Of a stretch of DNA of 64,000 nt, positions 1-64,000 are shown one piece after another. The notes below the pieces were generated by a model. The model had not been told where the DNA came from. It made no database searches and saw only the letters and a list, made by a program, of their open reading frames with translations. Positions within the stretch are counted from its first letter, which is position 1; every line of letters begins with the position of its first letter. The translations under genes and the position numbers were made by a program. Source of the stretch: a virus (Duplodnaviria > Caudoviricetes); IMG/VR virus record IMGVR_UViG_3300020049_008034, positions 1 through 64,000 of that record. One strand, given 5' to 3'.

Positions 1-37
1 CCGAGGCTGTGGAATTCTTTTTGGCAAATTGGACAGT

Positions 38-295
38 TCATAACGTAAGTTTATCTATTGCTTTACCAATCTCAACCGGATCAGGAACAGGGAGTTCTTC
101 ACCTCGTCTCCAGCGGTTGTAAGTCTTAAGGAGTTCTTTGGCTTTGTTTAGTTCGGCGAAATATTCGTCGCCCGGATGATCAGGAAGGAGGTTGTATTGT
201 TCCTCTAGCATGGACTCGTTAGGAAGCCCTCCGTAACACTCTTTGATGTAATCTTCAAGTGTGATGTATCGATTGACGTATGGGTCGTATTTCAT
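38..295 (-). CDS. Hypothetical phage protein (85 aa)
   Basis: ORF track; 4-bp overlap with the upstream gene. Confidence 0.7.
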   Translation of the reverse strand: MKYDPYVNRYITLEDYIKECYGGLPNESMLEEQYNLLPDHPGDEYFAELNKAKELLKTYNRWRRGEELPVPDPVEIGKAIDKLTL

Positions 296-696
296 AGGCT
301 CTTTAAACGACTAATCACATCCTCACTCGTATGTCCATCCCATTCGTACTTTGCTTTTTCAACTGCTGGCACGCGGAAAAGATCCCAGTGCTTCATCTCG
401 TAATGATTTGAAATCTGACCACTCGGAAGGTTGGCGACAACAATAAACCATCCACCACCGAAACATAGCTCTCCATCGTGGTGTCGTTGTGATTTGTGTA
501 CGTCGTGTTTTGCTGGTAAGCTGACGAAATCGCATTCTTCTGCATCTCGTCCCCACTCATTAAAAAGTGAGACGTTGTAGGCCAAACGAATGTCGTAAAG
601 ATCTGAAAAGGTGTGCCATCCATCAGATACCTGAGATACATCTTTTCCGTCCGCCTTGGAGTCCAGGATGATTTGGTTGATTTTATCGATTTTCAT
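292..696 (-). CDS. Conserved phage protein with C-terminal WDGH motif
   Basis: WHTFSDLY...ELCFGGGWFIVVANLPSGQISNHY...EWDGHT; start moved to MKIDK (696), just downstream of a -7 promoter element. Confidence 0.75.
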   Translation of the reverse strand: MKIDKINQIILDSKADGKDVSQVSDGWHTFSDLYDIRLAYNVSLFNEWGRDAEECDFVSLPAKHDVHKSQRHHDGELCFGGGWFIVVANLPSGQISNHYEMKHWDLFRVPAVEKAKYEWDGHTSEDVISRLKSL

Positions 697-700
697 GCCA

Positions 701-731
701 CAAAGGTAAATCACTTAGGAATACGTGTCAA
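701..731 (-). promoter_or_regulatory. Bacteroidota sigma70-type promoter (leftward)
   Basis: Minus strand TTG (731-729), N20, TACCTTTG (708-701). Confidence 0.7.
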
Positions 732-1274
732 GGGTTTGGTGAAATATTGGGATGATTTTGTTTTGGGGTTATTTTTGGGTGTGTTTTGGAAGAATATTTG
801 GGAAAATGGGGTTTAAACTTACAATCGGCTTGTTTCAGCTCGGTAGGGGTGAAAATTATATTTGGTTTGGGGTGTTTTTGTGTCCAATTAAGAGGGTGTA
901 GGTTATTTTTATAGTTTGTCGATCTAGGGTGTGAGTAGATACATAGCAGGCCAGGGGTGCAAATCGCTGCGGGAAACGCGATCGCGAAGGCCGACGGGGG
1001 TGTAAAGCGATTGTGAAAGGGTAGGGGGTGTGTTTACTTATATGCACAAAACGTGCTCCAGAAGGCACTGAAAAAGTGATTTTAGTACACACGTTCTAAT
1101 TATGCTAAATGCCTCTATTGATAATCAATACGTTACGATCGTAAGCATAATGGTAAATTTGTTGTGACTACCTTAAGCTAGGTAAAACTAATTAGGTACT
1201 GCTTTTACGTGTATAGCCTATATTTTTGCATATTTATATGTTTTTATTGGTTTGCGGTCCTTTGGGGGGTATTA

Positions 1275-1484
1275 CTGAGGATTAGGTGTGTATGGCTGTC
1301 TGCCTAGACGACGACTAACCACTACGACCAATAAAGCCACTGTTAGCCACTGTACTATATTAAGCCCATTAAACTGTATAATTTCTGTATAAATCTGTAT
1401 AATGGCTGTATGTGGTCATTTGGGCGTGTTGCTGAGGATTGCGTGTGTTGTGCTTCCGCTGGAGTGTTAACTAGCCACTACGAC
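1275..1484. repeat. Duplicated non-coding unit plus phased CTGTAT repeats
   Basis: CTGAGGATT at 1275 and 1432; CCACTACGAC at 1319 and 1475; CTGTAT at 1374, 1385, 1395, 1406. Confidence 0.7.
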
Positions 1485-1651
1485 TAATGTGACCATAAAC
1501 CACTATCAAACCCTCTGACAATCGCGTGTACCGTTTCTCCTTGCCTATTATGCGCTACAATCTAACGTCAATAGGGTATTTTTGCGTTTGTACTTGTTTA
1601 TTTGGCTATCCTAGTTTACTTTTGTCTCATTGTTCATCTAAATTCAATGCA

Positions 1652-2053
1652 ATGAAAATCGTTAAACTTGTTGTAGTCTTTGAAAGCAGTCACCCAATAA
1701 CCATACGCAAAAAGGTAACGGCTGAATTTTGGGTTTATGAAAGAAAGTATAACGTCGAACTAGATAAAGACAGCGACGAAATAAAAGAAGCACTGAACAA
1801 GTGTTTCAACCTCTTTAAAAAGGAAGAGTGCAGAATTGATATTTACGTGGAGAACGAAGGGCAAATTATACTGGACTCCCAACAACGTTTTTTAATTGCT
1901 GGGCTTGATCTTAAGTTTAAGAAAGGTATTAAGAATGAATACTATCAATACTCTGACTTTGTTTTTTCTGATAAGAAGGAGTTTTTTAGTGCTGTTTCTC
2001 TTATTGGGCAATATGCAATTAACGTTTATCAGAATTCATTGCTTAGCGTTTAA
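1652..2053 (+). CDS. Hypothetical early protein
   Basis: ORF track; start moved to MKIVK. Confidence 0.65.
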   Translation: MKIVKLVVVFESSHPITIRKKVTAEFWVYERKYNVELDKDSDEIKEALNKCFNLFKKEECRIDIYVENEGQIILDSQQRFLIAGLDLKFKKGIKNEYYQYSDFVFSDKKEFFSAVSLIGQYAINVYQNSLLSV

Positions 2054-2099
2054 GTTCATCCGGGTTTCACTTAATTTTTAAACCTTTAAAACTCTTACC

Positions 2100-2375
2100 A
2101 TGCTTTACACCAAAATATTTCCCGCTAAAGTCAACGCCGCCGACGTTTTACCCGCTTATGACTGGGCTATTGCAAACCGTTCTAATGGAGTATTGCGGAC
2201 CGACGCACATTCAATGCTCAATTTAGATATGCTGCATTATTGGCTCAAGGTTGGGACTGGAGTTTTGATTCTTGATAAGTCTAAACCTTTAGCTGGTACT
2301 TATCTTATTCCTTTTCCACATGCTAAAGTAAAGCATTGGGTTAAGTCTGGAAAGCTTAAGATTGAAAGGATTTAA
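2100..2375 (+). CDS. Hypothetical early protein
   Basis: ORF track; motif follows the stop. Confidence 0.75.
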   Translation: MLYTKIFPAKVNAADVLPAYDWAIANRSNGVLRTDAHSMLNLDMLHYWLKVGTGVLILDKSKPLAGTYLIPFPHAKVKHWVKSGKLKIERI

Positions 2376-2390
2376 GTTCATCCGGGATTT

Positions 2391-2424
2391 TAATGGCCTG
2401 TAGATTTATTTCTACAGGCCATTA
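2391..2424 (+). terminator. Perfect 14-bp hairpin (terminator or processing stem)
   Basis: TAATGGCCTGTAGA-TTTATT-TCTACAGGCCATTA; no strong U tract. Confidence 0.5.
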
Positions 2425-2510
2425 TTCATTTAAGAACTTTATACGCAATTCTCAGCCCATTTAAACGGTGTGTAACGAAAATTTAGTTCAAATATACCTA
2501 CTTTGGTGTA

Positions 2511-2541
2511 TTGCGCACTGTATTTTATCTCCTTACCTTTG
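2511..2541 (+). promoter_or_regulatory. Bacteroidota-type promoter
   Basis: TTG (2511), N20, TACCTTTG (2534-2541). Confidence 0.7.
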
Positions 2542-2557
2542 TTGAAAATCAAACGAT

Positions 2558-2764
2558 ATGAAAAATCTAACCTTTGCTTTCTTGTTTATCCCTTTCTTAT
2601 CTTTCAGCCAAATGCCCAGTACTACGAAAGATAGTCTGGTTATTGGGACCGTTGTAAGGGATACTACTTTACAGGTGTTTACCTCAAAGACTGGCTCTAA
2701 GTTTTTGGTGTTGTGGTCTGAGAAGTCACAACGGTATTACAGGGTTTATTTGCCTAAAAAGTAG
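2558..2764 (+). CDS. Small secreted protein
   Basis: Signal-peptide-like N-terminus MKNLTFAFLFIPFLSFS-Q. Confidence 0.7.
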   Translation: MKNLTFAFLFIPFLSFSQMPSTTKDSLVIGTVVRDTTLQVFTSKTGSKFLVLWSEKSQRYYRVYLPKK

Positions 2765-2800
2765 TTCATCCGGGATTTTTTCACGCTAACAAACATTCAC

Positions 2801-2941
2801 ATGAGAACGTTTATCATTCAAATCTTTAATTCGCTGGGAAACTTGGTTTTTTCTGGCAAATGTAAAGCGGTATCATTCGATGATGCACGCGCAATGGCCG
2901 AACTTTCGGCCAAAAGTGGTGATGAAATAAAAATTTCTTAA
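2801..2941 (+). CDS. Small hypothetical protein (46 aa, below track cutoff)
   Basis: Manual translation MRTFIIQIFNSLGNLVFSG...DEIKIS; fills the gap between genes. Confidence 0.55.
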   Translation: MRTFIIQIFNSLGNLVFSGKCKAVSFDDARAMAELSAKSGDEIKIS

Positions 2942-2958
2942 CTCTTCAATTCAAAACA

Positions 2959-3288
2959 ATGATAACGCAAGAACGCGCTAAACAACTAGCTTTTGAATGG
3001 TTTGAAAATGACCATTTTAATCAATTTGCCGTAGACGGTGAATATAAGCCTGAATTTTGTCTCCGTTACCTTATGTCGATTGAATGGGCCATTATTGCAC
3101 CTGAAAGCGCTTTAAGACCGTACAACCACACAAAAAAGAACAGAAAGCAGTTAGAACAACTTGAGGCGTATTTTTCTAAGATTTGCCCTTATCCTTTTGA
3201 ATGGACTAAACATCCTCAATATGGATATCGTGTTCCGCAATTACTGGAGCATGTTGAAGGTGTTCATGGTTTGCGTTTACCTGTTTAA
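2959..3288 (+). CDS. Hypothetical early protein
   Basis: ORF track. Confidence 0.75.
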   Translation: MITQERAKQLAFEWFENDHFNQFAVDGEYKPEFCLRYLMSIEWAIIAPESALRPYNHTKKNRKQLEQLEAYFSKICPYPFEWTKHPQYGYRVPQLLEHVEGVHGLRLPV

Positions 3289-3325
3289 TTCATCCGGGAA
3301 TTTTTCAACCTTTCAATCTAATAAA

Positions 3326-3901
3326 ATGAGAACTGAACAGATTAATATCTATCAATTTTCAGAACTTTCTGAAAAAGCCAAACAAAACGCAATCGAAAAA
3401 CGTCGCTACTGGAATGTGAAACACAATTGGTGGAGCTTCATTTATGACCAGTTCAAAGAAGAACATCCACAATATGAAGATTGTGAAATTTCGTTTTCTG
3501 GTTTTTCTTCTCAAGGTGATGGAGCTAGTTTTACATTTAGGATCGACAGCGCGTATTTTGAAAAGTGGGTAAACGAATTGACTATTATTCCAGAATGGAA
3601 GAAAGCTATTTTAGTTCACTATACGCCACAATTTTACGGAAAGCGCAATAGTTTGCCATACGTACACAAAAGAAGCGTTACAATCGAATTCGACAGCGAA
3701 GAACACCATTACCCAAACATTGATGAGTTTAAAGAACAAATGTATGCTAACTTTTTGGCTTTTCTTCGCTCTGAATATTATACCCACTGCGATGAACTTT
3801 ACCGGACGCTTGAAGAGGAGTATGATTTTAGGACTTCTGATAAATACATAATTGAGAGGATGACAGATTGTGAGTTTTACGAGAATGGCGAAACTTATTA
3901 G
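3326..3901 (+). CDS. Conserved-looking phage early protein
   Basis: Start moved to MRTEQ; YQFSELSEKAKQNAIE N-terminus and acidic C-terminus. Confidence 0.75.
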   Translation: MRTEQINIYQFSELSEKAKQNAIEKRRYWNVKHNWWSFIYDQFKEEHPQYEDCEISFSGFSSQGDGASFTFRIDSAYFEKWVNELTIIPEWKKAILVHYTPQFYGKRNSLPYVHKRSVTIEFDSEEHHYPNIDEFKEQMYANFLAFLRSEYYTHCDELYRTLEEEYDFRTSDKYIIERMTDCEFYENGETY

Positions 3902-3922
3902 GGATTTGGGCCGTTTTGGCCC

Positions 3923-3975
3923 TTCCGTCGCGTTATGTGTGTAACGCCTGAAGAGTCGAAAACGACGAAACGGAA
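3923..3975 (+). ncRNA. Type III hammerhead ribozyme 1
   Basis: TTCCG-TC / GCGTTAT-GTGT-GTAACGC / CTGAAGA / GTCG-AAAA-CGAC / GAAA / CGGAA: full core and three stems; GUC cleavage after 3929. Confidence 0.93.
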
Positions 3976-3994
3976 AACTTTAAATTAACACAAC

Positions 3995-4159
3995 ATGACA
4001 CTTTTTGAACAATTTCATAAAAAAATAGCAGATTGTGCAACATTGCACGACCTTGAGCTAATAAAAGAAGAGGTTAAATCTGCTTTTGATGCTGACAGCG
4101 ACGAAAGGCTTGAACTTCTTGGGTTTGCTGGGATGGTGGAGGATTATTTAACATTCTAA
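3995..4159 (+). CDS. Small hypothetical protein (54 aa)
   Basis: Manual translation MTLFEQFHKKIADC...DYLTF; A-rich start context after the hammerhead. Confidence 0.6.
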   Translation: MTLFEQFHKKIADCATLHDLELIKEEVKSAFDADSDERLELLGFAGMVEDYLTF

Positions 4160-4170
4160 ATTTATCTAAC

Positions 4171-4428
4171 ATGGAATATTTACCAGACAACGCTTTTTGC
4201 ATTATCGACTCCAATCGTGGGATTTATATCCCTAGGGAATTTGCTAGGATTTGGGGTGAAGCATCCACAATGACTGCTGAACAAAGATTTATTCTTTCCG
4301 CCGGTCCTGATCACGTTGATTATTGGGACGTTTGGACCGAAATTGTGGACAATGTTGTTTTTGAGTTTGACGGTGAAAAATGTGTTTTGTGGGAGGACAG
4401 CGATTTATTCGCCGTTCCTGTAAATTAA
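4171..4428 (+). CDS. Hypothetical early protein
   Basis: ORF track. Confidence 0.75.
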   Translation: MEYLPDNAFCIIDSNRGIYIPREFARIWGEASTMTAEQRFILSAGPDHVDYWDVWTEIVDNVVFEFDGEKCVLWEDSDLFAVPVN

Positions 4429-4464
4429 TTCTTTTAGGGTATAGGAATTTAGTTTCCTTCTTTT

Positions 4465-4472
4465 TACCTTTG
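4465..4472 (+). promoter_or_regulatory. Possible -7 promoter element
   Basis: TACCTTTG; no clear TTG at -33; motif 5 nt downstream. Confidence 0.45.
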
Positions 4473-4526
4473 TATTGTTCATCCGGGCCATGTGCACGAT
4501 TTTTTTTCACACTTCAATCTATCCTT

Positions 4527-4889
4527 ATGAAAATCGAATCTTTTAACCCTGTTTTTGCAATAAACGGTAAAGCGCATAAAAAAGAAAAAGGCTATGCGGG
4601 TACTTACCTTATTGTTGACGCAAATTTAAATGTAAAATTGGATTTGCGCATTTACTGGACTGAAGCAAGGTGTTATGCTTGTGTTTGGTTCAATGGTGCA
4701 AGTGGTAGCGGTTATGCTGGTGGATGGGGTTACGAAAAAACCAGCGCTGCCGCTGAAGCCGCATTTCGTTGTGCGGGTCTTAAGATTAGCGGCTTGAGTG
4801 CCAGTGGAATGATTACAGAGGCTTTAGAATTGATCGCTGTTGAAATTCTGGGGCTTGATTCTTTCAAAGTTATACATACTCATCCTTAA
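4527..4889 (+). CDS. Hypothetical early protein
   Basis: Start moved to MKIES; contains SGSGYAGGWGYEKTSAA. Confidence 0.75.
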   Translation: MKIESFNPVFAINGKAHKKEKGYAGTYLIVDANLNVKLDLRIYWTEARCYACVWFNGASGSGYAGGWGYEKTSAAAEAAFRCAGLKISGLSASGMITEALELIAVEILGLDSFKVIHTHP

Positions 4890-4896
4890 TATTTTC

Positions 4897-4941
4897 AGCC
4901 GTGACGGTCTTAGTTAGCGTTCGATTCGCTAAACGGCTCAA
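4897..4941 (+). ncRNA. tRNA-like T-loop minihelix
   Basis: AGCCGT/ACGGCT stem stacked on TTAGCG-TTCGATT-CGCTAA (12 bp in total), ending in CAA followed by the motif. Confidence 0.6.
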
Positions 4942-4974
4942 TTCATCCGGGATTTTCCCACAAATTTTACAACT

Positions 4975-5346
4975 ATGTTACTCAAGGATATTTTCAAGCA
5001 AAAACCACAAAGGCCAGAAGTGGTAAAAAGGCCAATAATCGATGGTTATGGACTTGACCCTGATTTGTTTATAGAACATGCTGAAAAGCTTAAAAAGTAC
5101 CTTGATTATCAAAATAAAGCCTATGTTTTGTGGGCTGAATATGATAACAGTGTTTTAGTTTGGCTTGATTCTATGTTTAAACAAGTCGTTACCGATGTTT
5201 CATACCAATTCCCAGTGGATAAACGAGAAATTGCCCTACAGGCTGCCAAAAAACGTGTAGATATCGGTGATTTTGTCGACTACGATTTACAAGACTGGAT
5301 TGATTTTAGGGATGAACTAGAATTTCTTTCAAATCTTTTTTCATAA
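4975..5346 (+). CDS. Hypothetical early protein
   Basis: ORF track. Confidence 0.75.
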   Translation: MLLKDIFKQKPQRPEVVKRPIIDGYGLDPDLFIEHAEKLKKYLDYQNKAYVLWAEYDNSVLVWLDSMFKQVVTDVSYQFPVDKREIALQAAKKRVDIGDFVDYDLQDWIDFRDELEFLSNLFS

Positions 5347-5363
5347 CCAACAAACTTAAAAAA

Positions 5364-5825
5364 ATGATTACTATTCAAACAAAAGAATGGTTCGACAAGG
5401 TGAATGGAAACACCTATTTTTCCGCTGAAGTTCATCTGGGCAATGATTTAATTATGGTTCTGCCGTTCCAATACGGCTATAATGGCGCAAGGCAGGAGGT
5501 TGAAAATAGATTGGCCAAGCACTTTAGTAGTTGCGCCGAACGTTGGGAATTGCGATTGCGCAAAAATGGCATTGAAATCAGTGAGACTAAAAGTAAAGCG
5601 TTGAAGCGTGAACTTTCCAGGGAAAGCTTTGAAGATTTCACACCTTTCCTGAAAGATGAAAATCTGGCCCTTTATGCGGCGCATTCTATGCGCGAAGGTA
5701 TTCCGCTTAACCATCACACGATGGAAAACGTTTACATTGATTGGCTGACCAATGAAGGTGTTGGTATTACTTTTGCCAATGGTAGTAACGAACTTTATTC
5801 GTTTAATTCTTTCAATTGGTTTTAA
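5364..5825 (+). CDS. Hypothetical early protein
   Basis: ORF track; KEWFDKVNGNTYFSA...PFQYGY. Confidence 0.75.
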   Translation: MITIQTKEWFDKVNGNTYFSAEVHLGNDLIMVLPFQYGYNGARQEVENRLAKHFSSCAERWELRLRKNGIEISETKSKALKRELSRESFEDFTPFLKDENLALYAAHSMREGIPLNHHTMENVYIDWLTNEGVGITFANGSNELYSFNSFNWF

Positions 5826-5858
5826 TTCATCCGGGCTATGCCCACAAAACTTACGATA

Positions 5859-5990
5859 ATGGGAGGAATGACATTAGATTGGGTTTATTCGCCTTATGTG
5901 CCACCTGTAAAGATTGTAGCACCTAAACCAAAGCCTAAAAGCAAACATAATAAAGCCAGGGCGCTACGGTTTAAGGCTAAACATAGATAA
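5859..5990 (+). CDS. Small basic peptide (43 aa)
   Basis: Manual translation MGGMTLDWVYSPYVPPVKIVAPKPKPKSKHNKARALRFKAKHR; bounded by motif copies. Confidence 0.5.
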   Translation: MGGMTLDWVYSPYVPPVKIVAPKPKPKSKHNKARALRFKAKHR

Positions 5991-6016
5991 ACTCATCCGG
6001 GCCATGTGCGGTCCGG

Positions 6017-6068
6017 CCTGTCATGCCGTGTATTGCGGTGTCTGATGATTCGGAAACGATGAAACAGG
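6017..6068 (+). ncRNA. Type III hammerhead ribozyme 2
   Basis: CCTG-TC / ATGCCGT-GTATT-GCGGTGT / CTGATGA / T-TCG-GAAA-CGA-T / GAAA / CAGG; GUC cleavage after 6022; stem II has a U.U pair at its base. Confidence 0.85.
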
Positions 6069-6087
6069 GACGAGAAAAGTTAACAAA

Positions 6088-6405
6088 ATGGGTTACGCTG
6101 TATGGCATTCTCTGGAGATAAAAAACTCCACCGAAAAAGAAGTTATCATGGCTGATTTGCTTTCTGAAAATGAAAATGCAAGCTGTGCGCTAAATGAAGA
6201 TGGAACAGGCGAAGAATGGGAACGCTGGTATGGTATTGAAAAAGACATGCGCGAATTTTCCCTAAAATATCCTGGCGTACTATTTGAGTTTACGAATGAA
6301 GGCGAAGACGGCGACCGTTGGAAGGAATACTATATGGACGGCAAGTACCTTATGGCGTCTGCTATAATTACATACCCTGAGTTTGATGATAGAATGATGT
6401 CTTAG
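6088..6405 (+). CDS. Hypothetical early protein
   Basis: ORF track; FSLKYPGVLFEFTNEGEDG. Confidence 0.75.
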   Translation: MGYAVWHSLEIKNSTEKEVIMADLLSENENASCALNEDGTGEEWERWYGIEKDMREFSLKYPGVLFEFTNEGEDGDRWKEYYMDGKYLMASAIITYPEFDDRMMS

Positions 6406-6418
6406 ATCCATCCGGGCA

Positions 6419-6715
6419 ATGGCCCGCAAAACTAATAACATGACTTACTGGCAAGCATTCCACCAAATAATGCGCAAGGTCGACACAAGTCGCGGCGCTC
6501 CTATGGGCCGTCCAAATGTCGGTTCTCAACCAATCACTGTAACGCGCGACCCTAAATGCCGTGAATACAAATGTGATCAAACAAAAGTGTACCAACGTCG
6601 CGTTCCAATGATTGATGGCGCATATGACAGCGGTGGCGCTTATTGGGGTATTGGTAAACCGTTGTATGTGCGGTTTACTTTGGATTTGTCATACGTGGAG
6701 TTTTTCCGCGCTTAA
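6419..6715 (+). CDS. Conserved-looking phage protein (GAPMGR ... YDSGGAYWG)
   Basis: ORF track; motif-rich sequence. Confidence 0.75.
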   Translation: MARKTNNMTYWQAFHQIMRKVDTSRGAPMGRPNVGSQPITVTRDPKCREYKCDQTKVYQRRVPMIDGAYDSGGAYWGIGKPLYVRFTLDLSYVEFFRA

Positions 6716-6737
6716 TTCATCCGGGCAATAAATAGTT

Positions 6738-7046
6738 ATGAACAAGCAAATTGAACTCTTCAGGGCTGGTACGCCTAATGTTAGGGTATATATTCTACCT
6801 AAACAATGGGACGGTGTGACCGTTGTTTGGCCTTACAAGTCTGGTTATTCGTCTTTGACAAATGATGGGCAAATTTGTGAGCATTTTGTGGATACTGATT
6901 GCTATTCGTATGCAAATCCGGTTGACTCTAAAGGGTGTAAACACCTAGGCAAAAAAGCCAAATGGGAGGACTTGGACGAAAATGTGAAACAGTCTATTCT
7001 TTATCTATTCCCTTTAATTTGGGATGTTCATCCGGGTAATGTTTAG
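6738..7046 (+). CDS. Hypothetical early protein
   Basis: ORF track; motif lies in the last codons (HPG). Confidence 0.7.
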   Translation: MNKQIELFRAGTPNVRVYILPKQWDGVTVVWPYKSGYSSLTNDGQICEHFVDTDCYSYANPVDSKGCKHLGKKAKWEDLDENVKQSILYLFPLIWDVHPGNV

Positions 7047-7242
7047 AATAATGTACGACGGAGGCGATAAAGATTACTTTGTTGTCTCCGCAACCCATAC
7101 CGTAAATTTTGGCACTTATGAAGAAGCCAAGGTTTTTTACACGCTTGAGATGGCGCAATTGTACTATAAATCTTTCCCTGATCAATTTGTTGGGTCAAAA
7201 TTTGGCTGGCAAATTGTTTTTAATCAAGATTTATTTACATAA
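7039..7242 (+). CDS. Hypothetical early protein
   Basis: Start moved to ATG 7039, overlapping the upstream stop. Confidence 0.6.
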   Translation: MFRIMYDGGDKDYFVVSATHTVNFGTYEEAKVFYTLEMAQLYYKSFPDQFVGSKFGWQIVFNQDLFT

Positions 7243-7246
7243 AAGT

Positions 7247-7276
7247 TTGCAAGTCAGAATGTTATTTGTATATTTG
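7247..7276 (+). promoter_or_regulatory. Bacteroidota-type promoter abutting the motif
   Basis: TTG (7247), N19, TATATTTG (7269-7276), then TTCATCCGGG. Confidence 0.7.
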
Positions 7277-7310
7277 TTCATCCGGGCAATTGCTCGAAAA
7301 TTCAACAAAA

Positions 7311-7556
7311 ATGGTTGTTATAAACGATTTTAGCAAACAAATAGAATTGCTGCTTAATGGCAGCCCTGTTGGTGTGATTGACAACCTTATGCAACTCCAG
7401 GATATTAGAGTGCAGATAAGGAAAAATCAACTTTCTGGGTACGCAATCAAGCACAATGAAAATTTAATTCACATTAACAGCGACGGACATTTCCAGCCCG
7501 CTAAATTGGTCCCATTCTATAAGCAATGGGTGGATATGTGTTCTGAATTATTTTAA
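7311..7556 (+). CDS. Hypothetical early protein
   Basis: Start moved to MVVIN. Confidence 0.7.
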   Translation: MVVINDFSKQIELLLNGSPVGVIDNLMQLQDIRVQIRKNQLSGYAIKHNENLIHINSDGHFQPAKLVPFYKQWVDMCSELF

Positions 7557-7587
7557 TCATCCGGGCATTGCCCTAAATCTAAACAAA

Positions 7588-8154
7588 ATGTATATCTTCA
7601 TTAAACGAGACGAAGGGTGGTATGCCCTGGAGAAGTCGAAGATCACACGGCAATTATATGCTGAGTGTTTCGATTCGACTGGTCAGAAAATTGGTCACGA
7701 TGTAGCTGGGACTGTTTTGGAAATCCAAAGCGAGGTTGCCGCACATACGATTACCAAATACGCTCGTCAGGAATCAATCACCAATAAACGGTTTAAAATT
7801 GGTGATCAAATTTCCGCTACACCTGAAATGTCACCTTATTACGATGATCAGCTATTTTATTTCGCCTATGACCTGGACGGAGTTGACCGATTTGAGGAGG
7901 GCGTAATGGCTTATTCGTATCGTGGTTGGTCGAATTGGCATACACTGTTTTTTGATTTTGACAACCTTGATGGGTTTGTTGAGGAGGTTGAGCGCAATGA
8001 GAAGCTCATCCGGGCTTTACGTGGTGCTATTGGGGCTTATCGACAACACAATACACCTGATCGTTACGGTCGGTCATGGGAAGGGAAAAGATTTCGTGTG
8101 TCAACTAGCCTCATGGCTGACGCATGGTGGGATTTTAAAATCGAAGAGCTATGA
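7588..8154 (+). CDS. Hypothetical early protein
   Basis: ORF track. Confidence 0.75.
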   Translation: MYIFIKRDEGWYALEKSKITRQLYAECFDSTGQKIGHDVAGTVLEIQSEVAAHTITKYARQESITNKRFKIGDQISATPEMSPYYDDQLFYFAYDLDGVDRFEEGVMAYSYRGWSNWHTLFFDFDNLDGFVEEVERNEKLIRALRGAIGAYRQHNTPDRYGRSWEGKRFRVSTSLMADAWWDFKIEEL

Positions 8155-8293
8155 AGCTAACTCTAACAGTCGGCGCAATAGTCGCCGCCCTGGTCGCACA
8201 TGAGTGCTGGCCTATATCCTTAATGATAATCGGATTGTGTGTTAAGGTCGGGTATAACGATCTTAAGCAGTCTGGATGGTTTAAATCTAATTT

Positions 8294-8620
8294 ATGAAAA
8301 CTTTAATCTTTATTCTTTTTCCGTTCTTTTTGTCGGCTCAGGCCATCCGGGGCTTTGATGTTGAAATTCCTTGCCCTCAGTGCAAAACTGATTTGAATTT
8401 AGTCTTCCGGTCTACCGGAGGATTGGATTTAACCCTGGCTATTGGCGGAGGTCGGCAGTATGTGCAAATCTGCGATGAGCTTAAGCCAGCAGGGTTTAAG
8501 CTGTTGTCAAACGGTATCGAAATTTGTTTCGACGGGCGCAAAATCTTTTTTACGCAAAATGTTGCGTATGAAGGGATGAAACGTTATCTTTGTTCAACCT
8601 ATGGTGTTTTATCTCTATGA
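8294..8620 (+). CDS. Secreted protein with CxxC
   Basis: MKTLIFILFPFFLSA-Q signal-like N-terminus; CPQC. Confidence 0.7.
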   Translation: MKTLIFILFPFFLSAQAIRGFDVEIPCPQCKTDLNLVFRSTGGLDLTLAIGGGRQYVQICDELKPAGFKLLSNGIEICFDGRKIFFTQNVAYEGMKRYLCSTYGVLSL

Positions 8621-8763
8621 TCTGGAAAAAGGAAAACGGCGTGTGGGTTAGTGGGTTGTATAAAATCACTCCCATGCGCCACTTTTGTAAACTATTCTTT
8701 GATGAGAAATGGATTGGGAACTTTCAAACATTGGACGATGCGAAAGATTCTATTTCTGATTAG
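8617..8763 (+). pseudogene. Small ORF apparently broken by a 1-nt insertion
   Basis: MIWKKENGVW...KLFF stops at TGA; removing one T from TTCTTTTGAT continues as DEKWIGNFQTLDDAKDSISD. Confidence 0.35.
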
Positions 8764-8848
8764 CTTAATCGCGCTCTCATCCTGTGGCATCACTCGCCCG
8801 GATGGGTATAAGGCACACAAAAGCTGTGGGTATCATAAACCAAATTGA
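8738..8848 (+). CDS. Small lipoprotein (36 aa)
   Basis: MRKILFLISLIALSS-C lipobox-like N-terminus. Confidence 0.55.
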   Translation: MRKILFLISLIALSSCGITRPDGYKAHKSCGYHKPN

Positions 8849-8868
8849 TCATCATTAAATCTGAAATA

Positions 8869-9240
8869 ATGAACAAGAAGCTATTTAAGCGCTATAACAG
8901 CTATGACCGATACTGGGCAACTTTTGCTGTTGTTTCTGATGGAGAAATCACCCCTGATCCAGAATGGAAGGATGAAGAGGACGGGGTTTATCCTGAATTT
9001 ACTATTTACCAGTGCCACAATCCTTATGTGTGTGTCGAAGACTACATGGAAAAACAACGCCGACTAGATGAGTTGAGAGACAGGGTGTATGAACTGAAGA
9101 CTGAACAGGGCGTACTACTCGATTTGCTTAGATCTAAACTACCGTGCGATCAACCTATTTTGTTTGGCGAAGTTGTTGTTACGATGGACGAGGATGGGGT
9201 TATTTTATTTCAAAAAGCAATGTCATCCTCTGACTTGTGA
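8869..9240 (+). CDS. Hypothetical protein
   Basis: Start moved to MNKKL. Confidence 0.7.
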   Translation: MNKKLFKRYNSYDRYWATFAVVSDGEITPDPEWKDEEDGVYPEFTIYQCHNPYVCVEDYMEKQRRLDELRDRVYELKTEQGVLLDLLRSKLPCDQPILFGEVVVTMDEDGVILFQKAMSSSDL

Positions 9241-9599
9241 AATACCTACTCCTACTCCTGCCCTTCCCTCTCTTCTCGCAGATCACTCACTTGAAAACCG
9301 TTACCGCTCAGGTAATGGGATTCGGGGACAGGGAGCTTATTGCGATTACCTTTTATCGGGGAGATAAGATTGGATTTGATCTGGCCACCCATGAAGGGAA
9401 TTTGATTGGGAAGTGCGAGGTTATGTCTTTACGTCGCTCTCAGCGCACTATTGATAGCTCGGCGGTTCATAGGATCATCCGGGCTTTTAATGAGCGTGAG
9501 GAGCGTCGTAGAGGCACTGAAAGAGGGCAGGCGGTGGTGATTGGCATTTCTTTACTGTCAGCTAAGGCTTTAGTAGACTCAAAATTTGATTGGAAATGA
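9237..9599 (+). CDS. Secreted protein
   Basis: MKYLLLLLPFPLFS-Q signal-like N-terminus. Confidence 0.7.
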   Translation: MKYLLLLLPFPLFSQITHLKTVTAQVMGFGDRELIAITFYRGDKIGFDLATHEGNLIGKCEVMSLRRSQRTIDSSAVHRIIRAFNEREERRRGTERGQAVVIGISLLSAKALVDSKFDWK

Positions 9600-9736
9600 A
9601 GTATGAGATAAGATACCTAACTTTAGAGTTTAAAACAGAGTCAGTGATAGTTAGGGCTGCTAACGAACGTCATGCTGAGGAAGCATTCCGTTCTCGTTAC
9701 ATGTATTTCGACATTCTTTCAATCACAAAACTATGA
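9596..9736 (+). CDS. Small hypothetical protein (46 aa)
   Basis: Manual translation MKYEIRYLTLEF...SITKL; ATGA overlaps at both ends. Confidence 0.6.
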   Translation: MKYEIRYLTLEFKTESVIVRAANERHAEEAFRSRYMYFDILSITKL

Positions 9737-10173
9737 TCCTATTCATAATTTTTCACTTAACTTACATCTCTCGCTACACTCCCCTTGCTATGTCTGAACA
9801 GGCAAAGTTTGGAATTCCGTGGGAGATTACGATGGGTCAGGCTATACTGGAAGGGGCTAGGGGAGAGAGTGACATCGCTAAGGTGTGTAATAATCACTTT
9901 GGGATGAAATGTCACGAGCGGAACTGTTCATCCGGGCATTGTACGCCGATGCTAGACAACTTAGAAGGCCGTGTAAGCCGTTTCCGGAGGTTTAATACGG
10001 TTTGGGAGTCTTATAGGGCTCACAGTGTAAAGCTGTCGTCAGAGCCACGCTACGCCCCTCTACGGGGATTAGATTGGAGAAGCTACGCCTACGGACTGGA
10101 GAGATGCGGTTGGTCTACTGACCCTGAGTATGCAGAGAAACTCATTCGTGTCATTGAAACAAATTTGAAATGA
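9733..10173 (+). CDS. GH73 glucosaminidase / FlgJ-like peptidoglycan hydrolase
   Basis: GIPWEITMGQAILEG..SDIA..NNHFGMK...FRRF..VWES...WSTDPEYAEKL matches the GH73 pattern. Confidence 0.85.
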   Translation: MILFIIFHLTYISRYTPLAMSEQAKFGIPWEITMGQAILEGARGESDIAKVCNNHFGMKCHERNCSSGHCTPMLDNLEGRVSRFRRFNTVWESYRAHSVKLSSEPRYAPLRGLDWRSYAYGLERCGWSTDPEYAEKLIRVIETNLK

Positions 10174-10496
10174 GAGTAGTAAATGTAAAAACAAAGTATG
10201 GGGAGTGCAGGATTTACACTGACGCCCCGGATGAAAAGCTTGAAGGGTATACCTTTAGCGACCAGCTTGAGAGGGGGCTTAAAAAACAGGGTTACAGTGC
10301 TAGGGTTCTTAAAAGGTATTGGTTTTCAGAAAAACAAATGAATCACCCCCCTATGGTATGGACCCACTCGAATGGCACACATGAAACTATAAGGACAAAA
10401 GTTCACTACATTAACGGAAAGCCATACACGATGATCGGAGATGAATGTCTGTTGGATGATGCCGTATTAGTTCACGATGATGAAACAAATTTATGA
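10170..10496 (+). CDS. Hypothetical protein
   Basis: ORF track; coupled overlap. Confidence 0.7.
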   Translation: MRVVNVKTKYGECRIYTDAPDEKLEGYTFSDQLERGLKKQGYSARVLKRYWFSEKQMNHPPMVWTHSNGTHETIRTKVHYINGKPYTMIGDECLLDDAVLVHDDETNL

Positions 10497-10717
10497 AAGC
10501 ATTTTATGTGTTGTGGGATGGGAGCCATTATCTTTACAATGATCCTGTTCTATTGGAGCGACATGGTGTGGCTTCGTACACTGAATACATGGGGGAAGCT
10601 ATGCAATTCGATACCCTACCTCAAGCATTGGATTTCGCATCCGGGCTTTCGCTGGATGTTTTGAAAGTTGAGATCAGTTACGCTTATAGTCGGGATTTGT
10701 TCACTAATAAATTTTAA
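10493..10717 (+). CDS. Hypothetical protein
   Basis: ORF track. Confidence 0.7.
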   Translation: MKAFYVLWDGSHYLYNDPVLLERHGVASYTEYMGEAMQFDTLPQALDFASGLSLDVLKVEISYAYSRDLFTNKF

Positions 10718-10720
10718 ATC

Positions 10721-11077
10721 ATGTATCAACAAATTGAAGTCTTATTGGCTATGATTGGGACTTATCCTGAGAAGCCTAAGAAGCCCGTGTTGCTTACTGG
10801 AGCAAACTCGGATGACATGCGAAAGTATGCTGATGCTTTTGATGTCTTTCAAGCCAAGTTTGCAGAGTTTGAGGCAAATAGGCTGGAGTATTACCAGCGA
10901 AAAGGCGAGGTTGAGCACGAGATCACTGATCTGATCAACCGGGAATCAGGCTTGCTTAATATTCCTGAGCAGTACCGAGCTAAAATCTGGTCTATTGCAT
11001 GGGAAGAAGGGCATAGTGCTGGGTATCACGAGGTATATCAATGGCTGTGTCGATTGGTTGAAATTTTTGAAAACTAA
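10721..11077 (+). CDS. Hypothetical protein
   Basis: ORF track; AWEEGHSAGYHEV. Confidence 0.75.
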   Translation: MYQQIEVLLAMIGTYPEKPKKPVLLTGANSDDMRKYADAFDVFQAKFAEFEANRLEYYQRKGEVEHEITDLINRESGLLNIPEQYRAKIWSIAWEEGHSAGYHEVYQWLCRLVEIFEN

Positions 11078-11082
11078 AAACT

Positions 11083-11271
11083 ATGTACTACATCAAGTGG
11101 AGTGAATTTTATGTGCGAATGCTTTTGGGTTACGTGTCGGTACACAAAGAGCCTTTAGCTTTTCATGGCGACCTTGAGGACGCTCAGGAAGAAGCGGTTA
11201 AGATTGCTAAATTTTTAGGCCAGACCGTCAACGTCTTTAAGGTTGAGTTAGTCTGCGAGGTTGAACCGTAG
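11083..11271 (+). CDS. Hypothetical protein
   Basis: ORF track. Confidence 0.65.
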   Translation: MYYIKWSEFYVRMLLGYVSVHKEPLAFHGDLEDAQEEAVKIAKFLGQTVNVFKVELVCEVEP

Positions 11272-11302
11272 TTGCAGGAGTGAAAAGTTTTTATTATCTT
11301 TG
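11272..11302 (+). promoter_or_regulatory. Bacteroidota-type promoter
   Basis: TTG (11272), N20, TATCTTTG (11295-11302). Confidence 0.75.
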
Positions 11303-11393
11303 CAGTGCCGAAATTAAGTGGCTAGTAAATTGGTTTTTATCAATAGTTGATTTAACTTTGTATTTATTTCGCATAAAGGTAAAAACCAATTTC

Positions 11394-11422
11394 AGGGGCA
11401 CTCATTTTGAGGCCCCTTTTTT
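11394..11422 (+). terminator. Intrinsic terminator in the leader of the wHTH gene
   Basis: AGGGGC...GCCCCT followed by a T run. Confidence 0.6.
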
Positions 11423-11443
11423 AATTTAAACGCCTTATGTGAA

Positions 11444-12067
11444 ATGAATGAAAAGTATAAAATCATCCACGAGTCACACGCTCGATTCTTATCTGACTCC
11501 GAGTACAGAGTCCTCCTCTCCATTAATATGTTCCAGAATGTCGGCAAAGAGCTCGTATCTGTAGATATGATAGCTAAGGATTGTCTTATGGGAGAAAAGA
11601 CCGTAGACAGGAGCTTGGCTGCGCTGAAAGAACGCTCCTTGATTGCTTGGGAACGAACACTTAAAGTCAAAGAGGGATATAATCAATGGTGGAATGTGTA
11701 TGATATAAACTTTGAACTTAAACTACCGAAGCCCGGATGGAATTCAAGCTTAAGGTTGGTAGACACAAGGTGCTTTGAAGGCGCTCCGGCTTGGGCCTGT
11801 TGGTTTACTGCCGTGTGTCATTCCGCTAGGGGGTTTTCAGATGATCCGCAAGTCCGAAGCATTGTCCGAATGGCGGAGTATTGCGGATTAGATAGACGCA
11901 CAGTGAGCAAGTATAAAGACATCTTAACCGCGCATAAAAGAGGGCTATACATTATGGACAACAACTTTCGCCTGAACGGGTGCATGCTGTTTTATAAGAA
12001 GGATAATGTGGTCAAAATGACCGATATTTGCCCAATCCCCGAGAATAAAAAATGGACAAAGCTTTAA
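11444..12067 (+). CDS. Tandem winged-HTH protein, probable replication initiator
   Basis: Two wHTH-like segments (LSDSEYRVLL...IAKDCLMGEKTVDRSLAALKERSLI; MAEYCGLDRRTVSKY); followed directly by iterons. Confidence 0.65.
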   Translation: MNEKYKIIHESHARFLSDSEYRVLLSINMFQNVGKELVSVDMIAKDCLMGEKTVDRSLAALKERSLIAWERTLKVKEGYNQWWNVYDINFELKLPKPGWNSSLRLVDTRCFEGAPAWACWFTAVCHSARGFSDDPQVRSIVRMAEYCGLDRRTVSKYKDILTAHKRGLYIMDNNFRLNGCMLFYKKDNVVKMTDICPIPENKKWTKL

Positions 12068-12068
12068 A

Positions 12069-12133
12069 GAATGTACAAAAAAGACCCACCCGAATGTACA
12101 AAAAAGACCCACCCGAATGTACAAAAAAGACCC
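12069..12133 (+). repeat. 23-bp direct repeats (iteron-like), 2.8 copies
   Basis: GAATGTACAAAAAAGACCCACCC at 12069 and 12092; first 19 nt again at 12115. Confidence 0.9.
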
Positions 12134-12144
12134 TTACTATAAGA

Positions 12145-12172
12145 AGGGGTATTTACTTACATAAATACCCCT
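12145..12172. repeat. 11-bp inverted repeat next to the iterons
   Basis: AGGGGTATTTA-N6-TAAATACCCCT. Confidence 0.8.
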
Positions 12173-12373
12173 AAGAAAAAAAAAGAACATGTTAGGGTTA
12201 AAAGAGCACTTCGTGCAAACCCTGACGGGAGTCTATTGGAATTAATATTTATTAACAACTATTACCTCTTAAGACGTAATATTAAATTTGCCACAAACGG
12301 GAGCTTCGCTCCCCGCTCCAAGCGAACCTAGGCAGAAGAAGTAATAAGAGATTTAATAAATAATTGTGGAACA

Positions 12374-12410
12374 CCCCCAACCCCCCAATTGCGCGCCACC
12401 CCCCTCCCCC
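12374..12410 (-). other. Potential G-quadruplex on the minus strand
   Basis: Four C runs on + (5, 6, 6, 5 nt); minus-strand loops of 1, 12 and 2 nt. Confidence 0.55.
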
Positions 12411-12477
12411 GGATTTGCCGGAATAAACAAGGAACGCACGCAATTATGGGTTTCAGTGAATTTTTCACCCCAAAAAC

Positions 12478-12530
12478 TTGCATATATCCCGGATGATTCC
12501 ATACATTTGCAAAACGGGAATTCATCCGGG
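12478..12530 (+). promoter_or_regulatory. Promoter with two inverted motif copies (operator-like)
   Basis: TTG (12478), N21 containing CCCGGATGA, TACATTTG (12502-12509), TTCATCCGGG at 12521. Confidence 0.7.
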
Positions 12531-12546
12531 CCTTTAATTTAAAAAC

Positions 12547-12759
12547 ATGACTGACAAGCAATTTCAAAAACTAATCGATAGGTGTGTCAAGGCAGCTAAA
12601 TTGCACCACGCGCTCCTACAAGATGCTGAGGCAGAATACGAGCGTCGGTTTGGGTTCAACCCGTCTGACGTAGATGATGACTTTTGGATTGATTCTTTAC
12701 ATCACGGAGTTGAGGTTACGGTTGCGCAAATTACCGAGAACGCTGAGTTTCATGGTTAA
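12547..12759 (+). CDS. Hypothetical protein
   Basis: ORF track; stop followed by the variant TTCATCTGGG. Confidence 0.75.
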   Translation: MTDKQFQKLIDRCVKAAKLHHALLQDAEAEYERRFGFNPSDVDDDFWIDSLHHGVEVTVAQITENAEFHG

Positions 12760-12787
12760 TTCATCTGGGATTTAAAAACTTAAAACA

Positions 12788-13240
12788 ATGGAACAAGTAG
12801 CAGAAGCATTAAAGCAACTTCGTGTCAACAACAAATGGAATCAGGAATTTATCGACGCAATAGAAGAAGAGTGTGATTGCGAAGACATCAATATTTGGCA
12901 ATCCGAAATCGAATCCGTACTAAACGCGATAATTTCAATCTACGAAAAGAAAGCCCCGATCATTGAATGGCACGCTCACAACACCCCAGTCGCCTTTACA
13001 CCTCCCGTGGATTTAGTGTGGAACCACGACGTTACCGGAGAGCTATATGACTACATGTATTTTGTGGTGAATAAATTCCCTGAACATGCAAACAAGTGGA
13101 CCGATGGAAAATTCGGGGGGAAGTGCTTTGAAATAGGGGATGAGCAGTTCATCACCACCGAAGGAGTACGAGGAATTGGATACAAGGCAGTAATTGCTTT
13201 CGATGAGAATGGGAATGGGATTGTATTCTTCAGGGTTTAA
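12788..13240 (+). CDS. Hypothetical protein
   Basis: ORF track. Confidence 0.75.
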   Translation: MEQVAEALKQLRVNNKWNQEFIDAIEEECDCEDINIWQSEIESVLNAIISIYEKKAPIIEWHAHNTPVAFTPPVDLVWNHDVTGELYDYMYFVVNKFPEHANKWTDGKFGGKCFEIGDEQFITTEGVRGIGYKAVIAFDENGNGIVFFRV

Positions 13241-13318
13241 ATCCTCACCACGCCACTTTTATTTAAAAGATGATACTTGTATCGGGAATAAAATAAAAGT
13301 TGCTTAAAACGCTTTAAA

Positions 13319-13519
13319 ATGGATCATCCATACGTATTAGGAAAACATCTTCAGACCGAGACCAACAATCCGGATGAACAAATTGTCATTGACAAAGATC
13401 TTCTTCGAGACATCCGGGATCATTTCGCCTATGATGCGTGGGACAAAGCAAACACTTCTTCGGAGATTCTTTTAGAGAAACTAGATTCGCTTTATCCGTT
13501 TTTAAATCAACCAAAATGA
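13319..13519 (+). CDS. Hypothetical protein
   Basis: ORF track. Confidence 0.65.
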   Translation: MDHPYVLGKHLQTETNNPDEQIVIDKDLLRDIRDHFAYDAWDKANTSSEILLEKLDSLYPFLNQPK

Positions 13520-13704
13520 TAAAAGTAAAGTACATACCAAACCAAACATCGAGATCAGAAACATTCAACTATTCTGATTTTGGCTTTTCACAAGAAGAGT
13601 GGATGGCGCTCAACGATGATGAAAAAATTGAAATGCTGAATGAGGGTATGGAGCACGAACCTCCGTATTGGACAGTTGATTATTTCACCGAAGAACCAGA
13701 ATAA
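13516..13704 (+). CDS. Hypothetical protein
   Basis: Start moved to MIKVK. Confidence 0.65.
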   Translation: MIKVKYIPNQTSRSETFNYSDFGFSQEEWMALNDDEKIEMLNEGMEHEPPYWTVDYFTEEPE

Positions 13705-13705
13705 T

Positions 13706-14068
13706 ATGGAACATTTCTTTATTGAAGATCGCTTTTACTCCGATCTTGATGATTTTATCAATGATCTTTTCCCCGAAGACGGAGCCGTGGAGGAGCTGGA
13801 GGATGATTGGTCCATCCGGGTTCAGGAATCGAAATTGGAGCCGATGTTTCAATTGGAAGACATCGCTGATTACGCCTTTGATCGAATCTTTGACAGATTT
13901 GAAGAGCGATTCAGTCACGAATCAGACGAACAAGATGAAGACATCTGTCAAGCACTAAACGAGTGTTTTGACGCAGAGAAATTCAACTCACTCGTTCCGA
14001 AGCTCCATTACCCTACTGTGCTCACGACGATTACTAAACAAGATTTATTGGATTATTTAAACGATTGA
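13706..14068 (+). CDS. Acidic hypothetical protein
   Basis: Start moved to MEHFF; very D/E rich. Confidence 0.7.
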   Translation: MEHFFIEDRFYSDLDDFINDLFPEDGAVEELEDDWSIRVQESKLEPMFQLEDIADYAFDRIFDRFEERFSHESDEQDEDICQALNECFDAEKFNSLVPKLHYPTVLTTITKQDLLDYLND

Positions 14069-14069
14069 T

Positions 14070-14411
14070 ATGGTAATCAACGACACCGAATACCAGCTCC
14101 CTGAGCATATCGAGCGATACATCATTCAAATCGCAGAACAAATTAAAGCCCGTGGCGAAAAAGGTGCTGATGAATTAATTCAGTACAACCGCACTGAAGG
14201 CGAAATTATTTACCGGAGAACTGGTAGATCAACTCGGATTGTGGATGCTGCAATTCAGCAACTATTCCCCATCGGAGATGTGTTCATCCGGGATCACTAT
14301 GACAGAAGAGAAGGTCATCAACGACTAGCGAGTATTATGAAGCGAAGACTCGACACAGAACACGGAGGCAGGTATAAATTCGATAAAAAAGAACTAAAGT
14401 TCACACTATGA
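14070..14411 (+). CDS. Hypothetical protein with P-loop-like RRTGRST
   Basis: ORF track. Confidence 0.7.
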   Translation: MVINDTEYQLPEHIERYIIQIAEQIKARGEKGADELIQYNRTEGEIIYRRTGRSTRIVDAAIQQLFPIGDVFIRDHYDRREGHQRLASIMKRRLDTEHGGRYKFDKKELKFTL

Positions 14412-14641
14412 CCATCGACCAAATGAATGAAATCGCAGAGTGGCTTAGCCCTCTTGATAAGTACGGAATTAGTTGGAACCCTGAGTATGACTGGAAAATA
14501 TACATCAACCTACCATCTCAGATCATTCCTCTCTACTTTAAAGATACCGAACTTGGGATTGCGGTAGAGAATGCAGCAGAAACATGGGAGTTGTGTAGGG
14601 TTACTACAGTCTGGGAACAAATTTGTCTAAGAAATTTATAG
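14408..14641 (+). CDS. Hypothetical protein
   Basis: ORF track. Confidence 0.7.
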   Translation: MTIDQMNEIAEWLSPLDKYGISWNPEYDWKIYINLPSQIIPLYFKDTELGIAVENAAETWELCRVTTVWEQICLRNL

Positions 14642-14647
14642 AAAAAC

Positions 14648-14678
14648 TTGCATGATTGAATTGGAGTGTTTATATTTG
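14648..14678 (+). promoter_or_regulatory. Promoter upstream of the ncRNA island
   Basis: TTG (14648), N20, TATATTTG (14671-14678). Confidence 0.7.
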
Positions 14679-14849
14679 TGTTCGTTATATTGAAGCGCAC
14701 AAGCTTAAACCAAAATCCACGACCATGTAGTTTTTAAAAATAAACTGAAGTACTCTAGGAGTTAGTAGGTTTACAGACTGACCAATAAGGGGAAAAAACG
14801 ATTTTTATTATCATCCGGGCTTTAAATACGATTAGACCCCGGATGAACC

Positions 14850-14952
14850 AAGAGATCAGATAGCGAGCTGGCCCGCATGGGTGATCAATAAACGGTGCAA
14901 ACAAGAGTCTAACTCCCGAAGCTGTAAGCGATTTGCCTGATCTCTTTTTTTT
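14850..14952 (+). ncRNA. Structured RNA A, family unknown
   Basis: Closed by the perfect 10-bp pair AAGAGATCAG/CTGATCTCTT, followed by a T run. Confidence 0.5.
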
Positions 14953-15018
14953 ACGACTCTGGAGCAGAAGGAGTCGCCCGGATGAATACCCTCTAAGCTT
15001 TTGTGGCGGCGAGGTGAC

Positions 15019-15090
15019 TTTGCAGTAGTTTAGTGGCGAAAATACTCTGCGTGTAGCGGGGCGACGTCGGTTCGAATCCGGCCTGTAAAG
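15019..15090 (+). tRNA. Non-canonical tRNA, nominal anticodon TGT (Thr) with G33
   Basis: TTTGCAG/CTGTAAA acceptor, GTTT/AAAT D stem, CTCTG-CGTGTAG-CGGGG anticodon arm, GTCGG-TTCGAAT-CCGGC T arm, followed by G-CAA. Confidence 0.7.
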
Positions 15091-15095
15091 CAAAC

Positions 15096-15181
15096 TTGAT
15101 AGGTAGAGGGCAGATGGCTTAGCCCGACCGCTACGTGAAAGTCGTAACGGAAACTTGCGGGTTCGAATCCCGTCTATCGAG
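15096..15181 (+). tRNA. tRNA-like RNA with atypical anticodon arm
   Basis: TTGATAG/CTATCGA acceptor, GGGC/GCCC D stem, GCGGG-TTCGAAT-CCCGT T arm; 8-bp arm CCG-C-TACG-[TGAAAGT]-CGTA-A-CGG. Confidence 0.55.
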
Positions 15182-15275
15182 CGCAGTCGACAACGCCTGT
15201 TTAGCGTCCTCTTGCGCGAAAACAGTAACCTAAAACGCCAATGCGCGTAAAGAGAGTGACTCCGATACAATCGGA
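15182..15275 (+). ncRNA. Structured RNA C (possible pseudoknot plus hairpin)
   Basis: CTCTTGCGCG/CGCGTAAAGAG stem; loop AAACAG complementary to upstream CTGTTT; TCCGAT-ACA-ATCGGA hairpin. Confidence 0.4.
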
Positions 15276-15284
15276 TCATCCGGG

Positions 15285-15377
15285 CGGCTAAAGCAAGCTC
15301 AGTAAAAGCCTTGCAAGGGGAGGATGCAGTACTCGGTGCTGTGTAGGGTTCGACGCCCTCCCTAGCTTAGCTTAGAG
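15285..15377 (+). ncRNA. Degenerate tRNA-like RNA D
   Basis: AGGG-TTCGACG-CCCT T arm, GCT-CAGTAAA-AGC D-like arm, 7-bp variable-like arm GCAGTAC/GTGCTGT, weak acceptor stem. Confidence 0.4.
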
Positions 15378-15390
15378 CCCGGATGAACAC

Positions 15391-15464
15391 AGCGGAGTAG
15401 CGCAGTTGGTTAGCGCGGGAGGCTCATAACCTCTAGGTCGTCGGTTCAAATCCGGCCTCCGCAA
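15391..15464 (+). tRNA. tRNA-Met (CAT), initiator-like 1:72 mismatch
   Basis: AGCGGAG/CTCCGCA acceptor, GCGC/GCGC D stem, GGAGG-CTCATAA-CCTCT, GTCGG-TTCAAAT-CCGGC; ends A-CAA with no encoded CCA. Confidence 0.92.
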
Positions 15465-15477
15465 CAATTCATCCGGG

Positions 15478-15539
15478 CGGTTAAAGAAAGTTCTGGAACG
15501 CCGAATCAGGAATAAGGTGACGGTATCCCACCTCCTGAG
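15478..15539 (+). ncRNA. Structured RNA E
   Basis: TCAGG-(AATA)-AGGTG / CACCT-CCTGA bulged stem, closed by inverted motif copies. Confidence 0.4.
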
Positions 15540-15580
15540 CCCGGATGAAAAAAACATTTTGTTTATTCAAAAATTGTTTT

Positions 15581-15588
15581 TATCTTTG
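15581..15588 (+). promoter_or_regulatory. Promoter -7 element for the antirepressor gene
   Basis: TATCTTTG followed by CAGTGC, same context as the 11295 promoter. Confidence 0.65.
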
Positions 15589-15628
15589 CAGTGCTTTCAC
15601 ACAGCGTCTAGGTAAAAACAAACAAGCC

Positions 15629-15694
15629 AAAGGCTTGGCAATGAAGAGGGGGTATTACCTGCCCGTGTGAACTCTGATTTGCCAAGCCTTTTTT
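15629..15694 (+). terminator. Leader hairpin with U tract before the antirepressor
   Basis: AAAGGCTTGGCAA...TTGCCAAGCCTTT followed by T run. Confidence 0.55.
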
Positions 15695-15701
15695 AATTGT
15701 A

Positions 15702-16703
15702 ATGAAAAAGAAAGTTCAATTCAAAGGCCAAGACCTAGAACTTGGCATCGGCGAAAGCCTGTGGGTCAACATGAATGACCTCGAAAAAGTATCTAGCATC
15801 AAAGTGCTTACCTATCTTCAAACACCCAGGGTTTTATCTTTGGTTGACAGAATGGAGCCAAAGCCACTAAAAGTAGATGACAGGGTGATTTGGTTCCCCG
15901 AGAAACTGGCATTGGATTATGCAAAAGCAACAGGTGATCACAGCGCTCTCAGGGGACTGATTTTAGAGCACAAACCAATTAATCCGATTATTGAAAGTAA
16001 AGACGGCAAACTCTTGGTCAGGTCTACCGACGTAGCTAACGAGTTCGTAAAGGATCACGACAATGTTCTTAGGGACATTAGAACAATGGATTGTAGTCGA
16101 GAATTCACTTCCCTCAATTTTGAGGTCAGTACATACGTTGACAGTCAAGGAGTTACAAAGCCGTGCTACTTGATGACAAGAGATGGGTTTTCGTTCTTAG
16201 TTATGGGTTTCACCGGAAAGATGGCAGCTAGATTCAAGGAGGCGTACATCAATGCGTTTAATCGCATGGAGCACAAGTTAAGAAACAGGGCAATCGCCTT
16301 GCCCTCAAACTACATTGAAGCGCTTAAGGCTCTAGTTGTTTCAGAAGAAGCCCGGATGATCGCAGAAACCCAAGCGGAAGAGAACCAAGAAAAAGCAGAG
16401 ATAGTTGATCTGATTGTAGAAACTGGCGACAACTACACTATGCAGCAAGCGGCAAATGTTCTAGGGAGCGGCAGGAAAGACTTTTTCACTTGGCTTAGAG
16501 CAAATAACTATCTCCAGTCAAACAACGAACCATACCAAAAGTACATCCGCCAAAGCCCATTTTTCGTCGTTAAGGAAAGACCCAAAGATGGGCACGTTTA
16601 CCATACGCCATTCGTAACACCCAGAGGACTGGCGTATTTTGCTAAAAAGTTCAGTAAAATAAATAAATCTTCTAAAACCCTTGTACTTTTCAATCCTAAT
16701 TAA
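15702..16703 (+). CDS. KilA-N / Rha / ANT(KilA-C) three-domain antirepressor-type protein
   Basis: WVNMNDL..YLQTP..WFPEKLALDYAK; STDVANEFVKDHDNVLRDI..YLMTRDGFSFLVMGFTG..FKEAYINAFNRME; QAANVLGSGRKDFFTWLR..TPFVTPRGL. Confidence 0.85.
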   Translation: MKKKVQFKGQDLELGIGESLWVNMNDLEKVSSIKVLTYLQTPRVLSLVDRMEPKPLKVDDRVIWFPEKLALDYAKATGDHSALRGLILEHKPINPIIESKDGKLLVRSTDVANEFVKDHDNVLRDIRTMDCSREFTSLNFEVSTYVDSQGVTKPCYLMTRDGFSFLVMGFTGKMAARFKEAYINAFNRMEHKLRNRAIALPSNYIEALKALVVSEEARMIAETQAEENQEKAEIVDLIVETGDNYTMQQAANVLGSGRKDFFTWLRANNYLQSNNEPYQKYIRQSPFFVVKERPKDGHVYHTPFVTPRGLAYFAKKFSKINKSSKTLVLFNPN

Positions 16704-16741
16704 TACATTTGTATCGCAAGCCAGTTTAGAAGCTTGCGATA
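16681..16741 (+). promoter_or_regulatory. Promoter with 10-bp leader hairpin
   Basis: TTG (16681), N20, TACATTTG (16704-16711); TATCGCAAGC/GCTTGCGATA. Confidence 0.65.
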
Positions 16742-16764
16742 CATCCCAGCCTCAAACACAAACC

Positions 16765-16977
16765 ATGACAAAGAAAACATTCTACGCCCTAGTGGCAGAA
16801 GTCGAAGAATCTCTAGAAGGACATCCAAACGCCAATCTGATTATTTCGATTGGCCGTTGTAATAATGAGATTGCGTTCGACAAGCGCTGGCCTCCAGTTG
16901 AGATCCTAACCTCTTACATTAACTATGTCACACCGTTTTTACACCAAGCGGTGATGACGGAAGAAGTTTATCAATGA
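16765..16977 (+). CDS. Hypothetical protein
   Basis: Start moved to MTKKT. Confidence 0.6.
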   Translation: MTKKTFYALVAEVEESLEGHPNANLIISIGRCNNEIAFDKRWPPVEILTSYINYVTPFLHQAVMTEEVYQ

Positions 16978-17219
16978 TCATCAAAACAGTAATGGATGTC
17001 TGCGCCACGGAATGGTTAGGCCTCTGCGAAGCACCTGATTACTTTGCGTTTAGGTGCTTAATAAAATTCGCCGAACACGGAGCATCTGGTCCAAGTTGCC
17101 CATACATATGTACGGGATTATGGGCACATAGTGTCAATGCGTTCATTTACGACAATGAAGATTACGGAGACTTGACTCCGGTTTCATTTATCCCACTGTA
17201 TGATCAAATTCATCCATGA
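16974..17219 (+). CDS. Hypothetical protein
   Basis: ORF track. Confidence 0.65.
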   Translation: MIIKTVMDVCATEWLGLCEAPDYFAFRCLIKFAEHGASGPSCPYICTGLWAHSVNAFIYDNEDYGDLTPVSFIPLYDQIHP

Positions 17220-17488
17220 AACAGGAAATAATCAATAAAATTGCCAACTACCTACATTATTGTACGGTATACGAAGCTCCGGACAACATAGATATCGCTG
17301 AGGATATATACTCCAAGATTGAGCCCATGATCGAGGCAGAAGCTCAAAAGTTTGCCGGCTGGGTGGCGAATCAAGCGATTAATGGGAGGACTTATAATAA
17401 GCTATGGCTAGACTACAAGCAGAGCAGCAAGGCTGACTGGAATATGAATTTGATTACCCCGGTAGATATAAAGCATGACACTCCCTGA
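17216..17488 (+). CDS. Hypothetical protein
   Basis: ORF track. Confidence 0.7.
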   Translation: MKQEIINKIANYLHYCTVYEAPDNIDIAEDIYSKIEPMIEAEAQKFAGWVANQAINGRTYNKLWLDYKQSSKADWNMNLITPVDIKHDTP

Positions 17489-17969
17489 CTTCATCACGCC
17501 CAAATTGATTAGGGAATTTTCCCGAAAAGCTAATGTCTCCGAGCAAGTCTTTGAAGAATCTTTAGTTGACTACGTGACCACCCAACGTATCACAATCGAC
17601 TCACGGTACGTCAAAGACTTCCTAAACAGGCATGTCAAGTTTTTAGAAAAAGCTCCTCCTCGGGTGGTATGGCAGTATGACGCCAGTTCACACATGGATT
17701 TGGCTCATAAAGTTGTTTCGTTCCTTAAGAACCTAAAAACGAAAGACGAGTACGGCCACACATACGGAAAGACAGTGACAGGTCTTGAGATTGACCGAGT
17801 CCCGGATGAACAGGCACTCACGACCGCCTTGATTAAAGGCTGGGTCGGTAGAGAAGATTTAAAATCAATTTGCCTATATTGGCGCAAAACCAAACCAAAA
17901 TCATTTGTTTCTTTTCGTACTGAAAATGACTGGAAAGAAGAAGTGAGGTGGTGTAAAAATGGGTTATGA
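17475..17969 (+). CDS. Hypothetical protein (replication module)
   Basis: ORF track; two genes upstream of dnaB. Confidence 0.7.
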   Translation: MTLPDFITPKLIREFSRKANVSEQVFEESLVDYVTTQRITIDSRYVKDFLNRHVKFLEKAPPRVVWQYDASSHMDLAHKVVSFLKNLKTKDEYGHTYGKTVTGLEIDRVPDEQALTTALIKGWVGREDLKSICLYWRKTKPKSFVSFRTENDWKEEVRWCKNGL

Positions 17970-18307
17970 AAATCAACCGAAATAACTTCGACTTTATGAC
18001 CAAAACAGAAACAACGATTACTGTTTTGGTCACGGAAATCCCGGATGAAATTGAACGATTTGAAGCAGATCCTAAAGACGAACGGTTTCTTTCGTTTCCA
18101 GTCGGGAAATTTATTGAAAAGATAGACGCAACCGACCAGCACAAATACTTCGGATGTCAAGTCTGGATGGCAACCTACGAGCGTCACCCAGATCAAAAAT
18201 TCACTCCGCTTAAAGCTATGAATAAAGAAGCTGCCGAGCATTACAATCGGATTAGTGGGAAAGGGACTAGGGCGCGGAAGATTCCTAAAAAGAAAACAAA
18301 TGATTGA
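17966..18307 (+). CDS. Hypothetical protein
   Basis: ORF track. Confidence 0.7.
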   Translation: MKINRNNFDFMTKTETTITVLVTEIPDEIERFEADPKDERFLSFPVGKFIEKIDATDQHKYFGCQVWMATYERHPDQKFTPLKAMNKEAAEHYNRISGKGTRARKIPKKKTND

Positions 18308-19661
18308 AAAAATAGCGCTAAGCGCAGCCATGGTTCATAATGAACTTGTGGCGGATTTACATACTGAATTTTTCGTAGAATATAACGAGATAGCCAAAGC
18401 TATCAAAAAGTTGTATTATGAACAGAAAAAGATCACACCGAATCTCGTTAAAATAAAGCTAGGAGACAGTCCTGCTTTGAGTGAAATCGTTGAGGTATAC
18501 CCCACGATAGACGAAGGCAAAGAAGCCTTTAAAGACCTTAAGATTGCTTTTGAGAAGCGCGCATTTACTGAAGCCATCGTCGAGCTGGGTAAAATGAACG
18601 AACGGCACAGTATTGATATGTCTATGAAGGTATTCTCAGACAGGATAAATGCAATACGCGACATATCTGACCGAAGAATACATTCTGCTGAAGACCTAAT
18701 AGAGCCACTTTTAGCCTACATGTCAGAAGCAAGAATAAAAGGCCCGTGGAAGCCATTATTTGGCATTTCTCACGTAGATGAACTCATAAAAGGTTATGCT
18801 CCCGGGGATGTTACAGTCTTTCTTTCGGCTCCTAAGGAGGGGAAAAGCTCAGTAGCAACTAGGATTATACAAAATGCAATCGAAACAAACTCGGGCGTTT
18901 TTATATCTTCTGGAGAAATGACTGAGATAGACGTTCTAATGAGACCGCTGGCAGTAATGAGTAACCACCGAACGGCTGAGCTCGAAGACGGGTCGGTAAT
19001 ATCAGACGATAAATTCCTGCAATCCCTCGATGAATTAAAAGACAAAAAGGTATTCATATCTAACCGTGGGCTATCTATTCCACATATGCAGGAAGAAATA
19101 ACTACGTATAAATCCCTTCACGGAGTGGATCTTTTCATGTACGATCAGTTAAACCTGTTTGACGAAGTGATTCAAGACAAGGGATGGACTGCTTACCAGC
19201 AAGTTATAGCCTCTGCGCGAAAACTAGCAAATCATCACAAGGTCGCAATTTGTATCTTCCATCAAGTAAATAAAGAATTTTTGGTAAAGCCAGCGTTTAG
19301 GCCTACGGTGTACTCCGCTAGGGGCGGTCAGTCATCTTTGATGCAATCCACAAAAGTGATCTTACTTCACAGGCCAGAAGCTCACGGGCTGGTTAATTTC
19401 GAAGACGGACCGTTCAAAGGCGTAAGGTCATCCGGACTCATGGAGGTGTTTGTTGGGCTAGGAAACCGTATTAGGCTTGGATCCGCTTTAGTCAGGTTCG
19501 TTGGAGAACAACAAGCCGTAGTCCCACTAGACCCAGGACTAGAAATTAGCGGAATCAAACTGGATGAGCCATTCTATTATGGAGCTAGTTCAAAAATTGA
19601 CGAAAAGCCTATTTTTCACTTTGAGGACGAAGGCGAAAAAGCTGACGACCTGCCATTCTAA
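18300..19661 (+). CDS. dnaB: DnaB-like replicative helicase
   Basis: Walker A SAPKEGKS, ISSGEM, Walker B LFMYDQL, HQVNK, RGGQSSLMQ, LLHRP; start moved to MIEK. Confidence 0.88.
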   Translation: MIEKIALSAAMVHNELVADLHTEFFVEYNEIAKAIKKLYYEQKKITPNLVKIKLGDSPALSEIVEVYPTIDEGKEAFKDLKIAFEKRAFTEAIVELGKMNERHSIDMSMKVFSDRINAIRDISDRRIHSAEDLIEPLLAYMSEARIKGPWKPLFGISHVDELIKGYAPGDVTVFLSAPKEGKSSVATRIIQNAIETNSGVFISSGEMTEIDVLMRPLAVMSNHRTAELEDGSVISDDKFLQSLDELKDKKVFISNRGLSIPHMQEEITTYKSLHGVDLFMYDQLNLFDEVIQDKGWTAYQQVIASARKLANHHKVAICIFHQVNKEFLVKPAFRPTVYSARGGQSSLMQSTKVILLHRPEAHGLVNFEDGPFKGVRSSGLMEVFVGLGNRIRLGSALVRFVGEQQAVVPLDPGLEISGIKLDEPFYYGASSKIDEKPIFHFEDEGEKADDLPF

Positions 19662-19665
19662 TATC

Positions 19666-19959
19666 ATGAAAATTTTAAAAAACCATTGGTTTTGGGTTGT
19701 TGTAGTTACGATCCTAATTGCTATCGGATCGTTCGCGTGCACCGATATACCTGTTCCTTGCGAAACGGGTCGAGTTAAAATCTTGACAGATTTCGCTGGG
19801 CCGTACTACCAAGAGGTGAATGGATACCGTGAAGGTGCAAATTTCTATATGCCAGAATGTCACGACTATCAAACTGGTCGCGTCTTGGTGAATGTGGATA
19901 TTACTAACATCGCCGTTGGATTTACTCCGATGGTGGTTAAATTTCCGAGCTGTGACTAA
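19666..19959 (+). CDS. Membrane or lipoprotein-like protein
   Basis: MKILKNHWFWVVVVTILIAIGSFA-C; start moved. Confidence 0.6.
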   Translation: MKILKNHWFWVVVVTILIAIGSFACTDIPVPCETGRVKILTDFAGPYYQEVNGYREGANFYMPECHDYQTGRVLVNVDITNIAVGFTPMVVKFPSCD

Positions 19960-20125
19960 GCACATTATCAAATCGCGTTACATTAAATTTTGCCCAGTGA
20001 TCGGGATTGGATACTGGAAGGACGTGTACTTGAAAGAAGAAATTGGAATGGGTGGGGTTGCTCATAATTTTGTGCTTCCGTTCATTCGTATTCAGTGGGG
20101 TTATCTTGAAATCGACAAACCATGA
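19892..20125 (+). CDS. Hypothetical protein (start uncertain)
   Basis: ORF track; fills the gap. Confidence 0.5.
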   Translation: MWILLTSPLDLLRWWLNFRAVTKHIIKSRYIKFCPVIGIGYWKDVYLKEEIGMGGVAHNFVLPFIRIQWGYLEIDKP

Positions 20126-20331
20126 CTAAAGAGCAAGCAAAAAAGTTCGCAAGAGTATGGATTGGGCAACTTTTGTGGGAGGTGAATTTCGACAGAAAGT
20201 CTGTAGATTGCCCTGATGAAGACAAGGATATAATCGAGTTAGCAATCAACGATCAGTTTTTCAAACTTCTTGGGAAATGTGATTACCTATCTCCTCAAGA
20301 GATTTATGACATCATGAATGATAGTATCTAA
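20122..20331 (+). CDS. Hypothetical protein
   Basis: ORF track. Confidence 0.7.
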   Translation: MTKEQAKKFARVWIGQLLWEVNFDRKSVDCPDEDKDIIELAINDQFFKLLGKCDYLSPQEIYDIMNDSI

Positions 20332-20683
20332 GCGAAACGGAAGAATTGACTTAAAAATCCTCGAACAACACCTTCGAGAAATGCCTGATGGAGACTACGC
20401 AGTTGACCTTACTCCGCTTACTACAGCTACACGTAGGCAGAATGCGTATTTGTTCTCTCATTTGGCTAAGTTGTGCCAAGATCACTTGAGGTCAACCGGG
20501 ATTTCGGTATCAAAAGATGTTGCGATAAATATTTTCCGCAAAAGTCTTGGATATTCAGAAATGATCATTAATTTTGATGAGAAGTTCGAAGGATACGATG
20601 TTCAAAACTTCATTGAGGCATTGTTCTTTGAACTTTTAGATTTGGGCTGCAAACCTGTTCACCCTAAAGACTATGTTAAATAG
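20318..20683 (+). CDS. NinB/Orf-like recombination protein
   Basis: RRQNAYLFSHLAKLC resembles the NinB R-x-x-QN-x-x-L motif. Confidence 0.55.
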   Translation: MIVSKRNGRIDLKILEQHLREMPDGDYAVDLTPLTTATRRQNAYLFSHLAKLCQDHLRSTGISVSKDVAINIFRKSLGYSEMIINFDEKFEGYDVQNFIEALFFELLDLGCKPVHPKDYVK

Positions 20684-20839
20684 CTATTTATCTATCATCT
20701 CATCAATCGAATTTATTCGAGAAACGGAGTTTGAAAACCAGAGTCAGGTAAAAGACTGTTTAAAGTTTCTTTCCGCAATGGGTTTGCTGACAGACGACGT
20801 TCTTGATCATCTATTGCTAATCTTCTTAACTTTACCAGA

Positions 20840-21127
20840 ATGACACTACACGACCAAATGCGAAAAGACCTCCTTAAGCAGAAGGAACAAATCGAATCGC
20901 GCGGATACATGAAAGGCAGAGACCTTGAATTAAACTTGGGAACTTTTGTCGTCAAGAAAGGCGACAAACACTACTCTAACGGGAATTTTTCATTGAGCGA
21001 CCCGGATGAATTTGACCGGCGTGACGCTACGGAGTTAGCCTTTAAAACCGGAGGATTGGTTTTTAAGTCCGAAGTTTACTGGGGTAAGAAATACCAAACA
21101 ATTTTACAAGCACTTTCTTCGCTTTAG
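20840..21127 (+). CDS. Hypothetical protein
   Basis: ORF track. Confidence 0.65.
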   Translation: MTLHDQMRKDLLKQKEQIESRGYMKGRDLELNLGTFVVKKGDKHYSNGNFSLSDPDEFDRRDATELAFKTGGLVFKSEVYWGKKYQTILQALSSL

Positions 21128-21139
21128 AATACACCCAAC

Positions 21140-22585
21140 ATGCTGGATCAAATAAAGTCCCAACTAGACTTGAAAGAGCTAGTTGGGCGCTACACCTCTC
21201 TCCGTAGGTCAGGGTCCAGATGGAAAGGGCTCTGTCCCTTCCATGCCGAGAAGACTCCCTCTTTTGTCGTGGAGGACGACCACGTGCATTGTTTTGGGTG
21301 CGGCATCCATTACGATCACTTTGGGTTTATACAGGCTATTGAAAATGTCAGCTTCCCAGAAGCCAAACGTATTTTAGCCAAAGAAGCCGGAGTTGAAATC
21401 GAGGATAAGGTTTACGAACGCCAAGATAAGGTTTTTCACATCAATGAAATGGTCCAAAAGATTTGGGCTGATGGTGACACGGGATATTGGGAGTCTCGGG
21501 GGTATACGGAAGAAACGATTAAGAAATTCGGGTTGGGATGGTGCGACAAAGTTCCCTATAACGAAAAGACTTGGTATTTATTACATGATGCTGGAGTTTA
21601 TAAAGATGGCAAACAGTTGTTGTACGACCGAGCTTCCGTTCCGCTTAAAAATCTCACCGGTCGAATCGTGGGGTTTGCCGGTCGGACACTTACTGGGCAT
21701 CCTAAGTACATTAACACACCAGAAACTTCAGCTTACAAAAAGTCTAATTATTTATACGGGTTATACGAGGCTAAGGACTCTATTCGCAAGTTAAGGTCTT
21801 GTTATGTTGTTGAAGGTTACACGGATGTTATCTCTCTTCACCAACGAGACATTAAAAATGTCGTAGCGTCCTGCGGAACTGCGTTTACTGAGGAACACTG
21901 TAACCTTATTAAGCGTTATTGCAATAAGGTCGTATTTATGTTCGATGGCGACAGCGCGGGAGCTGCTGCGACCATCCGGGCTATCAAAACTGCTATTCAG
22001 TGGAATATGGATGTTTACGTCGTTCCACTTGATTGCGACCCGGATGAACACCATGGTCCTCTCGTAGAAATTGAAGCTGTTGAATATTTAACGAGACAAA
22101 TAAAAGGAACGCCAAATGAAATCGCAGATCACATTCGAGATGTTTGCACGGCTATCCAAGACCCTATCACCGCTAAGATTTACTCTAAAAAGTTTGCCGA
22201 TCAATACGGTGTCGCTCAGGAGGATATAGAGTCGATGATTTCCTACCGACCGGTGGACCTAGAAGACAAATTAATCGATTTATACTTCGCAAAACCAGAG
22301 TTGAAAAATTTAATTAGAGAAAACATAGTAAATTTTTGCATTATTGACCAAGATGATTTAATTTTACAAAACGAACCAACCGGGGGAGTATATATTTATA
22401 AATACTCCCCCGAACCCGAGATTGAAGCGAAGATTATTATCTCTAAATTACTTTTAGAAATGCTGTCTCGCAAACAAGCCGAAGTAATTGGTTCTCAGGA
22501 CTTAGATTTCAAACACCGAGCACTACAAAAGATTAATGAAGATCGCAGAGAGGTGCTTAAAAATATTCCGATACAATGGCAGTGA
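21140..22585 (+). CDS. dnaG: DnaG-type DNA primase
   Basis: CHC2 finger CPFHAEKTPSF..HCFGCG; GFAGR..PKYINTPET; TOPRIM VVEGYTDV and FDGDSAG. Confidence 0.95.
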   Translation: MLDQIKSQLDLKELVGRYTSLRRSGSRWKGLCPFHAEKTPSFVVEDDHVHCFGCGIHYDHFGFIQAIENVSFPEAKRILAKEAGVEIEDKVYERQDKVFHINEMVQKIWADGDTGYWESRGYTEETIKKFGLGWCDKVPYNEKTWYLLHDAGVYKDGKQLLYDRASVPLKNLTGRIVGFAGRTLTGHPKYINTPETSAYKKSNYLYGLYEAKDSIRKLRSCYVVEGYTDVISLHQRDIKNVVASCGTAFTEEHCNLIKRYCNKVVFMFDGDSAGAAATIRAIKTAIQWNMDVYVVPLDCDPDEHHGPLVEIEAVEYLTRQIKGTPNEIADHIRDVCTAIQDPITAKIYSKKFADQYGVAQEDIESMISYRPVDLEDKLIDLYFAKPELKNLIRENIVNFCIIDQDDLILQNEPTGGVYIYKYSPEPEIEAKIIISKLLLEMLSRKQAEVIGSQDLDFKHRALQKINEDRREVLKNIPIQWQ

Positions 22586-22776
22586 AGTTTGTAATCAAAC
22601 AGTTTTATAAAAATGGTAATTACGGGTACTTTCAAGGCAAGCACGAAGGAGTTGATCTTTTTACCACAATGATAGTTCTTGCGGAAGAATTTAATTCATA
22701 CGAAGAAGCGGTACTGGCTATCGAGAATATGCAATGGAAAGGTATCTTTCAAGTCGAAAAAATATATTTAAACTAA
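22576..22776 (+). CDS. Hypothetical protein
   Basis: ORF track. Confidence 0.65.
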   Translation: MAVKFVIKQFYKNGNYGYFQGKHEGVDLFTTMIVLAEEFNSYEEAVLAIENMQWKGIFQVEKIYLN

Positions 22777-23402
22777 TGTGGACACTGACACTTTTTAGAG
22801 CACTTTCTGGCGTTCAAAACGCCTTATACTACGCCAAACTGGAAATGATCGCCAAGCTTTGGGCCTTAGTTTTGATTGGGTATATCTGTTGGATGCTGAA
22901 CGGATGGTATGTTGTTTCAGCAATTGGCGTGGTGTTTGCGTATCTCTCTTTTGAAGGGAAGTTATGGAGGGGTTCTATTCATTTAGTGGAGATCTTTAAA
23001 ACAGGACTTCCGATCATTACTTATTTCATAAGTGGCGGGAATTTAGTTGATATTATGTTATCAACTTACCCCGGACTTGTTTTACATAAAATGGTCATAA
23101 ATTGGGGATCAGGCCAACCTATTCTCTCGGACGTGACAGACGACCCAACCGGGCGGTCGTTTACTTTTACTGTTTCTTTAAAATGGAAATGGGCAGTGAG
23201 CTGGATTCATTTTTTCTGGTTCAAAGTAAAGGGAAACGCTGACGCCAGACAGTTTATTTTTGAGCAAGCAAATCCCGGATGGACTAAAATCTTCGTCCCT
23301 CGTCAAACGATGGCAGACCGAATCATATGGAGCCTTATTTCCATTGGGGTATGGGCTTTGATGTATTTCGATATTCTTAACTATTTAAAAATTCAAATCT
23401 AA
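22776..23402 (+). CDS. Multi-pass membrane protein
   Basis: Several hydrophobic segments; start moved to MWTLT. Confidence 0.7.
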   Translation: MWTLTLFRALSGVQNALYYAKLEMIAKLWALVLIGYICWMLNGWYVVSAIGVVFAYLSFEGKLWRGSIHLVEIFKTGLPIITYFISGGNLVDIMLSTYPGLVLHKMVINWGSGQPILSDVTDDPTGRSFTFTVSLKWKWAVSWIHFFWFKVKGNADARQFIFEQANPGWTKIFVPRQTMADRIIWSLISIGVWALMYFDILNYLKIQI

Positions 23403-23626
23403 TGGGAGTCAAGTATCATCTTTTATCTGAAAAAGCCAAGGTATATAAAAAGCTACCTAAAAATGCTACTGAACCAGTTCTTGAGACAGAAGAAACAATC
23501 GAGTACCATGTTTTCCCGTGGTACTATATCGAGCGCAAAGAAGCTGTTAACAAGTGTTCCTTTTGCGGCAAACCCAAATACAACCCCTGCATCCATCAGT
23601 CACAAGTAAAATACTGTAAGCGATGA
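23402..23626 (+). CDS. Small protein with Cys-rich C-terminus
   Basis: CSFCGK...C. Confidence 0.65.
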   Translation: MGVKYHLLSEKAKVYKKLPKNATEPVLETEETIEYHVFPWYYIERKEAVNKCSFCGKPKYNPCIHQSQVKYCKR

Positions 23627-24504
23627 TCTACACCTCAACTGCACCCATCGCTAAAGGGTTATTAAATGAGCTCCGTACTAAATTTCACCAAGAGGTGAAG
23701 TACGGAGCTTTATTTGATATTTTTATGTTCTGCGGCCCTCGGGCGAATGAGGTTTTAAAACTACAAGTCGCCCACGTTGCAACCCCTTTAAGCAAAATTG
23801 ACTGGGAATACGTGGACGGGACGTGCCGGTGGGGGGAGACGAAAAAAGGATTTAAGTACGAATACCAGATTCGTGACAACATTCTTTTCTATACAACAAA
23901 GCAAGACCGTAACGGAAGGCGAACAAAGCGCACTCCGCCTATCAATCCTCTTCTTAAGGCATCTTTAGGGAAATATTTAGACGGAAGTATCTTGAACCCG
24001 GATGATCTTCTTTTCCCCGGAAACAGCGGTAAAATGCTTAGCTATGAAGCCATTAACCGAAGATTGGAAAAATACTGCGCTGAGCTACGCATCGACGAAA
24101 CCGTTTTGGGTGGTCAAATTGGGTTTCACATGATTAGGAAGGCTTTTGCCGTTGCACTTTTTCAACACTTCGGTGGAGGGCTTCTGGCTGCAATTAAAGT
24201 TCAAAAGGAATTTGGTCACAAAAACCTACTTACAACCTATCGGTATTTAGGTGTTAGGTTAGACGAGGACGTCCACGATGCCATCCGGACTGGAGAAATG
24301 TACAACGTTACTCTTGTAGACCGCATACAAGGTCGTGAAGCAGCTTTAGTAGGTTGGCAGAATCTTTATACTATATTTGAAAATTCTGGCGTCCTAGACT
24401 TGCAAATGACCAACTGGCTTCGTACCTTTACATCGGACGAAAAAGACATCGACCGCACTTTGCAGTGGATGAAATCTCATAACCAAAAAATTGATTTTTT
24501 ATGA
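23623..24504 (+). CDS. Tyrosine recombinase (XerC/D-like)
   Basis: Catalytic R (GPRANE), HxxR (HMIRK), H (GHKN) and Y (TYRY). Confidence 0.9.
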   Translation: MIYTSTAPIAKGLLNELRTKFHQEVKYGALFDIFMFCGPRANEVLKLQVAHVATPLSKIDWEYVDGTCRWGETKKGFKYEYQIRDNILFYTTKQDRNGRRTKRTPPINPLLKASLGKYLDGSILNPDDLLFPGNSGKMLSYEAINRRLEKYCAELRIDETVLGGQIGFHMIRKAFAVALFQHFGGGLLAAIKVQKEFGHKNLLTTYRYLGVRLDEDVHDAIRTGEMYNVTLVDRIQGREAALVGWQNLYTIFENSGVLDLQMTNWLRTFTSDEKDIDRTLQWMKSHNQKIDFL

Positions 24505-24737
24505 TAGGAGTGAACAGTAAAATGAAAGACGGAAACGGCAAGCTCGTGTATAGCGGCCAGCGCCTCAAACTTAAAAATCCCCCACCGGGAGACCTGTCTT
24601 TGGACTGGCCGGTAAGCTGGGGGCTTTATAATGGATTCCAGTTTATGGGAAGGAAACTGGACCAATACCAACTTGAAAAGTACGTAATTGTAAAAGATAT
24701 TTCGTGGTGGGATAAAATTAAACTAAAATTTGTATGA
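24501..24737 (+). CDS. Hypothetical protein
   Basis: ORF track. Confidence 0.65.
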   Translation: MIGVNSKMKDGNGKLVYSGQRLKLKNPPPGDLSLDWPVSWGLYNGFQFMGRKLDQYQLEKYVIVKDISWWDKIKLKFV

Positions 24738-25039
24738 AAACAACATACTTGATCCTGGCCTGCATTCTTGTTGTTGCAATCCAATGTTCGGCACAAATTG
24801 CTTTTCGAAACCCATCCGGGCTCATGATAGTTGCTCCGCCTCCGGCATTTGGAGTTACTACAATTTACGATTATGTCGTCACTGACGGGAGACAGCAATG
24901 GCGACATAACACTTATAATTGGCGCGCACAGATCCCGGTTGGGCCAAATCGCTGCAAAATCTACCTCTGGGTACGAGAATACGTAAATCAACGACAAGTA
25001 AACCGTAAATTTTACATCTTTTATGAAGAAAATAATTAA
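24734..25039 (+). CDS. Secreted protein
   Basis: MKTTYLILACILVVAIQCSA-Q signal-like N-terminus. Confidence 0.65.
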   Translation: MKTTYLILACILVVAIQCSAQIAFRNPSGLMIVAPPPAFGVTTIYDYVVTDGRQQWRHNTYNWRAQIPVGPNRCKIYLWVREYVNQRQVNRKFYIFYEENN

Positions 25040-25286
25040 AATTGTTTTGATCATAGCAGTTTTTGTTTTAGCTTTGATCTTGACATTCACCAAGATGGTG
25101 GAAGGACTTTTAAACCTAATACTAGATTCGTTTTTATGAAACGTACCGCCCTATTAGCAGCAGGAATTGCTGCGATTATGTTGATTCCAATCGGATTCTT
25201 TTTCCCAGACAAAATAGGAGTAATCTCTATTGTTGGGGTTGCTTTTATTCTTTTATGTCTTTTTATGTACTTGCTATTTCGTAATT

Positions 25287-25601
25287 ATGAGTAAACATAT
25301 CAAGGTTTACGAAGAATTTTTCGGAACTCGGGATTGCGAACTTACTGGACTTAACGGTGCTGACATTCACCACATAGTTGCAAAACAAATGGGTGGCTCT
25401 AAGATTAGAGATAACATCGAGAACCTAATGGCGTTGACTCGCCAAGCCCACGAATACTTCGGAGACAAAAAACAATTCAAAGAGTGGCTTCAGGAGTGGC
25501 ACGACCAGTACATGAAGCACCAAACCCCAATGTATATCATCCGCCCGGATGATCCGATTCTAAAAGAATACCTAATTAAAATATATGGAAGTTATCTTTG
25601 A
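25287..25601 (+). CDS. HNH-family endonuclease
   Basis: DIHHIVAKQMGGS...DNIENLMALTRQAHE; start moved to MSKH. Confidence 0.75.
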   Translation: MSKHIKVYEEFFGTRDCELTGLNGADIHHIVAKQMGGSKIRDNIENLMALTRQAHEYFGDKKQFKEWLQEWHDQYMKHQTPMYIIRPDDPILKEYLIKIYGSYL

Positions 25602-25809
25602 TCACGACGCCGAAGGCAAGACAGACATCGAGGCGTACAATTATGTTCCAGAAGAGAATGATGTAATTGGAAACCTGATGGCTGCTGAAATTGCCATGAA
25701 GCGATATTCGTCTTACATTCACTTTAAAGGTGAATTATACAAGCACTGGAATCAGTTCCTCATGGCTTACCACACCGACCTGAATGAACGAGGAGTTAGT
25801 TTCGCTTAG
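25585..25809 (+). CDS. Hypothetical protein
   Basis: ORF track. Confidence 0.65.
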   Translation: MEVIFDHDAEGKTDIEAYNYVPEENDVIGNLMAAEIAMKRYSSYIHFKGELYKHWNQFLMAYHTDLNERGVSFA

Positions 25810-26089
25810 GTTTTGGCTGGGAATGAAACCCGAAGAACAGGCAGTAGCTTTTATCTGTCTTTATCTGTTAGATAAAAAACTAGCAAGTAAAGATGAGATA
25901 ATGAGCTACTGCCTTCATTCGTTTAAACCCGAAGGGAAACCTATTTTATTTGATTTAGCCAAACAGTATTTAAATGAGAAAGAAGCGATCAAACTTAACG
26001 CAAAAGGAGTCAAATATGCCCAACAACTCAAGCTCAGATATAATGCTTATCGAATTAGTCTTCGAGTTCAACACTCCGAGTCTGAATAG
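25784..26089 (+). CDS. Hypothetical protein
   Basis: ORF track. Confidence 0.65.
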   Translation: MNEELVSLRFWLGMKPEEQAVAFICLYLLDKKLASKDEIMSYCLHSFKPEGKPILFDLAKQYLNEKEAIKLNAKGVKYAQQLKLRYNAYRISLRVQHSESE

Positions 26090-26411
26090 AATGCAAAAAC
26101 AACGACATATGGATGCCCGGATGAAGTCAAAAATCAAGGAACACATGATCGCTCAGTTAAAAGAAAAATACGGCATTCCATTCCCAAGAGCCAAGGGGAA
26201 CGTAACAATAGAGTATACCAGAATTGGGAAGAGAGTTTTAGATCACGTCAACGCAGTCGGATCTTTAAAATGGTGGGAAGACAGACTTGTAGAGTTGGAA
26301 ATCTGCCCTAACGACCGCCCGGTTGACGATGGAGGATGTATGCACATGCCCATCGTCAACCAAATCAAAGGAGAGCCTGGGACTATTCTGCGAGTTCTTG
26401 TGCAAGAATAA
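26043..26411 (+). CDS. RusA-like Holliday junction resolvase
   Basis: PSLN...VTIEYTR...LDHVNAVGSLKWWED.LV..ICPND fits RusA spacing. Confidence 0.65.
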   Translation: MLIELVFEFNTPSLNRMQKQRHMDARMKSKIKEHMIAQLKEKYGIPFPRAKGNVTIEYTRIGKRVLDHVNAVGSLKWWEDRLVELEICPNDRPVDDGGCMHMPIVNQIKGEPGTILRVLVQE

Positions 26412-26721
26412 TCATTTCGTCTCCCCAATTTTGTTTTACTAAAAACACAAGTTGCTCATACTCAGCTTCCATTTGCCGAAGTCTTGCCAAAGTATCGATT
26501 GAAATATTTACCAACGGATTTGTTGCTCCATCAGTTGGCGGAGCATTTAAAAGATACCTCGAACCATCTCTAAAAATATAATGCTCCCCCTTTTCTACGT
26601 CTTCGACGAATTCTGCGAACTTGAGGAGGTCTGTGATGTCTCTTTCTCTTGAAAGATAGGCAACCATTTTTGCCATTGACCGCATGTGAAATAATTTAAA
26701 ACCGCACCACGAGCCATGCAT
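26383..26721 (-). CDS. Hypothetical protein (start uncertain)
   Basis: ORF track; 3' end overlaps the RusA-like gene at the convergence point. Confidence 0.6.
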   Translation of the reverse strand: MHGSWCGFKLFHMRSMAKMVAYLSRERDITDLLKFAEFVEDVEKGEHYIFRDGSRYLLNAPPTDGATNPLVNISIDTLARLRQMEAEYEQLVFLVKQNWGDEMIILAQELAE

Positions 26722-26837
26722 TCGGCTTTGTTATCCGGTAGGTGTGAGTAATTCTTTTTTACTTTTTCGTACTCTTCTCTAAGTTCTGGTATTTCTCGCC
26801 AGCGCTTAAATATCTCTTGGGGTCCTTTGAAAGTCAT
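26595..26837 (-). CDS. Hypothetical protein
   Basis: ORF track; overlaps the downstream ORF. Confidence 0.5.
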   Translation of the reverse strand: MTFKGPQEIFKRWREIPELREEYEKVKKNYSHLPDNKAECMARGAVLNYFTCGQWQKWLPIFQEKETSQTSSSSQNSSKT

Positions 26838-27207
26838 GCTTAGAAAACTCCTTAAAGTGTGTATAGAAGAAATGTTCTGAGACCTCGGATAATACTTGTA
26901 CTGTTTTTAAGCAGTCAATTGCTCTTTTCTCGTTGTTTTTCAACCTTTTAAGGAATTCTCTAAAGTTCCATCCAGTTTGGCGCTCTACTTCATTTTTAAT
27001 GAAGAGTTTAATCTCATCCGGGCGATCTCTCTTTACCTTTAGATCCATCCAGTAATGAAAATACTTGTAAACAAAAGACTGGCTCAGGATTTCGGCCTGA
27101 GCGATTTCTTTTATTTGTTTAACAGCCCACGGTTGTTTGGTCTTTAAACCTTCTTTTAGCGCTTCTACGTCGTATTTAGCGCTTACTTTAACCCACTTTG
27201 GCCCCAT
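26806..27207 (-). CDS. Hypothetical protein
   Basis: ORF track. Confidence 0.7.
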   Translation of the reverse strand: MGPKWVKVSAKYDVEALKEGLKTKQPWAVKQIKEIAQAEILSQSFVYKYFHYWMDLKVKRDRPDEIKLFIKNEVERQTGWNFREFLKRLKNNEKRAIDCLKTVQVLSEVSEHFFYTHFKEFSKHDFQRTPRDI

Positions 27208-27491
27208 CTTATGTTAATTTTGTTAGGTACTTGCTGGCCGAAGAATTTCTTCAGACCTTTTGTCGTTTCAAATATAATACCATCCGACCATAATTTTACT
27301 TTATTGCCAAGAAATTTTCCATCTTTAACAATAAAAAAATGGTTAGTGTAAGTCTGGAGTAATACATCTCCTGAGATGTATTCATAACCCATTGATTCGA
27401 CGTGAACTCCCATTTTAAGAGAAAGCTCTAACGCTTGTTGGGTTGTGATTTCTACTTCTTTTTTGTACATAGTCTTTCGTGATATTTCCAA
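27183..27491 (-). CDS. Hypothetical protein
   Basis: ORF track. Confidence 0.65.
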   Translation of the reverse strand: MEISRKTMYKKEVEITTQQALELSLKMGVHVESMGYEYISGDVLLQTYTNHFFIVKDGKFLGNKVKLWSDGIIFETTKGLKKFFGQQVPNKINIRWGQSGLK

Positions 27492-29014
27492 ATCCCACTT
27501 TCGTCTTCCTCAGCTTTTAAAAGTTCGAGGATTTGATCGTATTGGGTGTTTGGATCAAGTGAAGTATAACCATAAGTCTTAGCAGCGAAGACTGCCCATC
27601 TGTCGGACCATCCTTTTATTGCTGCGGTGATCCTTAAAAGCTCAGGTCTTTGAACAGCAGCGAAACGTTTTTTAATAGCTTCCCCTGAAGATGCTAGGAT
27701 TTTATCAATAAACAAATCAATCTGATCAACCTCTTCAAAATCAACCTCGTCGGCGTGTACTTTATCATCTGTGACTTTAAATTGAAATTTATAGCCGCAG
27801 TTTTTACAGAAATGCACCTGAACAGCTTGGACATGATCGCACTGAGGGCAAGTTTTAGTCGGAGCCACGCCGTCACGTTTAGGTTTTCCCGTAAGGTCAA
27901 ACCCCATTACGTCAAACTGCTCAGGGCCACCGTGGCGACGGACATTCATTCCTAAATCCAAAATAATGGCGTTGGGTTTTACGTAAATATCACCATCCTT
28001 AGCCCAGCTACTTCCGTCCCAGATTGGCCTTGCAGCCCTAGCGGTAGCTTGGATATATTTCACGATAGAAGCGGTGGCGCAGAGAAGCATGACGGCTCCG
28101 CAGTTATCCACCGAGACACCTTCAGACACCATAGAAATATTGACTAAAACTTTAAATAACTCGTCTTCAAACTCCTTTAAAACCCTTAGTTGTTCTTCAG
28201 GTCCCATGTCTGATGTGATCGCCTTAGCACTTATTCCGGCCTCGTTAAATCGCTTAGCAGTCTCGTGAGCGTGTTCTTTTCTGTTAGTTGTAAAAACTAT
28301 AGTCTGGCGGTTCTCGCAGTGCTGCTTCCATTTGTCTATGGCTGCTTGATAGATTCTATCATTGTCGAATTTCTTAAATACTTCTTTTTGGTTGAAGTCG
28401 ACATCTCCATCCGGGGTTGGCCTGATTTTTATCCCGGTAAAATCCAACCCTACGTTCGGAGCGATTAGTTTAAAAGGGACAAGGGCTTTTTGCTCAATCA
28501 GCTTCATTGTTGTTGTGGACTGGAGCAGGACATCAAAGTCGTTCTCAAAACTCTCACCGGACTTCATTCTCACCGGCGAAGCCGTGTATCCTATGATTAT
28601 CTTCCCTTTAAACTGTTCTAAAAGTCGTTGGTATTCTTTAGCCGGAGTCCGGTGAGCTTCATCGATCATTATGACATCAAAGTCTAGCTTGCGATTAAGG
28701 GCAGTTTGGTAAGTCGATAACATAACTGACTTACGAGCAGACTTCACTCCTGAGAGGCAAAACCCGAAGTCATGGAAGTTCATTTGTTTCTTTAGGCGGT
28801 CAGCCAGGGCGTTTGTACCGCTTACTAAATTCCGCTTGTGAGTCGTGAATAAAATTCGTTTCCCTTGCTTGGCCCAGTCTGCTATCCGATAGGCGATGCA
28901 ACTCCCTTTGCCTGAGCCGGCAGGCGCTACGTATAAAATCCTACGTTTGCCGATTGCTATGTAATCAAGGATAGCTTGATCGGCTCGTTGTTGGTAGTCT
29001 CTGAGTTTAAACAT
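27452..29014 (-). CDS. SF2 DEAH helicase with C-terminal Zn ribbon (RadD/UvsW-like)
   Basis: LRDYQ, APAGSGKG, IDEAHR, TASP, MVSEG, YIQATARAAR, CPQC..CKNCG; start moved to MFKLR. Confidence 0.9.
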   Translation of the reverse strand: MFKLRDYQQRADQAILDYIAIGKRRILYVAPAGSGKGSCIAYRIADWAKQGKRILFTTHKRNLVSGTNALADRLKKQMNFHDFGFCLSGVKSARKSVMLSTYQTALNRKLDFDVIMIDEAHRTPAKEYQRLLEQFKGKIIIGYTASPVRMKSGESFENDFDVLLQSTTTMKLIEQKALVPFKLIAPNVGLDFTGIKIRPTPDGDVDFNQKEVFKKFDNDRIYQAAIDKWKQHCENRQTIVFTTNRKEHAHETAKRFNEAGISAKAITSDMGPEEQLRVLKEFEDELFKVLVNISMVSEGVSVDNCGAVMLLCATASIVKYIQATARAARPIWDGSSWAKDGDIYVKPNAIILDLGMNVRRHGGPEQFDVMGFDLTGKPKRDGVAPTKTCPQCDHVQAVQVHFCKNCGYKFQFKVTDDKVHADEVDFEEVDQIDLFIDKILASSGEAIKKRFAAVQRPELLRITAAIKGWSDRWAVFAAKTYGYTSLDPNTQYDQILELLKAEEDESGIWKYHERLCTKKK

Positions 29015-29105
29015 AATGAGAAATGCCGCTTCAGACAGTAGGAGTGTCATCCACGGCATTAAGGGTGATAAAATTCTTTATGTGGCTCCTACCTCACAAG
29101 AAGAA

Positions 29106-29600
29106 TTACATGTAGCTTTTGATTATTTTAGCCCTTTCTTTGAATACTGCATTAATAACATCGGGGTTTCTAGTTAGGATGCCAGACTCGTATAGATCAC
29201 GATACGTATCAAGCCAATTGATAAACGGCCTTAAATCTCCGATTTTGCTCAGCCGGGCTCCAAGGTTAATGTCATCAATACAAAGCGTACCGTATGCCTT
29301 TGGCGAAGAGGTCCACTTTTCTTGAGTTGGATTCGTATTGATTCCATAAAGCGGAATGTTGCGATTCTCAAACCATTTCACTGCCTCAGACAAATAACAT
29401 CCGCCGTGTGGGTGAATATCGGGGTCGTCAGTGACGGGAGGTTCGGTGTGATCGCAACGCATAGTCCATAAGATAAGTTGATGCCCAGTAGCTACCAATT
29501 CTCTCAAAACAGGGGCAGCGCCGATGTCTTTACCGATGGCTGGGAATTCGTGGGTACAACATGTCCCGTCAAAATCAATTAAACAAATAAGTTTTTTCAT
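29106..29600 (-). CDS. HAD-superfamily hydrolase
   Basis: LIDFDGT motif I, LILWTMR, YG.LCIDD. Confidence 0.8.
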   Translation of the reverse strand: MKKLICLIDFDGTCCTHEFPAIGKDIGAAPVLRELVATGHQLILWTMRCDHTEPPVTDDPDIHPHGGCYLSEAVKWFENRNIPLYGINTNPTQEKWTSSPKAYGTLCIDDINLGARLSKIGDLRPFINWLDTYRDLYESGILTRNPDVINAVFKERAKIIKSYM

Positions 29601-30187
29601 TCAATTAAATATTTCATTTTTATCCCGCCGTTTTTGACGGAATAACCCTTTGATTCCATTTCCATCTCCCACGTCCTAAAGTGAACTCCATTACAGTACC
29701 CAGCCCCTTCTCCCCGTGCTGGAGTTTTGAAGGATATTGTTTGGTCGTAACTTAAGTCCGACACGGTGTTTTCCGGTGCTTTACATTCGAACAAGTAGTG
29801 GGTCTTAAAGAGTGATAAAAACTCAGCCCCGCACTTCGTTTCGTGTATTGTCGAGTTGTATTCGATTGCCTTAGCCATAGCCGCATAGAAACCCATGTAC
29901 CTCACCAACCATCCAAACGGAGCTGTATTGAATCCAGGATTATTACCCGGATGAATACCATGCCCCTTCAAGTGTTGTTTCATGGCCGCAGCCTTTTGAT
30001 CGGCTTCAGTTCCGTTGTCGTACTTGGTCCTAAAAACAGCTTGAGCAATCTTCCCCCATGGAGTGACTTGGTAGATTCCATCTTTAAGGCTCAACCATTT
30101 ATAAGACTCCGCTTCTTTGATTCCGGCTTTCAGCATATTGATTTTAGAATCATCTACCGAAAACGGAGCTACTGTCATCGCCCACAT
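29597..30187 (-). CDS. Hypothetical protein
   Basis: ORF track. Confidence 0.7.
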   Translation of the reverse strand: MWAMTVAPFSVDDSKINMLKAGIKEAESYKWLSLKDGIYQVTPWGKIAQAVFRTKYDNGTEADQKAAAMKQHLKGHGIHPGNNPGFNTAPFGWLVRYMGFYAAMAKAIEYNSTIHETKCGAEFLSLFKTHYLFECKAPENTVSDLSYDQTISFKTPARGEGAGYCNGVHFRTWEMEMESKGYSVKNGGIKMKYLIE

Positions 30188-30381
30188 AAGCTTTCAAGTT
30201 TTAATGGCCAAATAAGCATCATTGATACGATTTCAACTTTGAATTCCTTCTCGTCCCACTCATTTAATTGAATGTCATCCTCAAATTTTTCAACGTAGAT
30301 ATGGTATCTAAGCTTAAAATCTGTGAGGAATAAAATAAGGACTCCAAAGTAGATTGAAAATACTATAAGCATGGCATCCAT
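30175..30381 (-). CDS. Small membrane protein
   Basis: Hydrophobic N-terminus and LIWP motif. Confidence 0.6.
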   Translation of the reverse strand: MDAMLIVFSIYFGVLILFLTDFKLRYHIYVEKFEDDIQLNEWDEKEFKVEIVSMMLIWPLKLESLCGR

Positions 30382-30542
30382 TTTGTAAACAACCTAGCTT
30401 TCCCTCTCTCATCCCTAAAATCAGCTAGAGCTTCGTCTGCTGGGAATGGGTTATTCCATCTAACCGTAAAGGGGTGGTTATCTAAGTATTTAACTACAAT
30501 CCATTCCCCAGTTCTTGGGGCAGTGTTTTCTGGTTGCCACAT
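30363..30542 (-). CDS. DUF551-like small protein (59 aa, below cutoff)
   Basis: Manual translation MWQPENTAPRTGEWI...TKWMPCL. Confidence 0.6.
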   Translation of the reverse strand: MWQPENTAPRTGEWIVVKYLDNHPFTVRWNNPFPADEALADFRDERGKARLFTKWMPCL

Positions 30543-31138
30543 TAGAACATAATTTTAATCCCACCAGTTACTCCCGGCTTCCCGTTCCACATAACCCCTC
30601 CTATGAGGCTTAGGGCTGGCGTGAGTGGCTTTTCGTAGGATAGTTGATAGATTGGATTGCTGCCAATTAAAATGCCGTAGGAAGCGCTTAAACCGTGTTT
30701 GAACTTCTTGTAGGTAACTGAATCCTTAACAACACGGTTTCTTTCAATCCACAAATCGTTGGTCGTTTGAGAAAGAATGTCAACCAAGCTGTTTTTGTCT
30801 TCAACTAAAAGTTCATTTTCATTTTGGAGCTTTTCCGCTTCGACAGTCATCCGGGCGATTTGCGACCTAAAGGCGTAAAAACTTACGGAATCTGGCAGTC
30901 CATAATGGATTGAATCCCGGATGACCCGAATCTTGTCGATATGCTTCGTGCTAACGACGGTATTTTTGACTGCATAAGGCACATAAACCGTGTCCACCTT
31001 AACGACAGTCTTTGTGGCTACCTTGGTAATTGTCTCAGCTACATCAGCCGGAACTTCACACTTATTCAGCCCGAAGGCCATTAGGATTGCGGCGATAAAC
31101 GCGCCTAGAGGTATCATGTTTTTCATTCGATTGTCCAT
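30542..31138 (-). CDS. Membrane-anchored coiled-coil protein (spanin-like?)
   Basis: N-terminal hydrophobic helix plus Cys, coiled coil, beta-rich C-terminus. Confidence 0.55.
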   Translation of the reverse strand: MDNRMKNMIPLGAFIAAILMAFGLNKCEVPADVAETITKVATKTVVKVDTVYVPYAVKNTVVSTKHIDKIRVIRDSIHYGLPDSVSFYAFRSQIARMTVEAEKLQNENELLVEDKNSLVDILSQTTNDLWIERNRVVKDSVTYKKFKHGLSASYGILIGSNPIYQLSYEKPLTPALSLIGGVMWNGKPGVTGGIKIMF

Positions 31139-31461
31139 TCTCCTTGTTTGATAATAGGGGTTTCTCCGTCGTTAAAGTTAGACATAAAAACCTCGCCTTC
31201 ATGTTGCTTAATAGTATGTGCAGTCCCAAGCATTCGATTGCTTAGGTAAATTTTTGCTTCATCGTCGAATTGTTCATCCGGGATTTTGTGGCAAATTTCG
31301 AATACTAATTCTCTCCAAGTCATTGTTAAAGATTTGGATGGGGAGATATTAATATCTCCCCATCTTTGATTAAAACGGTAAATCGTCTTTCTTTTCAAAC
31401 ACATCAGTAGGCGGTGGGGGAGGAGTTGATTCTCCCTGTTCCTGCGGGACATAGTCGTCAA
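31123..31461 (-). CDS. Hypothetical protein (start uncertain)
   Basis: ORF track. Confidence 0.55.
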   Translation of the reverse strand: MTTMSRRNRENQLLPHRLLMCLKRKTIYRFNQRWGDINISPSKSLTMTWRELVFEICHKIPDEQFDDEAKIYLSNRMLGTAHTIKQHEGEVFMSNFNDGETPIIKQGEWTIE

Positions 31462-32197
31462 AGTCGCCGGCCCAATATTTGGGCAGCTCCTCGTTGAATC
31501 GATGCCATTGATTCATAGCTTCGTTGAAGATCTCGGGCTTGGTATCTTTTAACCAAACCAACTCTGGCACAGGGTAGGTGTTCTCCTTCCCTACCTTCTC
31601 GCTCTTAAAGGTGTTTGTTTGCCCTAAGTACTTGATGCCAACCCCCCCCAATTCATAGGCAGAAATCTGTTCAGCAATCTCTCCTTTACCTTCAGTGATT
31701 AGAGATAATTTGAGCTCTTCGACTTTCTTTTCGATGTTCTTATACCCCGTGTATTTGGAGTGGATCAGAACAATGCTCGGATCATCCGGGCCGTTCTTGC
31801 GGAATTTCCCGCTGTCTTCAATGTCGTAAGACAACATTTTTACGAGTGTGAAGTTTTTGAACTCAGAATCGGCGAAGTCTCGCTCGTTGCGAACTTTAAA
31901 CCAATCGATGAGTCCAAAATCATTCACCATCTCCTTACCCTTGTATAGCTTGGTTCGGACTTTTTTGCCCCGAGTGAATACAGAGGCTCCGTATTCAGAA
32001 CGAAATTCAAAAGGTTCTTTACCGCCTCCAATTCGGTAAACGTCGGAACGGATGACAATTGCCCAGATATTTTTCACTTCCTTCCAAACATCTTTGGCTG
32101 AGTAGAAGAAACCTTTCTTGTCGCAGTTCCACGTAATTGTAGCGTCAATTGGCAGGCCTTTACCAGACCCCGCTACTTTGCCATCAAATAATCCCAT
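31370..32197 (-). CDS. Putative ssDNA-binding or annealing protein
   Basis: Acidic Pro-rich tail ending DDLPF; adjacent to an exonuclease. Confidence 0.55.
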   Translation of the reverse strand: MGLFDGKVAGSGKGLPIDATITWNCDKKGFFYSAKDVWKEVKNIWAIVIRSDVYRIGGGKEPFEFRSEYGASVFTRGKKVRTKLYKGKEMVNDFGLIDWFKVRNERDFADSEFKNFTLVKMLSYDIEDSGKFRKNGPDDPSIVLIHSKYTGYKNIEKKVEELKLSLITEGKGEIAEQISAYELGGVGIKYLGQTNTFKSEKVGKENTYPVPELVWLKDTKPEIFNEAMNQWHRFNEELPKYWAGDFDDYVPQEQGESTPPPPPTDVFEKKDDLPF

Positions 32198-32212
32198 TTT
32201 GTTACTGTTTTG

Positions 32213-33148
32213 TTATAATTGATAGTTGATAATGTGTTTTGAAGCATCAAACGCTCCTTCAAATTTCCCTTGAATAAAGGAAAACTTGGAACTTGGTTTG
32301 TCTAAATACCCCATAGTTTTAGCCTCAAGCATTTTCATTACGAAAAGATTGATAGGACCGTTAGGGGAGATTAGATCTCGTGAGAATTTATTATTAGTTT
32401 GGTTTTTTAGTTCGTAGGTAGGAACGTCTCCTTTATAATTCGTAGGGGCAAAGTTGAAGAGATGAGTAATTGGCAACTCAGGAAAGTTCTCATTCCAACA
32501 AAACTTCTGGCCTTCCAATTGGAATTCATGGCCATTATGGAACTCCTTTTTCTTGGATGATCCTGGTTCAAGGATCATAGATTTGAAGTCCACTCCAGCT
32601 ACCACTGGCTTGCCGTTAAACATAAGCTCACAAACCATATCTAACGTAGCAGCATAACCTAGCTGAGAACGTATAGGAAGTTCAATAGCGTAAATGTCAG
32701 TGACTTTTTCTTCCAAAAATTGAAAGAAACACGTCAAACCTTTTTTAAACCCTTCGATCCACCTCGGAGCCATGTGAGCGTAATCGCCTAACATGTTTTC
32801 GAAGTTTGTTTTTCCTTTAGTAATACGGGAGAGCCAATCAAAATCGAACCCGCCTTGTTTTACTTTCATGGAACAACAAGTGTGATACGCTGTTCCGTAG
32901 GCGGCGGCAGCATCCCGGATGGTTTCGGCTTGCTCCCCATGCTTCATGGCCCATTTGACAAACTCTATCCCCTTCGGAAGGAGTTTGTCACTCAAATTTG
33001 TTACGGAGCAATAATGACGCACTTCGTCGCCGATAAACTCGTAATAAAAACGACCCGCTCCGAGATCTTTACGGTAAAGCCGATAAGGTCTTCTTTTGTA
33101 GAAGAAATCCGGCTTTACTTCTTCGAATAGTTTTTTAATGTTTTTCAT
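32213..33148 (-). CDS. PD-(D/E)XK exonuclease (lambda-exo-like)
   Basis: AAYGTAYH, AIELPI...YAATLDM...GVDFKS...QLEGQ. Confidence 0.75.
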   Translation of the reverse strand: MKNIKKLFEEVKPDFFYKRRPYRLYRKDLGAGRFYYEFIGDEVRHYCSVTNLSDKLLPKGIEFVKWAMKHGEQAETIRDAAAAYGTAYHTCCSMKVKQGGFDFDWLSRITKGKTNFENMLGDYAHMAPRWIEGFKKGLTCFFQFLEEKVTDIYAIELPIRSQLGYAATLDMVCELMFNGKPVVAGVDFKSMILEPGSSKKKEFHNGHEFQLEGQKFCWNENFPELPITHLFNFAPTNYKGDVPTYELKNQTNNKFSRDLISPNGPINLFVMKMLEAKTMGYLDKPSSKFSFIQGKFEGAFDASKHIINYQL

Positions 33149-33166
33149 TTACACTTTGTTACGATG

Positions 33167-33197
33167 CAAATGTAGCATTGTTATTTTTATTTTCCAA
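33167..33197 (-). promoter_or_regulatory. Promoter for the leftward DNA-metabolism block
   Basis: Minus strand TTG (33197-33195), N20, TACATTTG (33174-33167). Confidence 0.7.
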
Positions 33198-33199
33198 AT

Positions 33200-36100
33200 T
33201 TATTTCTTAAGAAATTGCGGTTCTTTTATCTCTCCAGTCTGGATTGCTTTGACCGTAACGGCGTCTAGTCGCAAATCCTTAAGTGCTTCATCTATTTTCT
33301 TTTTGTCGACTCCTGGGAACTCGATAGCTGCCATATATATTTCATGGAAATCCATGACAAACTTAGAGTAGTCCTTCATTTCTCTTTCTTTTACTTTAGC
33401 AAGGTGTTCTTTACGGTCCTTTTCGGGTAAGGCTTTGACCTGCTCTTTATTTTTCTCCACCCCGTAATCTGCCTTTGAATCATTTATTTTATCGGCCATA
33501 TTCCGACCCAGAAATCCAAACGACCGATGAATGTCCACGTTATAAGATCTAAATCCAGGGAATATCGCAATACCCTCTTGTATTGGGTTTAATTTTCCGT
33601 AATAATCGGTTTCTGGTTCATTAAAAGACCTAAATACTCTCTCGAACGACTTCAGTGTGCCGGGAGTGAGCTTCTTCCCTACATGCTCCATCCGGGCTTT
33701 TAGCCAGTCTGTTTCACCGACTTGAGAAATTGGTCGCCCTGTTTTACCTAACTGCTGGCCATAGGTGGCTTCCAGCAACGATTTCATTAAAGGGTCGATA
33801 GTGTAAAATGGCTCAAAGAATTTCTCTGCTGCCCGACCCGCGTTTTCAGCAGGAGAGAAGCGCTCATCAGAAACCGTTGAAAGAGTAGATAAAATGTGCC
33901 CTTGAGGGAACATATAACCCCAGTCATAATAGTCAACAGAGCCTTTCTTTTCGTTCCATGGTGATGGGATTAAAAGAGATCCTTCATGGTAAAAAGGAAC
34001 GAAATATTTTAGTTTTTCATCGTCATCGTCAGCCCAGCCGAGCATATTTGTAATTAGCTCTTTTAAGAGAAATGGAGCAATGGACACAGCCATTGTGCCA
34101 GCCATCACCTTACCTAGCATCAAGTTCTTATAAGACATGTCCACCCCGGCTACCTTTACTTTCGTATCTTGGCCCATCTTCATATCCTGGACTAAATTAG
34201 CCATGATATTATAAGACACTCTAACCATCTCGTAAGGGAAGGATGGGAACGGAGCTACAAAAGGGTTGCGGCGGAGAGCCTTGATGTTCCTTGGGAGCCG
34301 AGAATAGGTTGGGTTTTCGCTTGAAACGCGCTCAGCGGCCAATTGTTTGACTTCTTGTTGCACATCTGGGCTTAAGGTGTCGTATTCAGCACCCTTGTAA
34401 AGCCGAGCCATCTTGTCTAGGTTCCGATAGTAGTCGATAGCCCGATAAAACTCATCGCCGAATTGGTAGATGTGAGACATAAACTGAGTTACCATTCGCC
34501 CCTTTTCGGCCAGCTTGCCTTGGGTGGTATTGTCGACTCCTGCGAACTTTCTAGCATACTGTTTTCTAACGTCAGCGATTTCTCCGAAAGTAATCCCATC
34601 TCCCAAAACCCCGAGTGAATACATTTCAACCAATTCGGCCTCATTATTGCCCTTAAATAAATCAAATGCCTTTTTTATATTAGGGTCGGCTACATTAAAC
34701 AAACCTTTTTGGGCTTGTAGTAATAAGTTTGAAGTAAAGTTTCTTGCGGCAGACGCAATAGAAAAAATAGTCATGAATGACTTTGCCCGAGACGTTATTC
34801 CGAGCATTGATTTGTAAACCAAGCCCATAACATCTCCTTCCTCGGTCATGTCGCCGATAGGTTTATTGTAAAGTCTAAAAGCCTCTACGATCTCAGGAGT
34901 AGAATAATATCCAGCCAATGGCCCCATTTGGGGAGTGTCAGGGAATTGTGTGGTGTAAGCCCCGGTTGGGCGTTCAAACAAAAACTTATCCCGCCCTTCG
35001 TCTTCGACCTTAGATAAGAACTTATTATTCTCTAAAATATGTGCTGTTTTAAAAATAGAAGTCATGTAGTTTACAATGGGGTCTTTGACCTCGCCAAAAA
35101 CATCACGGATTTCTTCGGCGATTTCTTTTCGCTTTTTAAATACCCCTAAATTCATAGAGCCCAACGACCCGCTCTTGGCTACGTCACCCAAAGAAAGTCC
35201 CTTGGCTTGTTTTTCCAAAATTGCATCAAGCTCAGCTTCTACGTCTCTACCGATACGTTTTTTCTGATTTTCAATTCTTTTCCCCCAATATTCAGGGTTA
35301 TTAGGAAGTTTTGCTTGGTATTTTGCAATTTTAGCCTGAGCGTCAACTTCTTCTTGGGCGAACTTTTTATCAAGAAAAGCCTTGGCCCGAGTGTAAACAG
35401 CGGTGTCCTTCACGTTCTTAACCCAGTTCTTATTGAAGTGAATCTGATAAGAACGGGTCAGGTAAGTATCAAGGTTTTTGGAGATAATCGCGGCGAGGTT
35501 TCCGTCAGCAATTCCTGTGTTAATTAACTCAGAAGACATTGAGGTTACGTGTTCGCGCATCTTACCAATTAGATCCAAAACTTCAGGCTCAATTGGCCGA
35601 CCATCGGAATAAGTAGTGGCAGTTGACTGTAAGGCGTAGTTTAAATCCTCAATCTGCTGAGGTGTTTTGCCTTTAATCAGCTTTTTGAGTTTATTAGCCG
35701 TCAGCTCAGATTGCTTCATCATCCCCTCGATCCGAGCTATTCTACGATAGTTGAGTTGAGCAACATCTAATGGAAGATCACCACGACCAAAGAAGGTGTA
35801 CTTCCATGCTTTTTTTAACCAACTCATTGCCCCTGATTTCGCTATTACTCCCCATACTTTGTCAGTGATGAAGCCCGGCTGAGCAGCAAAACTATTTACT
35901 TCTTCGATCAGAGGGAGAATGTTGGGTTTTGGACGATTTGGATTATTCGGGTTTGCTTCGGCAGGTTGTTGAGATGTCGCACTTATATCTGGTGTTGCGT
36001 ACTTCGCTCTAACTTCCTTTTGTCTCCTATCAAATTCAGCAAAATCCTCTTCAGTTACCTCGTCTTTACCTAACGCAGCAGCAACACGTCCTTCGGGGTC

Positions 36101-39100
36101 TACTCCTGAAACTCTACTTAAAAACGGAAGATCTTCTTCTGATACTCCTCTAGCTTTTAATTCGTCATAAACCTTTTGCTGATCTGCATAATTATCTCCG
36201 CCTTCTTCGTTTTCCATCCGGGCTTCAGCTCCAGCGGATGCCTCCTCCATGTCGGTTAGCGTGTCGGCCAGAGATAGGGTATCGGCGTTTTTCGTCCAGT
36301 CTTGATTACCCAAGCTAACCTCTTGAGGTTTTTCGGCGGAGGCACTCTCATCTGCCTGAATTTCAATCACATTCTCATATGGATCAGCAGCAACCTCCTC
36401 CAATGATCTTGAGTTGACAAACCCGACGGACGTCGGAGAGGTTATAGCTCTAGGTACTGGAGATGTTGGATATTTTTTCTCCAAACTAGATAAACTTGCG
36501 CTAGAATCTGTATCCGGCAAATTCACGGCTGTTTCAGCATAACCAGTGTCGGTTGATCTTTTATCTGAAAATTCAACTCTGGTGGGGATGGACTTTACGC
36601 CCAACTTCTTTGCCGCAGCTACTCTATGGTTCCCTTCGGTAATGACGGCTTTCTTGTCTTTAAATACAGTTAGTACAATTGGCTCTTTAATACCGCCGTC
36701 TTTAGTGATCTGATCCGCTAATTCGTCTACGTTTCCAGATGTTTTAGGGTCGACAGCCCTGTCTACTTCCACAAATTGAGATATGTCGTCAACCGGAACA
36801 TATTCAGGCTTACTGGATGGTCTCGTTATTTCTTTGTCTGCCAATATGGTTTCCGCGATACTCTTGCTGGCCGCAACAGATTCTTCGTATGTTCTTGGCG
36901 TAATCTCTTGAGGAGTTTCGGTCGGCAAGCTTCCATCTTGATTAACGGGTTCTTGCGCAGTCGCTTCTACTATTATTTCGGCGGGTAAATTTTCACCAGT
37001 TACAACATATTGATTAATAGGCTCTTGCGCAGATGTTTCTTGAGGGACTTCGGCGGATTCAGCAACAACTTCATCTGAAATCTCCTTCTCATTCTCCTTA
37101 AAAATCTCCACCTCCTTCGCCTCGGCTTGTTCTTTAAAAACCTTAGCCTGAGCGTCAGCACCAATGGCTTTGGCTTTTTCAGCTTTGTCTTTTAGATCGG
37201 TGAGCTCGTCGAGTTTTGGAATGTCTTCTTCCTTGACCTCTTTTATCTCGCTTAGCCCTTTAATTTTTAGGGCTTTGTTGTACATTTTTTCAACGTCAAC
37301 TTTTTTGCCATTAGCCACCTCGGCCTGCAAGGCTTTTTTGAACTCTTCAGGATTTTCAGCAGCCACCAGCCAAGCTGAATTCTTAAAATCACTCTCTCCT
37401 GCCCCCATTAACGCCCCAACAGCAAATGAAATTAACGCTGTCCCTTTCATCTCATTTAGATCGATGTCTTCAGCGTCGCCATTTAAAACCATGGCAGTAG
37501 CTCCTTCGATTGCTTTTTCAAGAATTGTTTCTTCAAACATCTCGCCTGACCCTTGTTTGAAAAAATTGGTAGCAGTTCTAGCGGCAGCGGCCTTTGGCGT
37601 AAGACCTTTTACGGCTTGGGTCATCGTGATGTTATCAAACACTCCCGGTCCTCCGGCGAGTCTTGCTTCAACTCCAAAAAGATTAGACCCCACCCCAATT
37701 GCTAGGCCGGTCATGGTAGCGTACTGAGCTGCCTTTCTCTTATCGCCATCAAACATCTTAAGACCTTGATCATATAAACCTCCAGCCATTTGACCCATCG
37801 TTGAAGCAGTGACCCCTGTGGCATAGGCAGCTTTCGCCCCCATACCTGTCTTAACTAAACTCCCACCTATGCCTTTTGTGGTGGCAATTTGCACCATGGC
37901 ATCGGCTAAAACCTCTCCGGTTTGATAAAACAAACCTTTGCCGTTGTATTGGTTTTTAGCTTCTAGTCCTTTAAATTGATTAGGATCGGCGTCAATAACA
38001 GAACCTTTACTATCTCTGACGACCGTGGGTTTGCCGTCTTGGAAATCTACTTCGACTTTTTCTCCGTTTAGAGTCGTCTTCGCGGTTTTAGTATAAAGGG
38101 GGCGAGTGTATTTAGTGGGCCGTGGAGCAACTTTGGCGGTTTGATCTTGGAAGTCGATAAAGAAATCTTCGATCTTATCCCAAGTCCCGTAGGTTTTATC
38201 TTCGGTTACAAGATTTTCTCCAATATTCATTACCTCTCCGATAGACCCAACCAGCTTGCCGGTTGCTCTTTGTAGGATTCCCAAAGTCAGATTACCCCAG
38301 CCTTCTGTTTCTGATTTCTTCTGCCTGTCAGCGTCGTATTTTTCTAATGCCCGAGCGTAGGCGTACTTGTCGTCTTTTAAGATCTGAGCGCCTGACTTCT
38401 GATTAGCCTCAAGTGCAGTGATAAACTTGTTTCGGTCGTTAATAAATTCGTCTTTCTCAAACTCCTCTTGGCGCTTGATGATCTCGTTCTTGTCGTACTT
38501 GTAATTTGGGTCTTCTAGGGCTTGTTGACGAGCGTAATATTCTTCCATCCAATTATCCCCCCACTTTTCTTTAATACGCGCCTCAGCAGCTTCTACAGCT
38601 CTCTGGAGATTCCCTGAGTCAGACTGAAGAGTATTCAACCGGGCTTCATATTCTTTTTCTGGAGCTATAATTGATCCTTGGACTTGTTGTTTAGTATAGT
38701 CGTCAAGATCAGCAGCTTTTTCAAAGTTAGGTCTTTGGCGGGCTTTTTGCAAAGCAAGTTCTTGTTCTGCTCGTTTAGATCCAGCAATAGCTTCCGGCGT
38801 CAGTGGTCCGGATGAACCAGTAAGTGATGTCCTTGTGGAAGGAGAAGCAAGTTTAGGTGTGCCAGAATCCCATGAATAGCTTGCGCCAGAACCCGATATT
38901 TGGCTGTTTGACTGCGCTTTTTTTTTACTTAAATCCTCGAACTTGGCATGAAAGCGAGTCAAGAATTCATCCGGATTGAGGTCCGAATAAGAGTCTTTAC
39001 GCAGCATCTCCATCGTTTTGAGATACTGCCCATTGTCGATATATTTTGCTTGAATTTCTGCGTCGGTTAACTTTGGATTATAGTTGCGTGCGAATCCAAA

Positions 39101-39118
39101 AATTGGATGTTCTTCCAT
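33200..39118 (-). CDS. Giant internal virion / ejection-type protein (1972 aa) with ParB-like domain
   Basis: Size and position after two small pilot-like genes; ParB/Srx-like segment LADQITKDGGIKEPIVL...ITEGNHRVAAAKKLG near 36570-36740. Confidence 0.65.
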   Translation of the reverse strand: MEEHPIFGFARNYNPKLTDAEIQAKYIDNGQYLKTMEMLRKDSYSDLNPDEFLTRFHAKFEDLSKKKAQSNSQISGSGASYSWDSGTPKLASPSTRTSLTGSSGPLTPEAIAGSKRAEQELALQKARQRPNFEKAADLDDYTKQQVQGSIIAPEKEYEARLNTLQSDSGNLQRAVEAAEARIKEKWGDNWMEEYYARQQALEDPNYKYDKNEIIKRQEEFEKDEFINDRNKFITALEANQKSGAQILKDDKYAYARALEKYDADRQKKSETEGWGNLTLGILQRATGKLVGSIGEVMNIGENLVTEDKTYGTWDKIEDFFIDFQDQTAKVAPRPTKYTRPLYTKTAKTTLNGEKVEVDFQDGKPTVVRDSKGSVIDADPNQFKGLEAKNQYNGKGLFYQTGEVLADAMVQIATTKGIGGSLVKTGMGAKAAYATGVTASTMGQMAGGLYDQGLKMFDGDKRKAAQYATMTGLAIGVGSNLFGVEARLAGGPGVFDNITMTQAVKGLTPKAAAARTATNFFKQGSGEMFEETILEKAIEGATAMVLNGDAEDIDLNEMKGTALISFAVGALMGAGESDFKNSAWLVAAENPEEFKKALQAEVANGKKVDVEKMYNKALKIKGLSEIKEVKEEDIPKLDELTDLKDKAEKAKAIGADAQAKVFKEQAEAKEVEIFKENEKEISDEVVAESAEVPQETSAQEPINQYVVTGENLPAEIIVEATAQEPVNQDGSLPTETPQEITPRTYEESVAASKSIAETILADKEITRPSSKPEYVPVDDISQFVEVDRAVDPKTSGNVDELADQITKDGGIKEPIVLTVFKDKKAVITEGNHRVAAAKKLGVKSIPTRVEFSDKRSTDTGYAETAVNLPDTDSSASLSSLEKKYPTSPVPRAITSPTSVGFVNSRSLEEVAADPYENVIEIQADESASAEKPQEVSLGNQDWTKNADTLSLADTLTDMEEASAGAEARMENEEGGDNYADQQKVYDELKARGVSEEDLPFLSRVSGVDPEGRVAAALGKDEVTEEDFAEFDRRQKEVRAKYATPDISATSQQPAEANPNNPNRPKPNILPLIEEVNSFAAQPGFITDKVWGVIAKSGAMSWLKKAWKYTFFGRGDLPLDVAQLNYRRIARIEGMMKQSELTANKLKKLIKGKTPQQIEDLNYALQSTATTYSDGRPIEPEVLDLIGKMREHVTSMSSELINTGIADGNLAAIISKNLDTYLTRSYQIHFNKNWVKNVKDTAVYTRAKAFLDKKFAQEEVDAQAKIAKYQAKLPNNPEYWGKRIENQKKRIGRDVEAELDAILEKQAKGLSLGDVAKSGSLGSMNLGVFKKRKEIAEEIRDVFGEVKDPIVNYMTSIFKTAHILENNKFLSKVEDEGRDKFLFERPTGAYTTQFPDTPQMGPLAGYYSTPEIVEAFRLYNKPIGDMTEEGDVMGLVYKSMLGITSRAKSFMTIFSIASAARNFTSNLLLQAQKGLFNVADPNIKKAFDLFKGNNEAELVEMYSLGVLGDGITFGEIADVRKQYARKFAGVDNTTQGKLAEKGRMVTQFMSHIYQFGDEFYRAIDYYRNLDKMARLYKGAEYDTLSPDVQQEVKQLAAERVSSENPTYSRLPRNIKALRRNPFVAPFPSFPYEMVRVSYNIMANLVQDMKMGQDTKVKVAGVDMSYKNLMLGKVMAGTMAVSIAPFLLKELITNMLGWADDDDEKLKYFVPFYHEGSLLIPSPWNEKKGSVDYYDWGYMFPQGHILSTLSTVSDERFSPAENAGRAAEKFFEPFYTIDPLMKSLLEATYGQQLGKTGRPISQVGETDWLKARMEHVGKKLTPGTLKSFERVFRSFNEPETDYYGKLNPIQEGIAIFPGFRSYNVDIHRSFGFLGRNMADKINDSKADYGVEKNKEQVKALPEKDRKEHLAKVKEREMKDYSKFVMDFHEIYMAAIEFPGVDKKKIDEALKDLRLDAVTVKAIQTGEIKEPQFLKK

Positions 39119-39120
39119 GG

Positions 39121-40803
39121 TTAAATTTTAGGGGCTCCAGCCCAGCCACTTTTTTGAGTAGGGTTGAAATAGTTTTCGATTTCGGCTTTCTGCATTGACT
39201 TACCGACAGCTTCAAACGGCTCTTTGGTTTGCTTGATGGTCTGGCCGTGAATTCTTTTTAAGATTTGCTCGTTTTCAGGAGTGATAGGGACTTTTAAGAC
39301 AGTTCCGAATTTTGACTCGTTGCGGTAGTAGTCAACCAAGTTAGAGTAAGCTTTCCCCTCGGAGGAGTTATCCCCACCCTTTTTAATCTCGGTGTACATT
39401 TTCTCCCGAGCATTCTCCATTTCGGCCTGATTCCGGAAAACGATCTGAAGCACTTTGACTTTTTTGTCCGGCTTGCCCATAGTGTATTGGTCGTAAGCCC
39501 GTTTACCTTTTTCGTTTATGTTGTAGTCCTCGGAAACAAACGCTGAGGCAACTTGAGACTTATCAACTCCCAATCCCTGAACCAGCCAGTTTGCCGCTTC
39601 GGTAGATGTTGCCTTATCCTTAGATGTTAGGTTTATCCGCCACTTATCATAGTTAGCCCGGGCTTCGGAATCTGAAAGATTCCCTGACCCCGCCCGGCTT
39701 AATCCGTATTCTGATTTAGTTGCAATATTGTCTTTAATTTGTTTTGACATCGCAACAATTGCTTTTTTCTTTCTCTCTTCTAACGGAAGGTTAGGATCAA
39801 CACCCAAGGCTTCCATGTACTGAGGTTCATTGAGAGCCCATGCGTTTTTAGCAAAATAAGAAGTTGCTTGTTGTGTTGGGTATGCTGAGTTCTTAAGGAA
39901 GCTCTTAGAAGATGATATAGTGACTTGTGAGCGATCTTCAACCGACGACTCGCTAGTTGATAGCTCTGCCTTGTTTGCGATTGCTAGTGCGTCCGCAGCG
40001 ATGTCTAGTGGAGGCTTTTTGTATCGGCTTTTTAATTGGTCGTTGGCGTATGCTAACCAACCTTGCCCATTGAACCCGGGAGTGTTTTGAGCTTCTGAAA
40101 TGTAAGCGTTCTGAGTTTCCTGATCCAGAGAAGAAAACATTTGCTTGGCAGCTACTACATTCTTCCCCGCTTCCGGTGTCGAGAAATAAGATACAGAATA
40201 ATTGTTAAAATCACGATCTGTTAGTACGTTGTCTCCGGCTGCTTTCTCCAAATTGCCCAACCCATTCACCATATAATCTTGATGGATGGTGGAAGGATTT
40301 TTGAATTCAGCTTGCGGGAAGTCAAATTTTCCGGTGGCGATTACATCAACCGGGTTGTTGGCGGCGAAATTTCTTACCTTTTCTTTGTACTCGTCAGTAT
40401 ACTCATCCCCACGGGAGTTGATATCCCCCATGGCTTTATCCCATAATGCTTTAGCTTGTTTGATATTCTCGTTGGCTGCCTTGATCCTAGACCCTTCGAT
40501 CTGCCACTGAATTGCTTCATCGTCGTATCTCTTAAATGGGTTGCCTTTGGGCATCATCTCAGCGCCTTTGTTGACCCAGTTTTCCCATGTCTTTTGCTGC
40601 GCCCCGGAATAAAAGTGCCAAACTTCTTCGGGTTTAACATCCATCATGCCTTTCGACAGATCGGCAGCATCCTTGGCTTTGTCATTGGCTTTTTTAGCCG
40701 CATACCCTTCGTAAGACGCCAAAGCGCGGCTAGGGCCAAGAACTGTTGCCAGTTGATTGCCCTGTTGCCCGGTATAAACTTGTCCTAAATTTGATCCAAT
40801 CAT
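39121..40803 (-). CDS. Putative internal virion / ejection protein
   Basis: Helical, Ala/Lys-rich; podovirus gene order. Confidence 0.6.
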   Translation of the reverse strand: MIGSNLGQVYTGQQGNQLATVLGPSRALASYEGYAAKKANDKAKDAADLSKGMMDVKPEEVWHFYSGAQQKTWENWVNKGAEMMPKGNPFKRYDDEAIQWQIEGSRIKAANENIKQAKALWDKAMGDINSRGDEYTDEYKEKVRNFAANNPVDVIATGKFDFPQAEFKNPSTIHQDYMVNGLGNLEKAAGDNVLTDRDFNNYSVSYFSTPEAGKNVVAAKQMFSSLDQETQNAYISEAQNTPGFNGQGWLAYANDQLKSRYKKPPLDIAADALAIANKAELSTSESSVEDRSQVTISSSKSFLKNSAYPTQQATSYFAKNAWALNEPQYMEALGVDPNLPLEERKKKAIVAMSKQIKDNIATKSEYGLSRAGSGNLSDSEARANYDKWRINLTSKDKATSTEAANWLVQGLGVDKSQVASAFVSEDYNINEKGKRAYDQYTMGKPDKKVKVLQIVFRNQAEMENAREKMYTEIKKGGDNSSEGKAYSNLVDYYRNESKFGTVLKVPITPENEQILKRIHGQTIKQTKEPFEAVGKSMQKAEIENYFNPTQKSGWAGAPKI

Positions 40804-41390
40804 ATTAGTGAAAACTTCAATACTTCCATGAGTTTGGACATATCAAGTGGTTTTTGACCACCTGTCTGCCCTCCGTACATCTTTTTAATCATATCCATCT
40901 GTGCATACATGTCGCCAGCTCCGAAAAGATTCTCAAGCCCACCTCCAACCAGGTTTTTGGATTGTTGAGATTTATCGGCATACGGAGCAAATTGATTCAT
41001 CTGGAACTGAAGGTCTTGAGCTTGTTGCAGTTTCCCAAGCTCCCCTTGAAGAGAAGCGTAATCTTGCTGTTGAGACTGTTGGTTATACATCTCAAGATCC
41101 CGCATGGTTTTCTGTTGAGCGCCAGCCAGTGATTGAATAGACTCTTGGGGGTTGCCTTGCTGTTGGGATGCTGCCAATTGGTTACTCAAGGTAAGATCAG
41201 CTTGCATTTTAGCCTGTCCATATCCCGGAGCATTAGGATCAGCTACGTTGACACGCGCCAGCGCCAAAGACTCTCGGAGAGCTGGCGGGATTGGGTAGTC
41301 TGGTCGATCTCCTTTGGATAATAATCCGCCTATCATTTGTGCGCCGCCAAGAATTCCTTGGCCTAACGCCAACATTGTCATTGGGTCCAT
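40800..41390 (-). CDS. Putative ejection / pilot protein
   Basis: MDPMTMLALGQGILGGAQMIGG Gly-rich hydrophobic N-terminus, Gln-rich body. Confidence 0.65.
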   Translation of the reverse strand: MDPMTMLALGQGILGGAQMIGGLLSKGDRPDYPIPPALRESLALARVNVADPNAPGYGQAKMQADLTLSNQLAASQQQGNPQESIQSLAGAQQKTMRDLEMYNQQSQQQDYASLQGELGKLQQAQDLQFQMNQFAPYADKSQQSKNLVGGGLENLFGAGDMYAQMDMIKKMYGGQTGGQKPLDMSKLMEVLKFSLI

Positions 41391-42568
41391 GATGTAAAAT
41401 TAGATTGTGGGTTACTGAATTCAGCTTCACGAGTCATTACTCCGACTAACGTTGGCAGTTCGTCGTGATTTTTAGTCTCTACCCTAGAGACATGGTTTAT
41501 TAATGCGAACTTTTTTATGTTCTGAGCGGCCAATAAATCACGGTCATTGATTGATCCGCAAGAATTACATGTCCACTCTCGATCAGAAAGTTTAAGTTCT
41601 TTATTTACGACACCGCAATGACACATTTTAGATGATGGCTCAAACCGACCAATACGAAGAATATTAACTCCGTACCATTCGGCTTTATAGGTCAAAAACT
41701 CATTAAATTTACCCCATGATACATCTTGTATCGCCTGGGCTAGTTTATGGTTTTTCATCATCCCGCCTACATTCAAAGTTTCCAAAGCGATAGCTTGGTT
41801 CTCGTCTATCAGCTTTTTAGTTACTTTATGTAGAAAGTCATTGCGTTTGTTGGCTACTTTTTCATGTAGTAAAGCTAGTTTTCGTTTCGTTCGCTTGCCT
41901 TTATATTTTGAGTATTTGCGTTGGGTGTACTTTAGTTTAGATAATGCCTTTTTTAGGCATCTTGGGTTTTCGATCACCCGACCATCAGAAAGTGTAGCAA
42001 ATGTTTTTATTCCTAGATCGACGCCAATTGTGTTTTCTTCAGTTGCAACTGGTTTTACGGGAGTATTTTCGGTAGTTTCGAATAAAACTGAAATAAAATA
42101 TTTCCCAGTTGGGGTTTTCGAAACTACACCCGATTTTACTTTTCCTTCAAATTTACGGTGGATTGCAGCCTTTATTCCTTCTCTAAATTTGGGAATCTCA
42201 ATAAAATCATTCCCAACCCTAAGCAAAGAAGTAACGGTAAACGATTTTCTACTTGTCTTTTTGTTTTTAAACCTAGGGAAATTGGATTTGCCATTAAAGA
42301 AGTTAGTATATGCTGAGTCCATTTTGCTAACGGAAGCTTGTAGCGATTGCGAACTAACCTCTTTTAGCCATTCGCAGTGAGACTTTAAGTCTGGAAGTTG
42401 ATTTATTAAATCAAATCTAGATAAGTTAACCCTAACTGATGACCACGCAGCCTGCTTTGTCTCCAAGGCTAAGTTATAAACAAATCTACACGCGCTAATA
42501 TGCTTGTCAAGCAATTCAGTCTGAAGTTCAGTTGGGTAAATTCGATATTTTATAGCCTTTATGACCAT
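41378..42568 (-). CDS. tnpB: TnpB RNA-guided endonuclease (IS200/IS605 family, no tnpA)
   Basis: KAIKYRIYPT N-terminus; RuvC D (GVDLG), E (ALETL), D (NDRD..AAQNI); Zn finger CHCG..CNSC; start moved to MVIKA. Confidence 0.95.
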   Translation of the reverse strand: MVIKAIKYRIYPTELQTELLDKHISACRFVYNLALETKQAAWSSVRVNLSRFDLINQLPDLKSHCEWLKEVSSQSLQASVSKMDSAYTNFFNGKSNFPRFKNKKTSRKSFTVTSLLRVGNDFIEIPKFREGIKAAIHRKFEGKVKSGVVSKTPTGKYFISVLFETTENTPVKPVATEENTIGVDLGIKTFATLSDGRVIENPRCLKKALSKLKYTQRKYSKYKGKRTKRKLALLHEKVANKRNDFLHKVTKKLIDENQAIALETLNVGGMMKNHKLAQAIQDVSWGKFNEFLTYKAEWYGVNILRIGRFEPSSKMCHCGVVNKELKLSDREWTCNSCGSINDRDLLAAQNIKKFALINHVSRVETKNHDELPTLVGVMTREAEFSNPQSNFTSWTQ

Positions 42569-42630
42569 ACCATAAAGATACAAAAAATAATTTAAATAAA
42601 CAAACCTTTTGTTTAAATATAGCATTCTAG

Positions 42631-42930
42631 TTATTTTTCTGATTTACGCAAGTATCCATCCAGTCTTGACATAATATCTTTCGACATGTCAACATAGGTC
42701 TCGATTTTAGCCATCGAGACTCGGATGGCATTCACGGCTTCGCGCGTGTTTTCGTTGTCTTTCTCCACTTCTTTGATCTTTTCATCAATTGAAATAAATC
42801 GCTTTTCCGTGGAAGTTTGATGTTCTTCCATCACAGTAAGTCTTTTATTGATAGAGCTCACATAACCAGCGAGGACTATCAATGTTGGTATTGCGACAGC
42901 CGCAATACTAATTAGATTTTCTAACTGCAT
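42631..42930 (-). CDS. Holin-like protein (TM plus coiled coil)
   Basis: Single N-terminal TM helix followed by coiled coil. Confidence 0.5.
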   Translation of the reverse strand: MQLENLISIAAVAIPTLIVLAGYVSSINKRLTVMEEHQTSTEKRFISIDEKIKEVEKDNENTREAVNAIRVSMAKIETYVDMSKDIMSRLDGYLRKSEK

Positions 42931-45900
42931 TGACCGTAATAGATAGTAGCCTTGAGAAAATGTTTGTTTCTACAGTAATCAAAATTACTGTCCCCCATAA
43001 CTTTCTTCCTCTCCGAAGTCTTTCACCAGATGGGAAGTTAGGGTCATTCTGATCTCTTAAAAAAGAGCCTTTCCATACTCCATTAAAAGCTCGAAGGTCG
43101 GGTATTTTTGATGTTTGTCCCGAAGCGTAGTTTCCGTTTATTGGAACTTCAACTAAGGGTACATCCCATCGTTTGTCGGCAACGATCTGGATCTCACTGG
43201 GACTAATTTCGACTCCTTGGGTATAGTGGCATTTTAACTTAGCTTTGGTTTGGAGTCCATAGTAGGTAGCCACAGTGCCGCTTTCGTGCAAGTAAAGACC
43301 GCCTTCGTAAAAAGAAACCATTCTTTGATCTAAAGAACACATGGCTTCTGGATAGAACGAATAAAAAGAAACCCATCCTTCGTCGTACCCTGCGGTAAAA
43401 GACGAGCCAGTTGTGCCTGAAATGTAATAAGTATTATATTCACGTTGAAACCCACCGATTATTGTTGCGTTACCCTGATCCCACGCATACTGACCGAACG
43501 CCTGAAAGAAATTCACTAGACCTTTAGTGATAATATCTTGCCCCGCTCCAGCTACATACCGCCAAACCGTCCCTCGGTAGACGTCAAAAGCGTAACATGC
43601 ACCTTCGTTTACCACAACTGACTCGGGGTTCTGAGTACCCAGATCGTAACGAAGTTCGTCAGCAATTGAAAATAGATTAGACGACCTTGACAAAAGTGTT
43701 TGCCCGGATGCGTCAATCACTCTCCCTCGCGAGACATAAATAGGTTGTGTTTTGAACTCACCTATCGCCAATAGGACTCCATCAACAAAAGCTAACTTTC
43801 CTATCGTTCCGTTTTCGATTGAGCATCTTACATAGTCTGTACCTCTGAAAGACGATAGTCCGTTTAGCTCGGTATACAGCCCTGTAGCGCGAATTTTGTT
43901 CTTTTCGAATCTTTGTTGCTCATCCGGGTTTCTCACCACTACTCTACCGAAGTCCGTAAAGACGTCAGTGGAGTTCTTGTGTAGAGTATTCCTTTCGATT
44001 TGCGGGGTGATAAAGTACGGCCCTCCGCCGTTGAATGTGTTGTCGAATCTTTGAGAAACCAAAATAGCATCCCCGTAATTCTCAAGTGAAACACTCGGGG
44101 CGGTACGAAACTCTGTTCCGGGTTGGTCGATCAAAACCGTTGGACCTATCTCATAATAAACCTCCGGAGAGGTTGAGTTAGATGGCGTGTAGACCTCGCA
44201 TAAAATATAATCCGTCGTCCCTCCTAGCGTAGAGAAGTCAGGGAAATCGGCATTGAATTCTACGAAAACAGAGAACTTGTCTATTGTCGACGTCCCTGTT
44301 ACCGTAGTTAAGTTATACCCCTCAATGTCGAAATTGTAATCAGAAATATTCGCTGTCCCGGGGTCAGACCCACTCAGTGTTACCCAACTTAAAAATTGAA
44401 TGCGATCTCCTTTTCTGGGGATAAATACGTTCCCCGGCGCTTGAGCATCGAAGAATTGATTTCTCAAAGATCCTGCAATTTCTTCAGTAGGATTGAAAGC
44501 CAATCCTACGTGTGTGGCGTCACCCGCTGCATAGGTCGTGGAGGTTGCAGTATCATCAGCTCGGTCTATCTTCCAGTACGTTAATTCAAATGCGGGTGCT
44601 TGAAAGTAAACAGCTTGGTTTTGATTCTTACTCATCCCAATCCGATACTTGGTGGCCCAAATAGGGGGAGCTGAGGTGAATGAAAATTCAGGGTTGTAGC
44701 TTTGCCCTAATCTGTTAAACTGAGGGGAGTACTTTCCGATATAAGCAGGAGCTTGACGACCATAATCGTCCTCCCAAATAACCACACACTCATACAGCCC
44801 TCCCGCCTTGAATGTTTTAAAACGAGTATCTTGCGGGACAACCGGGGAGTATGGTATATAAGTTGTCGAAGTTATAGTTGCATCTACTTCTTCCACGTCC
44901 TTCCCTTCTACACATCCGGACCAGACCATGATTGGATTTCCGTTCTCATCATAGACGGTCTCGCAAGACATGGCGATTTCAGGGCAGAAGTCGTAGTTTT
45001 TCAACGCCTGCGTGTCAGCATCGGATGCTTCATCAGATGCGATGGCAGGATAAGACCGGTCGTTATAAAAGTATATCTGATCTATTTTGTCAACATCATA
45101 CCGGTCTACATATCTCCAGATTCCATTCTCAGAAGTCCTCATTCCGACTTCAATAGCCCGGATGAAGTGACGATCTGTATTTAATTTAGGGTCTATTAGA
45201 TTAATTCTAATCCTGTCATATAGTCTCGTGTTAGAGCTGTCTGCCGCAAAATTTGTCGGATTAAAAGACGCCGGCCCCCATGCACTCTTTTCTCCGTCGT
45301 CAAATACATATCGGTAGCGGAACTGGAAAGAGAACCCAAAACATTTATTATTATCCTGTCCACTCTGTTCGTAATAAGGATACGGCTCAAATGGGGTTGG
45401 TTTTATGAGGTTTAGGTTTACATTTAAAGGGTAGTGGTTAAGGGGGTAGAAGAATGTATTGCTATTTACAATATCAATAATTCGAGTATTTGCATCTTCT
45501 ATTCGAATATTCGTGTAGGTTGGAGACGTAACTACTCCGGTAATACCGTATCCGCTTAATGCAGAAATTAAATCAGCAACAACAGTCGCTCTTGCGGTGG
45601 CTGGTGCGGCTACGTAAAGCGGATTAGCGGACTGTAGTGTTCCATCCGGGGTTCGAATGACTAAGGTAAAAAGCCCACCTGCTACGTAAGCTGCTTCAGG
45701 CAGATCTAATTGATAGGTAAGGGTTTTGTTTCGAGATGCCTTTGTGATATTAAATTTCCTTGGCGGATTCCCTTCTCCGTCTTTCCCGTCCGTAAAATAA
45801 CACAAATTGTTTACAAACTTACAGGAATGGATACGTTGATCAAACAGTCCTGTTCCAAAAATTAGAGTTTCAATTACCCCATCTTTGTAGCGACAAATCC

Positions 45901-46135
45901 TATCTTCATCCCCCTTTATGAAATAAATTACTGAGTTTTCTTGCCTGTTTTCAAACGCGCCGATACACTCCGCATTGGCCGGAAGATCATATTCGACAAG
46001 CGTATTCCCTTCAGCCACGGTGATCACCCCACGCTCTGCTCCCACTCCGTTGCGGATATTCATCGCGTCTAGGTAATCACCCTCTTTGACTAAGTGAACG
46101 TTGGTGTCTTGATCGAGTCTTCCAGTGAAAATCAT
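42908..46135 (-). CDS. Tail nozzle / stabilization protein (1075 aa)
   Basis: LDQD....VKEGDYLDAMNIR N-terminus and W.F...YVLAIGE/WVSFYSFYPE pattern typical of Bacteroidota podovirus tail proteins. Confidence 0.7.
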   Translation of the reverse strand: MIFTGRLDQDTNVHLVKEGDYLDAMNIRNGVGAERGVITVAEGNTLVEYDLPANAECIGAFENRQENSVIYFIKGDEDRICRYKDGVIETLIFGTGLFDQRIHSCKFVNNLCYFTDGKDGEGNPPRKFNITKASRNKTLTYQLDLPEAAYVAGGLFTLVIRTPDGTLQSANPLYVAAPATARATVVADLISALSGYGITGVVTSPTYTNIRIEDANTRIIDIVNSNTFFYPLNHYPLNVNLNLIKPTPFEPYPYYEQSGQDNNKCFGFSFQFRYRYVFDDGEKSAWGPASFNPTNFAADSSNTRLYDRIRINLIDPKLNTDRHFIRAIEVGMRTSENGIWRYVDRYDVDKIDQIYFYNDRSYPAIASDEASDADTQALKNYDFCPEIAMSCETVYDENGNPIMVWSGCVEGKDVEEVDATITSTTYIPYSPVVPQDTRFKTFKAGGLYECVVIWEDDYGRQAPAYIGKYSPQFNRLGQSYNPEFSFTSAPPIWATKYRIGMSKNQNQAVYFQAPAFELTYWKIDRADDTATSTTYAAGDATHVGLAFNPTEEIAGSLRNQFFDAQAPGNVFIPRKGDRIQFLSWVTLSGSDPGTANISDYNFDIEGYNLTTVTGTSTIDKFSVFVEFNADFPDFSTLGGTTDYILCEVYTPSNSTSPEVYYEIGPTVLIDQPGTEFRTAPSVSLENYGDAILVSQRFDNTFNGGGPYFITPQIERNTLHKNSTDVFTDFGRVVVRNPDEQQRFEKNKIRATGLYTELNGLSSFRGTDYVRCSIENGTIGKLAFVDGVLLAIGEFKTQPIYVSRGRVIDASGQTLLSRSSNLFSIADELRYDLGTQNPESVVVNEGACYAFDVYRGTVWRYVAGAGQDIITKGLVNFFQAFGQYAWDQGNATIIGGFQREYNTYYISGTTGSSFTAGYDEGWVSFYSFYPEAMCSLDQRMVSFYEGGLYLHESGTVATYYGLQTKAKLKCHYTQGVEISPSEIQIVADKRWDVPLVEVPINGNYASGQTSKIPDLRAFNGVWKGSFLRDQNDPNFPSGERLRRGRKLWGTVILITVETNIFSRLLSITVNAVRKSN

Positions 46136-46872
46136 CGTGGGCGGCTTGAGTATGCTGAGGTAATAGCGTCTACGTAATCTTCGTATGGGAGCTTTTGGAC
46201 GTCACGCTTGAAGCGACGATAGTTATCCGCAAATCTACGCTCAAACATTTGACTCTTACTGGGGTCGGCATTCTCCCAAAAATACATTAAAGCCCGAGCT
46301 TCAACTACAGGAGCAATGTTCATGGTAAAATGTTCGTATCCTTGATCCGTTGACTTGTACTTAACAGCCACGTAATCCCCGGCTGCTACACAGTAACCAG
46401 ATAGCAGATAGAGTTTATTAAGAGCTTCGTCGTAATCATACAAACCGAAAAATCGACTTTGCTCAGCCCCGTAAATCTCCCCGTAGTAATAAGGATAGTA
46501 AGAGTACTCAATACCATAATGATATACAGTGTTAGAAACCACCGTATCGGTATACTGAGCGCAGTTTAACGGCTTTTTAATATCTACCAACATGGAGTTC
46601 TTTTCCCTGCCTAACGGATAGCAGTACGGTTCTCCGTTGATAAAAAATGTCTTGGCGGCGGAGAACACCGATAAACAATCCCCAGGTAGTTGAATTGTAA
46701 GCAAATCAGAAACAGTGCCGACATAAACTCCTGTTTTGTGGTTTCCGCCAAATTGAAACAGCTCGTCCGCTGCCCGGGTGATACACCGGGACAGCGGAAC
46801 GTAAGCGTCGGGATTAGACATCGTTGCCATTAAATCCCGAATCATTTCGTCAAAAGTCTTTACTCGTCTCAA
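46132..46872 (-). CDS. Tail ring / adaptor-type structural protein
   Basis: Position in the virion block. Confidence 0.55.
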   Translation of the reverse strand: MRRVKTFDEMIRDLMATMSNPDAYVPLSRCITRAADELFQFGGNHKTGVYVGTVSDLLTIQLPGDCLSVFSAAKTFFINGEPYCYPLGREKNSMLVDIKKPLNCAQYTDTVVSNTVYHYGIEYSYYPYYYGEIYGAEQSRFFGLYDYDEALNKLYLLSGYCVAAGDYVAVKYKSTDQGYEHFTMNIAPVVEARALMYFWENADPSKSQMFERRFADNYRRFKRDVQKLPYEDYVDAITSAYSSRPR

Positions 46873-47522
46873 CTGACAGCTTTTAGGGTAACTGATCCCA
46901 AGGTTGCTCCTGATCCAGCCGTGGTGACTTTGGCCCGGAGGAATGGGAATTGTGTGTCATTCACTTTGATCGTAACAGTGCTAGAGGCGACAGAAGTCAG
47001 CGCAGCAGTAAGTGCTACCCAATTTGAGTTGTCTTCCGATCCCTCAATCATGAACTGTGGAGCCGTAGTAGTGATCGCACCCATGGTAACGCTCAGTACG
47101 GCACTTCTTGCATCAAAGCCCGGAAGAGTTGAAGTTACAGAGTTCAGGGTATTTACAGTAAGTGCGCGGTCTGTGATTTGAGTCACGAGAACTTCTGCGT
47201 CGGAAACAACGTCACGAGTGACGGAGCGAGTAAAGGTTGGAGTGTCGGTTCCACCTACGGTTTGTACGTATCGAATCAAACTACCCCGAAGCGGAATGGT
47301 ATGAGATCGGTACGTGCCTGCGGCGGTAATACGGGGGAACGAATAAATTCGTGTCCATGTAACACCCTTGTCATCAGACGATTCGACGTGTACGTCAAGG
47401 GTTTCGTTTGTTCCAGACGCCGCTGTTACCTGAACAGCCACTTGAAAGGCTGGGCGAAGCGGGGCCGCAAATGCACGGCTGGTCTGGGTCGCGGTCAAGT
47501 CCGCTGCATGAATGTCTACCAT
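46869..47522 (-). CDS. Structural protein with two beta-rich repeats
   Basis: VESSDDKGVTW and IEGSEDNSNW repeated halves, Thr-rich. Confidence 0.6.
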   Translation of the reverse strand: MVDIHAADLTATQTSRAFAAPLRPAFQVAVQVTAASGTNETLDVHVESSDDKGVTWTRIYSFPRITAAGTYRSHTIPLRGSLIRYVQTVGGTDTPTFTRSVTRDVVSDAEVLVTQITDRALTVNTLNSVTSTLPGFDARSAVLSVTMGAITTTAPQFMIEGSEDNSNWVALTAALTSVASSTVTIKVNDTQFPFLRAKVTTAGSGATLGSVTLKAVS

Positions 47523-47546
47523 TTTGATATAGTTTTATTCGTTAGA

Positions 47547-48155
47547 TCACCCTTGTTGTTCTTTAACGTCGTGATCGTTAGTTCGGTAATCCGTTGGGTT
47601 CCCACGTTGTTTTTCAAAGTGAGTACACAATAAATCTATGACCTTTGCTTCTCCTCCATCCGGGAATGGTATGTCATCGTCGTCTTCGAATCCGCTTGGA
47701 TCGAGTTGATATGTGACTCGGAGTTCGCAATTTAATTCTTGATTAAAAATATACACCCTCCGCCCTTCAGTCCAAAAGATTGGGAACTTCAAAGGGGAGG
47801 ACTGTACGTCGGAAGCAGATCGAACTTTCACGTACTCTGGCCCAGATTTACTTGCTACCCGAGCTACCCAATTGCCAGTGTCATTTGCTGCTACGGGCTC
47901 CATATAATAATATGGATCGCCCTGAGTTGGCGTTATGAGCGTGCTGGTAAAAGTAGCAAGGTTTTGGATCACCCCCGGGCCTTGGATTCTGAATTCCTTT
48001 ATGTTCTGTTGCCTTGTTGGGTCTTGTGAAATCACAAAACTAAACACGGCAGGGAACATAGCATCTATATCCTCACGCCTGACAACAATATCAGTCGAGA
48101 GCTTACCGCCAGAAACCCTTAGCAGTACAAGTTCGATCAGTTGAGCCTTGGTCAC
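47547..48155 (-). CDS. Tail ring / adaptor-type structural protein
   Basis: Position; MTKAQLIELVLLRVSGG start. Confidence 0.55.
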   Translation of the reverse strand: MTKAQLIELVLLRVSGGKLSTDIVVRREDIDAMFPAVFSFVISQDPTRQQNIKEFRIQGPGVIQNLATFTSTLITPTQGDPYYYMEPVAANDTGNWVARVASKSGPEYVKVRSASDVQSSPLKFPIFWTEGRRVYIFNQELNCELRVTYQLDPSGFEDDDDIPFPDGGEAKVIDLLCTHFEKQRGNPTDYRTNDHDVKEQQG

Positions 48156-48478
48156 TTATCTTCGTACTTATTAACCTCAGTCTTGAATACGCCACCACCT
48201 TTAGCCCGGTTAGGCAGCCAGTCATCCAGTTTTTGAATGAATCGAGTAAGGGGAGCGAGGTTCTTTTCAGATACGAAAATCCGAAGGAATACTTCGAGAG
48301 CTCCAAGCATACCGATAAACAAACCAAGAACTTCGTCCCAGTTGTTTACACCCCATGCAATAATTGCTACAAGGAATTTAGCCAAGTCCTTCTCCCATTG
48401 CGGAATAGGCTGAGGACCTTGAGCAAGCAAGAAGCTGGCAGATAGAATAAAAATAGAAAAAAGAAGGATTTTTTTCAT
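48152..48478 (-). CDS. Membrane protein with signal peptide (holin candidate)
   Basis: Signal-like N-terminus ending LLA-Q plus two TM helices. Confidence 0.55.
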   Translation of the reverse strand: MKKILLFSIFILSASFLLAQGPQPIPQWEKDLAKFLVAIIAWGVNNWDEVLGLFIGMLGALEVFLRIFVSEKNLAPLTRFIQKLDDWLPNRAKGGGVFKTEVNKYEDK

Positions 48479-49191
48479 TGTTGTCGAGTTAGGTAGTCTC
48501 TATTTTTAGAGGGGATAAAAGCATTTTTAGTTTGTACCCAATTTATCAGATCAGGCATTGATGTCGTTACTGCTGCGTAGTAAAGTGTCAGGTCTAAAAC
48601 AATTGATTTGTCGGTGGCGTTCCATTCCAAATCCACTGTTCCGGTTGGGTTGTACGCCTCATCATCTCCGCTATAGGTTACTTTGCGCTCTGCGTCAACC
48701 GGGTTTCGGAAGTACTTTAGGAGGATTTGAATATTCTTCACTGGGTAGAGAGTGAAGTTAGTGTCAAATACATACCCGAATGTTTTTGTCGTTGGTTTTC
48801 GGATGACAGATGTCATCGTTAATCCGAGATTTTCAATTGGGTATACTGGCCGGTATTCTGTTACACCCGTAGGGAGAACAAAAGGGACTGCGACTTCTCG
48901 GAGTGCTGCGAAATTTGCTGGTTTTGTGTATACTCCTGAAGATTTAGTAATCAGGGTTTCTTCTTTAAACGGGTCGAGCGAGGTGTCGGTATAACGGTCT
49001 ACATTTGAGTCCTCAAGCAAGAAGGAGAACAAATGCGCCTGAGCTTGATTTACAGCCCGGTTGAACTCATCATTGCTTAAGTACCCGCCTTGATAGGTGC
49101 GGGTGATGTCTTGAACCTCATTGTAAAGCACATTTACTCCGATCACATCAGTGGTATTTGCATGTAAAATGAAGGTGTAAGTGCAGCCCAA
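48475..49191 (-). CDS. Tail ring / head-tail connector protein (start uncertain)
   Basis: YQGGYLSNDEFNRAVNQAQ..F pattern of podovirus ring proteins; true start probably near 49146. Confidence 0.6.
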   Translation of the reverse strand: MGCTYTFILHANTTDVIGVNVLYNEVQDITRTYQGGYLSNDEFNRAVNQAQAHLFSFLLEDSNVDRYTDTSLDPFKEETLITKSSGVYTKPANFAALREVAVPFVLPTGVTEYRPVYPIENLGLTMTSVIRKPTTKTFGYVFDTNFTLYPVKNIQILLKYFRNPVDAERKVTYSGDDEAYNPTGTVDLEWNATDKSIVLDLTLYYAAVTTSMPDLINWVQTKNAFIPSKNRDYLTRQQ

Positions 49192-50843
49192 GATGGGTAT
49201 GCAACCGGGTCTGAGTTATACAGAGCCAGTCCGCCTTGTGTTTCGGCGTATCCAATTTGCTCAAATTCATCGCTTCCAGTGGTTGCGAATATCGGGGCTT
49301 TTACGCCGCTTGTAAGCGTCACTCCAAGGTCATCAAGGAACGTATCCACAGTAATGAGATCAATCGCTCCTCCTCCAGTCACAACCGCATTGCAGGTGAA
49401 AGATCCCTTAATGTAGAAGAAGTTTGAGTCCTTCGACCAAGACAAGTTAATGTTAGGATTGCCCGAAATCTGAGCATTCGTAAACGGTGTGAATGTTCTT
49501 TCAAACGAATAGGCCAAGGTTGTAAGAACGCCTTCCCATGGAATCTTACCGGATATAATCCGACTTGGGTTTCCGGCGAGTGCTACATCCGCGTACATCA
49601 CCCAAGTTGTTGACTGCTTACAGAATGATCCTACTGTTCGGTACGAGTCTGAATATACAGGGATAGGTGCTTCTAAGACGACGTTTCCGGGGTCAAAAGT
49701 ACTGAGTAAAACAATAAACGGTGACACTGGATCAGATGCAGCAACTCTAACAAATTTGCCTGCGAACTGAAGTCCGTCTCGTGTTACTCGATACCGTAAA
49801 GGATCATCGGTGTCTGATTCAAAATCTGGGTCAAAATCGGCGGCTGGTACGTTGGTCCAGTTTCCAACCGGATTTAGGGTGTTCAGGAAATCTTCCTCTG
49901 ATCCACTGTTGCCTTCTCCTAACCAAATCTCATAGGCACTCTGTCCTGAGAGATAAACTGTATTATTAACTGGGATGGTAGTTGAAACTGTACAATTACA
50001 AGTCCCAACCAGTCCTTCAATTTTTTCACGATAGTAGTTAACTTTATCTGCATCCCGACAGGCGTCAGCATTATTGTACATCCCCAAGTAAAGTTGGAGC
50101 TGTTGGTAAAGCTCCTTTGTGCCTGTAGGGAGAGAAGAAAACCCGCCTGAAATACAGGCTTGGTTGTCGATCTCCAACAGTTTAGTGTGAACGCAGTCCA
50201 AAAGACCACAACTGTCATACTTGACAGTAACCTCAACGTCATCTGCTGTGTATTCATAGACGCCGCCGAAATCCCAATCACCCGTTATGGTGGAAGTTTC
50301 GAGCTCAGCGGATGGCCTAACTCGGTAGGTAACGTTGTTGTAAGCAACGCCAGTCGACCGGATCATAGTAATCGATCCGGTCGCGGCGGTGATTGATGTG
50401 TCTGCTACATTTGTCTCTCCCGTTATACGGGGAGACACGACAACAAAATCGCGTGTAACAGTACCCGTGGGGTAATCGGTTGTGTCTTCCACTACCAGCC
50501 TCTTAATAAAGGGGTCGGCGTAGGCTTCAATCAACAAGTCTCCAGAGAGATCTTGGAAGTTGAAGGTTTTAGTTTCACTGAATTCGACTCCGGAATCATC
50601 CGGGTCGTTGGCGGTAATGACAAAAGAGTAGGTTCCATACAGATAGGCGTCGTCAGAATCTGTTGGGATTGGGACAGAGAATGTAGCCGTTGCTCCAGTG
50701 ATGTTCGAGATCCCGGAGATAGCTCCTGCTGGGCCAGTGATTGCCAAGGTATTGACCGTGGACGCGCCCAATTCGTTCTCAACCGAAACGATAATATTAT
50801 CCTGACTTGTTCCTGTTGTATGGAACCTAACTTCAATTAGCAT
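49143..50843 (-). CDS. Structural protein (566 aa)
   Basis: Thr/Ser-rich beta domains, GQSAYEIWL..GN.GSEEDFL motif, virion block. Confidence 0.6.
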   Translation of the reverse strand: MLIEVRFHTTGTSQDNIIVSVENELGASTVNTLAITGPAGAISGISNITGATATFSVPIPTDSDDAYLYGTYSFVITANDPDDSGVEFSETKTFNFQDLSGDLLIEAYADPFIKRLVVEDTTDYPTGTVTRDFVVVSPRITGETNVADTSITAATGSITMIRSTGVAYNNVTYRVRPSAELETSTITGDWDFGGVYEYTADDVEVTVKYDSCGLLDCVHTKLLEIDNQACISGGFSSLPTGTKELYQQLQLYLGMYNNADACRDADKVNYYREKIEGLVGTCNCTVSTTIPVNNTVYLSGQSAYEIWLGEGNSGSEEDFLNTLNPVGNWTNVPAADFDPDFESDTDDPLRYRVTRDGLQFAGKFVRVAASDPVSPFIVLLSTFDPGNVVLEAPIPVYSDSYRTVGSFCKQSTTWVMYADVALAGNPSRIISGKIPWEGVLTTLAYSFERTFTPFTNAQISGNPNINLSWSKDSNFFYIKGSFTCNAVVTGGGAIDLITVDTFLDDLGVTLTSGVKAPIFATTGSDEFEQIGYAETQGGLALYNSDPVAYPSWAALTPSFYMQIPLM

Positions 50844-51697
50844 TTAGATAGAATTTCAGTGTAAATGTCAGAGTTCTTTTTAAGGAACTCAATAAGTGTT
50901 TTTTCTCGATCATTAGCCGGAGCTACTTCAAGTAATTCTTTTTTGCCGTACATCCAGCGACCAAGGCCGCCTGAGTCGGAATAAGAGATTACTTTTTTCT
51001 CCTCAGCCAAACGGACAGTTCCCCTAACTTGAGTCAATGGATCGTTCCATGCGTTTGTGAAGGATTCAACATTGGTTCGATCCAAGAGTTTTGTAAGCTC
51101 TAGTGTCGCTTGCCCATGCCCCATTGGAATGTTGGAAATCTGCTCTGTACCTACCTGAATACCTTTTGCCATCAAGACGTTGTTGGCATTAGAATAGATT
51201 AGAGTCAGGATGTCATTCCTAGATTGATCCTTTTGGTTTTGAGCCAAGGCTTTAGCCTCGAAGTCAACCATGCGCCAGCTTGGGCGTTTTTTTGAGTCAC
51301 GGAAAGGGCTTTGTTCGCAGTCAGGATGAATCATGTACAAAAGTGCCAATTCCTTTCCTTTGCCGGTGGAGGCATCTACCCGAACCGTCATCTGGTTACG
51401 GAAAACCGTAAGCCTTTGCCCGATGTAGTTATACTCTCCTTTTTTCCCATTTCGCTTATCGAAATAATTGATGGTTACTGGGTTGTCGCCAACATAACCG
51501 GAAACCGAAAAACGTCGAGAAATAAGGAATACTTTACGGGCTTGATCATCACGGCCTTTGCCTTTTTTCTTTTCCGCAAGCTCAAAGCTCACCACCCCTT
51601 TGGGTAGCGTGATTCCTAATAATTTTGCAAGATCGTCAACTTTTATGACCTCTTGCTCTACAAGCGACTTGTTGCGCTCTCCTGAATAATCTAGCAT
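50837..51697 (-). CDS. Hypothetical protein after the capsid gene
   Basis: ORF track. Confidence 0.7.
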   Translation of the reverse strand: MLDYSGERNKSLVEQEVIKVDDLAKLLGITLPKGVVSFELAEKKKGKGRDDQARKVFLISRRFSVSGYVGDNPVTINYFDKRNGKKGEYNYIGQRLTVFRNQMTVRVDASTGKGKELALLYMIHPDCEQSPFRDSKKRPSWRMVDFEAKALAQNQKDQSRNDILTLIYSNANNVLMAKGIQVGTEQISNIPMGHGQATLELTKLLDRTNVESFTNAWNDPLTQVRGTVRLAEEKKVISYSDSGGLGRWMYGKKELLEVAPANDREKTLIEFLKKNSDIYTEILSKC

Positions 51698-51746
51698 AGA
51701 TTTTGTTTTTAAAGGGGTGAGGATTGGGAGTCCTCACCCCTCTCAG

Positions 51747-53273
51747 TTATACTGGTTTCATCATCGTCAGTGCGTTTCCGCACGCGATATGTGCGGCTCC
51801 TTCATGGAGCCAAAAACGCTGCATCGAGTCGTATTGGGTTACGGGTTTTCCGAATGGAGTATTACCGCCAACGCCTGCGCCAGGGAGGATATCTGTTACA
51901 ACTTCACGAGAATAGCCATTCAGGGCTTTGTACTCATATCCGATTGCACTCTTCTTCTCACCGGTTCCTTTGTCGGTGTACCACTGGTATGGAGCCCATA
52001 CGCCCCACTTGCGGTGCTCGTATCCACTGCCGCCAGCCAATTGAATGTCAGAGAATTCTCCGAGGTTCTTAAGGTGGAATGTGAAACCTTTGGTTTCAAT
52101 GGCACGATACTGAAACGACAGTGTGATGTCTGCTTGCTTGTAATCTTGTTTAGGGATTGCGGCGGCAGAGGTGAATCCACGCATATCGTCTGACATGATT
52201 CGGTCAAGGTTCTTAGTGTAGTTGCCATCAAGAACCGCTGTGTAGGCGTTTTCGATGTCCGATCCAAGGTCTGGGCCGATAAAGCCGAGGATGTCGGCGC
52301 TATCGCAGCATCGGTTATCCAGGTAGACATCGGCCAAAGCCTGCAAATCTGTGGTAGCAAAAGCACCGGAAGAGTAGTCTACGTCATTACCACCGCTTTC
52401 TGCGAACTCAAGAAATCCTTCAGTTCCAGTTGTGGTCATGTCGATGGAGTTCAGGTCGGTGTTTACGAAGGAGTAGGTTCCTTGTTGTCCGAATAGATAC
52501 ATGTTGCTCATCCGGGCTTCGAAACGCCGTGCGGCATTCCAGTCCATTGAAACAACAATACTCTGACCGGGACCAGCGCCGGGCTGAGAATGGTAAACTG
52601 CGTTGGTCAATTCAGAACCAGTGATTTTGGTCGCTTCCTTAACGATACCAAACGTGTTGGTGTATTTGAAGAATCGAGGCAAAACTGGCTCAGGGAGACC
52701 AGAGCCTTCAGCCCAGTCATTGTGAGTGATTGCGTAAGACTCAGTAGCGACTACCAAAGAAGCGAGATCTACATCTGCTTGAGGGGTTAGCGTGAGGCGG
52801 TGTGGGTTGGTCGTTACGTTCTTTGCGGTGATCTTACAAGTCGTGCCATCATGCAAAAGAACGATGTCATTTACCCGTGGGTAAGAAGTTGGCCGTGCCG
52901 AGCTAGACACAGTGGCTCCAGAGGAGTACATGTCAGTTGCATCGATTGCAACGATTACGTTTGTGCCGGCGCCAGAAGAAGCGGTAACAATCGAGCTGAC
53001 GGTAAACGTCTGCTCGTCCCAAGGCATTTCGTAGTGGCCGATGGTTGGGTTTGACACACCCCGGCTGTAGCCTAGTGTCTTAAGGAACCACCGAAAACCC
53101 ATATACGACATATGTCGCATGAATAAGTCGGTAGACTCCGCAATGGGGCGAGCGTAATCATCATAGATTTCGCTCTGGCTGGCTGCTCCGCCAGCGGGGT
53201 TGTAAAGGTTGGGATTGGCATTGCCTGTCCCGGCTTCGGGATTATCATAAATCCCTGAATTAACATATGGCAT
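51747..53273 (-). CDS. Major capsid protein
   Basis: Follows portal and scaffold; WAEGS...FFKYTNTFGIVKE..ITGSE; TEGF pattern; 508 aa. Confidence 0.8.
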   Translation of the reverse strand: MPYVNSGIYDNPEAGTGNANPNLYNPAGGAASQSEIYDDYARPIAESTDLFMRHMSYMGFRWFLKTLGYSRGVSNPTIGHYEMPWDEQTFTVSSIVTASSGAGTNVIVAIDATDMYSSGATVSSSARPTSYPRVNDIVLLHDGTTCKITAKNVTTNPHRLTLTPQADVDLASLVVATESYAITHNDWAEGSGLPEPVLPRFFKYTNTFGIVKEATKITGSELTNAVYHSQPGAGPGQSIVVSMDWNAARRFEARMSNMYLFGQQGTYSFVNTDLNSIDMTTTGTEGFLEFAESGGNDVDYSSGAFATTDLQALADVYLDNRCCDSADILGFIGPDLGSDIENAYTAVLDGNYTKNLDRIMSDDMRGFTSAAAIPKQDYKQADITLSFQYRAIETKGFTFHLKNLGEFSDIQLAGGSGYEHRKWGVWAPYQWYTDKGTGEKKSAIGYEYKALNGYSREVVTDILPGAGVGGNTPFGKPVTQYDSMQRFWLHEGAAHIACGNALTMMKPV

Positions 53274-53274
53274 G

Positions 53275-54159
53275 TTACTTTTTTGTATTGAGTTGACGAT
53301 AAGCCATTTCGGTCGCCGATGCCCAAGCGTCTTTCACTATCGCCTCAATCATTTGGTCTTTAGCCAATGTCTGAACTGAAAACTGGAACATTTGTTTTGC
53401 CATTACCAACCCCTGTTCATCTAGTTTAACGCCCTGCGCAACCAGAGTACTTAGAACATTTTGTTGTACGGCGTTCAATTGCTCCTGAGACAGCTCAGGT
53501 TTGAAATTGAGTTCGTAGCGATTCCCTTTATCAAGATCCACTTTAAGTGGGATCTCTTCGACACCCATAGACGGCAGTACTTGCTTCCAACCCGTCTCAA
53601 GCGCCCTGCGCTGTTCGACTTCTGGGTTTTTCACATTTGCTAAATCCGCCTTGTAGGTTTCGAGAAATTTCTTGGATTCGGTGGCCTTCATTTTGGCCTT
53701 TATTTCTCGTAGTCTTGAAGCCTTCGAAAACCCCTCTGGGTCGTCTTCCTCGTTTGGAAGCTCACCTAGTTCGTAGTTGATCAGTTCGTCGATCTCACTA
53801 GCCTCTAGTGAAGGATTTTGCATTTGATAATGGAGTTTGATTGCCGTGTTGTGGTCAATCTTGTCCATATCTAGGCTCTGGAGCTGAGTGAAGCGAAGTA
53901 GGTGATCAGAAGATGCTCCTTGTTTTGCTAGGTCGTTTATTTTGGCAACGAAATCATTAGCAAATGGAGAGATTTGAGATTGAGCTTTATATTGCTCTAC
54001 CTCTCCTTTAAGGAGATCATACTGGCCCAACCGGGCTTTTACTTCCTCAGCGGGTAGCCCGAAGGCATCAGCCTGAACAGGGGTAGAAGCTGGCGCGTTA
54101 GCGTTAGCGGCTGCCTGATTCGCTTGTTGGTCGGTTGCGACCGGAGCTGTGTTTTCCAT
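53275..54159 (-). CDS. Capsid scaffolding protein
   Basis: Low-complexity N-terminus, coiled coils, between portal and capsid. Confidence 0.7.
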   Translation of the reverse strand: MENTAPVATDQQANQAAANANAPASTPVQADAFGLPAEEVKARLGQYDLLKGEVEQYKAQSQISPFANDFVAKINDLAKQGASSDHLLRFTQLQSLDMDKIDHNTAIKLHYQMQNPSLEASEIDELINYELGELPNEEDDPEGFSKASRLREIKAKMKATESKKFLETYKADLANVKNPEVEQRRALETGWKQVLPSMGVEEIPLKVDLDKGNRYELNFKPELSQEQLNAVQQNVLSTLVAQGVKLDEQGLVMAKQMFQFSVQTLAKDQMIEAIVKDAWASATEMAYRQLNTKK

Positions 54160-54163
54160 GGTA

Positions 54164-54194
54164 CAAATATAATACTTTTTGTTTAAAAATCCAA
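54164..54194 (-). promoter_or_regulatory. Host-type promoter for the scaffold/capsid operon
   Basis: Minus strand TTG (54194-54192), N20, TATATTTG (54171-54164), a few nt before the ATG. Confidence 0.65.
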
Positions 54195-54197
54195 ATG

Positions 54198-56411
54198 CTA
54201 CTGCTCTAGCCTAGATTGGTTGTTTTCTCTTACCACATCTACCGCTTGAGCGTGTGACATAGCTGCTTGCTTTTCGATTTTCTGCATCTCGAATGGATGC
54301 TTTTTGATGTATAGATCGAACTCCGCTTGATTCATTGCGGCAATTTCCTGAAGCTTGGCTTGCATCGCATTCATTGCATTCTGCCCTCTTGCGTTTTCAA
54401 CCGCTACTCCAGCCTCAGCATTGCCTTGAGCGACTGCTTGCTGAACTTCCATTTGTCTTTGGTGAGCGCGTTCTTCTGCTTTTTTAATCGCCAACATCAA
54501 AATGAACTGAGCCTTTTTCAGATCGTTTTGTTCAAGGCAGTTCATCACCACCAAATAAGACTCTGGAGGTAGTTGATCACGCTTCTCCATAAGGCTTTGC
54601 ATAATCATATTCTTGGTCTCTTGCGTTTCGACTTGCACGTCTACCAAAAACTCCTCACGACCGAAATCTCTTCCTCCGGTGATCACCGTTAGCCCTTCTC
54701 GCTGCTGTGATCCATATGCCAAGATAGATTGCTGTTGCCTAAGGACAACATATTTGATCATGGCGTTGTAGAAGTTAACGTATGTGGTTAGGAGTGGGCG
54801 AATAATCGAATTAGAAGCCTTTTCCAGCCCGATAGCGACGTTTTTAAGCATATCTGGCACTGCTCCGTCTACCAACTCATTTAAGCCCGTCATGGCTCTT
54901 ATGTTCTGGATGTGCGACATAATTTCTTGCTGGAGGATGGCAAAGTCTTCCCCTACTCCGGAAGGCAAAAATTCGATAGGCTTGAGGTTGGCAATATTGG
55001 GGTTGTCTGAAAAGTCAGCATTTCTTTCTAAAACAAATATACCTTCGGTTTGGTATAAATGCAGGAGTTCTTTGATTGAAAACTCATCTGCCCCAATAGA
55101 AACGCTGTCCATGATCACGTCCTTCCAGATGATCATCCGGGGTCCGGGTGCGATTTTTGTCTTAAGCGCCCGAAGCTTATATGTGTCTAATTGGAGGTCG
55201 TCATCGAACGGGATTACGTTTTCTGTAACCGAAGTTCTTTGTGTGCAAAAAACAATCAAAGGGAACATTAGTCGGTCTCCATCACGCACCATCATGTCTA
55301 CCGGCCCAAACTCCAAAATGATATCTGTTCCAACAACCCATTGGGCTTTGTACATTCTTAAAATATCGTACTCTTCTACCGTCTTTCCTTGCTTTACGCC
55401 TCTTTCGGAGAGTTTAAAGCCCGGTTGAACAACCTCGAACTGCCGAACTCCATTCTTGCGAACTCCCTTAACTACCGGGTAATTGTCGTATTCAATCCAG
55501 TACATCGTTACGACCTTTACGCTCTCTTTTGGGACACCATGACGAACATAATCCTCTTTCTCTCCCCATGTCCACTTGATACCGGCGACATTTTTCAATG
55601 CTTTAATGTCGACGTTTTTGTGCTTGGCTTTAATTTCAGAGATAGAAGGGTAAGCCCAATAGCCACGATACTCAGTGTCTCGGTAGTCTTCATGGATGGA
55701 TTTAGGGATAATCAGTGATGCTGGGTCAACATAAAGGAACTGCCCTACTCCGTTGATCACATCATAGTCCATGGCTGCTAAAGCAATATCGATAAAATCC
55801 TCAATAGGCAGATTGAAAAGAGATGCCTGACCGGAATTTCTTAAAGCGACGTCAGCGACGTCTTTTGCGATGATTTCTCGCTCTAGTCGAATTCCGCCCA
55901 ACTGATCAAGAATGTCGACATCTTCCTGAGATTGAGCAGGCATAGGAGGCGTGGTGTAGTCGGCCCCTTGCATGAATGTCTTCATCTCATCCGATAAGAG
56001 AAGCTTCATTTTGTTTTTAACAAAGTCCTTCTCCAACACCGCATCATTAGAGGTTGCGTCTATTTTAGGCGTTAGGATGAGTTCTTGGAACTTAGACCTT
56101 AAGATAGCCTTGTACCTCTCGTAGTGCCTAGATATCTCCCAAGAAATATTCATGTTGTACTTCTTGGCATTACCCTTTTTTCTGGGTGGGTCGACCTGAT
56201 CTCGGTATCGGGACGGATGTTGAACGCCTTTACCATGATCTCTGAGTTCTTTAAATGATCTTTGAGAATAACCATGAAGACCGCCGTTGGGGCCAATCAT
56301 GCAGTTATTCTGAGAGAATTGACCATAGTAGTATTTGCACATATCCAAGGCGTATTTTTCATCTCGGTTTGTGCCTTCTGGTCGGGAGGTTATGGATCTG
56401 TAATCAAACAT
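54198..56411 (-). CDS. Portal protein
   Basis: 737 aa directly after terL; IRAMTGLNELVDG motif and C-terminal Gln-rich barrel helix. Confidence 0.8.
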   Translation of the reverse strand: MFDYRSITSRPEGTNRDEKYALDMCKYYYGQFSQNNCMIGPNGGLHGYSQRSFKELRDHGKGVQHPSRYRDQVDPPRKKGNAKKYNMNISWEISRHYERYKAILRSKFQELILTPKIDATSNDAVLEKDFVKNKMKLLLSDEMKTFMQGADYTTPPMPAQSQEDVDILDQLGGIRLEREIIAKDVADVALRNSGQASLFNLPIEDFIDIALAAMDYDVINGVGQFLYVDPASLIIPKSIHEDYRDTEYRGYWAYPSISEIKAKHKNVDIKALKNVAGIKWTWGEKEDYVRHGVPKESVKVVTMYWIEYDNYPVVKGVRKNGVRQFEVVQPGFKLSERGVKQGKTVEEYDILRMYKAQWVVGTDIILEFGPVDMMVRDGDRLMFPLIVFCTQRTSVTENVIPFDDDLQLDTYKLRALKTKIAPGPRMIIWKDVIMDSVSIGADEFSIKELLHLYQTEGIFVLERNADFSDNPNIANLKPIEFLPSGVGEDFAILQQEIMSHIQNIRAMTGLNELVDGAVPDMLKNVAIGLEKASNSIIRPLLTTYVNFYNAMIKYVVLRQQQSILAYGSQQREGLTVITGGRDFGREEFLVDVQVETQETKNMIMQSLMEKRDQLPPESYLVVMNCLEQNDLKKAQFILMLAIKKAEERAHQRQMEVQQAVAQGNAEAGVAVENARGQNAMNAMQAKLQEIAAMNQAEFDLYIKKHPFEMQKIEKQAAMSHAQAVDVVRENNQSRLEQ

Positions 56412-56412
56412 G

Positions 56413-58485
56413 TCAGTTGTTTAAATAGAATGAATTGGCGCCCCATACTGGTTTTTCATCCGGGGTTTCTTTTTTGTGCTCCATATCCGCAATGAGTGTC
56501 CAGCCTGAAGCAACGGCTGTGTCAAATTTTGTTCTCTTGGCGGTTTCAAAATACATCCACTGGTAAATCAATCTTGGAAGTTTTTCGGCCCAGATGTTTT
56601 TAGCAATGTGGGCAGAAAGAAGGTCCACGTAGTTCGATACCAAGTGGGTAGTTGTTTTTGATCCATGGCGAGCTTCACGCTTTCTTGACAAGCCTGTAAT
56701 GAGTTCGTGTGGCTCGTATTGCACCAAACCCTTGTATCCTGTTCTCTTGGCCCATTGTACTAGCCCTGGCTTATCTACCTCTGGGTAGAACTGAACTCCG
56801 AAGAACCACGCTGTTAATAACACGTCACGGTAAAAGTCATCCGGGTCTTTATGGCGGTATTTATAGTCGCAAACAAATTGATTCGTTCGCATATCCCATG
56901 TATTGACAACCTCTCCGTTTTCGTCGAACTGTAGCTTACCTTGGTCTTCATGAAGTAGGTTAAATTTCCGAAAAACAGTGAATGACCCGTCAGATCCTTT
57001 GAGTACCGGAACGTCGCTATCGTATGGGTCAACCCCCATGCGGTAGTATGGCATATTCTGGGCAACGTAATTATTGCCTCTTTTAAGGATAGCGTTTTCC
57101 CGGAACGGCATCTGCGAAAATTGCCAATGTCCTCCCTTTCTTCGGATAAACTCAACCTCAGTGTTGGGCTTACCGTTTTTCCAAACCAAATCACCTTCGA
57201 TGATTTCGACCTTTTCGCCGGGTTTATTCCATCTATTCAACCCTTCCTTGATTTGATTAAGACGGATCTCACACATCCTGGGGTGGAGTGGACAATTAGA
57301 AGTTGGTTTTACGAATGCATCCTCAATCGAAGCAGGTTCCTTTCTTTTAAGCGAAATTATCGCTTCTTCGTTCCCCTGCTCCATTAGGGTTTCCATGCGG
57401 TTTTGGCGGTGCTTCTTGGCTTGCTCAACTTTAGGCATCCCAAACTCGTCCACAATGGCGTTCTTAGTGAAGTCTCTGAATATTCTATAAAGGCCAGAAA
57501 TAGTTCTGCCGTTCTTATCTCTTTCGTTTGGGTTTGAATCGTCCCAAATTTGGGATGCCATTTCAACTGTAGACTTATCTACGTCTGACTCCTTTTCTTC
57601 TACCGTGCTGGTTAAGAGGGCTTTACCGTAAACTGTCATCTCGTTATTTAGCGTAATAACTCGACGTATATTTTCCCATTGAGCCCTAAGTGACATCCTG
57701 AAACTTTGGATCTTGAAAATCTCATCCATGTACATTGTGCCGAGTTGGCTTCCGTCAAACGCTCCTGTCACTGCTGCTTCGTAAGATATAGTAGAGTCTA
57801 AGAATTCCCCATAAGACTCCGGGACGACAATGTCTCTTTCTCCTTTCATCCGCTTCATTGTTACAACCTCGTTAGGTATATGGAACTGAAGTGTCTCCCC
57901 GGTAGATCCAGAATGTTTTGGTTTGAAGAAGTAAGGCATTTTATTGTGCCCTCTAACTAAGCGATTGTAAGCTTTTTTTGCCTCTGGATCACTATAAGAC
58001 TGGAGTCCGCCTGGGTAATTAAAGAATCTAGTTGTTCTCTCATAAAGAATAAACAATGCTTTTTCGGTTTCACCAATTCTACGTGGCTTTATTGTTATTC
58101 CGCCAAGGCAGTGGGGGTCTGGCTCTATTATCATGTAAAAAAACCACATAAACTCAAGTGCCTCTAACCTAAAATCTGGTCTCTTGCCTGTATTAGTTGT
58201 CCAAAAATCAAAGAACATTGTCGCTGGACCAGGGATATAGTATGGTTCTCCTTTTATTAGCTGCCACTCCCCGTGCTCCCTCCGATGCCATTGTTGTTCT
58301 GCCAGATTATCCAAGTCAAATTCGTTCATTGACTTCAGGTCTGGCATCTCAAATTTCTTGTACTTTTGCTGACTGATAGGAAGATGATAATTTATCATCT
58401 CTCTTTCAATGGGCTGGTCCGGAACAGCAAATGTGTATTCCTCAAGTGTTTGTGTCAAGCCTTGGTCCCATGTCTTAGTGTACAT
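56413..58485 (-). CDS. terL: Terminase large subunit
   Basis: KPRRIGET Walker A, MYMDE Walker B, RNase H-like MGVDPYD and KRTKFDTAVA. Confidence 0.88.
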   Translation of the reverse strand: MYTKTWDQGLTQTLEEYTFAVPDQPIEREMINYHLPISQQKYKKFEMPDLKSMNEFDLDNLAEQQWHRREHGEWQLIKGEPYYIPGPATMFFDFWTTNTGKRPDFRLEALEFMWFFYMIIEPDPHCLGGITIKPRRIGETEKALFILYERTTRFFNYPGGLQSYSDPEAKKAYNRLVRGHNKMPYFFKPKHSGSTGETLQFHIPNEVVTMKRMKGERDIVVPESYGEFLDSTISYEAAVTGAFDGSQLGTMYMDEIFKIQSFRMSLRAQWENIRRVITLNNEMTVYGKALLTSTVEEKESDVDKSTVEMASQIWDDSNPNERDKNGRTISGLYRIFRDFTKNAIVDEFGMPKVEQAKKHRQNRMETLMEQGNEEAIISLKRKEPASIEDAFVKPTSNCPLHPRMCEIRLNQIKEGLNRWNKPGEKVEIIEGDLVWKNGKPNTEVEFIRRKGGHWQFSQMPFRENAILKRGNNYVAQNMPYYRMGVDPYDSDVPVLKGSDGSFTVFRKFNLLHEDQGKLQFDENGEVVNTWDMRTNQFVCDYKYRHKDPDDFYRDVLLTAWFFGVQFYPEVDKPGLVQWAKRTGYKGLVQYEPHELITGLSRKREARHGSKTTTHLVSNYVDLLSAHIAKNIWAEKLPRLIYQWMYFETAKRTKFDTAVASGWTLIADMEHKKETPDEKPVWGANSFYLNN

Positions 58486-59557
58486 CCAAGAATTTTTTAG
58501 CTACTTCGTATTTGCGATCCAAGAAATACTTGGGGTCATTTCCGTACAGCTTTTTCAATAAAACAATAGCTTGCGTTCCGTAGATAGATGTTTTGTAGAT
58601 ATTCCCATCCTTACATGGTTTTGCCATGCTTTCGCAATTTTTTCTGACCCATTCTGCGAAAGCGAATACCGCGTCTTTCGACCCGCAAAGCCCAACATAA
58701 GGTTTTCCGTAATACTTATCCGTATTTACCCATCCATCCCCATCGATCATTCCGCGCCAGAAGTCGGCGTTATTTGCGCAATATTCATACGGCTTGAATG
58801 TTAGGCTTTTGTTTGGAGTAATGCCGAACTTCAGCAACGAGCCAACTATTCTCTGAGAGCTAAATGTAAAGGCTACGTATTCCCCCTTTTTGGTATTTAG
58901 GACATCATGCCCACTCTTACAAAATTCTTTGAATTTATGGAGATGATCTACATCTCCAGGCTGCAACTCTATTTTTAAGTTCCGCCCGTGAACGTTTCCG
59001 TCAGCCCCAATAAATCCCATCCAGTACATTGAATCACGGGTTAGTGACTCAAATACCGTTTCATCCAAATCTATTCTTCGAACTGAATCTGCATTTGATC
59101 TTCTTTTCTTGTCATGGCGATCCATCATTCTTCGGATGGTATGGTCTTTTATCCCGTATTCTTTTGCGATGTCAACGCAAGTCATACCGCTTTCATATTT
59201 AGCTAAAATATCCGTTTCTTGGACTTTGCTAATATGTCTTCGAGAGCACCCACATGAAACAATTCTTCCGTTCTTTACAAAACTTATGTTCTGCGCCTTA
59301 GTGACTCCGCATTCACATTTGCAAAAATAAAACTTGATTGCTCCTTGCTTATGACTAAAGTACAGAATGGTAAGTTTATTAAACTTTTGTCCAATCAGCT
59401 CATCTTTCTGCGGCAAAACATCGGATGGCTTGACACCGTATTTTTTCATCACGTTGTCTATACAATTTGTAGAAACCCCGTACTCTTTGCCGAGATTGGA
59501 TCTCGACTCCCCATTGATATACCGATCAATAATTACTTCTTCATCACATTGTTTCAT
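58475..59557 (-). CDS. Free-standing LAGLIDADG-type homing endonuclease with N-terminal HTH/Zn modules
   Basis: YWMGFIGADG and FWRGMIDGDG; LIGQKFNKLT..CKCECG segment. Confidence 0.8.
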   Translation of the reverse strand: MKQCDEEVIIDRYINGESRSNLGKEYGVSTNCIDNVMKKYGVKPSDVLPQKDELIGQKFNKLTILYFSHKQGAIKFYFCKCECGVTKAQNISFVKNGRIVSCGCSRRHISKVQETDILAKYESGMTCVDIAKEYGIKDHTIRRMMDRHDKKRRSNADSVRRIDLDETVFESLTRDSMYWMGFIGADGNVHGRNLKIELQPGDVDHLHKFKEFCKSGHDVLNTKKGEYVAFTFSSQRIVGSLLKFGITPNKSLTFKPYEYCANNADFWRGMIDGDGWVNTDKYYGKPYVGLCGSKDAVFAFAEWVRKNCESMAKPCKDGNIYKTSIYGTQAIVLLKKLYGNDPKYFLDRKYEVAKKFLDVH

Positions 59558-59967
59558 CTCCTAAAGTTTATCGGAATTCCAAAAAAGTTTTTTACCTGAG
59601 TGATCAAAAGTTCCAATCGTCGTAATTTCCCATCAATACTTTCCCGGCCAGGAGCGATGAGTTCATCCGGGTCTTCCAAGAGCGCGTCACGAATATCGGC
59701 GGAACTTACAACGTTTTCTTTGAATGAATTACCGGCGTATCGTATTGCATCTGGGAGTGTGATTGAGTCTGCGATCCATAAATACTGAACACCTACTGTT
59801 CCAGTAAATGTATACCTGTATCTCCCCAGTGAGATAAATGTCATTGCTCCGCTGGACACAGCAGTACCATCGACCAATGTAACAGTGCATATTGGCGATA
59901 AAGAGTTCTCTGGGCCGGATGGCCCGACGAATTCTGCAATGACTGTGTATGAAACTGATGCTGCCAT
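59554..59967 (-). CDS. Hypothetical protein
   Basis: ORF track. Confidence 0.65.
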   Translation of the reverse strand: MAASVSYTVIAEFVGPSGPENSLSPICTVTLVDGTAVSSGAMTFISLGRYRYTFTGTVGVQYLWIADSITLPDAIRYAGNSFKENVVSSADIRDALLEDPDELIAPGRESIDGKLRRLELLITQVKNFFGIPINFRR

Positions 59968-61059
59968 TTATAAAGTATAGTCTATCACCGTTGGTTTTGG
60001 ACCCCCTTCAATAATCATGAATCCGCTCGTTCCTTCTGCCCCCAACTGTATCCCGTAATCAGTGCTTGGGATAAAAGAAGGTGCGGTTATTTGCCTATAG
60101 TTCCGACCATCCGGGCTTCGTTTCACTTGACGAGAATGATTATGCCCTTGGATAATGATGTTGAACTTATCTTGAGCGCCAAGTCTAAAAATCTTCTCAT
60201 ATGGATCTTGCTTACTTAGAGGCCAATTCCCGTGCTCGGCAATCAATCTAAACCCATCGTCGTCGGTTACTAAGTAAAATGGATCAAACTTAACTGGATA
60301 CCCTCTCAACTCAAGGATGTAAGCAATCAAATCGGCAGCTCCGGCTTTGGAATCATTTTCGGTCTTGTCGCTCATTCTGTCGTGATTACCTCCTATTAGT
60401 GTGAATCCGACAAGATTATTGATTTGATCCAAGAAGTGGGCAATAATTTTGGATGATTCCTTGATCAAGTCTACTCCCCACATCTCAATTGACTTCCATG
60501 TATCCGCATGGTTGCGGCCCGTAAAACTCTCTAAGCAATCCCCCAAGCAGTGTACAATTACTCTTTTGTAATTCCTACTATTAACGATCGCCGCTGTTTC
60601 GCTTAAAAGTTCAACAACCTTTTTTAGATTGTATTCCTTGTGGATAGCCCCCATATGAAGATCAGAAATAATGACGTGAGCAATTTGCCCTTCTACTTCC
60701 CTGATCTCATACTTCGGCAGCCCTTCGGCAAATTCTTTAAACTGCTCTACTTCTAATGGTCTCGGGACTACCTTGATCTTTAGTCGGTGGTTTTGAACCG
60801 TTATTGGTCCATCCGGGCCTTTGATCGGAGTTTCCCAATATGTAGACTCGATAGGACGAGCCATGTATTTTTTTGGGTCGACTTTATGGTATTTCATTAG
60901 GTCGTCAGCCGTTCGGCATGGACCTTCAAAAACAATCTCCCCGTCTTCATATTCATACAGGAGAGATCCAGGGCCATCGACTCTTGCTTTTTCTAGAAGC
61001 AGCATCCATTGTTTGTACTCATCTTCTGAGGAGTACGTAAGTCTTGGTCGTATTTCCAT
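59968..61059 (-). CDS. Calcineurin-like metallophosphoesterase
   Basis: SDLH, GD, GNHD, HG, GHNH motifs in order. Confidence 0.88.
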   Translation of the reverse strand: MEIRPRLTYSSEDEYKQWMLLLEKARVDGPGSLLYEYEDGEIVFEGPCRTADDLMKYHKVDPKKYMARPIESTYWETPIKGPDGPITVQNHRLKIKVVPRPLEVEQFKEFAEGLPKYEIREVEGQIAHVIISDLHMGAIHKEYNLKKVVELLSETAAIVNSRNYKRVIVHCLGDCLESFTGRNHADTWKSIEMWGVDLIKESSKIIAHFLDQINNLVGFTLIGGNHDRMSDKTENDSKAGAADLIAYILELRGYPVKFDPFYLVTDDDGFRLIAEHGNWPLSKQDPYEKIFRLGAQDKFNIIIQGHNHSRQVKRSPDGRNYRQITAPSFIPSTDYGIQLGAEGTSGFMIIEGGPKPTVIDYTL

Positions 61060-61083
61060 GCAACAAAAATAGTAACAAATTCT

Positions 61084-61596
61084 TTAATTTGCAACTATTA
61101 GTGTTGATTTTTCGCTTACCCATCTCTTGCCTCTCCGAAAGAAGATTTCTTTATTATACTCGAAGACATCTTGAGAGTACCAAGTTATCCGCTTATTGCC
61201 GATTTTATCATTTTTGATTGTTACTTCGATGCCGTTCAGTTTCCATTTGCCTCTGATGGTGTCTCTTGGTCCATCCGGGCTCTTTTTAAACAAATCGTTT
61301 AGCTGTTTAGTCGGCTGACGAAGCCTTGTCAAATAAGATTTCTCTTGTTCTTCCCAAGCAAGCTTGGCGTATCGGTATTGAAGGGCAGCATCGTATCGTT
61401 CGTTCACGAGTGTCCTTAAGACAAGAGAATCAGTATTGGTAAATGGAAATTTTTGATAAATAATTGAGTCTCCGATATTGGTAAAGGTTTCCTTGAACCA
61501 AGTCGAGTCTTTGTTGGATCGAACCCCTTTTGAGTAAACAATGGAGTCTTGTTGAGCAAAAGAGAAAAAAGGAATAAAAAGAAGCAAATATCTCAT
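61084..61596 (-). CDS. Secreted protein
   Basis: MRYLLLFIPFFSFA-Q; start moved. Confidence 0.65.
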   Translation of the reverse strand: MRYLLLFIPFFSFAQQDSIVYSKGVRSNKDSTWFKETFTNIGDSIIYQKFPFTNTDSLVLRTLVNERYDAALQYRYAKLAWEEQEKSYLTRLRQPTKQLNDLFKKSPDGPRDTIRGKWKLNGIEVTIKNDKIGNKRITWYSQDVFEYNKEIFFRRGKRWVSEKSTLIVAN

Positions 61597-61606
61597 GGAT
61601 GTTGTT

Positions 61607-64000
61607 TTAGTTGCTGTAACGATATTTGTAAACCCCACTGCGAAGCCCCGCCCGTATATGTATACCATCGCCAGCAGCAGGGTAGTAATTAGTCACAAGC
61701 CCGTTTGTGCTGTCCACCGCGTTATTTGTTCCGAATACAATCTTGTTATCAAATCCGGCTGGTTCATCTACGGAGTGAATCAGGTATTCGACCTGCATTA
61801 GGTTTGCGTCTGGAGTGTGTAATGTCAACTCACTATCGCTTCCCGCCGCGCCCGTTGTGGTCATCCAGAAAATTACCCGGTTGTAACGGCGTGCTATCTG
61901 TGCTGTCGTTATGGCTGCGGAAAAGTCGTAATCCGCGTCCGTGACGTAGATGGTGGTATCTCGCTTTTGCTCTACATTCAATACCGTTCCGTCCGTTGCA
62001 AAGCCAGTAAGCGTCGAAAATGTTTTACCTAGGGCTGCTGCGGTTTTTGTGTTTGTACCGTATTTTGAAAAATCAATAGTCCCATTTTTTCGGATCACAA
62101 AAAGGTTTGTCCCTGCATCCTCCACACTCAAGAACTTACCCGTTGCTACACCAAGTCCGTTCACGTTGTTGAACCTGAAATGTGTTGTATCAATACTTGT
62201 TGAACCAGCCGAAGTAAACCACAGTGATTTCGGGATTGTATTTGTTTTAGTCCCAAGTCGAATAAACGCCCAACTTGACCCTGGCACAATAGCCGTATCA
62301 AGAGAAGCTGATAAGTAATTTTCCGTAAAAGATGTTTTTGGGTCTAAAATGTAATGTTGCGATACATATCTTTCTCTTTCTGCATTGCGATATATTTCAT
62401 AGGCAGATTCAAAATTTAACCCACTACCAAGTAGGTTAGAAAGGTATAGCCCGCCTAGCCATCCTGAACTAGATTGAGAAGACATTGAGTAATATGCGCC
62501 TTGATTTGCGGCATAGGTTGTTTTTCTTGAAATAATCCCATTGCCCACAACTAGATTTCCATTATAAATCCAATCGCCATTTGTGATATTATTATAGGGT
62601 TGTCGAATTGTTTTTGAGCCAGAGGAAGTAATTGATCCACCAAAAAAAGCAGACACAAACATTCCCTCTTCGTATATAATCGTTCTACCACCACCGCCAA
62701 CTCTGATTGTCCATGTAATGCCGTCGGGGCTAGTGGCTACACCACCCGCATTATCACACGCAACAAATAGCCCGTTTCCAAAAGTGACATCGTACCATGT
62801 GCCACTAGCCAGTGTTCGTATTGTCCATGTTGTAGCGTCGGGCGAAGTCATCACTCTGTTAGTGCCATCTGAGGAAACGGCTACAAATAGGTTATTTGCG
62901 AATGTAACCCCCCTCCATTGATTTGCCGCTGCTGCTGTTCGACCAGTCCATGTTATCCCATCAGGACTAGTCATTACTCGGTCGGTTCCTCCGTAAGCAA
63001 CCGCGACGTACAGCCCGTTTGCGTAAATAACCCTGTGCCAATTACTAGATACTGCACTTCTTGCAGTCCATGTTATCCCATCAGGACTAGTCATTACTCG
63101 GTTAGTTCCGTTGTCTGAAACGGCCACAAATTGATTGTTTCCGTATGTTACATTAAGCCACTGATTCGCTTCGGCTGCACTTCTTGCAGTCCAGGTTATA
63201 CCGTCGTTTGATGTAGCAACTCGGTTAGTGCCATTATAAGAAACAGCTACGAATATGCCATTCCCATACGCCACGCTAGACCACTGGTTTGCAGCGGGCG
63301 CGGTTCGTTCCATCCAGCTTCTACCGTCTGTCGAGGTAAATATTTTCCCATTAAATGAACACGCCACAAAACGATTATTGCCGTAACAAATTCCGATTAA
63401 TGAAGGTGAGCCAGTAATCGCCGTGGTATTCCAGGTTATCCCAGTGGATGAAAGTAGTTCGGAATTGGTTATTGCAAGACCATTTCCTGTTGCTGTGGAA
63501 CCTAAATCTCCGTCATTGTCCGCTCCAACTAGACGAATGGGAGCATCGGTTGTTAGGTCGGTAATTCTTACTTCACCTGTAACATCAATAGTTCTCTGTG
63601 GGTTAGTGTTCCCAAATCCAGTCCTTCCGGTTGGGGCAAGATACATCCAGTTGTTCCCAAACGCGATAGGGTATGTATTTCCATTTGTTGTAAAATCTAC
63701 TCGCTCAAGACCGTTTCTCCAATACAATCCCCCCGTTTTTGTTGCACTCTCACCTACCTCCATGCCGTAGTAATCGGAATCTTTTATCAGCCCAAGCCCT
63801 ACCGTTTGCGTTCCAGATACTTGTAAATCCCAACGAGTACTTGCAAGGTCAGCCCCATAGAAAGTATAGGCACTACCACGCTGCCAAGGGGTAAAAATTT
63901 CATCCCAAGCAGAGCCGTTGTAAAATTCTGGATAATTGTTAGATGTATTGAATCCCGTGTACCCCGTCGTACCCGCAGGTCTGCCCGCTGTTGTCCACTG
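61607..64000 (-). CDS. Tail fibre / receptor-binding protein with about 40-aa beta-propeller-like repeats (5' truncated)
   Basis: Frame is open to the window edge (QWTTAGRPAG...DYYGM); repeats W..V.YGN..FVAVS..GT.RVMTS.DGITWT. Confidence 0.75.
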   Translation of the reverse strand, partial: QWTTAGRPAGTTGYTGFNTSNNYPEFYNGSAWDEIFTPWQRGSAYTFYGADLASTRWDLQVSGTQTVGLGLIKDSDYYGMEVGESATKTGGLYWRNGLERVDFTTNGNTYPIAFGNNWMYLAPTGRTGFGNTNPQRTIDVTGEVRITDLTTDAPIRLVGADNDGDLGSTATGNGLAITNSELLSSTGITWNTTAITGSPSLIGICYGNNRFVACSFNGKIFTSTDGRSWMERTAPAANQWSSVAYGNGIFVAVSYNGTNRVATSNDGITWTARSAAEANQWLNVTYGNNQFVAVSDNGTNRVMTSPDGITWTARSAVSSNWHRVIYANGLYVAVAYGGTDRVMTSPDGITWTGRTAAAANQWRGVTFANNLFVAVSSDGTNRVMTSPDATTWTIRTLASGTWYDVTFGNGLFVACDNAGGVATSPDGITWTIRVGGGGRTIIYEEGMFVSAFFGGSITSSGSKTIRQPYNNITNGDWIYNGNLVVGNGIISRKTTYAANQGAYYSMSSQSSSGWLGGLYLSNLLGSGLNFESAYEIYRNAERERYVSQHYILDPKTSFTENYLSASLDTAIVPGSSWAFIRLGTKTNTIPKSLWFTSAGSTSIDTTHFRFNNVNGLGVATGKFLSVEDAGTNLFVIRKNGTIDFSKYGTNTKTAAALGKTFSTLTGFATDGTVLNVEQKRDTTIYVTDADYDFSAAITTAQIARRYNRVIFWMTTTGAAGSDSELTLHTPDANLMQVEYLIHSVDEPAGFDNKIVFGTNNAVDSTNGLVTNYYPAAGDGIHIRAGLRSGVYKYRYSN

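Follow-up and report, generated by a model that had tools for sequence, protein, structure and literature searches.

A nine-base DNA word held by selection about once per kilobase in a clade of uncultured Bacteroidota-type phages

The stoperators of Cluster A mycobacteriophages are copies of a 13-bp site (GGTGGMTGTCAAG; L5 repressor gp71), about 25-35 per 50 kb, while the REP/BIME palindromes of Escherichia coli are exemplified by GCCGGATG...CATCCGGC. For cyanobacterial HIP1, a methyltransferase with biased mismatch repair has been proposed. The E. coli DnaG site is CTG, and the Chi words known so far for AddAB enzymes are 5-7 nt long. In the Chi-rich phages LLS and P1 (E. coli) and MD8 (Pseudomonas), no octamer is commoner than Chi, which occurs once per 1.9 kb in LLS and P1, and phages without a Rec module have, as a rule, many Chi (PMC12315714). 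Bacteroides uses AddAB; the B. fragilis enzyme has been characterised, its Chi being still unknown in 2010 (PMC2887965). The template recognition site of the T7 primase is 5'-(G/T)2GTC-3' (PMC12839067).

Here, we analysed the first 64,000 nt (the window) of the 77,548-bp phage record IMGVR_UViG_3300020049_008034, which carries one octamer in extreme excess:

171..61279 (first copy 171-178, last 61272-61279), both strands: exact matches to CATCCGGG, consensus YCATCCGGG(C)
10936..61883, no strand: variant CAACCGGG, 16 copies in the window (18 in the record), the sole enriched one-mismatch variant

The initial annotation had counted 67 copies by eye (45 plus, 22 minus) and described saturation at about one copy per kb. 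Exact matching bears this out with 69 copies (46 plus, 23 minus), whereas 100 dinucleotide shuffles of the window average 1.46 and never exceed 5. The 13.5 kb of record past the window adds 12 copies and, at 81 copies (1.04 per kb), CATCCGGG is the commonest 8-mer of the record. Its enrichment amounts to ~55 times the shuffle expectation and ~10 times that of a codon-aware null in which synonymous codons were shuffled within each gene (300 shuffles; 6.6 +/- 2.4 coding copies, maximum 14, against 69 observed). The copies occupy all six frames plus spacers, which, together with the codon null, rules out a peptide or codon cause, and the earlier remark that no single peptide explains the word holds. 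So does the preference for a preceding pyrimidine, found at 66 of the 69 window copies (T 49, C 17). Across the record, CATCCGG is followed by G in 81 of 90 cases and ATCCGGG has C before it in 81 of 83; one-mismatch variants reach 0-6 copies each, with the exception of CAACCGGG at 18, and the word is accordingly written CAWCCGGG. No mention of the octamer, in either spelling, was found in the published literature.

The word contains CCGG and CCSGG, and its abundance had been contrasted with the depletion of restriction-like sites in phages. That contrast does not apply to this phage: CCGG outside the word stands at 0.89 of expectation, i.e. is not depleted, which rules out a general CCGG effect or restriction avoidance. 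A target or by-product of DNA modification or repair (a methyltransferase with biased mismatch repair, as for HIP1, or a nicking/restriction-related site) is highly improbable. Such an origin would suit the embedded motifs, the C5-cytosine methyltransferase of the close relative L101 (primase 87% identical) and the T4-gp1-like dNMP kinase encoded by this phage. However, HIP1-type systems pair a palindrome with a cognate methyltransferase in the genome, whereas the word is non-palindromic and the record has neither a PF00145 match nor a methyltransferase of any other kind that we could find; moreover, near-variants are not depleted, and repair bias fails to explain a 50-fold enrichment or conserved positions. 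The near-variants likewise give no support to a system that "creates" the site, as had been suggested.

Most of the word lies within genes. Inside ORFs we find 69 of the 81 record copies (85%), most of them single, and their within-gene position outside the early region is uniform (KS p = 0.24); the 12 intergenic copies are all on the plus strand. At several peptides that allow the word, it is almost always used: HPG is encoded as the word in 6/6 cases, PG[CW] in 4/4 and [APST]RM in 10/11. Amino acids were altered to create it, for instance in TerL, which reads DPDD where most aligned relatives differ at the second D (commonly DPED) and which ends in a unique TPDEK tail. The longest gap is as expected for recently acquired DNA:

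36223..43702, no strand: longest stretch without an exact word (7.5 kb), containing an IS605-type TnpB gene (41378-42625, minus strand) and its neighbours

In orthologues of ~60% identity, individual sites persist at the very same residue while others turn over. The AWCCGGG core heads the ranking in relatives with TerL identity as low as 45%, with edges that drift between subclades, and reaches 1.5 per kb in the relative L047; more distant relatives and the unrelated Bacteroidota phages examined lack the word. Positive and purifying selection maintain YCAWCCGGG as a DNA word in a single clade of uncultured Bacteroidota-type phages: selection rewrote spacers and proteins of the whole clade to hold nine bases about once per kb. 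The claim of a DNA-level signal thus stands, as the word survives the codon-aware null and is absent from unrelated Bacteroidota phages. Homology breakpoints with L101 do not fall at copies, save around one 81-bp unit, which rules out a recombination or cassette boundary. The phage was found solely in wastewater and biofilm metagenome contigs, at shares of <=0.48 (sequencing runs), and, whichever mechanism holds, the word makes members of this uncultured wastewater clade easy to recognise.

The host side was searched in 652 Bacteroidota genomes, 401 evenly drawn and 251 from the family of one Saprospiraceae MAG. Among them the word reaches 0.1-0.2 per kb (maximum 0.22) only in G+C-rich or CCGG-rich genomes, the true host possibly lying outside the sample. 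Seven sampled genomes gave no specific enrichment, the word standing at Markov expectation with neighbour words equally common; counts in G014, G506 and G510 match that expectation, and the Saprospiraceae MAG G405 (3.8 Mb) holds 12 copies of YCATCCGGG. Sampled bacterial contigs showed no consistent strand polarity of the word relative to GC skew, and a seemingly all-plus run in genome G600 was an artefact of listing. Three further clues were followed: the TnpB gene has matches of <=61% identity spread over many phyla, the GmhA-like gene matches two genomes, both without the word, and a TerL profile search of 251 genomes returned one unrelated 2-kb fragment only. A shared host genome-wide signal (uptake sequence or REP-type) or a compositional or codon artefact is hardly credible and largely refuted here. 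In many Bacteroidota genomes the word does outnumber its reversed control, CCG-GAT-GAA being common codons, and REP-like arrays built on GTAGCCCGGATGA occur in unrelated metagenome contigs; yet the codon-aware null falls short tenfold, the searched genomes stay at <=0.22 per kb with the word not specific in the highest-count ones sampled, and 85% of phage copies are single and intragenic rather than extragenic palindromes. Nor was the word-saturated chromosome typical of uptake sequences (USS/DUS) seen in the 652 genomes, a sample that may not include the host. The initial annotation had named two outcomes that would speak against its proposal, a codon null explaining the word and equal enrichment in the host genome and in unrelated Bacteroidota phages; neither occurred in the genomes searched.

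Orientation changes along the record in three blocks, 23+/5-, 4+/13- and 28+/8- (chi-square p = 5.6e-5), leaving 26 of 81 copies on the minority strand. Two features serve as landmarks:

12069..12133, plus strand: 23-bp iterons, 2.8 copies, 100% identical, directly 3' of an O-like initiator gene and outside the motif set
26117..27014, no strand: second orientation switch, coinciding with the convergence of plus- and minus-strand gene blocks at ~26.4 kb

The tandem wHTH protein (11444-12067), proposed earlier as a candidate reader, is a replication initiator resembling lambda O; the 23-bp iterons that follow its gene are its own, which makes it an unlikely reader of the word, and they are likely the replication origin. 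The other candidate readers named there were the Rha/ANT protein, the ParB-domain virion protein and the tyrosine recombinase. The first switch, at 14.8 kb, lies 2.7 kb to the right of them, with five plus-strand copies in between. Both switches coincide with transcription-unit borders rather than with the iteron origin, and block borders match transcription units as well as, or better than, replication or DNA-end polarity: the early operon has the word in sense (23+/5-), the later operons in antisense. Polarity is weak in relatives, whose structural regions carry ~60% antisense and ~40% sense copies where the codon null gives 58% antisense. Regular spacing is ruled out, since gaps fit an exponential distribution (CV 1.16, KS p = 0.48).

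These data bear on a possible role in priming, in which the phage's DnaG-type primase would start at the word, making a primer pppA(U/A)CCGGG on the template 5'-CCCGGWTG-3', with the copies serving as lagging-strand priming sites. The phage has its own DnaB-like helicase and CHC2-zinc-ribbon primase, the word starts with CA like the complement of the E. coli CTG site, its ~1 kb mean spacing equals Okazaki-fragment size, and one switch falls within 3 kb of the iteron origin. We nevertheless consider this very unlikely, given the random spacing, the offset between 14.8 kb and iterons at 12.1 kb, a second switch that would put the terminus no more than 14 kb away from the origin in one direction, the weak polarity in relatives, and the fact that known DnaG sites are trinucleotides.

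A subset of copies stands at gene ends or in inverted pairs, as follows:

2057..7565, plus strand: junction copies (T)TCATCCGGG, 1-3 nt 3' of the stops at 2053, 2375, 2764, 5825, 5990, 6405, 6715 and 7556, all sense
12488..12530, no strand: divergent inverted pair, 27-nt spacer, followed by a T-rich run
14812..15547, no strand: tRNA/ncRNA island, seven copies in alternating inverted orientation, 9-13-bp stems bracketing RNA genes
15019-15091, strand not given: tRNA-Thr, bracketed by word stems
15391-15465, strand not given: tRNA-Met, bracketed by word stems
15469-15549, strand not given: 81-bp unit, bracketed by word stems, 92.6% conserved in L101
21973..22046, no strand: convergent inverted pair, 58-nt spacer, within the primase gene, kept in L101 (10831/10897)
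30848..30923, no strand: convergent inverted pair, 60-nt spacer, within ORF 30542-31138

All seven close pairs are inverted (7/7, p = 0.003), and several junction copies extend into GGGC-NNN-GCCC mini-hairpins. By its sequence, the pair at 12488..12530 looks like a two-way terminator hairpin. A tRNA-like unit in the island is also enclosed by word stems. The Rfam type III hammerhead model is matched over its full length, though below the gathering score, at two places, 3922-3976 (41.5 bits, E 4.6e-7) and 6015-6070 (25.1 bits, E 0.02); these hammerhead-like matches stand at two early junctions other than the word-bearing ones. An IMG/VR pattern scan for the long inverted pair gave no matches, and a metagenome pattern scan returned chiefly chance hairpins and unrelated REP-like arrays.

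Such placement would suit an RNA-level signal, in which CAUCCGGG marks early mRNAs at gene ends and antisense RNAs of later genes for cleavage or termination, and builds processing stems with its complement. Besides the stop-proximal copies, the hammerhead-model matches at two other junctions, the bracketed tRNAs and 81-nt unit and the plus-strand bias of all 12 intergenic copies, the late block realises 25/36 potential antisense sites vs 10/50 in sense frames. As the main function we find it distinctly unlikely: late genes hold 11 sense copies, ~40% of copies in relatives' structural genes are sense (19 sense vs 14 antisense in L047), and selection to avoid antisense RNA hardly seems strong enough to remodel proteins and keep single sites over long divergence.

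Pfam and PHROGs searches of ~70 proteins, many small ORFs being unannotated, returned only a RusA-like resolvase and two exonuclease-like proteins in the way of recombination functions; no recombinase, no annealing protein and no inhibitor of RecBCD/AddAB was detected. Neither search gave a repressor or other reader candidate, and sequence comparison of the 1972-aa virion protein with solved RNA polymerases gave no match. Temperate-type genes are present (tyrosine recombinase and Rha/ANT).

We tentatively read the word as a Chi-like signal for a DNA-end helicase-nuclease, the mechanism being inferred. A translocating enzyme, of the host AddAB type or possibly phage-encoded, would read the short asymmetric word on DNA, halt degradation there and start recombination, each copy protecting and recombining the stretch behind it; such copy-by-copy protection would select for many copies in both orientations. 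Some copies seem to have gained a second role in RNA: in the early operon as gene-end elements, and around tRNAs and small RNAs as complementary pairs that close stems. Density, occurrence in six frames, altered amino acids, site conservation, edges drifting as Chi varies between host groups, the three orientation blocks and the use of AddAB by Bacteroides speak for this reading, and the lack of a detected annealase, recombinase or inhibitor fits the "no Rec module, many Chi" rule (PMC12315714). Against it stand the lack of a host-side signal in the genomes searched, the shorter length (5-7 nt) of known AddAB Chi words, the minority-strand copies, the near-null antisense share in relatives, the switches at transcription-unit borders and the placement 1-3 nt after stop codons, which has no Chi logic. 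Should the word prove to be Chi for an AddAB enzyme of Bacteroidota, it would be the first candidate sequence for a long-open question, directly testable in vitro.

The same evidence makes possible, if rather doubtful, a binding site of a phage-encoded genome-wide DNA-binding protein, acting as a stoperator-like polar block to RNA polymerase or as a DNA organiser or protector. The clade-specific word with subclade-dependent edges, without specific host enrichment, has a stoperator-like density and is strongly enriched in both orientations, as expected for a duplex-DNA site; early copies sit at gene ends in a single orientation, blocks end at transcription-unit borders, and the temperate-type genes agree. 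But no repressor was recognised, the sole wHTH candidate has its own iterons, 85% of copies are in coding sequence, and stoperators have a constant orientation with respect to transcription genome-wide, whereas this word passes from sense in early to antisense in later operons. A phage-encoded reader would represent a new genome-wide recognition system. Unlikely, in our estimate, is a combined form in which this reader treats the word as a phage-private "self" mark, rare in low-G+C host-type chromosomes such as that of MAG G405: a helicase-nuclease or polar DNA/RNA-binding factor would spare or organise phage DNA, and early mRNAs and antisense RNAs would be tagged for removal by the same word, as a dual DNA/RNA code co-evolving with the clade.

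Among known systems, REP/BIME elements have letters that resemble this word, and the tRNA-island hairpins likewise arise from inverted copies; however, REP/BIME are extragenic imperfect palindromes served by a RAYT, whereas the phage copies are mostly single, intragenic and in all frames, and the phage has TnpB only, with no Y1 transposase, RAYT or TnpA gene found. Phage primase sites such as that of T7 (PMC12839067) share a strand-specific short word needed about once per kb and a phage-encoded primase, but this word is far longer than any DnaG-type site, randomly spaced, and switches off the iteron origin. With Cluster A stoperators it shares dozens of copies of one asymmetric site, genome-wide and lineage-specific, many at gene ends and with orientation tied to transcription units, although it is shorter (8-9 bp), mostly intragenic, opposite in early vs late operons and without a recognised repressor. 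In the Chi-rich phages LLS, P1 and MD8, 20/23 copies (LLS) and 32/32 (MD8) share one orientation where here one third lie on the other strand, the gene-end and RNA-stem copies have no counterpart, and no specific enrichment or consistent polarity was seen in the bacterial genomes sampled. As in those phages, the most abundant octamer is asymmetric, recurs about every 1-2 kb, lies in coding sequence in any frame above codon expectation, and accompanies a genome with no recombination module or nuclease inhibitor detected; at 1.0 per kb, the present phage is denser than any Chi-rich phage described there (PMC12315714).

We counted 69 copies of the octamer CATCCGGG in the window, 46 plus-strand and 23 minus-strand; dinucleotide-preserving shuffles of the same sequence gave 1.46 on average and never more than 5. 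The window covers the first 64 kb of one 77,548-bp virus record; with 81 copies across that record, the word is its commonest octamer, above all A/T runs. In the record, CATCCGG is followed by G in 81 of 90 cases and ATCCGGG is preceded by C in 81 of 83; among the window copies, the 5' neighbor is T (49/69) or C (17/69), and the 3' neighbor is C in 37 of 69. The 24 one-mismatch variants have 0-6 copies each, with the sole exception of CAACCGGG (18 copies); since this variant alone is enriched, we define the word as YCAWCCGGG, with 99 copies in total. CCGG outside the word stands at 0.89 of expectation, and there is therefore no general CCGG effect. Spacing between copies is random; their density is about 2 per kb at 2-16 kb and falls to about 0.8 per kb outside that stretch. 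The longest word-free interval, 36.2-43.7 kb, contains a TnpB gene located among virion genes:

41378-42625, minus strand: IS605-type TnpB gene without TnpA

L101, the contig of a close relative, carries a different TnpB-like gene at another location (5122-6204), and both TnpB loci lie in word-free stretches.

Copies of CATCCGGG occupy spacers as well as each of the six reading frames, which bears out the initial annotation's proposal of a DNA-level signal rather than a single peptide. The enrichment that it reported also holds against a codon-aware null, in which synonymous codons were shuffled gene by gene, leaving protein sequences and per-gene codon use unchanged: 69 coding copies were observed, versus 6.6 +/- 2.4 in the shuffles (maximum 14). 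The word is thus not the product of a peptide, of codon usage or of general host composition. Proteins are themselves altered to accommodate it, the word encoding 6/6 HPG, 4/4 PG[CW], 10/11 [APST]RM and 27/39 xPD[ADEGV] peptides of the proteome. In the large terminase (TerL), one copy falls on DPDD, whose second D is replaced in most aligned relatives (commonly DPED), and a second falls on a TPDEK tail restricted to this phage and a twin at 95%. Across orthologues with about 60% amino-acid identity, the same residue holds the word at about half of the sites, the rest being gained or lost; single sites are under purifying selection plus turnover.

CATCCGGG is also the top octamer in relatives with 59-65% TerL identity.

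Copies of CATCCGGG on contigs of the 59-65% TerL identity group
L003: 10 in 20 kb
L016: 13 in 14 kb
L017: 9 in 13 kb

L101, whose primase is 87% identical, carries 25 copies in 21 kb. In a sister group (45-47% TerL identity) the core AWCCGGG is retained with shifted edges, the form being YAACCGGG(G/C) in contig L045 and AWCCGGGC(C/T) in contig L047, which has 33 AWCCGGG in 22 kb. Nothing comparable was found in relatives at <=39% TerL identity, in the nearest cultured phages (Cellulophaga and Flavobacterium phages, 24% TerL identity) or in the fifteen unrelated viral contigs checked. These data establish a clade-specific DNA word under selection.

Several other genes were recorded. L101 encodes a 332-aa C5-cytosine DNA methyltransferase (PF00145; L101 1-47 and its gene map) upstream of the tRNA/Rha region; unlike L101, this phage has no PF00145 match. 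Phage auxiliary genes encode a GroEL-like chaperonin, a T4-gp1-like dNMP kinase and a copper monooxygenase C-domain protein, as well as three WDGH-domain proteins and one GmhA-like phosphoheptose isomerase:

L001, 11239-12708, 13456-13956 and 16995-17543: auxiliary genes
Window, 29106-29600: auxiliary gene

Metagenome matches place the record in wastewater. The phage encodes its own primase:

21140-22585: DnaG-type primase

Its phage homologues are 66-99% identical, and its nearest bacterial DnaG proteins, labelled Saprospiraceae, Lewinella, Phaeodactylibacter and Aureispira, about 41-43%; these sequence affinities are at most a pointer towards the host group. We searched 401 evenly drawn Bacteroidota genomes, in which TCATCCGGGC reached 62 copies per genome at most, and 251 genomes from the family of a Saprospiraceae MAG, in which the density of YCATCCGGG was 0.13 per kb at most. 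Seven genomes were sampled from the highest counts (47-61% G+C, all CCGG-rich or G+C-rich): the word ranked 109th or lower, neighbouring words were equally common, and in the three for which a Markov expectation was computed the count matched it. No consistent polarity relative to GC skew was seen in four genomes tested, and the word was at chance level in two Saprospiraceae MAGs. No host-wide signal was thus found among the genomes searched (401 + 251). The initial annotation had set equal enrichment across the host genome and unrelated Bacteroidota phages against its own proposal; no such enrichment was found among the 652 genomes searched, and the seven sampled from the highest counts had no specific enrichment. 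A host-wide signal or an artefact is largely excluded and extremely improbable. From composition alone, a 47-49% G+C host would be expected to carry the word every ~5-7 kb.

In four genomes of the 251-genome family (G434, G527, G419 and G513), YCATCCGGG is 7 to 50 times rarer than a reversed control (e.g. 1 vs 48), which suggests avoidance of a CCGG-type sub-word. REP-like palindromic arrays of GTAGCCCGGATGA...TCATCCGGGCTAC occur in three unrelated metagenome contigs:

L148, 780-1300: REP-like array
L206, 870-1000: REP-like array
L221, 980-1090: REP-like array

One of these is high-G+C, and one adjoins a gene whose product presumably resembles the glycyl-tRNA synthetase beta subunit. The arrays have letters in common with the phage word and no other tie to the phage.

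Phage genes point right between 1.5 and 26.4 kb and left across the remaining record, and the orientation of the word falls into three blocks (chi-square p = 5.6e-5; segmentation permutation test p = 0.0075).

Orientation blocks of the word
1-14,812: 23 plus, 5 minus
14,813-26,116: 4 plus, 13 minus
26,117 to record end: 28 plus, 8 minus

The first border falls at the tRNA island and at the beginning of the following transcription unit; the second is the convergence point of the two gene blocks. Given these gene directions, copies are in sense orientation within the early operon and for the most part antisense outside it. The late-gene antisense lean is modest, because the codon null predicts 58% antisense copies and the relatives' structural regions have about 60%; the early-operon polarity is strong and takes in all intergenic copies. 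The first border lies 2.7 kb to the right of tandem repeats that start directly 3' of a lambda-O-like initiator gene (11444-12067) and are very likely origin iterons:

12069-12133: likely replication origin, 23-bp unit GAATGTACAAAAAAGACCCACCC, 2.8 tandem copies, 100% identical

At eight early-operon genes, (T)TCATCCGGG lies 1-3 nt past the stop codon, in many cases with a small GGGC-NNN-GCCC hairpin behind it. Two other early gene junctions hold full-length type III hammerhead matches (Rfam), both below the gathering score, the second directly after a word copy; copies in alternating inverted orientation in the tRNA island form 9-13-bp stems enclosing tRNA-Thr, tRNA-Met and other units.

3922-3976: type III hammerhead match, 41.5 bits, E 4.6e-7
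6015-6070: type III hammerhead match, 25.1 bits, E 0.02
14977-15549: tRNA-island modules, opening TCATCCGGGCGGYTAAAG, closing GCCCGGATGA

Module content differs from that of L101, which lacks the tRNA-Met unit; in the same comparison, the 81-bp unit at 15469-15549 is 92.6% conserved versus about 72% in its flanks. All word pairs less than 110 bp apart are inverted (7/7, p = 0.003). A primary role at the RNA level would accord with the CAUCCGGG copies after early stop codons, the hammerhead matches and the tRNA stems, but explains the copies within late genes poorly, and we regard it as improbable; an abundant DNA word may well have been put to use in RNA only secondarily.

Whereas selection on the word is directly supported, its mechanism is something that we infer. 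A Chi-like signal is the leading, though tentative, possibility and would have the best precedent among the readings. Chi outnumbers every other octamer in phages LLS, P1 and MD8, with about one copy per 1.9 kb in LLS and P1; it lies inside genes, and these genomes have no recombination module of their own (PMC12315714). Like these Chi-rich phages, ours has no detected recombination module, neither Pfam nor PHROGs identifying an annealase, recombinase or nuclease inhibitor among the proteins scanned. The Bacteroides enzyme is AddAB, whose Chi was not established as of 2010 (PMC2887965). A Chi-like signal sits uneasily, however, with the absence of a host signal among the genomes searched, with a third of the copies on the minority strand, with block borders that match transcription units and with a gene-end placement devoid of Chi logic. 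Clade specificity and the early-operon pattern would suit a phage-encoded DNA-binding protein acting genome-wide in a stoperator-like manner, but no such protein was found in the phage and word orientation differs between operons, which leaves this rather unlikely. Phage proteins that might bind the word include Rha/ANT, residues 768-859 of the 1972-aa protein, the HNH/HTH protein at 58475-59557, the tyrosine recombinase and the primase zinc domain. A primase start site would be a weak, highly doubtful explanation, and a by-product of modification or repair an equally weak one, if anything more doubtful.

Among the papers searched, none contained either spelling of the octamer; what is new here is the word itself, the clade that carries it and its double occurrence, at gene ends and in RNA stems. 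The system resembles both the Chi-rich phages and the stoperators of Cluster A mycobacteriophages, identity being established with neither.

Follow-up and report, generated by a model that had tools for sequence, protein, structure and literature searches.

An oriented 8- to 10-nt word follows early-gene stop codons and recurs throughout the genome of an uncultured wastewater phage

In an uncultured wastewater phage, the sequence TTCATCCGGG lies directly 3' of the stop codon in almost all early genes. The stretch of DNA analyzed, referred to as the window, comprises positions 1 to 64,000 of IMG/VR record IMGVR_UViG_3300020049_008034 (64,000 nt). The core of the word is CATCCGGG and its fuller form is TTCATCCGGGC(TT). 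Twelve exact copies and the variant CCATCCGGG (at 6408) fall between 2055 and 7565, every one of them on the + strand, and under the gene model used here 13 of the 17 early junctions in this span carry the word (Table 1). The only strong terminator of the early array has a 14-bp stem (2391-2424).

Table 1. Copies of the word and associated elements at early junctions, with two features from outside the early span.
Feature	Coordinates	Strand	Context
Word TTCATCCGGG	2055..2064	+	1 nt after stop 2053; 35 nt before ATG 2100
Word	2377..2386	+	1 nt after stop 2375; then terminator 2391-2424
Word	2765..2774	+	0 nt after stop 2764; then T-run (GGGATTTTTTCAC), ATG 2801
Word	3289..3298	+	0 nt after stop 3288; then T-run, ATG 3326
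Junction without the word	3908..3976	+	Hairpin GGGCC-GTTTT-GGCCC, then candidate type III hammerhead 3922-3976
Host-type -7 box TACCTTTG; word 4478-4487, 5 nt downstream	4465..4487	+	
tRNA-like minihelix 4897-4938, CAA, word 4942-4951 with hairpin GGGA-TTT-TCCC	4897..4951	+	
Word and hairpin GGGC-TAT-GCCC	5826..5845	+	0 nt after stop 5825; left end of cassette 5836-5992
Word, 7-bp hairpin (CCGGGCC/GGTCCGG, one G.U), hammerhead-like core (CUGAUGA..GAAAC)	5992..6073	+	97.7% identity to relative L032
Variant CCATCCGGG and hairpin CGGGC-AATG-GCCCG	6407..6426	+	2 nt past stop 6405
Word	6716..6725	+	0 nt after stop 6715; 12 nt before ATG 6738
Word in last codons (H-P-G) of 6738-7046	7027..7036	+	Next gene, 7051-7242, missing in L032
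Perfect Bacteroidota-type promoter TTTG-N19-TATATTTG abutting word 7277-7286, hairpin CGGGC-AATT-GCTCG	7246..7298	+	Promoter block, 94% identity to L032
Word and hairpin GGGC-ATT-GCCC	7556..7574	+	0 nt after stop 7556; then leader of conserved 188-aa gene
In-frame sense copy (..L-I-R-A..) in 188-aa gene	8006..8014	+	Identical codons in five relatives
Inverted word pair, 11-bp stem enclosing tRNA-Met	15377..15478	+	z -4.0; outside early span

The original prediction listed sense-strand copies immediately after stop codons, and all of these are present at their places, 0-2 nt past the stop. The gap from stop to (T)TCATCCGGG is 0 nt for stops 2764, 3288, 5825, 6715 and 7556, 1 nt for stops 2053 and 2375, and 2 nt for stops 5990 and 6405, the last preceding the variant. 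Also found as described were the copy within the final codons of 6738-7046 (..DVHPGNV*), the variant TCATCTGGG at 12761 after stop 12759, and the 16 nt (CATCCGGGCCATGTGC) common to the copies at 4480 and 5994. Three copies absent from the earlier list (4479, 4943 and 7278) lie 35-53 nt past a stop. Early arrays of five related metagenomic sequences have an identical register, with the stop followed by 0-1 nt and then the word. In the early region the word occurs about once per gene, and its spacing there is more even than random placement (CV 0.56 versus 0.94, P<0.0005); regular spacing is confined to this region, and the spacing in late genes is random-like.

Many of these copies continue into small RNA-type hairpins. 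The four hairpins originally proposed to use the GGG of the word do fold, at -6 to -8.9 kcal/mol. Counting perfect stems of at least 4 bp, hairpins using the GGG accompany 23 of 60 intergenic copies (38%) and 19 of 157 coding copies, as compared to 7% of shuffles. The remaining 62% of intergenic copies are without a perfect hairpin, and most stems are of 4-5 bp (-6 to -9 kcal/mol). The base following the word covaries with its pairing partner and single mismatches are mostly G.T. In relatives a few copies have the full form of an intrinsic terminator, such as TCCGGGC-CTTGT-GCCCGGA-T6 in L032.

Boundary elements of the RNA-processing type are present at the junctions, as had been claimed. The hammerhead predicted at the junction at 3901 is a full-length match with an intact core to Rfam RF00008 (41.5 bits, E 3e-6), which is below the gathering score of 48.5; its homologues in relatives score 30-41 bits. 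The hammerhead-like core within 5992..6073 was not reported by Rfam at E<=1. The minihelix at 4897-4938 forms a 12-bp coaxial helix with a T-loop-like UUCGAUU (fold -17.8 kcal/mol, z -1.8) and received no tRNA call from ARAGORN. The motif and the hammerhead had been proposed to be interchangeable, but this did not hold: in relatives the hammerhead comes after the word and its hairpin, so that the parts stack rather than replace one another.

The proposal that the word marks cassette boundaries was supported. Entire cassettes are present in some relatives and missing in others, and the breakpoints fall within the word or next to it. The segment 5836-5992, missing in L032 and in a second relative (L039), corresponds precisely to a single word-to-word unit. 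Of all homology-block ends, 15.5% are no more than 5 nt away from a copy of the word, versus 2.6% of random positions, a six-fold excess. The word is missing from the breakpoints of some cassette indels (4967->5363 and 6069->6435).

The word is not restricted to junctions. CATCCGGG is present in 81 copies in the 77.5-kb genome, 55 on the + strand and 26 on the - strand, and approximately 65 of the 81 (~80%) are within ORFs, in all frames. TCATCCGGG has 49 exact copies in the window versus 0.41 expected, and the word is the top-ranking 7-mer and 8-mer across the genome. It is a strict, non-palindromic 8-mer found on both strands about once per kb. The word is kept in relatives with as little as 45% TerL identity, and about half of its in-gene positions are shared with them; within the clade positions turn over although the word itself is conserved. 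With the remainder of the genome likewise filled by the word, the junction copies are an ordered subset of a genome-wide signal, and we tentatively take the junction motif to be the ordered intergenic subset of a clade-specific word.

Copies inside genes were compared to the contexts in which the encoded amino acids would allow the word. Antisense to late genes, the word occupies 32 of 43 codable contexts (1.6 expected from codon usage); in the sense orientation it occupies 11 of 52 in late genes (0.9 expected) and 9 of 13 in early genes (0.26 expected). Such near-saturation of codable contexts in both orientations indicates selection on DNA. Orientation follows gene class: copies are mostly sense in early genes and mostly antisense in middle and late genes, and the three late intergenic copies are likewise antisense. 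The idea of an RNA signal specific to junctions was therefore not sustained, as the majority of copies are intragenic and many are antisense.

The early array has host-type (Bacteroidota-like) promoters. TAnnTTTG -7 boxes precede just three copies of the word (4478, 7277 and 12521), which lie 0-11 nt past the box. The start sites at these promoters are predicted from the -7 boxes, not mapped; relative to the boxes, the placement of the three copies is operator-like. At most junctions the word precedes the early ATG by 12-40 nt and the interval is promoter-less.

We tentatively prefer, at less than even confidence, the explanation that this is a clade-specific DNA word read by a putative factor, serving at early junctions as a polar operator or boundary site, as a sequence co-opted into RNA hairpins and as a crossover point. 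Selected at the DNA level, the word would most likely be read as double-stranded DNA by a sequence-specific and probably phage-encoded factor. In early arrays, where it lies in the sense orientation about once per gene, right after the stop or at predicted host-type promoter starts, it would most likely act as a stoperator-like polar operator or boundary site, and through it each gene of a host-transcribed early array could be controlled separately. Small RNA hairpins or attenuators may have taken over the GC-rich 3' half of the word (CCGGGC) as their 5' arm, beside hammerheads and a tRNA-like minihelix that would act in processing the polycistronic transcript. Crossovers between copies identical over 10-16 nt could bring in, remove and exchange early ORFan cassettes; the hairpin-arm and crossover uses would both follow from the sequence and repetition of the word. 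The analysis shows directly how the word is distributed, its register and orientation bias, the saturation of synonymous sites, its conservation, the enrichment of hairpins and the breakpoints; the reader, a roadblock on DNA and RNA effects of any sort are what we infer. Counted in favor of a DNA word are copy number, synonymous saturation, class orientation, early spacing, clade conservation and the shared register, together with the operator-like placement, the lack of comparable density in sampled Bacteroidota, the hairpins, the breakpoints and the stoperator precedent.

That precedent, in which polar, asymmetric sites are distributed genome-wide, is established (PMC9283540). Stoperators of cluster A mycobacteriophages (L5 gp71, TipsytheTRex repressor) are, like the word, short, asymmetric, phage-specific and present in more than 20 copies, and they sit in short intergenic gaps and on promoters with an orientation tied to the direction of transcription (PMC9283540). 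The word is likewise an asymmetric site found at many intergenic places (13 of 17 junctions) and at three promoter starts. However, the stoperator is 13 nt long, whereas the word is 8-10 nt, about three times denser and mostly intragenic, and many of its copies extend into RNA-type hairpins. Two differences count against an operator. Stoperators point the same way with respect to transcription in every operon, but the word flips between early and late genes. They are also bound by a cognate monomeric repressor with an HTH and a stoperator domain, whereas Pfam and PHROG scans of ~50 proteins here gave no match to a reader or repressor-like family. A DNA roadblock, furthermore, gives no reason for the stop-codon register, the hairpins or the inverted pairs enclosing tRNA-Met, which point to RNA or single-stranded DNA. 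As late spacing is random-like, the late copies could be due to some weaker, generic pressure and have no role in transcription.

It is possible, if rather doubtful, that the word acts at the level of RNA. UUCAUCCGGG and its small hairpin would then be a site for a sequence-specific RNase or RNA-binding protein, or a weak attenuator, in early polycistronic RNA. Alongside the hammerheads and tRNA-like elements, it would fix where the upstream message stops (3' end) and where the downstream message starts (5' end). Sense-strand use, the tight stop register in six arrays, and the enrichment, covariation and G.U bias of intergenic hairpins agree with this, as do the full intrinsic terminators in relatives, the hammerheads immediately 3' of word and hairpin, the minihelix immediately 5' of word 4942 and the word/anti-word stems around tRNA-Met. 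Parallels exist: organelle tRNA punctuation, t-elements and hammerheads in phage DNA are structured junction RNAs that direct cutting of polycistrons, and the array junctions hold a candidate hammerhead, a hammerhead-like core and a tRNA-like minihelix, although the word itself is neither ribozyme nor tRNA-like and only accompanies such elements. REP/BIME repeats of enterobacteria also follow stops within operons and form hairpins able to stabilize or attenuate the upstream message, but they are palindromic, 20-40 nt long and strictly extragenic. The suggested analogy to T7 RNase III sites found no support: those are long, irregular hairpins of ~20 bp between genes and the junction stems here reach only 4-7 bp. 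An mRNA signal does not account for the predominance of intragenic copies that in late genes are mostly antisense yet synonymously saturated, and most intergenic copies form no perfect hairpin. The 11 sense copies in late mRNAs, a 13-fold excess over expectation, also indicate that carrying the sense word does a message no harm.

A genome-wide DNA function with no role at junctions, such as a packaging self-marker, Chi-like nuclease protection or a sponge for a host protein, is unlikely. It would be consistent with a strict 8-mer saturated wherever codable on both strands, with random late spacing and with clade-wide conservation despite positional turnover; the post-stop copies would reflect short early spacers as the cheapest sites. 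Chi, uptake sequences and KOPS are similarly polar, strict 8-mers that occur about once per kb in coding sequence, in all frames and with strand bias. Those are words of host chromosomes, however, and TCATCCGGGC reaches at most ~60 copies per genome in 401 sampled Bacteroidota genomes, as compared to 30 in 77.5 kb here; none of the 401, a sample outside which the phage's own host may lie, has a comparable density, and this disfavors a host word of the Chi or uptake type. The copies do not conform to any one polarity with respect to GC skew or contig ends, and polarity tracks gene class rather than replication, unlike that of the Chi, uptake and KOPS words. One-per-gene spacing and the 0-1-nt register of six arrays are tighter than placement anywhere in a spacer would give, and class-specific orientation holds even within coding sequence.

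That orientation could itself be the message, although we consider this improbable: a single 8-nt word would encode temporal class, with a polar reader or RNA pairing (UUCAUCCGGG in early, CCCGGAUGAA in late transcripts) handling the classes oppositely. If so, gene timing would be written genome-wide into coding sequence, with the same word also seeding hairpins, tRNA processing stems and cassette exchange.

It is very unlikely that the word, with or without its hairpin, is the core site of an integron-like system in which the tyrosine recombinase of the integrase-family gene at 23623-24504 moves early ORFan cassettes. In keeping with this, the same oriented site comes after each of the promoter-less small ORFs, such a gene is present, folded sites adjoin the word and indels cover exactly one word-to-word unit. 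But the sixty-odd intragenic copies in essential genes would be targets for lethal rearrangement, attC sites have paired, imperfect inverted cores (R''-L''...L'-R') spanning 57-141 bp rather than a single 8-10-nt word with optional 4-7-bp hairpins, some indels have no word at a breakpoint, and homologous exchange between 10-16-nt repeats accounts for the same data. 

Cassette exchange is also known from the PeSL (promoter-early stem-loop) cassettes of T4-type phages RB49 and phi1: these modules are repeated between early ORFans in hyperplastic regions, begin at the upstream stop, hold GC stem-loops and serve as crossover points in the modular shuffling of relatives (Arbiol et al. 2010, PMC2839356). 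Copy-to-copy recombination, by which close relatives gain, lose or replace genes, is seen here as well. PeSLs, however, are 50-100-nt composites around a full sigma-70 promoter, whereas a strong host sigma-type promoter does not accompany each cassette here (a host-type promoter lies at only 3 of 13 junctions) and what the junctions share is only a strict 8-10-mer, with which coding sequence is filled as well.

Finally, an RNA polymerase encoded or modified by the phage could use the word as a short promoter or start site, with transcripts beginning at GGG and one transcript per early gene. This would suit the sense copies found about once per gene upstream of most early starts, but is highly improbable given that the near-complete genome yielded no RNA polymerase signature, that the array already has host-type promoters, three of them abutting the word, that late antisense copies would yield antisense RNA, and that early transcripts of phi14:2, the one crAss-like phage studied, lack a common upstream motif (bioRxiv 10.1101/2020.03.07.982082), a comparison in which the crAss kinship of the clade rests only on a weak crAss_MUZ_C match in relative L015.

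The clade consists of environmental phages that probably infect Bacteroidota. Should the word prove to be a polar control or boundary site, it would equip an early gene array transcribed by the host with a compact switch, and would be a clear case of a regulatory word overriding synonymous codon choice genome-wide. The word is also a lead for spotting clade members in metagenomes, with the caveat that two higher-GC IMG/VR phage contigs that may lie outside the clade (L026 and L031) have a weaker enrichment, 6 copies in ~9 kb each. Comparison of relatives indicates that a 10-nt joint is the place of exchange for early ORFan cassettes, a finding of use to those who study or engineer hyperplastic regions in phage genomes. 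Joins of this kind, 6729->7570 and 5836/5842->5993, are present in wastewater contigs.

The short repeat TTCATCCGGGC (core CATCCGGG, hereafter the word) follows the stop codons of early genes, and every item listed for it in the original prediction was correct on recheck. The window contains 49 copies of TCATCCGGG as compared to 0.41 expected. At the listed stops, 12 exact copies and CCATCCGGG at 6408 were found between 2055 and 7565, 0–2 nt downstream of the stop and all on the sense strand. The copy in the last codons of 6738–7046 is present, as is the variant TCATCTGGG directly after the stop at 12759. The four small hairpins that use the GGG fold as claimed, the copies at 4480 and 5994 have 16 nt in common, and the junction at 3901 carries a hammerhead that matches type III at 41.5 bits (E 3e-6), under the Rfam gathering score. 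By our own gene model, the word is found at 13 of the 17 junctions in 2055–7565. Its spacing in the early region is regular, about one copy per gene (CV 0.56 vs 0.94 for random placement, P<0.0005); outside this region it is random-like.

The word is the invariant part of the junction, and the part downstream is variable and of three kinds. In the first, the GGG(C) of the word is the 5' arm of a 4–7-bp hairpin, whose loop may be UUCG, for example, and an A-rich leader comes next. In the second, the word is followed by a T-run and then CAC(C)TTT, and in the third by a hairpin and a hammerhead. Perfect hairpins were found at 23 of 60 intergenic copies, as compared to 19 of 157 in coding sequence and a rate of 7% in shuffles. 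The base 3' of the word covaries with its hairpin partner (C:G 20, A:T 2, T:A 2), and G.T predominates among single mismatches (15 of 26 involving G), a pattern that speaks modestly for the sense RNA as the strand that folds. Complete intrinsic terminators occur at some word copies in relatives; in the window only 2391–2424 qualifies. The motif and the hammerhead had been proposed as alternatives. In relatives, however, hammerheads lie about 29 nt 3' of a word copy and its hairpin, and the 5992–6078 block has the same order, so the elements are stacked parts of one junction. This block is 97.7% identical in the related contig L032, and the neighbouring genes 65–72%; its hammerhead-like core was not reported by Rfam at E<=1. 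Two wastewater "RNA-Seq" runs consist of contigs, are probably DNA and are uninformative on RNA ends. The reading of the word as a signal in the mRNA is given somewhat less weight than the two-layer one below; a pure mRNA signal leaves the saturated in-gene copies, many of them antisense, unaccounted for.

Across the genome the core is the commonest 7-mer and 8-mer, with 81 copies (55 on the + and 26 on the - strand), about 65 of which fall within ORFs, in all frames. Amino-acid contexts able to encode the word were compared with expectation from codon usage. In the 51 middle/late genes, 32 of 43 antisense contexts contain it (1.6 expected), as do 11 of 52 sense contexts (0.9 expected); in early genes it fills 9 of 13 sense contexts (0.26 expected) and two of three antisense ones. 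Codable contexts are filled far above expectation, and the DNA word is therefore under selection in both orientations. The preferred orientation depends on gene class, sense in early and antisense in middle/late genes, and the three intergenic late copies are all antisense. A one-mismatch variant, CAACCGGG, has 18 further copies genome-wide where about 2 are expected, so CAWCCGGG may be the consensus; enrichment is limited to this one single change. A DNA word with no junction role we consider improbable: it leaves the one-per-gene spacing, the stop-codon register and the class-specific orientation unaccounted for.

Two further causes were rejected. For replication polarity, GC skew tracks the direction of the genes, with its minimum near 1 kb and its maximum near 26 kb, and does not fit the points where the word switches (about 15 and 26.4 kb). 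For restriction or a VSP-type process, there is no avoidance of CCGG elsewhere than in the word (0.89 of expectation), nor any special depletion of the deamination neighbours.

Among the readings weighed, one with two layers accounts for most of the facts, and we put it forward tentatively. In the first layer, a putative factor would read a clade-specific DNA word, whose placement in the early arrays is operator- or stoperator-like. In a secondary layer, the GC half of the word would have been recruited into RNA hairpins and its repetition into crossover points, in the fashion of the promoter-early stem-loop cassettes (PeSLs) of T4-type phages. PeSLs are the precedent for crossover points (PMC2839356), and the stoperators of cluster A mycobacteriophages are an established example of polar asymmetric sites (PMC9283540). 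The word is like PeSLs in that repeats are recruited as crossover points, but most junctions here are without the PeSL promoter. It is polar and operator-like in its early placement, as stoperators are, but its orientation rule is not theirs. The word therefore belongs to neither family. Its kinship is with known intergenic boundary repeats, and the genome-wide, orientation-biased component is unusual. The 8-mer, on either strand, had no match in the literature searched, and early genes of the crAss-like phage phi14:2 are described as without a common motif (bioRxiv 10.1101/2020.03.07.982082).

Comparison with relatives supported the proposal that cassettes break at the word. The segment 5836–5992, made up of a leader, a 50-aa ORF and a stop, corresponds exactly to one word-to-word unit and is absent from L032, L039 and contigs of two wastewater studies. 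One wastewater contig fuses 6729 to 7570, each 4–5 nt beyond a word, and the gene at 7051–7242, directly 3' of a word, is missing in L032. In six arrays, 15.5% of homology-block ends lie <=5 nt from a word as compared to 2.6% of random positions, although gene borders would be expected to hold breakpoints in any case. Indels from 4967 to 5363 and from 6069 to 6435 have no word at the breakpoint. Integron-like recombination, which would also exchange cassettes, was given a smaller share of our confidence than the readings already discussed.

The IMG/VR record is 77,548 bp long with 43% G+C, the window being its first 64 kb; genes run rightward from about 1.6 to 26.4 kb and leftward from there to the end. 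Related contigs pass from the lysin/GroEL block directly into the early array, bridging the record's right end. The record is thus likely to represent an almost complete circle, and the CheckV completeness of 48% looks like an underestimate. Shine-Dalgarno sequences are absent at start codons, and intergenic TAnnTTTG boxes, one with perfect TTTG-N19 spacing, mark host-type promoters. These features, along with DUF6242 and, in one distant relative, a crAss_MUZ_C neighbour, suggest a Bacteroidota host. TnpB was uninformative as a host marker, its closest genomic homologues being in many phyla. The word is unlikely to be a promoter, a reading that likewise takes a smaller share, since searches of the near-complete genome showed no phage RNA polymerase; host-type promoters already serve the array. 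In the 1972-aa virion protein neither DFDxD nor DxDxD occurs, and a sequence search of PDB gave no relative. The 360-aa HTH/LAGLIDADG-like protein, perhaps a domesticated site-specific DNA binder, is a candidate for the word reader of the two-layer reading or for a small-terminase substitute. Further candidates for the reader are Rha-ANT (15702–16703), the HTH_36 protein (11444–12067) and the conserved 188-aa early protein (7588–8154).

Features of the window and of related contigs (L numbers)
Feature	Position	Strand	Details
Small ORFan early genes	within ~1.6–26.4 kb block, before tRNA/ncRNA island	+	
tRNA/ncRNA island	14.7–15.6 kb		
Rha-ANT, DnaB, DnaG, integrase-family gene	downstream of island	+	
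SNF2-type helicase, exonuclease, 1972-aa virion protein, TnpB, TerL, GroEL-like protein, lysins	26.4 kb to end	-	
Host-type promoters of early array	about 1577/1617, 2534, 4465, 7269		
Direct repeat	1–121		exact, 121 bp; = 76117–76237 of whole record (G000); in paralogous WDGH-region genes
tRNA-like minihelix	4897–4938		between stop at 4889 and word at 4942; 12-bp coaxial helix, 7-nt T-loop-like loop (UUCGAUU), 11-nt bulge on 5' strand; 5' part 94% conserved in L032
Word + 7-bp hairpin + hammerhead-like block	5992–6078; L032 1779–1864; L039 8632–8720; L036		near-identical in four contigs; flanks are different genes or only 65–72% identical
RNA island with word copies	14811–15549		seven copies in 740 bp, orientation alternating, around two tRNAs and other structured RNAs; strand preference switches here
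tRNA-Met	15391–15464		enclosed by 11-bp stem of word and its reverse complement, z -4.0
Virion protein, 1972 aa	33200–39118	-	internal ParB N-terminal-like domain, residues about 770–855
TnpB, IS605-type	41378–42625	-	OrfB_IS605, Cas12f1-like TNB, HTH; within virion-gene block, without TnpA
HTH/LAGLIDADG-like protein, 360 aa	58475–59557	-	several HTH domains + LAGLIDADG-like part; PHROG "endonuclease" E 3e-39; overlaps TerL start; same place in L010 and L011
Second, leftward early array	L039 785–4383	-	word sense on - strand
MYG1-type exonuclease and RLIG1-like RNA ligase genes	L032 3556–4326 and 6008–6574; L041 12113–12874		absent from window

Megablast of 2000–12000 against 50,697 phage records gave zero matches, a TerL-based scan of IMG/VR gave no relatives, and a two-word pattern scan of IMG/VR turned up nothing beyond contigs of higher GC with chance matches or weak enrichment. 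An exact 25-mer scan of JGI metagenomes returned two short contigs only. The word was not seen as a host-wide feature in the 401 Bacteroidota genomes sampled, none of which has more than about 60 copies of the 10-mer, as compared to 30 in the 77.5-kb phage. In the sole skewed genome (G382) the copies are dispersed and are not a prophage.

TerL homologues led to metagenomic contigs in which the word recurs: a contig at 62% TerL identity has 13 copies in 14.4 kb, one at 65% has 9 in 13 kb, and one at 45% has 7 in 22 kb, all antisense. About half of the in-gene positions are common with the 62–65% relatives and about half have turned over. In the early arrays of five contigs (L032 and L038–L041), the stop is followed after 0–1 nt by TTCATCCGGG on the sense strand, and the in-frame word in a conserved 188-aa gene occupies the same codons in six of six phages. 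The leftward L039 array has cassettes and leaders similar to those that other phages carry in rightward arrays, and it probably arose when part of the array was recently inverted. The MYG1-type exonuclease and RLIG1-like ligase are RNA-end-processing enzymes encoded beside ribozyme-bearing junctions in the relatives' early arrays.

Follow-up and report, generated by a model that had tools for sequence, protein, structure and literature searches.

The intergenic segment at positions 3923-3975 (plus strand) of the genome of this uncultured phage is, judged by its sequence, a complete and genuine type III hammerhead ribozyme, conserved in evolution and situated between two small genes. We refer to it as HH1. 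It forms part of a unit that recurs in this phage subfamily, in which a stop codon, a hairpin, a hammerhead, an A-rich leader and an ATG follow one another, and we think it probable that HH1 is active within this conserved junction, cutting a polycistronic phage message co-transcriptionally at C3929/G3930.

The phage and the hammerhead HH1

The DNA analysed here (the window) is the first 64 kb of the 77.5-kb IMG/VR virus record IMGVR_UViG_3300020049_008034, the estimated completeness of which is about half. The record is that of a tailed phage and encodes a large terminase, a primase, helicases and virion proteins. The cultured relatives of the terminase are exclusively from phages of Flavobacteriia (Cellulophaga, Flavobacterium, Tenacibaculum and Maribacter, with about 24% identity), a Shine-Dalgarno-like motif is seen at just 1 of 38 gene starts in the window, where the leaders are A-rich, and promoter-like sites of the Bacteroidota type (TTTG..TAnnTTTG) are enriched in the window (11 against 2.5 expected); the host is thus probably a member of the Bacteroidota. 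Many small plus-strand ORFs, most of them without known function, occupy the segment from 1.2 to 15 kb, which probably corresponds to an early region, a timing that we infer from its resemblance to such regions. A strong 14-bp terminator-like hairpin is found in this segment at 2391-2424 (plus strand), after ORF 2100-2375, and a spurious weak match to the Rfam family HrrF at 2300-2425 stems from it. The features discussed below are as follows.

3326-3901, plus strand: upstream gene, encoding 191 aa between its ATG at 3326 and the stop at 3899-3901; matches phrog_5162 (E 4e-25, residues 56-240 of the long ORF)
3899-3901, plus strand: stop codon TAG of the upstream gene
3908-3922, plus strand: hairpin GGGCC-GUUUU-GGCCC (predicted fold), abutting the 5' strand of stem III
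3923-3927, plus strand: 5' strand of stem III, UUCCG
3928 and 3929, plus strand: U16.1 and C17, the predicted cleavage site, with the scissile bond at C3929/G3930
3930-3947, plus strand: stem I, GCGUUA/UAACGC, 6 bp, loop UGUGUG
3948-3954, plus strand: core strand CUGAAGA (C3 to A9), invariant in the family except at N7
3955-3966, plus strand: stem II, GUCG/CGAC, 4 bp, loop AAAA, with the G10.1-C11.1 pair present
3967-3970, plus strand: core GAAA (G12 to A15.1)
3971-3975, plus strand: 3' strand of stem III, CGGAA
3976-3994, plus strand: A-rich leader without a Shine-Dalgarno motif
3995, plus strand: ATG of the downstream ORF, 18 nt past the last position of the Rfam model match (3976)
3995-4159, plus strand: downstream ORF, 54 aa, with no family assignment found
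5993-6070, plus strand: second module, with the motif TCATCCGGG at 5993, a 7-bp hairpin at 5996-6015 and a type III hammerhead (HH2) at 6015-6070
15019-15090 and 15391-15464, plus strand: tRNA genes (41.4 and 63.7 bits), with several copies of TCATCCGGG around them on both strands

The hammerhead core is complete in HH1, with CUGAAGA, GAAA, U3928 paired to A3970 and a residue other than G (C3929) at position 17. Stems I and II are closed by loops and stem III, which consists of 5 bp plus an A-U, is open, as expected for type III, and no mispair adjoins the core. The canonical hammerhead secondary structure has a predicted energy of -25.5 kcal/mol, against -27.0 for the minimum free energy (MFE) structure, in a nearest-neighbour model that ignores the tertiary core. 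The earlier note on this DNA had described a complete core with three stems in the type III arrangement, preceded by the GGGCC-GTTTT-GGCCC hairpin just past the stop codon at 3901 and followed by an A-rich start at 3995; the sequence reads exactly as described, the Rfam family Hammerhead_3 matches it from end to end, and the A-rich leader and ATG spacing recur in relatives.

The Rfam match (RF00008, Hammerhead_3) spans 3922-3976 and covers model positions 1-54 of 54, with a score of 41.5 bits and an E-value of 6e-8 within 301 nt, or 1.3e-5 across the whole 64-kb window, both strands and all 4227 families. The score lies under the RF00008 gathering score of 48.5, a cut-off that is a curation threshold and not a biochemical feature, and for this reason the default Rfam scan missed HH1, which appears only with E-value thresholds; at gathering thresholds the scan of the window yields two tRNAs only. 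Relative to the model, HH1 has a deletion of 4 nt in loop II and an insertion of 5 nt in loop I, which account for the loss of score. The Infernal and Rfam check proposed in the earlier note came out significant as an end-to-end match, with a score that stays short of the gathering threshold. A leave-one-out covariance model of 39 phage hammerheads, from which the window sequence was excluded, gives HH1 68.4 bits and an E-value of about 3e-19.

Apart from HH1 and HH2, the family models found no hammerheads in the window, nor in the 13.5 kb of the record that lie beyond it, and no other ribozyme class was detected at E <= 1 when the whole window was searched with all 4227 Rfam families. Among the other matches to the pattern CUGANGA..GAAA in the window, the one at 6042 alone is a hammerhead. 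The HH1 hairpin at 3908-3922 was considered as an intrinsic terminator and rejected, since it is not followed by a T-run and is absent from the list of terminator-like hairpins.

The upstream gene is predicted to encode a phage protein of unknown function, for which there is no Pfam or PDB match and for which the ESM Atlas gives viral hypothetical proteins only. In another viral locus (L100:997-1044, minus strand) the ATG of a phrog_5162 homologue is preceded, at a distance of 14 nt, by a type I hammerhead, so that this gene family is accompanied there by a hammerhead that has another topology and sits on the gene's other side.

Conservation, the junction unit and a second hammerhead

A metagenome scan with the stem I of HH1 itself recovered three contigs of related phages (L124, L125 and L126), the genes of which have 67-75% nucleotide identity to the window. 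The core and stem I of HH1 are unchanged in all three. Stem II, which is GUCG/CGAC in the window, is replaced by GCUC/GAGC in both L124 and L125 and by GUUC/GAAC in L126, and these two to three compensatory pair changes between orthologues indicate that HH1 is under selection as an RNA fold and does not simply share DNA identity with them. The upstream hairpin has the same GGGCC/GGCCC stem in the orthologues but another loop, and they also share the beginning of the leader (AACUUUAAA) and the distance to the ATG. The HH1 module is 85% identical in L124 and L125, where the flanking sequence on both sides is non-homologous to the genes of the window; homology begins at the stop codon at 3901, and different ORFs lie at the same ATG distance. 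No match was found with megablast of window positions 3000-6000 or with blastn of a typical family module, both against cultured phages, nor with the exact HH1 stem I pattern in viral contigs, and searches of viral contigs for loci seeded with the upstream protein or the product of ORF 4380-4889 returned no relatives.

The wider subfamily was collected by a search with a pattern of the core and stem II, which matched at least 119 viral contigs, and a script selected from these matches 40 distinct type III examples of the same build, some of the loci being near-duplicates. The record behind one match (L045) has a hammerhead pattern but no type III copy of this subfamily. In this shared build, stem I is a hairpin of 18 nt with 6 bp and the loop UGWGUG, stem II has 4 bp and is closed by NAAA, and stem III is short. 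In the family alignment (A1, n=40), 94.7% of pair cells are paired, a figure that is partly built in, since stem II was fixed by the pattern and at least four stem I pairs and at least three stem III pairs were required for selection. The number of pair cells changed on both sides is 184, compared with 52.6 in shuffles; all six stem I pairs covary across the 40 members, with three to six standard pair types each and 99.6% of cells paired, and four stem III pairs change on both sides. Both loop sequences, UGWGUG in loop I and NAAA in loop II, are conserved among the family members, and a tertiary contact between these loops is required for fast hammerhead cleavage at physiological Mg2+. In related records, hammerheads occur as same-strand arrays of three to five within about 3-5 kb.

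The junction unit, which we define here and which is no published family, consists of a hammerhead abutted by a hairpin, with a stop codon 20-50 nt before the hammerhead and, beyond an A/U-rich leader, an ATG 10-45 nt after it. In the window, the stop codon lies 20 nt before the model start, the gap to the hairpin is 0 and the ATG is 18 nt downstream. The unit was characterized in 63 family members, including extra copies found by the models, by folding the 33 nt immediately upstream of each; these counts are not fully independent because some loci are near-duplicates. The mean MFE of the upstream segments is -11.4 kcal/mol, against -3.8 in control windows of the same loci (Wilcoxon p 6e-12), with values of -8 kcal/mol or better in 50 of the 63, and in 53 of the 63 the predicted hairpin ends exactly at the first position of the ribozyme. 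A stop codon is usually present 20-50 nt upstream, and the ATG of an ORF of at least 40 aa lies at a median of 21 nt downstream (within 10-45 nt in 48/63). The leaders contain 46% A, 29% U, 17% C and 8% G, and an SD-like motif is present in 6 of 48. The hairpin, which the earlier note had already described ahead of the ribozyme and read as a 3' protector, is thus a conserved abutting element across the 63 members as well as in the orthologues, and the succession of stop codon, hairpin, hammerhead, A-rich leader and ATG is a recurring junction unit in this phage subfamily. We note that a near-identical hairpin, GGUGUCUUCAAAGACACC, is found ahead of the hammerhead in many otherwise different viral contigs (for example L027, L093, L106 and L016), and that it sometimes occurs with no ribozyme nearby, as in the downstream flank of L027 1636 and the upstream flank of L047.

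The second hammerhead of the window, HH2, has a GUC with predicted cleavage after 6022 and is followed by an ATG at 6088. Its scores are 25.1 bits with Rfam and 45.6 and 45.2 bits with the family models R1 and R2 (E about 1e-11). It departs from HH1 in having a mispair next to the core, U10.1.U11.1. The HH2 module, which runs from the motif through the hairpin and the ribozyme into the first part of the leader, is the same in L126 except at two positions over about 87 nt (96.6% identity), whereas the flanks have diverged to 67-75% identity or show no homology. One of the two differences changes a hairpin G.U to G-C, and the U10.1.U11.1 mismatch is kept in L126, so that HH2 may be a deliberately slower-cleaving variant. 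The ORF that follows (6088-6405) matches the C-terminal half of phrog_6306 only; the possibility that HH2 splits a gene was discarded, there being no upstream ORF that matches the N-terminal half.

The 9-mer TCATCCGGG that precedes HH2 is widespread in the window, with 91 occurrences at one mismatch or fewer against 11 expected. About 49 of these are exact copies on both strands (for example at 2056, 2378, 2766, 3290 and 5993 on the plus strand and at 14846, 15386 and 16359 on the minus strand), and they show a strand bias, being mostly on the plus strand up to about 16 kb, all on the minus strand from 16 to 27 kb and mostly on the plus strand from 27 to 64 kb. In the region of small genes the copies are on the sense strand just past stop codons; elsewhere they are mostly antisense to genes. 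The motif looks like an oriented element acting at the DNA level. An intact motif, TTCATCCGGG, is present before the HH1 hairpin in L124 and L125 (alignment A3), and the window has at 3893-3907 a degenerate form, TTATTAGGG, that overlaps the stop codon. With TTCATCCGGG or TTATTAGGG before HH1 and TCATCCGGG before HH2, both hammerhead modules of this phage lineage are directly downstream of the motif.

Proposed processing and alternative readings

The earlier note had interpreted HH1 as a ribozyme that separates cistrons. The motif, its conservation and covariation, and the layout of the module with its hairpin, leader and ATG spacing all hold computationally, with cleavage itself as a prediction; what we infer from them is that the site is transcribed and cut and that mRNA stability and translation are affected. 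Most probably, the recurring unit serves to divide a long early transcript into individual messages. HH1 would be transcribed within a polycistronic plus-strand message of small, probably early genes, a reading against which the terminator-like hairpin at 2391-2424, upstream of HH1, has been counted, and would cleave itself between C3929 and G3930 during transcription. Before the cut, the upstream hairpin could stack on stem III, which it abuts, and so steady this short helix; after it, the shortness of stem III (5 bp plus an A-U) would favour separation of the products.

The upstream message would then end 7 nt past the hairpin, in single strand, with a 2',3'-cyclic phosphate. A hairpin together with a cyclic-phosphate 3' end should hinder exonucleases and polyadenylation, as extrapolated from general bacterial RNA decay and not from Bacteroidota data, and the hairpin-capped end produced here may therefore resist 3' exonucleases and polyadenylation; a benefit of the 5'-OH to the downstream RNA would be an extrapolation of the same kind, from general bacterial RNA decay and not from Bacteroidota data. 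The downstream message would carry the 5'-OH at its start, then stems I and II in folded form and then the unstructured A-rich leader, which would suit SD-independent initiation, and its start codon would be insulated from whichever gene sits upstream.

The conservation of the modules between dissimilar flanks allows another reading, in which the hairpin, hammerhead and leader mark the boundary of a portable gene cassette, as a recombination linker or a semi-selfish module, and self-cleavage is secondary. The 85% identity of the HH1 module in L124 and L125 between non-homologous flanks, with homology starting at the stop codon at 3901, would be expected under this reading, as would the 96.6% identity of the HH2 module to L126 against 67-75% or no homology in its flanks. 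Homologues of the flanking genes are, moreover, arranged differently in L100, with a type I hammerhead instead, and the genes flanked by hammerheads are not constant in the cases described by Perreault et al. (PMC3088659). Set against this are the compensatory changes in stem II, which bespeak selection on the RNA fold, and the fixed position relative to stop and start codons, which fits a role at the mRNA level. We regard a primarily recombinational role as unlikely, and note that it could be compatible with the separation of cistrons.

We are also doubtful that cleavage is regulated or destabilizing, lowering or timing the expression of a neighbouring gene in the way that glmS-type cleavage triggers decay. 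Regulation has been raised for phage hammerheads, especially for slow variants (PMC3088659), and the U10.1.U11.1 mismatch of HH2, conserved in L126, could mean that its cleavage is tuned to be slower, so that such a role is plausible mainly for HH2. HH1 has no ligand-binding or sensor extension, and both new ends look protected, the 3' end by the conserved hairpin and the 5' end by its structure; its consensus core, its G10.1-C11.1 pair and its loops of the family consensus argue for predicted cleavage that is fast and constitutive.

HH1 and HH2 are both of type III, share their polarity and are separated by 2.1 kb, with a similar spacing in L126, which raises the further idea that the two, cutting after 3929 and 6022, excise an RNA of 2,093 nt whose ends are joined into a circle, like retrozymes or viroid-like RNAs. 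The 5'-OH and cyclic-phosphate ends would suit ligation by RtcB or by the ribozyme, and the possibility is mentioned by Perreault et al. (PMC3088659), who saw neither circular nor spliced products. HH1 and HH2 have different stem III arms (UUCCG/CGGAA and CCUG/CAGG), so that a chimeric hammerhead able to ligate would have about three weak pairs, and related phages have arrays of three to five copies at irregular spacing; a circle is accordingly very improbable. That HH1 is a chance match or an inactive relic, as its score below the Rfam gathering score might suggest, is scarcely credible, as the score statistics (E 1.3e-5 with Rfam, about 3e-19 with the independent family model) together with the covariation exclude chance, all core positions are consensus and the orthologues carry compensatory substitutions.

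Relation to known hammerheads and implications

The closest known systems are the clustered hammerheads of prophages, which flank genes and which, in the Agrobacterium tumefaciens array, cleave both in vitro and in Escherichia coli (Perreault et al., 2011; PMC3088659). As in those prophage and phage clusters, the hammerheads described here are intergenic and predicted to cleave in cis, several occur per region on one strand, and what they flank, one gene or a small block of genes, is variable. They are unlike them in being of type III, with a stem I hairpin of constant length (18 nt, UGWGUG) and only 4 bp in stem II (NAAA), in that a hairpin abutting the ribozyme and an A-rich leader lacking SD motifs complete a regular unit, and in that the terminase relatives infect Flavobacteriia; neither the hairpin nor the leader layout is mentioned in the sections of PMC3088659 that were consulted. 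The same source describes the HHphage of haloviruses HF1 and HF2, a hammerhead that stands 13 nt ahead of the start codon of the gene opening an early polycistronic transcript, and the 5' end mapped there is within 3 nt of the cleavage site. The spacing of 13 nt is analogous to the 18 nt from the end of HH1 to its ATG, although HHphage belongs to an archaeal virus and is a structurally unusual hammerhead variant that requires high salt or Mg (PMC3088659).

The members of Rfam RF00008 (viroids, satellite RNAs and retrozymes; clan CL00010) share with HH1 the core, the topology with stem III open and the GUC cleavage triplet. HH1 differs from them in lying between protein genes of a DNA phage and not in a rolling-circle replicon, and from the model in its shorter loop II (4 nt against about 8) and longer loop I. 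In synthetic ribozyme insulators such as RiboJ, a cut just before the start codon gives a uniform 5' end and makes expression independent of the sequence that precedes it. In RNA viruses of fungi and plants, self-cleavage alone can enable translation initiation (PMC13725137). HH1 is distinguished from the first of these, which is engineered, and from the second, which are eukaryotic cap-independent systems, by being a natural junction of a bacterial virus, which, unlike both, seems also to determine how the upstream message ends at its 3' side.

What bacterial and phage hammerheads do biologically is still described as largely unknown (PMC6765202). The processing of long phage transcripts has been proposed for phage hammerheads (PMC6765202, PMC3088659), so that the predicted separation of cistrons by HH1 is a standard existing hypothesis, which is supported by the agreement of the comparative data. 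The kind of element is already known, and knowledge of the ribozyme class is unchanged by this locus; what is useful and modestly new is the detail of how regularly hairpin, ribozyme and leader are arranged in these phages. The layout is regular and testable, with a hairpin on the side of the future 3' end and a short unstructured leader on the side of the future 5' end, and specific predictions follow from it about how stable mRNAs are and how they are translated in hosts without Shine-Dalgarno initiation. We suggest, tentatively, that the hairpin, the type III hammerhead and the A-rich leader together make up, in phages of the Bacteroidota type, a portable cassette for the punctuation of cistrons, which would replace terminator/promoter pairs and might serve also as a junction for the exchange of genes. 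If this is true, a single self-cleavage would set both a hairpin-capped cyclic-phosphate 3' end upstream and a structured 5'-OH, SD-independent leader downstream, and the conserved cassette would be the site at which these phages swap small early genes.

Follow-up and report, generated by a model that had tools for sequence, protein, structure and literature searches.

By sequence comparison, a non-coding island in the genome of an uncultivated phage is divided by inverted copies of a short word into units that are blocks of conservation between related phages. Judged by its promoters, genes and predicted folds, the island (14648-15697) appears to be a protein-free, promoter-driven cluster of one ordinary tRNA (Met), tRNA-like RNAs and small structured RNAs, and its cassette-like modularity is supported by alignments with relatives. 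The predicted anticodon arms of the tRNA-like RNAs probably cannot decode. The explanation that we favour, tentatively and with somewhat less than even confidence, is that the word pairs serve as spacer or bracket stems in the RNA of a polycistronic tRNA/sRNA precursor and are also recombination junctions. The motif itself is a lineage-wide word, mostly intragenic, and not an island-specific signal.

The DNA analysed, hereafter the window, comprises positions 1-64,000 of a linear IMG/VR virus record of 77,548 bp, which is 48% complete according to CheckV and encodes replication and virion genes of phage type. In protein searches the terminase matched Flavobacteriia phages only, at 24% identity, and terminase and primase searches together gave matches of only 24-35%, mainly to phages of Flavobacteriia and Porphyromonas. 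In the genome we counted 27 instances of the Bacteroidota promoter pattern TTG-N18-20-TAnnTTTG, compared with 3.4 ± 1.8 in shuffled sequences, an eightfold enrichment. Because of this enrichment and the terminase matches to Flavobacteriia phages, the host is most likely, on sequence grounds, a member of the Bacteroidota. A promoter placed at 14648 by the initial annotation fits the same pattern (P1), and its equivalent heads the island in relatives wherever the contig extends that far. Relatives were taken from metagenomic contigs encoding homologues (93-47% identity) of the DnaB-type helicase whose gene lies 2.7 kb downstream of the island, and three further contigs were found with a 21-nt pattern from the tRNA-like RNA TL; the comparison set thus comprises nine phages, i.e., the window and eight metagenomic relatives (contigs carry L numbers below). 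A phage collection yielded no close relatives, its matches being at the tRNA level or to the Rha domain only, and neither scans of IMG/VR with the helicase and three island patterns nor a scan of a genome collection with the TL pattern gave a match.

Features of the island are listed in Table 1. All the RNAs that had been described as enclosed by the motif copies (two tRNA-like RNAs, RNA C, RNA D, tRNA-Met and RNA E) were located.

Table 1. Modules and promoters of the island (positions in the window)
Feature	Position	Strand	Basis and remarks
Promoter P1	14648..14678	+	TTG, 20 nt, TAtaTTTG; Bacteroidota type; pattern scan
Leader block	14711..14775	+	77-85% identical blocks in L003 and L009; also in L131
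H1, word pair (+ then -) with 18-nt loop	14811..14846	+	orthologous hairpin in six islands, stem <=15 bp
Module X, structured, 10-bp closing stem then U8 (terminator-like)	14850..14952	+	predicted fold
Lone (-) word copy before leader K	14976..14985	-	aligns to the same L008 copy as 14838
Leader K, always precedes tRNA-like genes	14989..15018	+	83-94% identical blocks in L003, L007 and L008
tRNA-like 'Thr(UGU)'	15019..15091	+	ARAGORN and Rfam, weak (41.4 bits)
TL, tRNA-like RNA	15093..15181	+	90-99% identical across six islands
RNA C, structured	15181..15275	+	five homologues; 8 pairs with compensatory changes
Unit D, word pair 15276/15378 with 93-nt insert	15276..15386	+	-49.9 kcal/mol, z -3.7
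tRNA-Met (CAU), CCA not encoded	15391..15465	+	63.7 bits
Unit E, word pair 15469/15540 with 62-nt insert	15468..15549	+	z -4.7
Promoter P2	15559..15588	+	Bacteroidota type; pattern scan; conserved in L001, L005, L007, L009 and L133
RNA S, structured, with intrinsic terminator (stem and U-run)	15596..15697	+	five homologues; 9 compensatory pairs

The two tRNA-like RNAs depart from canonical tRNAs in their anticodon arms. That of 'Thr(UGU)' is predicted to be aberrant, with a 6-bp stem and a 5-nt loop, whereas TL is predicted to have D and T arms, an acceptor stem of 8 bp and a lengthened anticodon arm whose loop reads UGAAAGU. The TL consensus is a cloverleaf with two compensated pairs; TL was missed by ARAGORN and reached only 19 bits against the tRNA-Sec model. 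The 3' end of RNA C always coincides with a (+) word copy, and in the islands compared the insert that follows it is 93, 61, 35, 23, 23 or 16 nt long, the inserts being mutually unrelated and the arms the same. In the window this position is occupied by unit D, whose insert is predicted to be structured and to include a T-arm-like hairpin, and in the relatives by other, unrelated inserts (16-61 nt) flanked by those arms. RNA S lies downstream of P2 and ends just before the Rha/Ant gene at 15702. No U-run follows H1, D or E; U-rich tracts follow a few last units in relatives. No Rfam family was found for X, C, D, E, S or a 175-nt module of the relatives, and weak Rfam matches to YrlA, trpB and the Phe leader were rejected as chance or terminator-only. 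Minus-strand open reading frames at 14755-15279 and 15372-15557 were also rejected as genes; they have no protein-family match, and the RNA genes that they overlap are found reshuffled in the relatives.

Each of the nine phages has, at the same place, a gene-free region of approx. 0.6-1.3 kb. Several modules (H1, leader K, TL, RNA C, and RNA S with its terminator) are common among the islands but shuffled, whereas the ordinary tRNAs vary by phage (Leu, Leu, His, Ala; Met; Trp; Pro; His), and the 175-nt structured RNA is present in six relatives and absent from the window. The description of the island as a modular RNA-cassette array is supported by the eight relatives, in that it is promoter-driven, protein-free and modular. 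It had also been proposed that relatives be checked for gain, loss or inversion of cassettes at motif copies; modules do differ between phages and are bounded by the motif, with X missing in L008 and units E and Y in differing flanking contexts. In L008, H1 abuts K where X is missing, and in the window X has direct (-) word copies on both sides (14838 and 14977).

Exact copies of TCATCCGGG stand at 14811(+), 14838(-), 14977(-), 15276(+), 15378(-), 15469(+) and 15540(-). All seven copies reported by the initial annotation are therefore present, the only error being the sixth, which had been placed one position too early at 15468, and the strict alternation of orientation from 14977 onward is borne out by these exact positions. 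The full form of the island motif is (T)TCATCCGGG(C), and the word is 8-11 nt long. Seven copies in 740 nt exceed chance at the genome-wide rate of 1.05/kb, since random placement matched this in 0.8% of cases (P ~0.008). Pairing had been said to extend into the flanks around D and E, and it indeed continues 1-3 bp past the octamer, for a total of 10 bp in D and of 11 bp in E. The first pair, 14811/14838, was likewise correctly read as a hairpin of its own (predicted -18.4 kcal/mol, z -5.5). Neighbouring island copies are complementary in a hairpin register and in a bracket register alike; for example, an 11-bp perfect complement between 15377-15387 and 15467-15478 flanks tRNA-Met, with a predicted energy of -22.3 kcal/mol. 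The two registers are predicted to be nearly isoenergetic, and each unit taken alone is predicted to fold as a hairpin. In the minimum-energy fold of the whole transcript, however, 14977 is predicted to pair with 15277 and 15378 with 15470, thereby bracketing the tRNA-like group and tRNA-Met, respectively, with 15540 left unpaired. The suggestion of mutually exclusive folds appears to be a fair description, because the registers are nearly isoenergetic and the predicted folds switch between them.

The word extends far beyond the island. CATCCGGG is the commonest 8-mer of the 77.5-kb record (81 copies, 1.05/kb) and the top 8-mer in every relative of useful length (L001, L003, L004, L005, L131 and L133), at 1.0-1.7/kb, including L131, whose helicase is only 48% identical. 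Sixty of the 81 copies (74%) lie inside genes, in all six frames, the commonest coding-strand reading being xPD[EDG] (26 of the 60 coding copies), and the density in non-coding DNA is 3-4 times that in coding DNA. Because most copies are intragenic and fall in all six frames, the word is likely to have a function independent of the island. Close inverted pairs are likewise found within genes, e.g., within the primase gene in both the window and L005. Orientation is not uniform: it flips at 14.8 and 26.5 kb, with opposite bias in early and later genes. In the early region (2-7.6 kb), all 13 copies are in the sense orientation, ten of them between genes, a rule that fails elsewhere in the genome. 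A reading of orientation in terms of replication direction was weighed but not adopted, since flips at 14.8 and 26.5 kb would demand very unequal replichores; moreover, the bias in later genes tracks the easiest coding frame, and upstream of the island there is little bias in the relatives. A host word of the Chi or uptake type was rejected for the 406 Bacteroidota genomes covered by the search. Five named Bacteroidota genomes each contain 2-43 copies of TCATCCGGG, and TTCATCCGGGC, with 14 copies in the 77.5-kb phage record (0.18-0.72/kb in phage), does not exceed 22 copies in any of 401 Bacteroidota genomes drawn from the whole phylum; neither is enriched in these 406 genomes, outside which the true host may lie. 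A literature search for the word returned primers and ETS sites only.

Candidate readers of the word were sought in the 77.5-kb fragment, an incomplete genome, in which no methyltransferase, RNase III, Ro/TROVE protein or Y1 transposase was found. A methyltransferase was accordingly rejected, its genes being beside the island in L008 and L131, elsewhere in L005 and in no part of this fragment; a Y-RNA-like reading of units D and Y was rejected as well, its Ro/TROVE partner not having been found in the fragment. A Phage_integrase-family (tyrosine recombinase) gene at 23623-24504 is conserved in the window, L003, L004 and L005; compared by sequence with solved structures in the PDB, it gave no match.

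Within the islands, word pairs are ordered in a manner not seen outside them. In the first seven islands compared, allowing at most one mismatch per arm, there are 17 units consisting of a (+) and then a (-) copy, with inserts of 16-93 nt, and every island (+) copy is so paired; the stems closed by island word pairs are 9-15 bp long. Counting exact copies in all nine islands, the density is 4.05/kb compared with 1.19/kb outside, and adjacent copies (within 110 nt) stand as + then - in 15 cases, as - then + in one and as direct repeats in none, whereas outside the islands the corresponding counts are eight, seven and none. Genome-wide, none of the 31 adjacent pairs within 110 nt is a direct repeat.

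Is the constraint on the arms exerted at the level of RNA or DNA? Among the 34 arms of the 17 units, 28 retain the exact word, and of the six deviating units one is compensated, one has a G-U pair on the + strand, two have A-C there and the remaining two mispair whichever strand is read. Selection thus seems to act mainly on the word itself, because the arms are conserved as sequence and rarely covary. Pairing as the sole constraint is opposed by these mostly uncompensated deviations, by the intragenic pairs and by a pair around a promoter -7 box. A role in RNA, on the other hand, is indicated by the strict + then - order that the island copies follow relative to transcription; by the orthologous H1 stem, which reaches 15 bp; by a fully compensated arm change in the H1 of L001 (CATCCTGG/CCAGGATG); by the excess of G-U over A-C among H1 deviations (seven G-U pairs vs. 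three A-C mismatches on the + strand); and by inserts that are predicted to be structured, two of which (E and Y) are conserved. RNA processing at the word would be plausible; against it counts that, at 9-11 bp, the stems are shorter than RNase III substrates usually are.

The conservation of the arms as sequence, with little covariation, also suits an explanation in which the word is an asymmetric DNA site of a lineage-specific binding protein, operator- or stoperator-like, that controls P1, P2 and read-through, the RNA stems being incidental; we regard this as unlikely, but as a serious competitor. Enrichment of the word in both orientations and within genes agrees with it, as does its placement at promoters: the inverted pair 12488/12523 (12488-12530) sandwiches a TAcaTTTG -7 box, L003 and L133 have the sandwich too (in both orders, at a distance of 35 nt), with L001 keeping the upstream arm only, and in several phages the 3' arm of the last unit lies approx. 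10-15 nt upstream of the P2 -33 element. The thirteen sense copies of the early region (2-7.6 kb) also resemble the stoperator orientation rule (PMC9283540). However, no binder was found; the small open reading frame behind the sandwiched promoter (12547-12759), considered as a candidate, has no match to a DNA-binding family. Paired copies have no constant spacing (16 to 93 nt); the inserts, besides being conserved (E and Y), have predicted structure; and, unlike stoperators, three quarters of the sites are coding.

The density of the word in non-coding DNA and the rapid turnover of its positions in orthologous genes (the helicase gene has 0-3 copies, in differing places) would be expected if it were selected for copy number only, as the Neisseria DUS is, whatever DNA-level process reads it, with inverted pairs being merely the cheapest non-coding placement and the hairpins having no role. 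DUS likewise occur at approx. 1/kb, intragenically and as close inverted pairs (PMC2397512). Such an origin seems distinctly improbable to us in view of the island order, 15:1 for + then - compared with 8:7 outside, and of the orthology of H1, whose stem extension to 15 bp is kept. Moreover, unit E is nearly invariant although proteins diverge down to 48% identity, and most units, unlike DUS pairs, lack a following U-run.

The units themselves behave as blocks in alignments. Unit E is identical at 79 of 80 nt in the window, L007 and L131 in the midst of unrelated flanks, its homology beginning at TCATCC and stopping at GGAT, and unit Y, which follows two tRNA-Leu genes in L001 and RNA C in L009, has homology that starts and stops at the arms. 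More generally, 76 of 250 ends of homology blocks between islands (BLAST) lie within 6 nt of a word, compared with 28 ± 5 expected (2.7-fold; 2000 permutations, maximum 45), an enrichment that is partly inflated because alignments extend into the conserved word and then stop.

That word-bounded units are small mobile cassettes, similar to MITEs or integron attC sites and moved by a phage enzyme such as the tyrosine recombinase at 23623-24504, would fit their constant outside-in arm polarity, the differing flanks of E and Y, module X between direct word copies, the absence of close direct repeats (0 of 31 adjacent pairs) and the conservation of the Phage_integrase-family gene in four of the phages (the window, L003, L004 and L005), but it is very unlikely given that target-site duplications are absent, that self-hits revealed no genome with several identical unit copies, that no Y1 transposase was found in 77.5 kb, that the recombinase lies 8 kb off, away from the array, that the arms do not share the two-box, bulged structure of attC and that intragenic copies cannot all be active recombination sites. 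Equally improbable, in our estimation, is a related proposal in which a lineage-specific recombinase or nucleic-acid-binding factor recognises the word as a duplex, whether as plain dsDNA or as rebuilt by folded ssDNA or RNA; the island would then be an integron-like, promoter-proximal array, with exchangeable RNA cassettes (tRNAs, tRNA-like RNAs that do not decode, and small RNAs of the kind of E) being captured and shuffled at folded word pairs.

Under the favoured explanation of stems that double as junctions, the region 14648-15697 would be transcribed from host-type promoters as one precursor, and inverted pairs in this + strand precursor would form stems of 9-15 bp between the RNA genes. 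In the hairpin register (+ then -), small inserts would be closed; in the bracket register (- then +), tRNA-Met or the tRNA-like group would be enclosed. The stems might separate the folding domains of the precursor and provide defined substrates for host RNase P, RNase Z and probably RNase III, and small stem-closed RNAs such as E may be left after cleavage. The extra (-) copy at 14977 in the window would favour the bracket register during transcription, whereas relatives without such a copy would fold as hairpins. The shared word of 9-11 nt could also provide micro-homology for the exchange of modules between related phages, and exchange at the word would result in a cassette-like mosaic.

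The closest analogue of the island is the tRNA/stable-RNA cluster of T4, and those of the word are DUS inverted pairs, stoperators or Correia elements. The T4 cluster is protein-free and promoter-driven, includes the small stable RNAs C and D, and its precursors are matured by host enzymes. Both clusters consist of tRNA genes and small structured RNAs without protein genes, downstream of a promoter, and the same is true of the eight relatives. However, the two are not known to be related in sequence, nor is T4 known to have a repeated word closing stems between genes, and the island described here has several probably non-decoding tRNA-like RNAs and most likely a Bacteroidota host. Correia elements (nemis) are MITEs of Neisseria with 26-bp ends and TA duplications, present in hundreds of near-identical copies, whose RNA folds are cut by RNase III. 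Small cassettes with inverted ends, co-transcription with neighbours (presumed for the island), and predicted hairpins as possible processing sites, are common to both, but here the arms are 9-11 nt, duplications are absent and the inserts are mutually unrelated and occur once per genome. In rRNA operons, the leader and trailer of the mature RNA pair into a long stem that is cut by RNase III. This is an analogy only; the island offers a predicted 11-bp bracket around tRNA-Met and a predicted 14977/15277 bracket around the tRNA-like group, and the phage fragment carries no RNase III gene of its own. Integrons have IntI beside attI and Pc, and their cassettes end in a two-box attC with extrahelical bases, whereas here the recombinase-family gene is 8 kb downstream and the arms are a single perfect box of 9-11 bp. 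REP/BIME elements are imperfect palindromes of 20-40 nt, strictly extragenic and linked to RAYT transposases. Although the alternating orientation of a repeated element in non-coding DNA is shared, the resemblance to BIME arrays that had been suggested does not extend to their defining features, as the word is 8-11 nt, non-palindromic and coding in 60 of 81 copies, and no PF01797 match was found in the 77.5 kb of this incomplete genome.

DUS are chromosomal words tied to competence, and their close inverted pairs form rho-independent terminators (PMC2397512). With DUS/USS of Neisseriaceae and Pasteurellaceae, the present word shares its asymmetry, a frequency of approx. 1/kb, both orientations, a location in and between genes, and, in the intergenic copies, frequent close inverted pairs with hairpin potential. 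It differs in being borne by a phage lineage, unenriched in 406 Bacteroidota genomes, and in that the majority of its pairs have no U-run. In Cluster A mycobacteriophages, stoperators are 13-mers, number more than 20 copies, lie mostly between genes and are recognised by a known repressor (PMC9283540). They resemble the word as asymmetric sites spread genome-wide, with an orientation that over part of the genome follows transcription and a presence in short early intergenic spaces and at promoters. In contrast, the word is an 8-11-mer with 81 copies, 74% of them coding, and its bias is opposite in early and later genes.

Phage tRNA clusters are usually taken as codon-usage helpers. Within this context, the island is unusual in being conserved across a deep phage lineage, in holding mostly RNAs that probably do not decode, and in being split into exchangeable units by a word that occurs genome-wide. 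If word stems direct RNA maturation or module exchange, they would represent a new viral way to organise and evolve a repertoire of non-coding RNAs and, if this is true, would give an experimental handle on an otherwise unexplained word that recurs approx. once per kb. The tRNA-like RNAs and unit E are, moreover, candidates for a decoy or regulatory role towards the RNA enzymes of Bacteroidota hosts.

The word is an asymmetric motif of 8-11 nt. Across the whole phage record (G000) and the related metagenomic loci L001-L009, L131 and L133, none of the 31 neighbouring pairs lying no more than 110 nt apart is a direct repeat, and pairs 110-200 nt apart are mixed (10 direct and 6 inverted). Several + then - pairs, genic and island alike, cluster at a spacing of 62-70 nt, start to start. 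At 2056-7565 of the window, all 13 copies are in the sense orientation, 10 of them being intergenic, and several are extended by a 4-bp mini-hairpin (GGGC-NNN-GCCC) to which the word contributes its GGGC; in the later genes, the orientation is predominantly the reverse. A second enriched 8-mer family, CTCGGGTG / TCGGGTGT, was seen in L001 only, with 14 copies in the whole locus.

One inverted pair (- then +, 35 nt apart) flanks the -7 box of a Bacteroidota-type promoter, which reads TAcaTTTG/TAccTTTG in the window, L003 and L133; L001 has kept the upstream arm alone. This layout is operator-like. The downstream gene, encoding 70 aa, has no family match.

In L008 and L131, the island, which is the protein-free tRNA and small-RNA stretch, is followed immediately by a gene for a DNA methyltransferase, and L005 has such a gene at another site; these enzymes are of the N6/N4 or the C5 type. 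No methyltransferase gene is present in the 77.5-kb fragment of the window's genome. The tyrosine-recombinase-family protein of the replication module is conserved across the window's genome, L003, L004 and L005; because its catalytic-domain match runs from residue 14 onward, it lacks the usual N-terminal domain. Residues ~770-855 of the virion-protein-like ORF weakly resemble a ParB N-terminal domain.

Coordinates of the features discussed
Feature	Locus	Position	Strand
Word pair flanking the -7 box	Window	12488-12530	
Counterparts of this pair	L003	416-458	
	L133	1103-1145	
~175-nt RNA	L001	5848-6025	
	L003	2085-2265	
	L005	2465-2643	
	L008	2857-3036	
	L009	3309-3490	
	L131	355-536	
tRNA-like gene, seemingly split	L005	2287-2465	
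	L009	3054-3215	
RNA S	Window	15596-15697	
DNA methyltransferase gene	L008	~3316-4110	
	L131	975-2156	
	L005	16674-17363	
Recombinase-family protein, 293 aa	Window	23623-24504	+
Virion-protein-like ORF, 1972 aa	Window	33200-39118	-

Within the island, a conserved structured RNA of ~175 nt sits between TL, the conserved tRNA-like RNA, and a tRNA in six relatives, and the window has no copy of it. Its closing stem comprises 9 bp, six pairs are compensated, and no Rfam family matches it. In L005 and L009, ~100-nt inserts appear to interrupt the anticodon region of tRNA-like genes for which ARAGORN makes no call, and both the 5' and 3' halves are similar to the weak 'Thr' gene of the window. RNA S, which has its own promoter and terminator, lies immediately 5' of the Rha/Ant gene. 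Its 5' end pairs over a long range with a downstream segment, and these pairs covary between relatives (UCACAC/GUGUGA, UCGCAC/GUGCGA and UCGAAC/GUUCGA). RNA S may be a leader or an attenuator.
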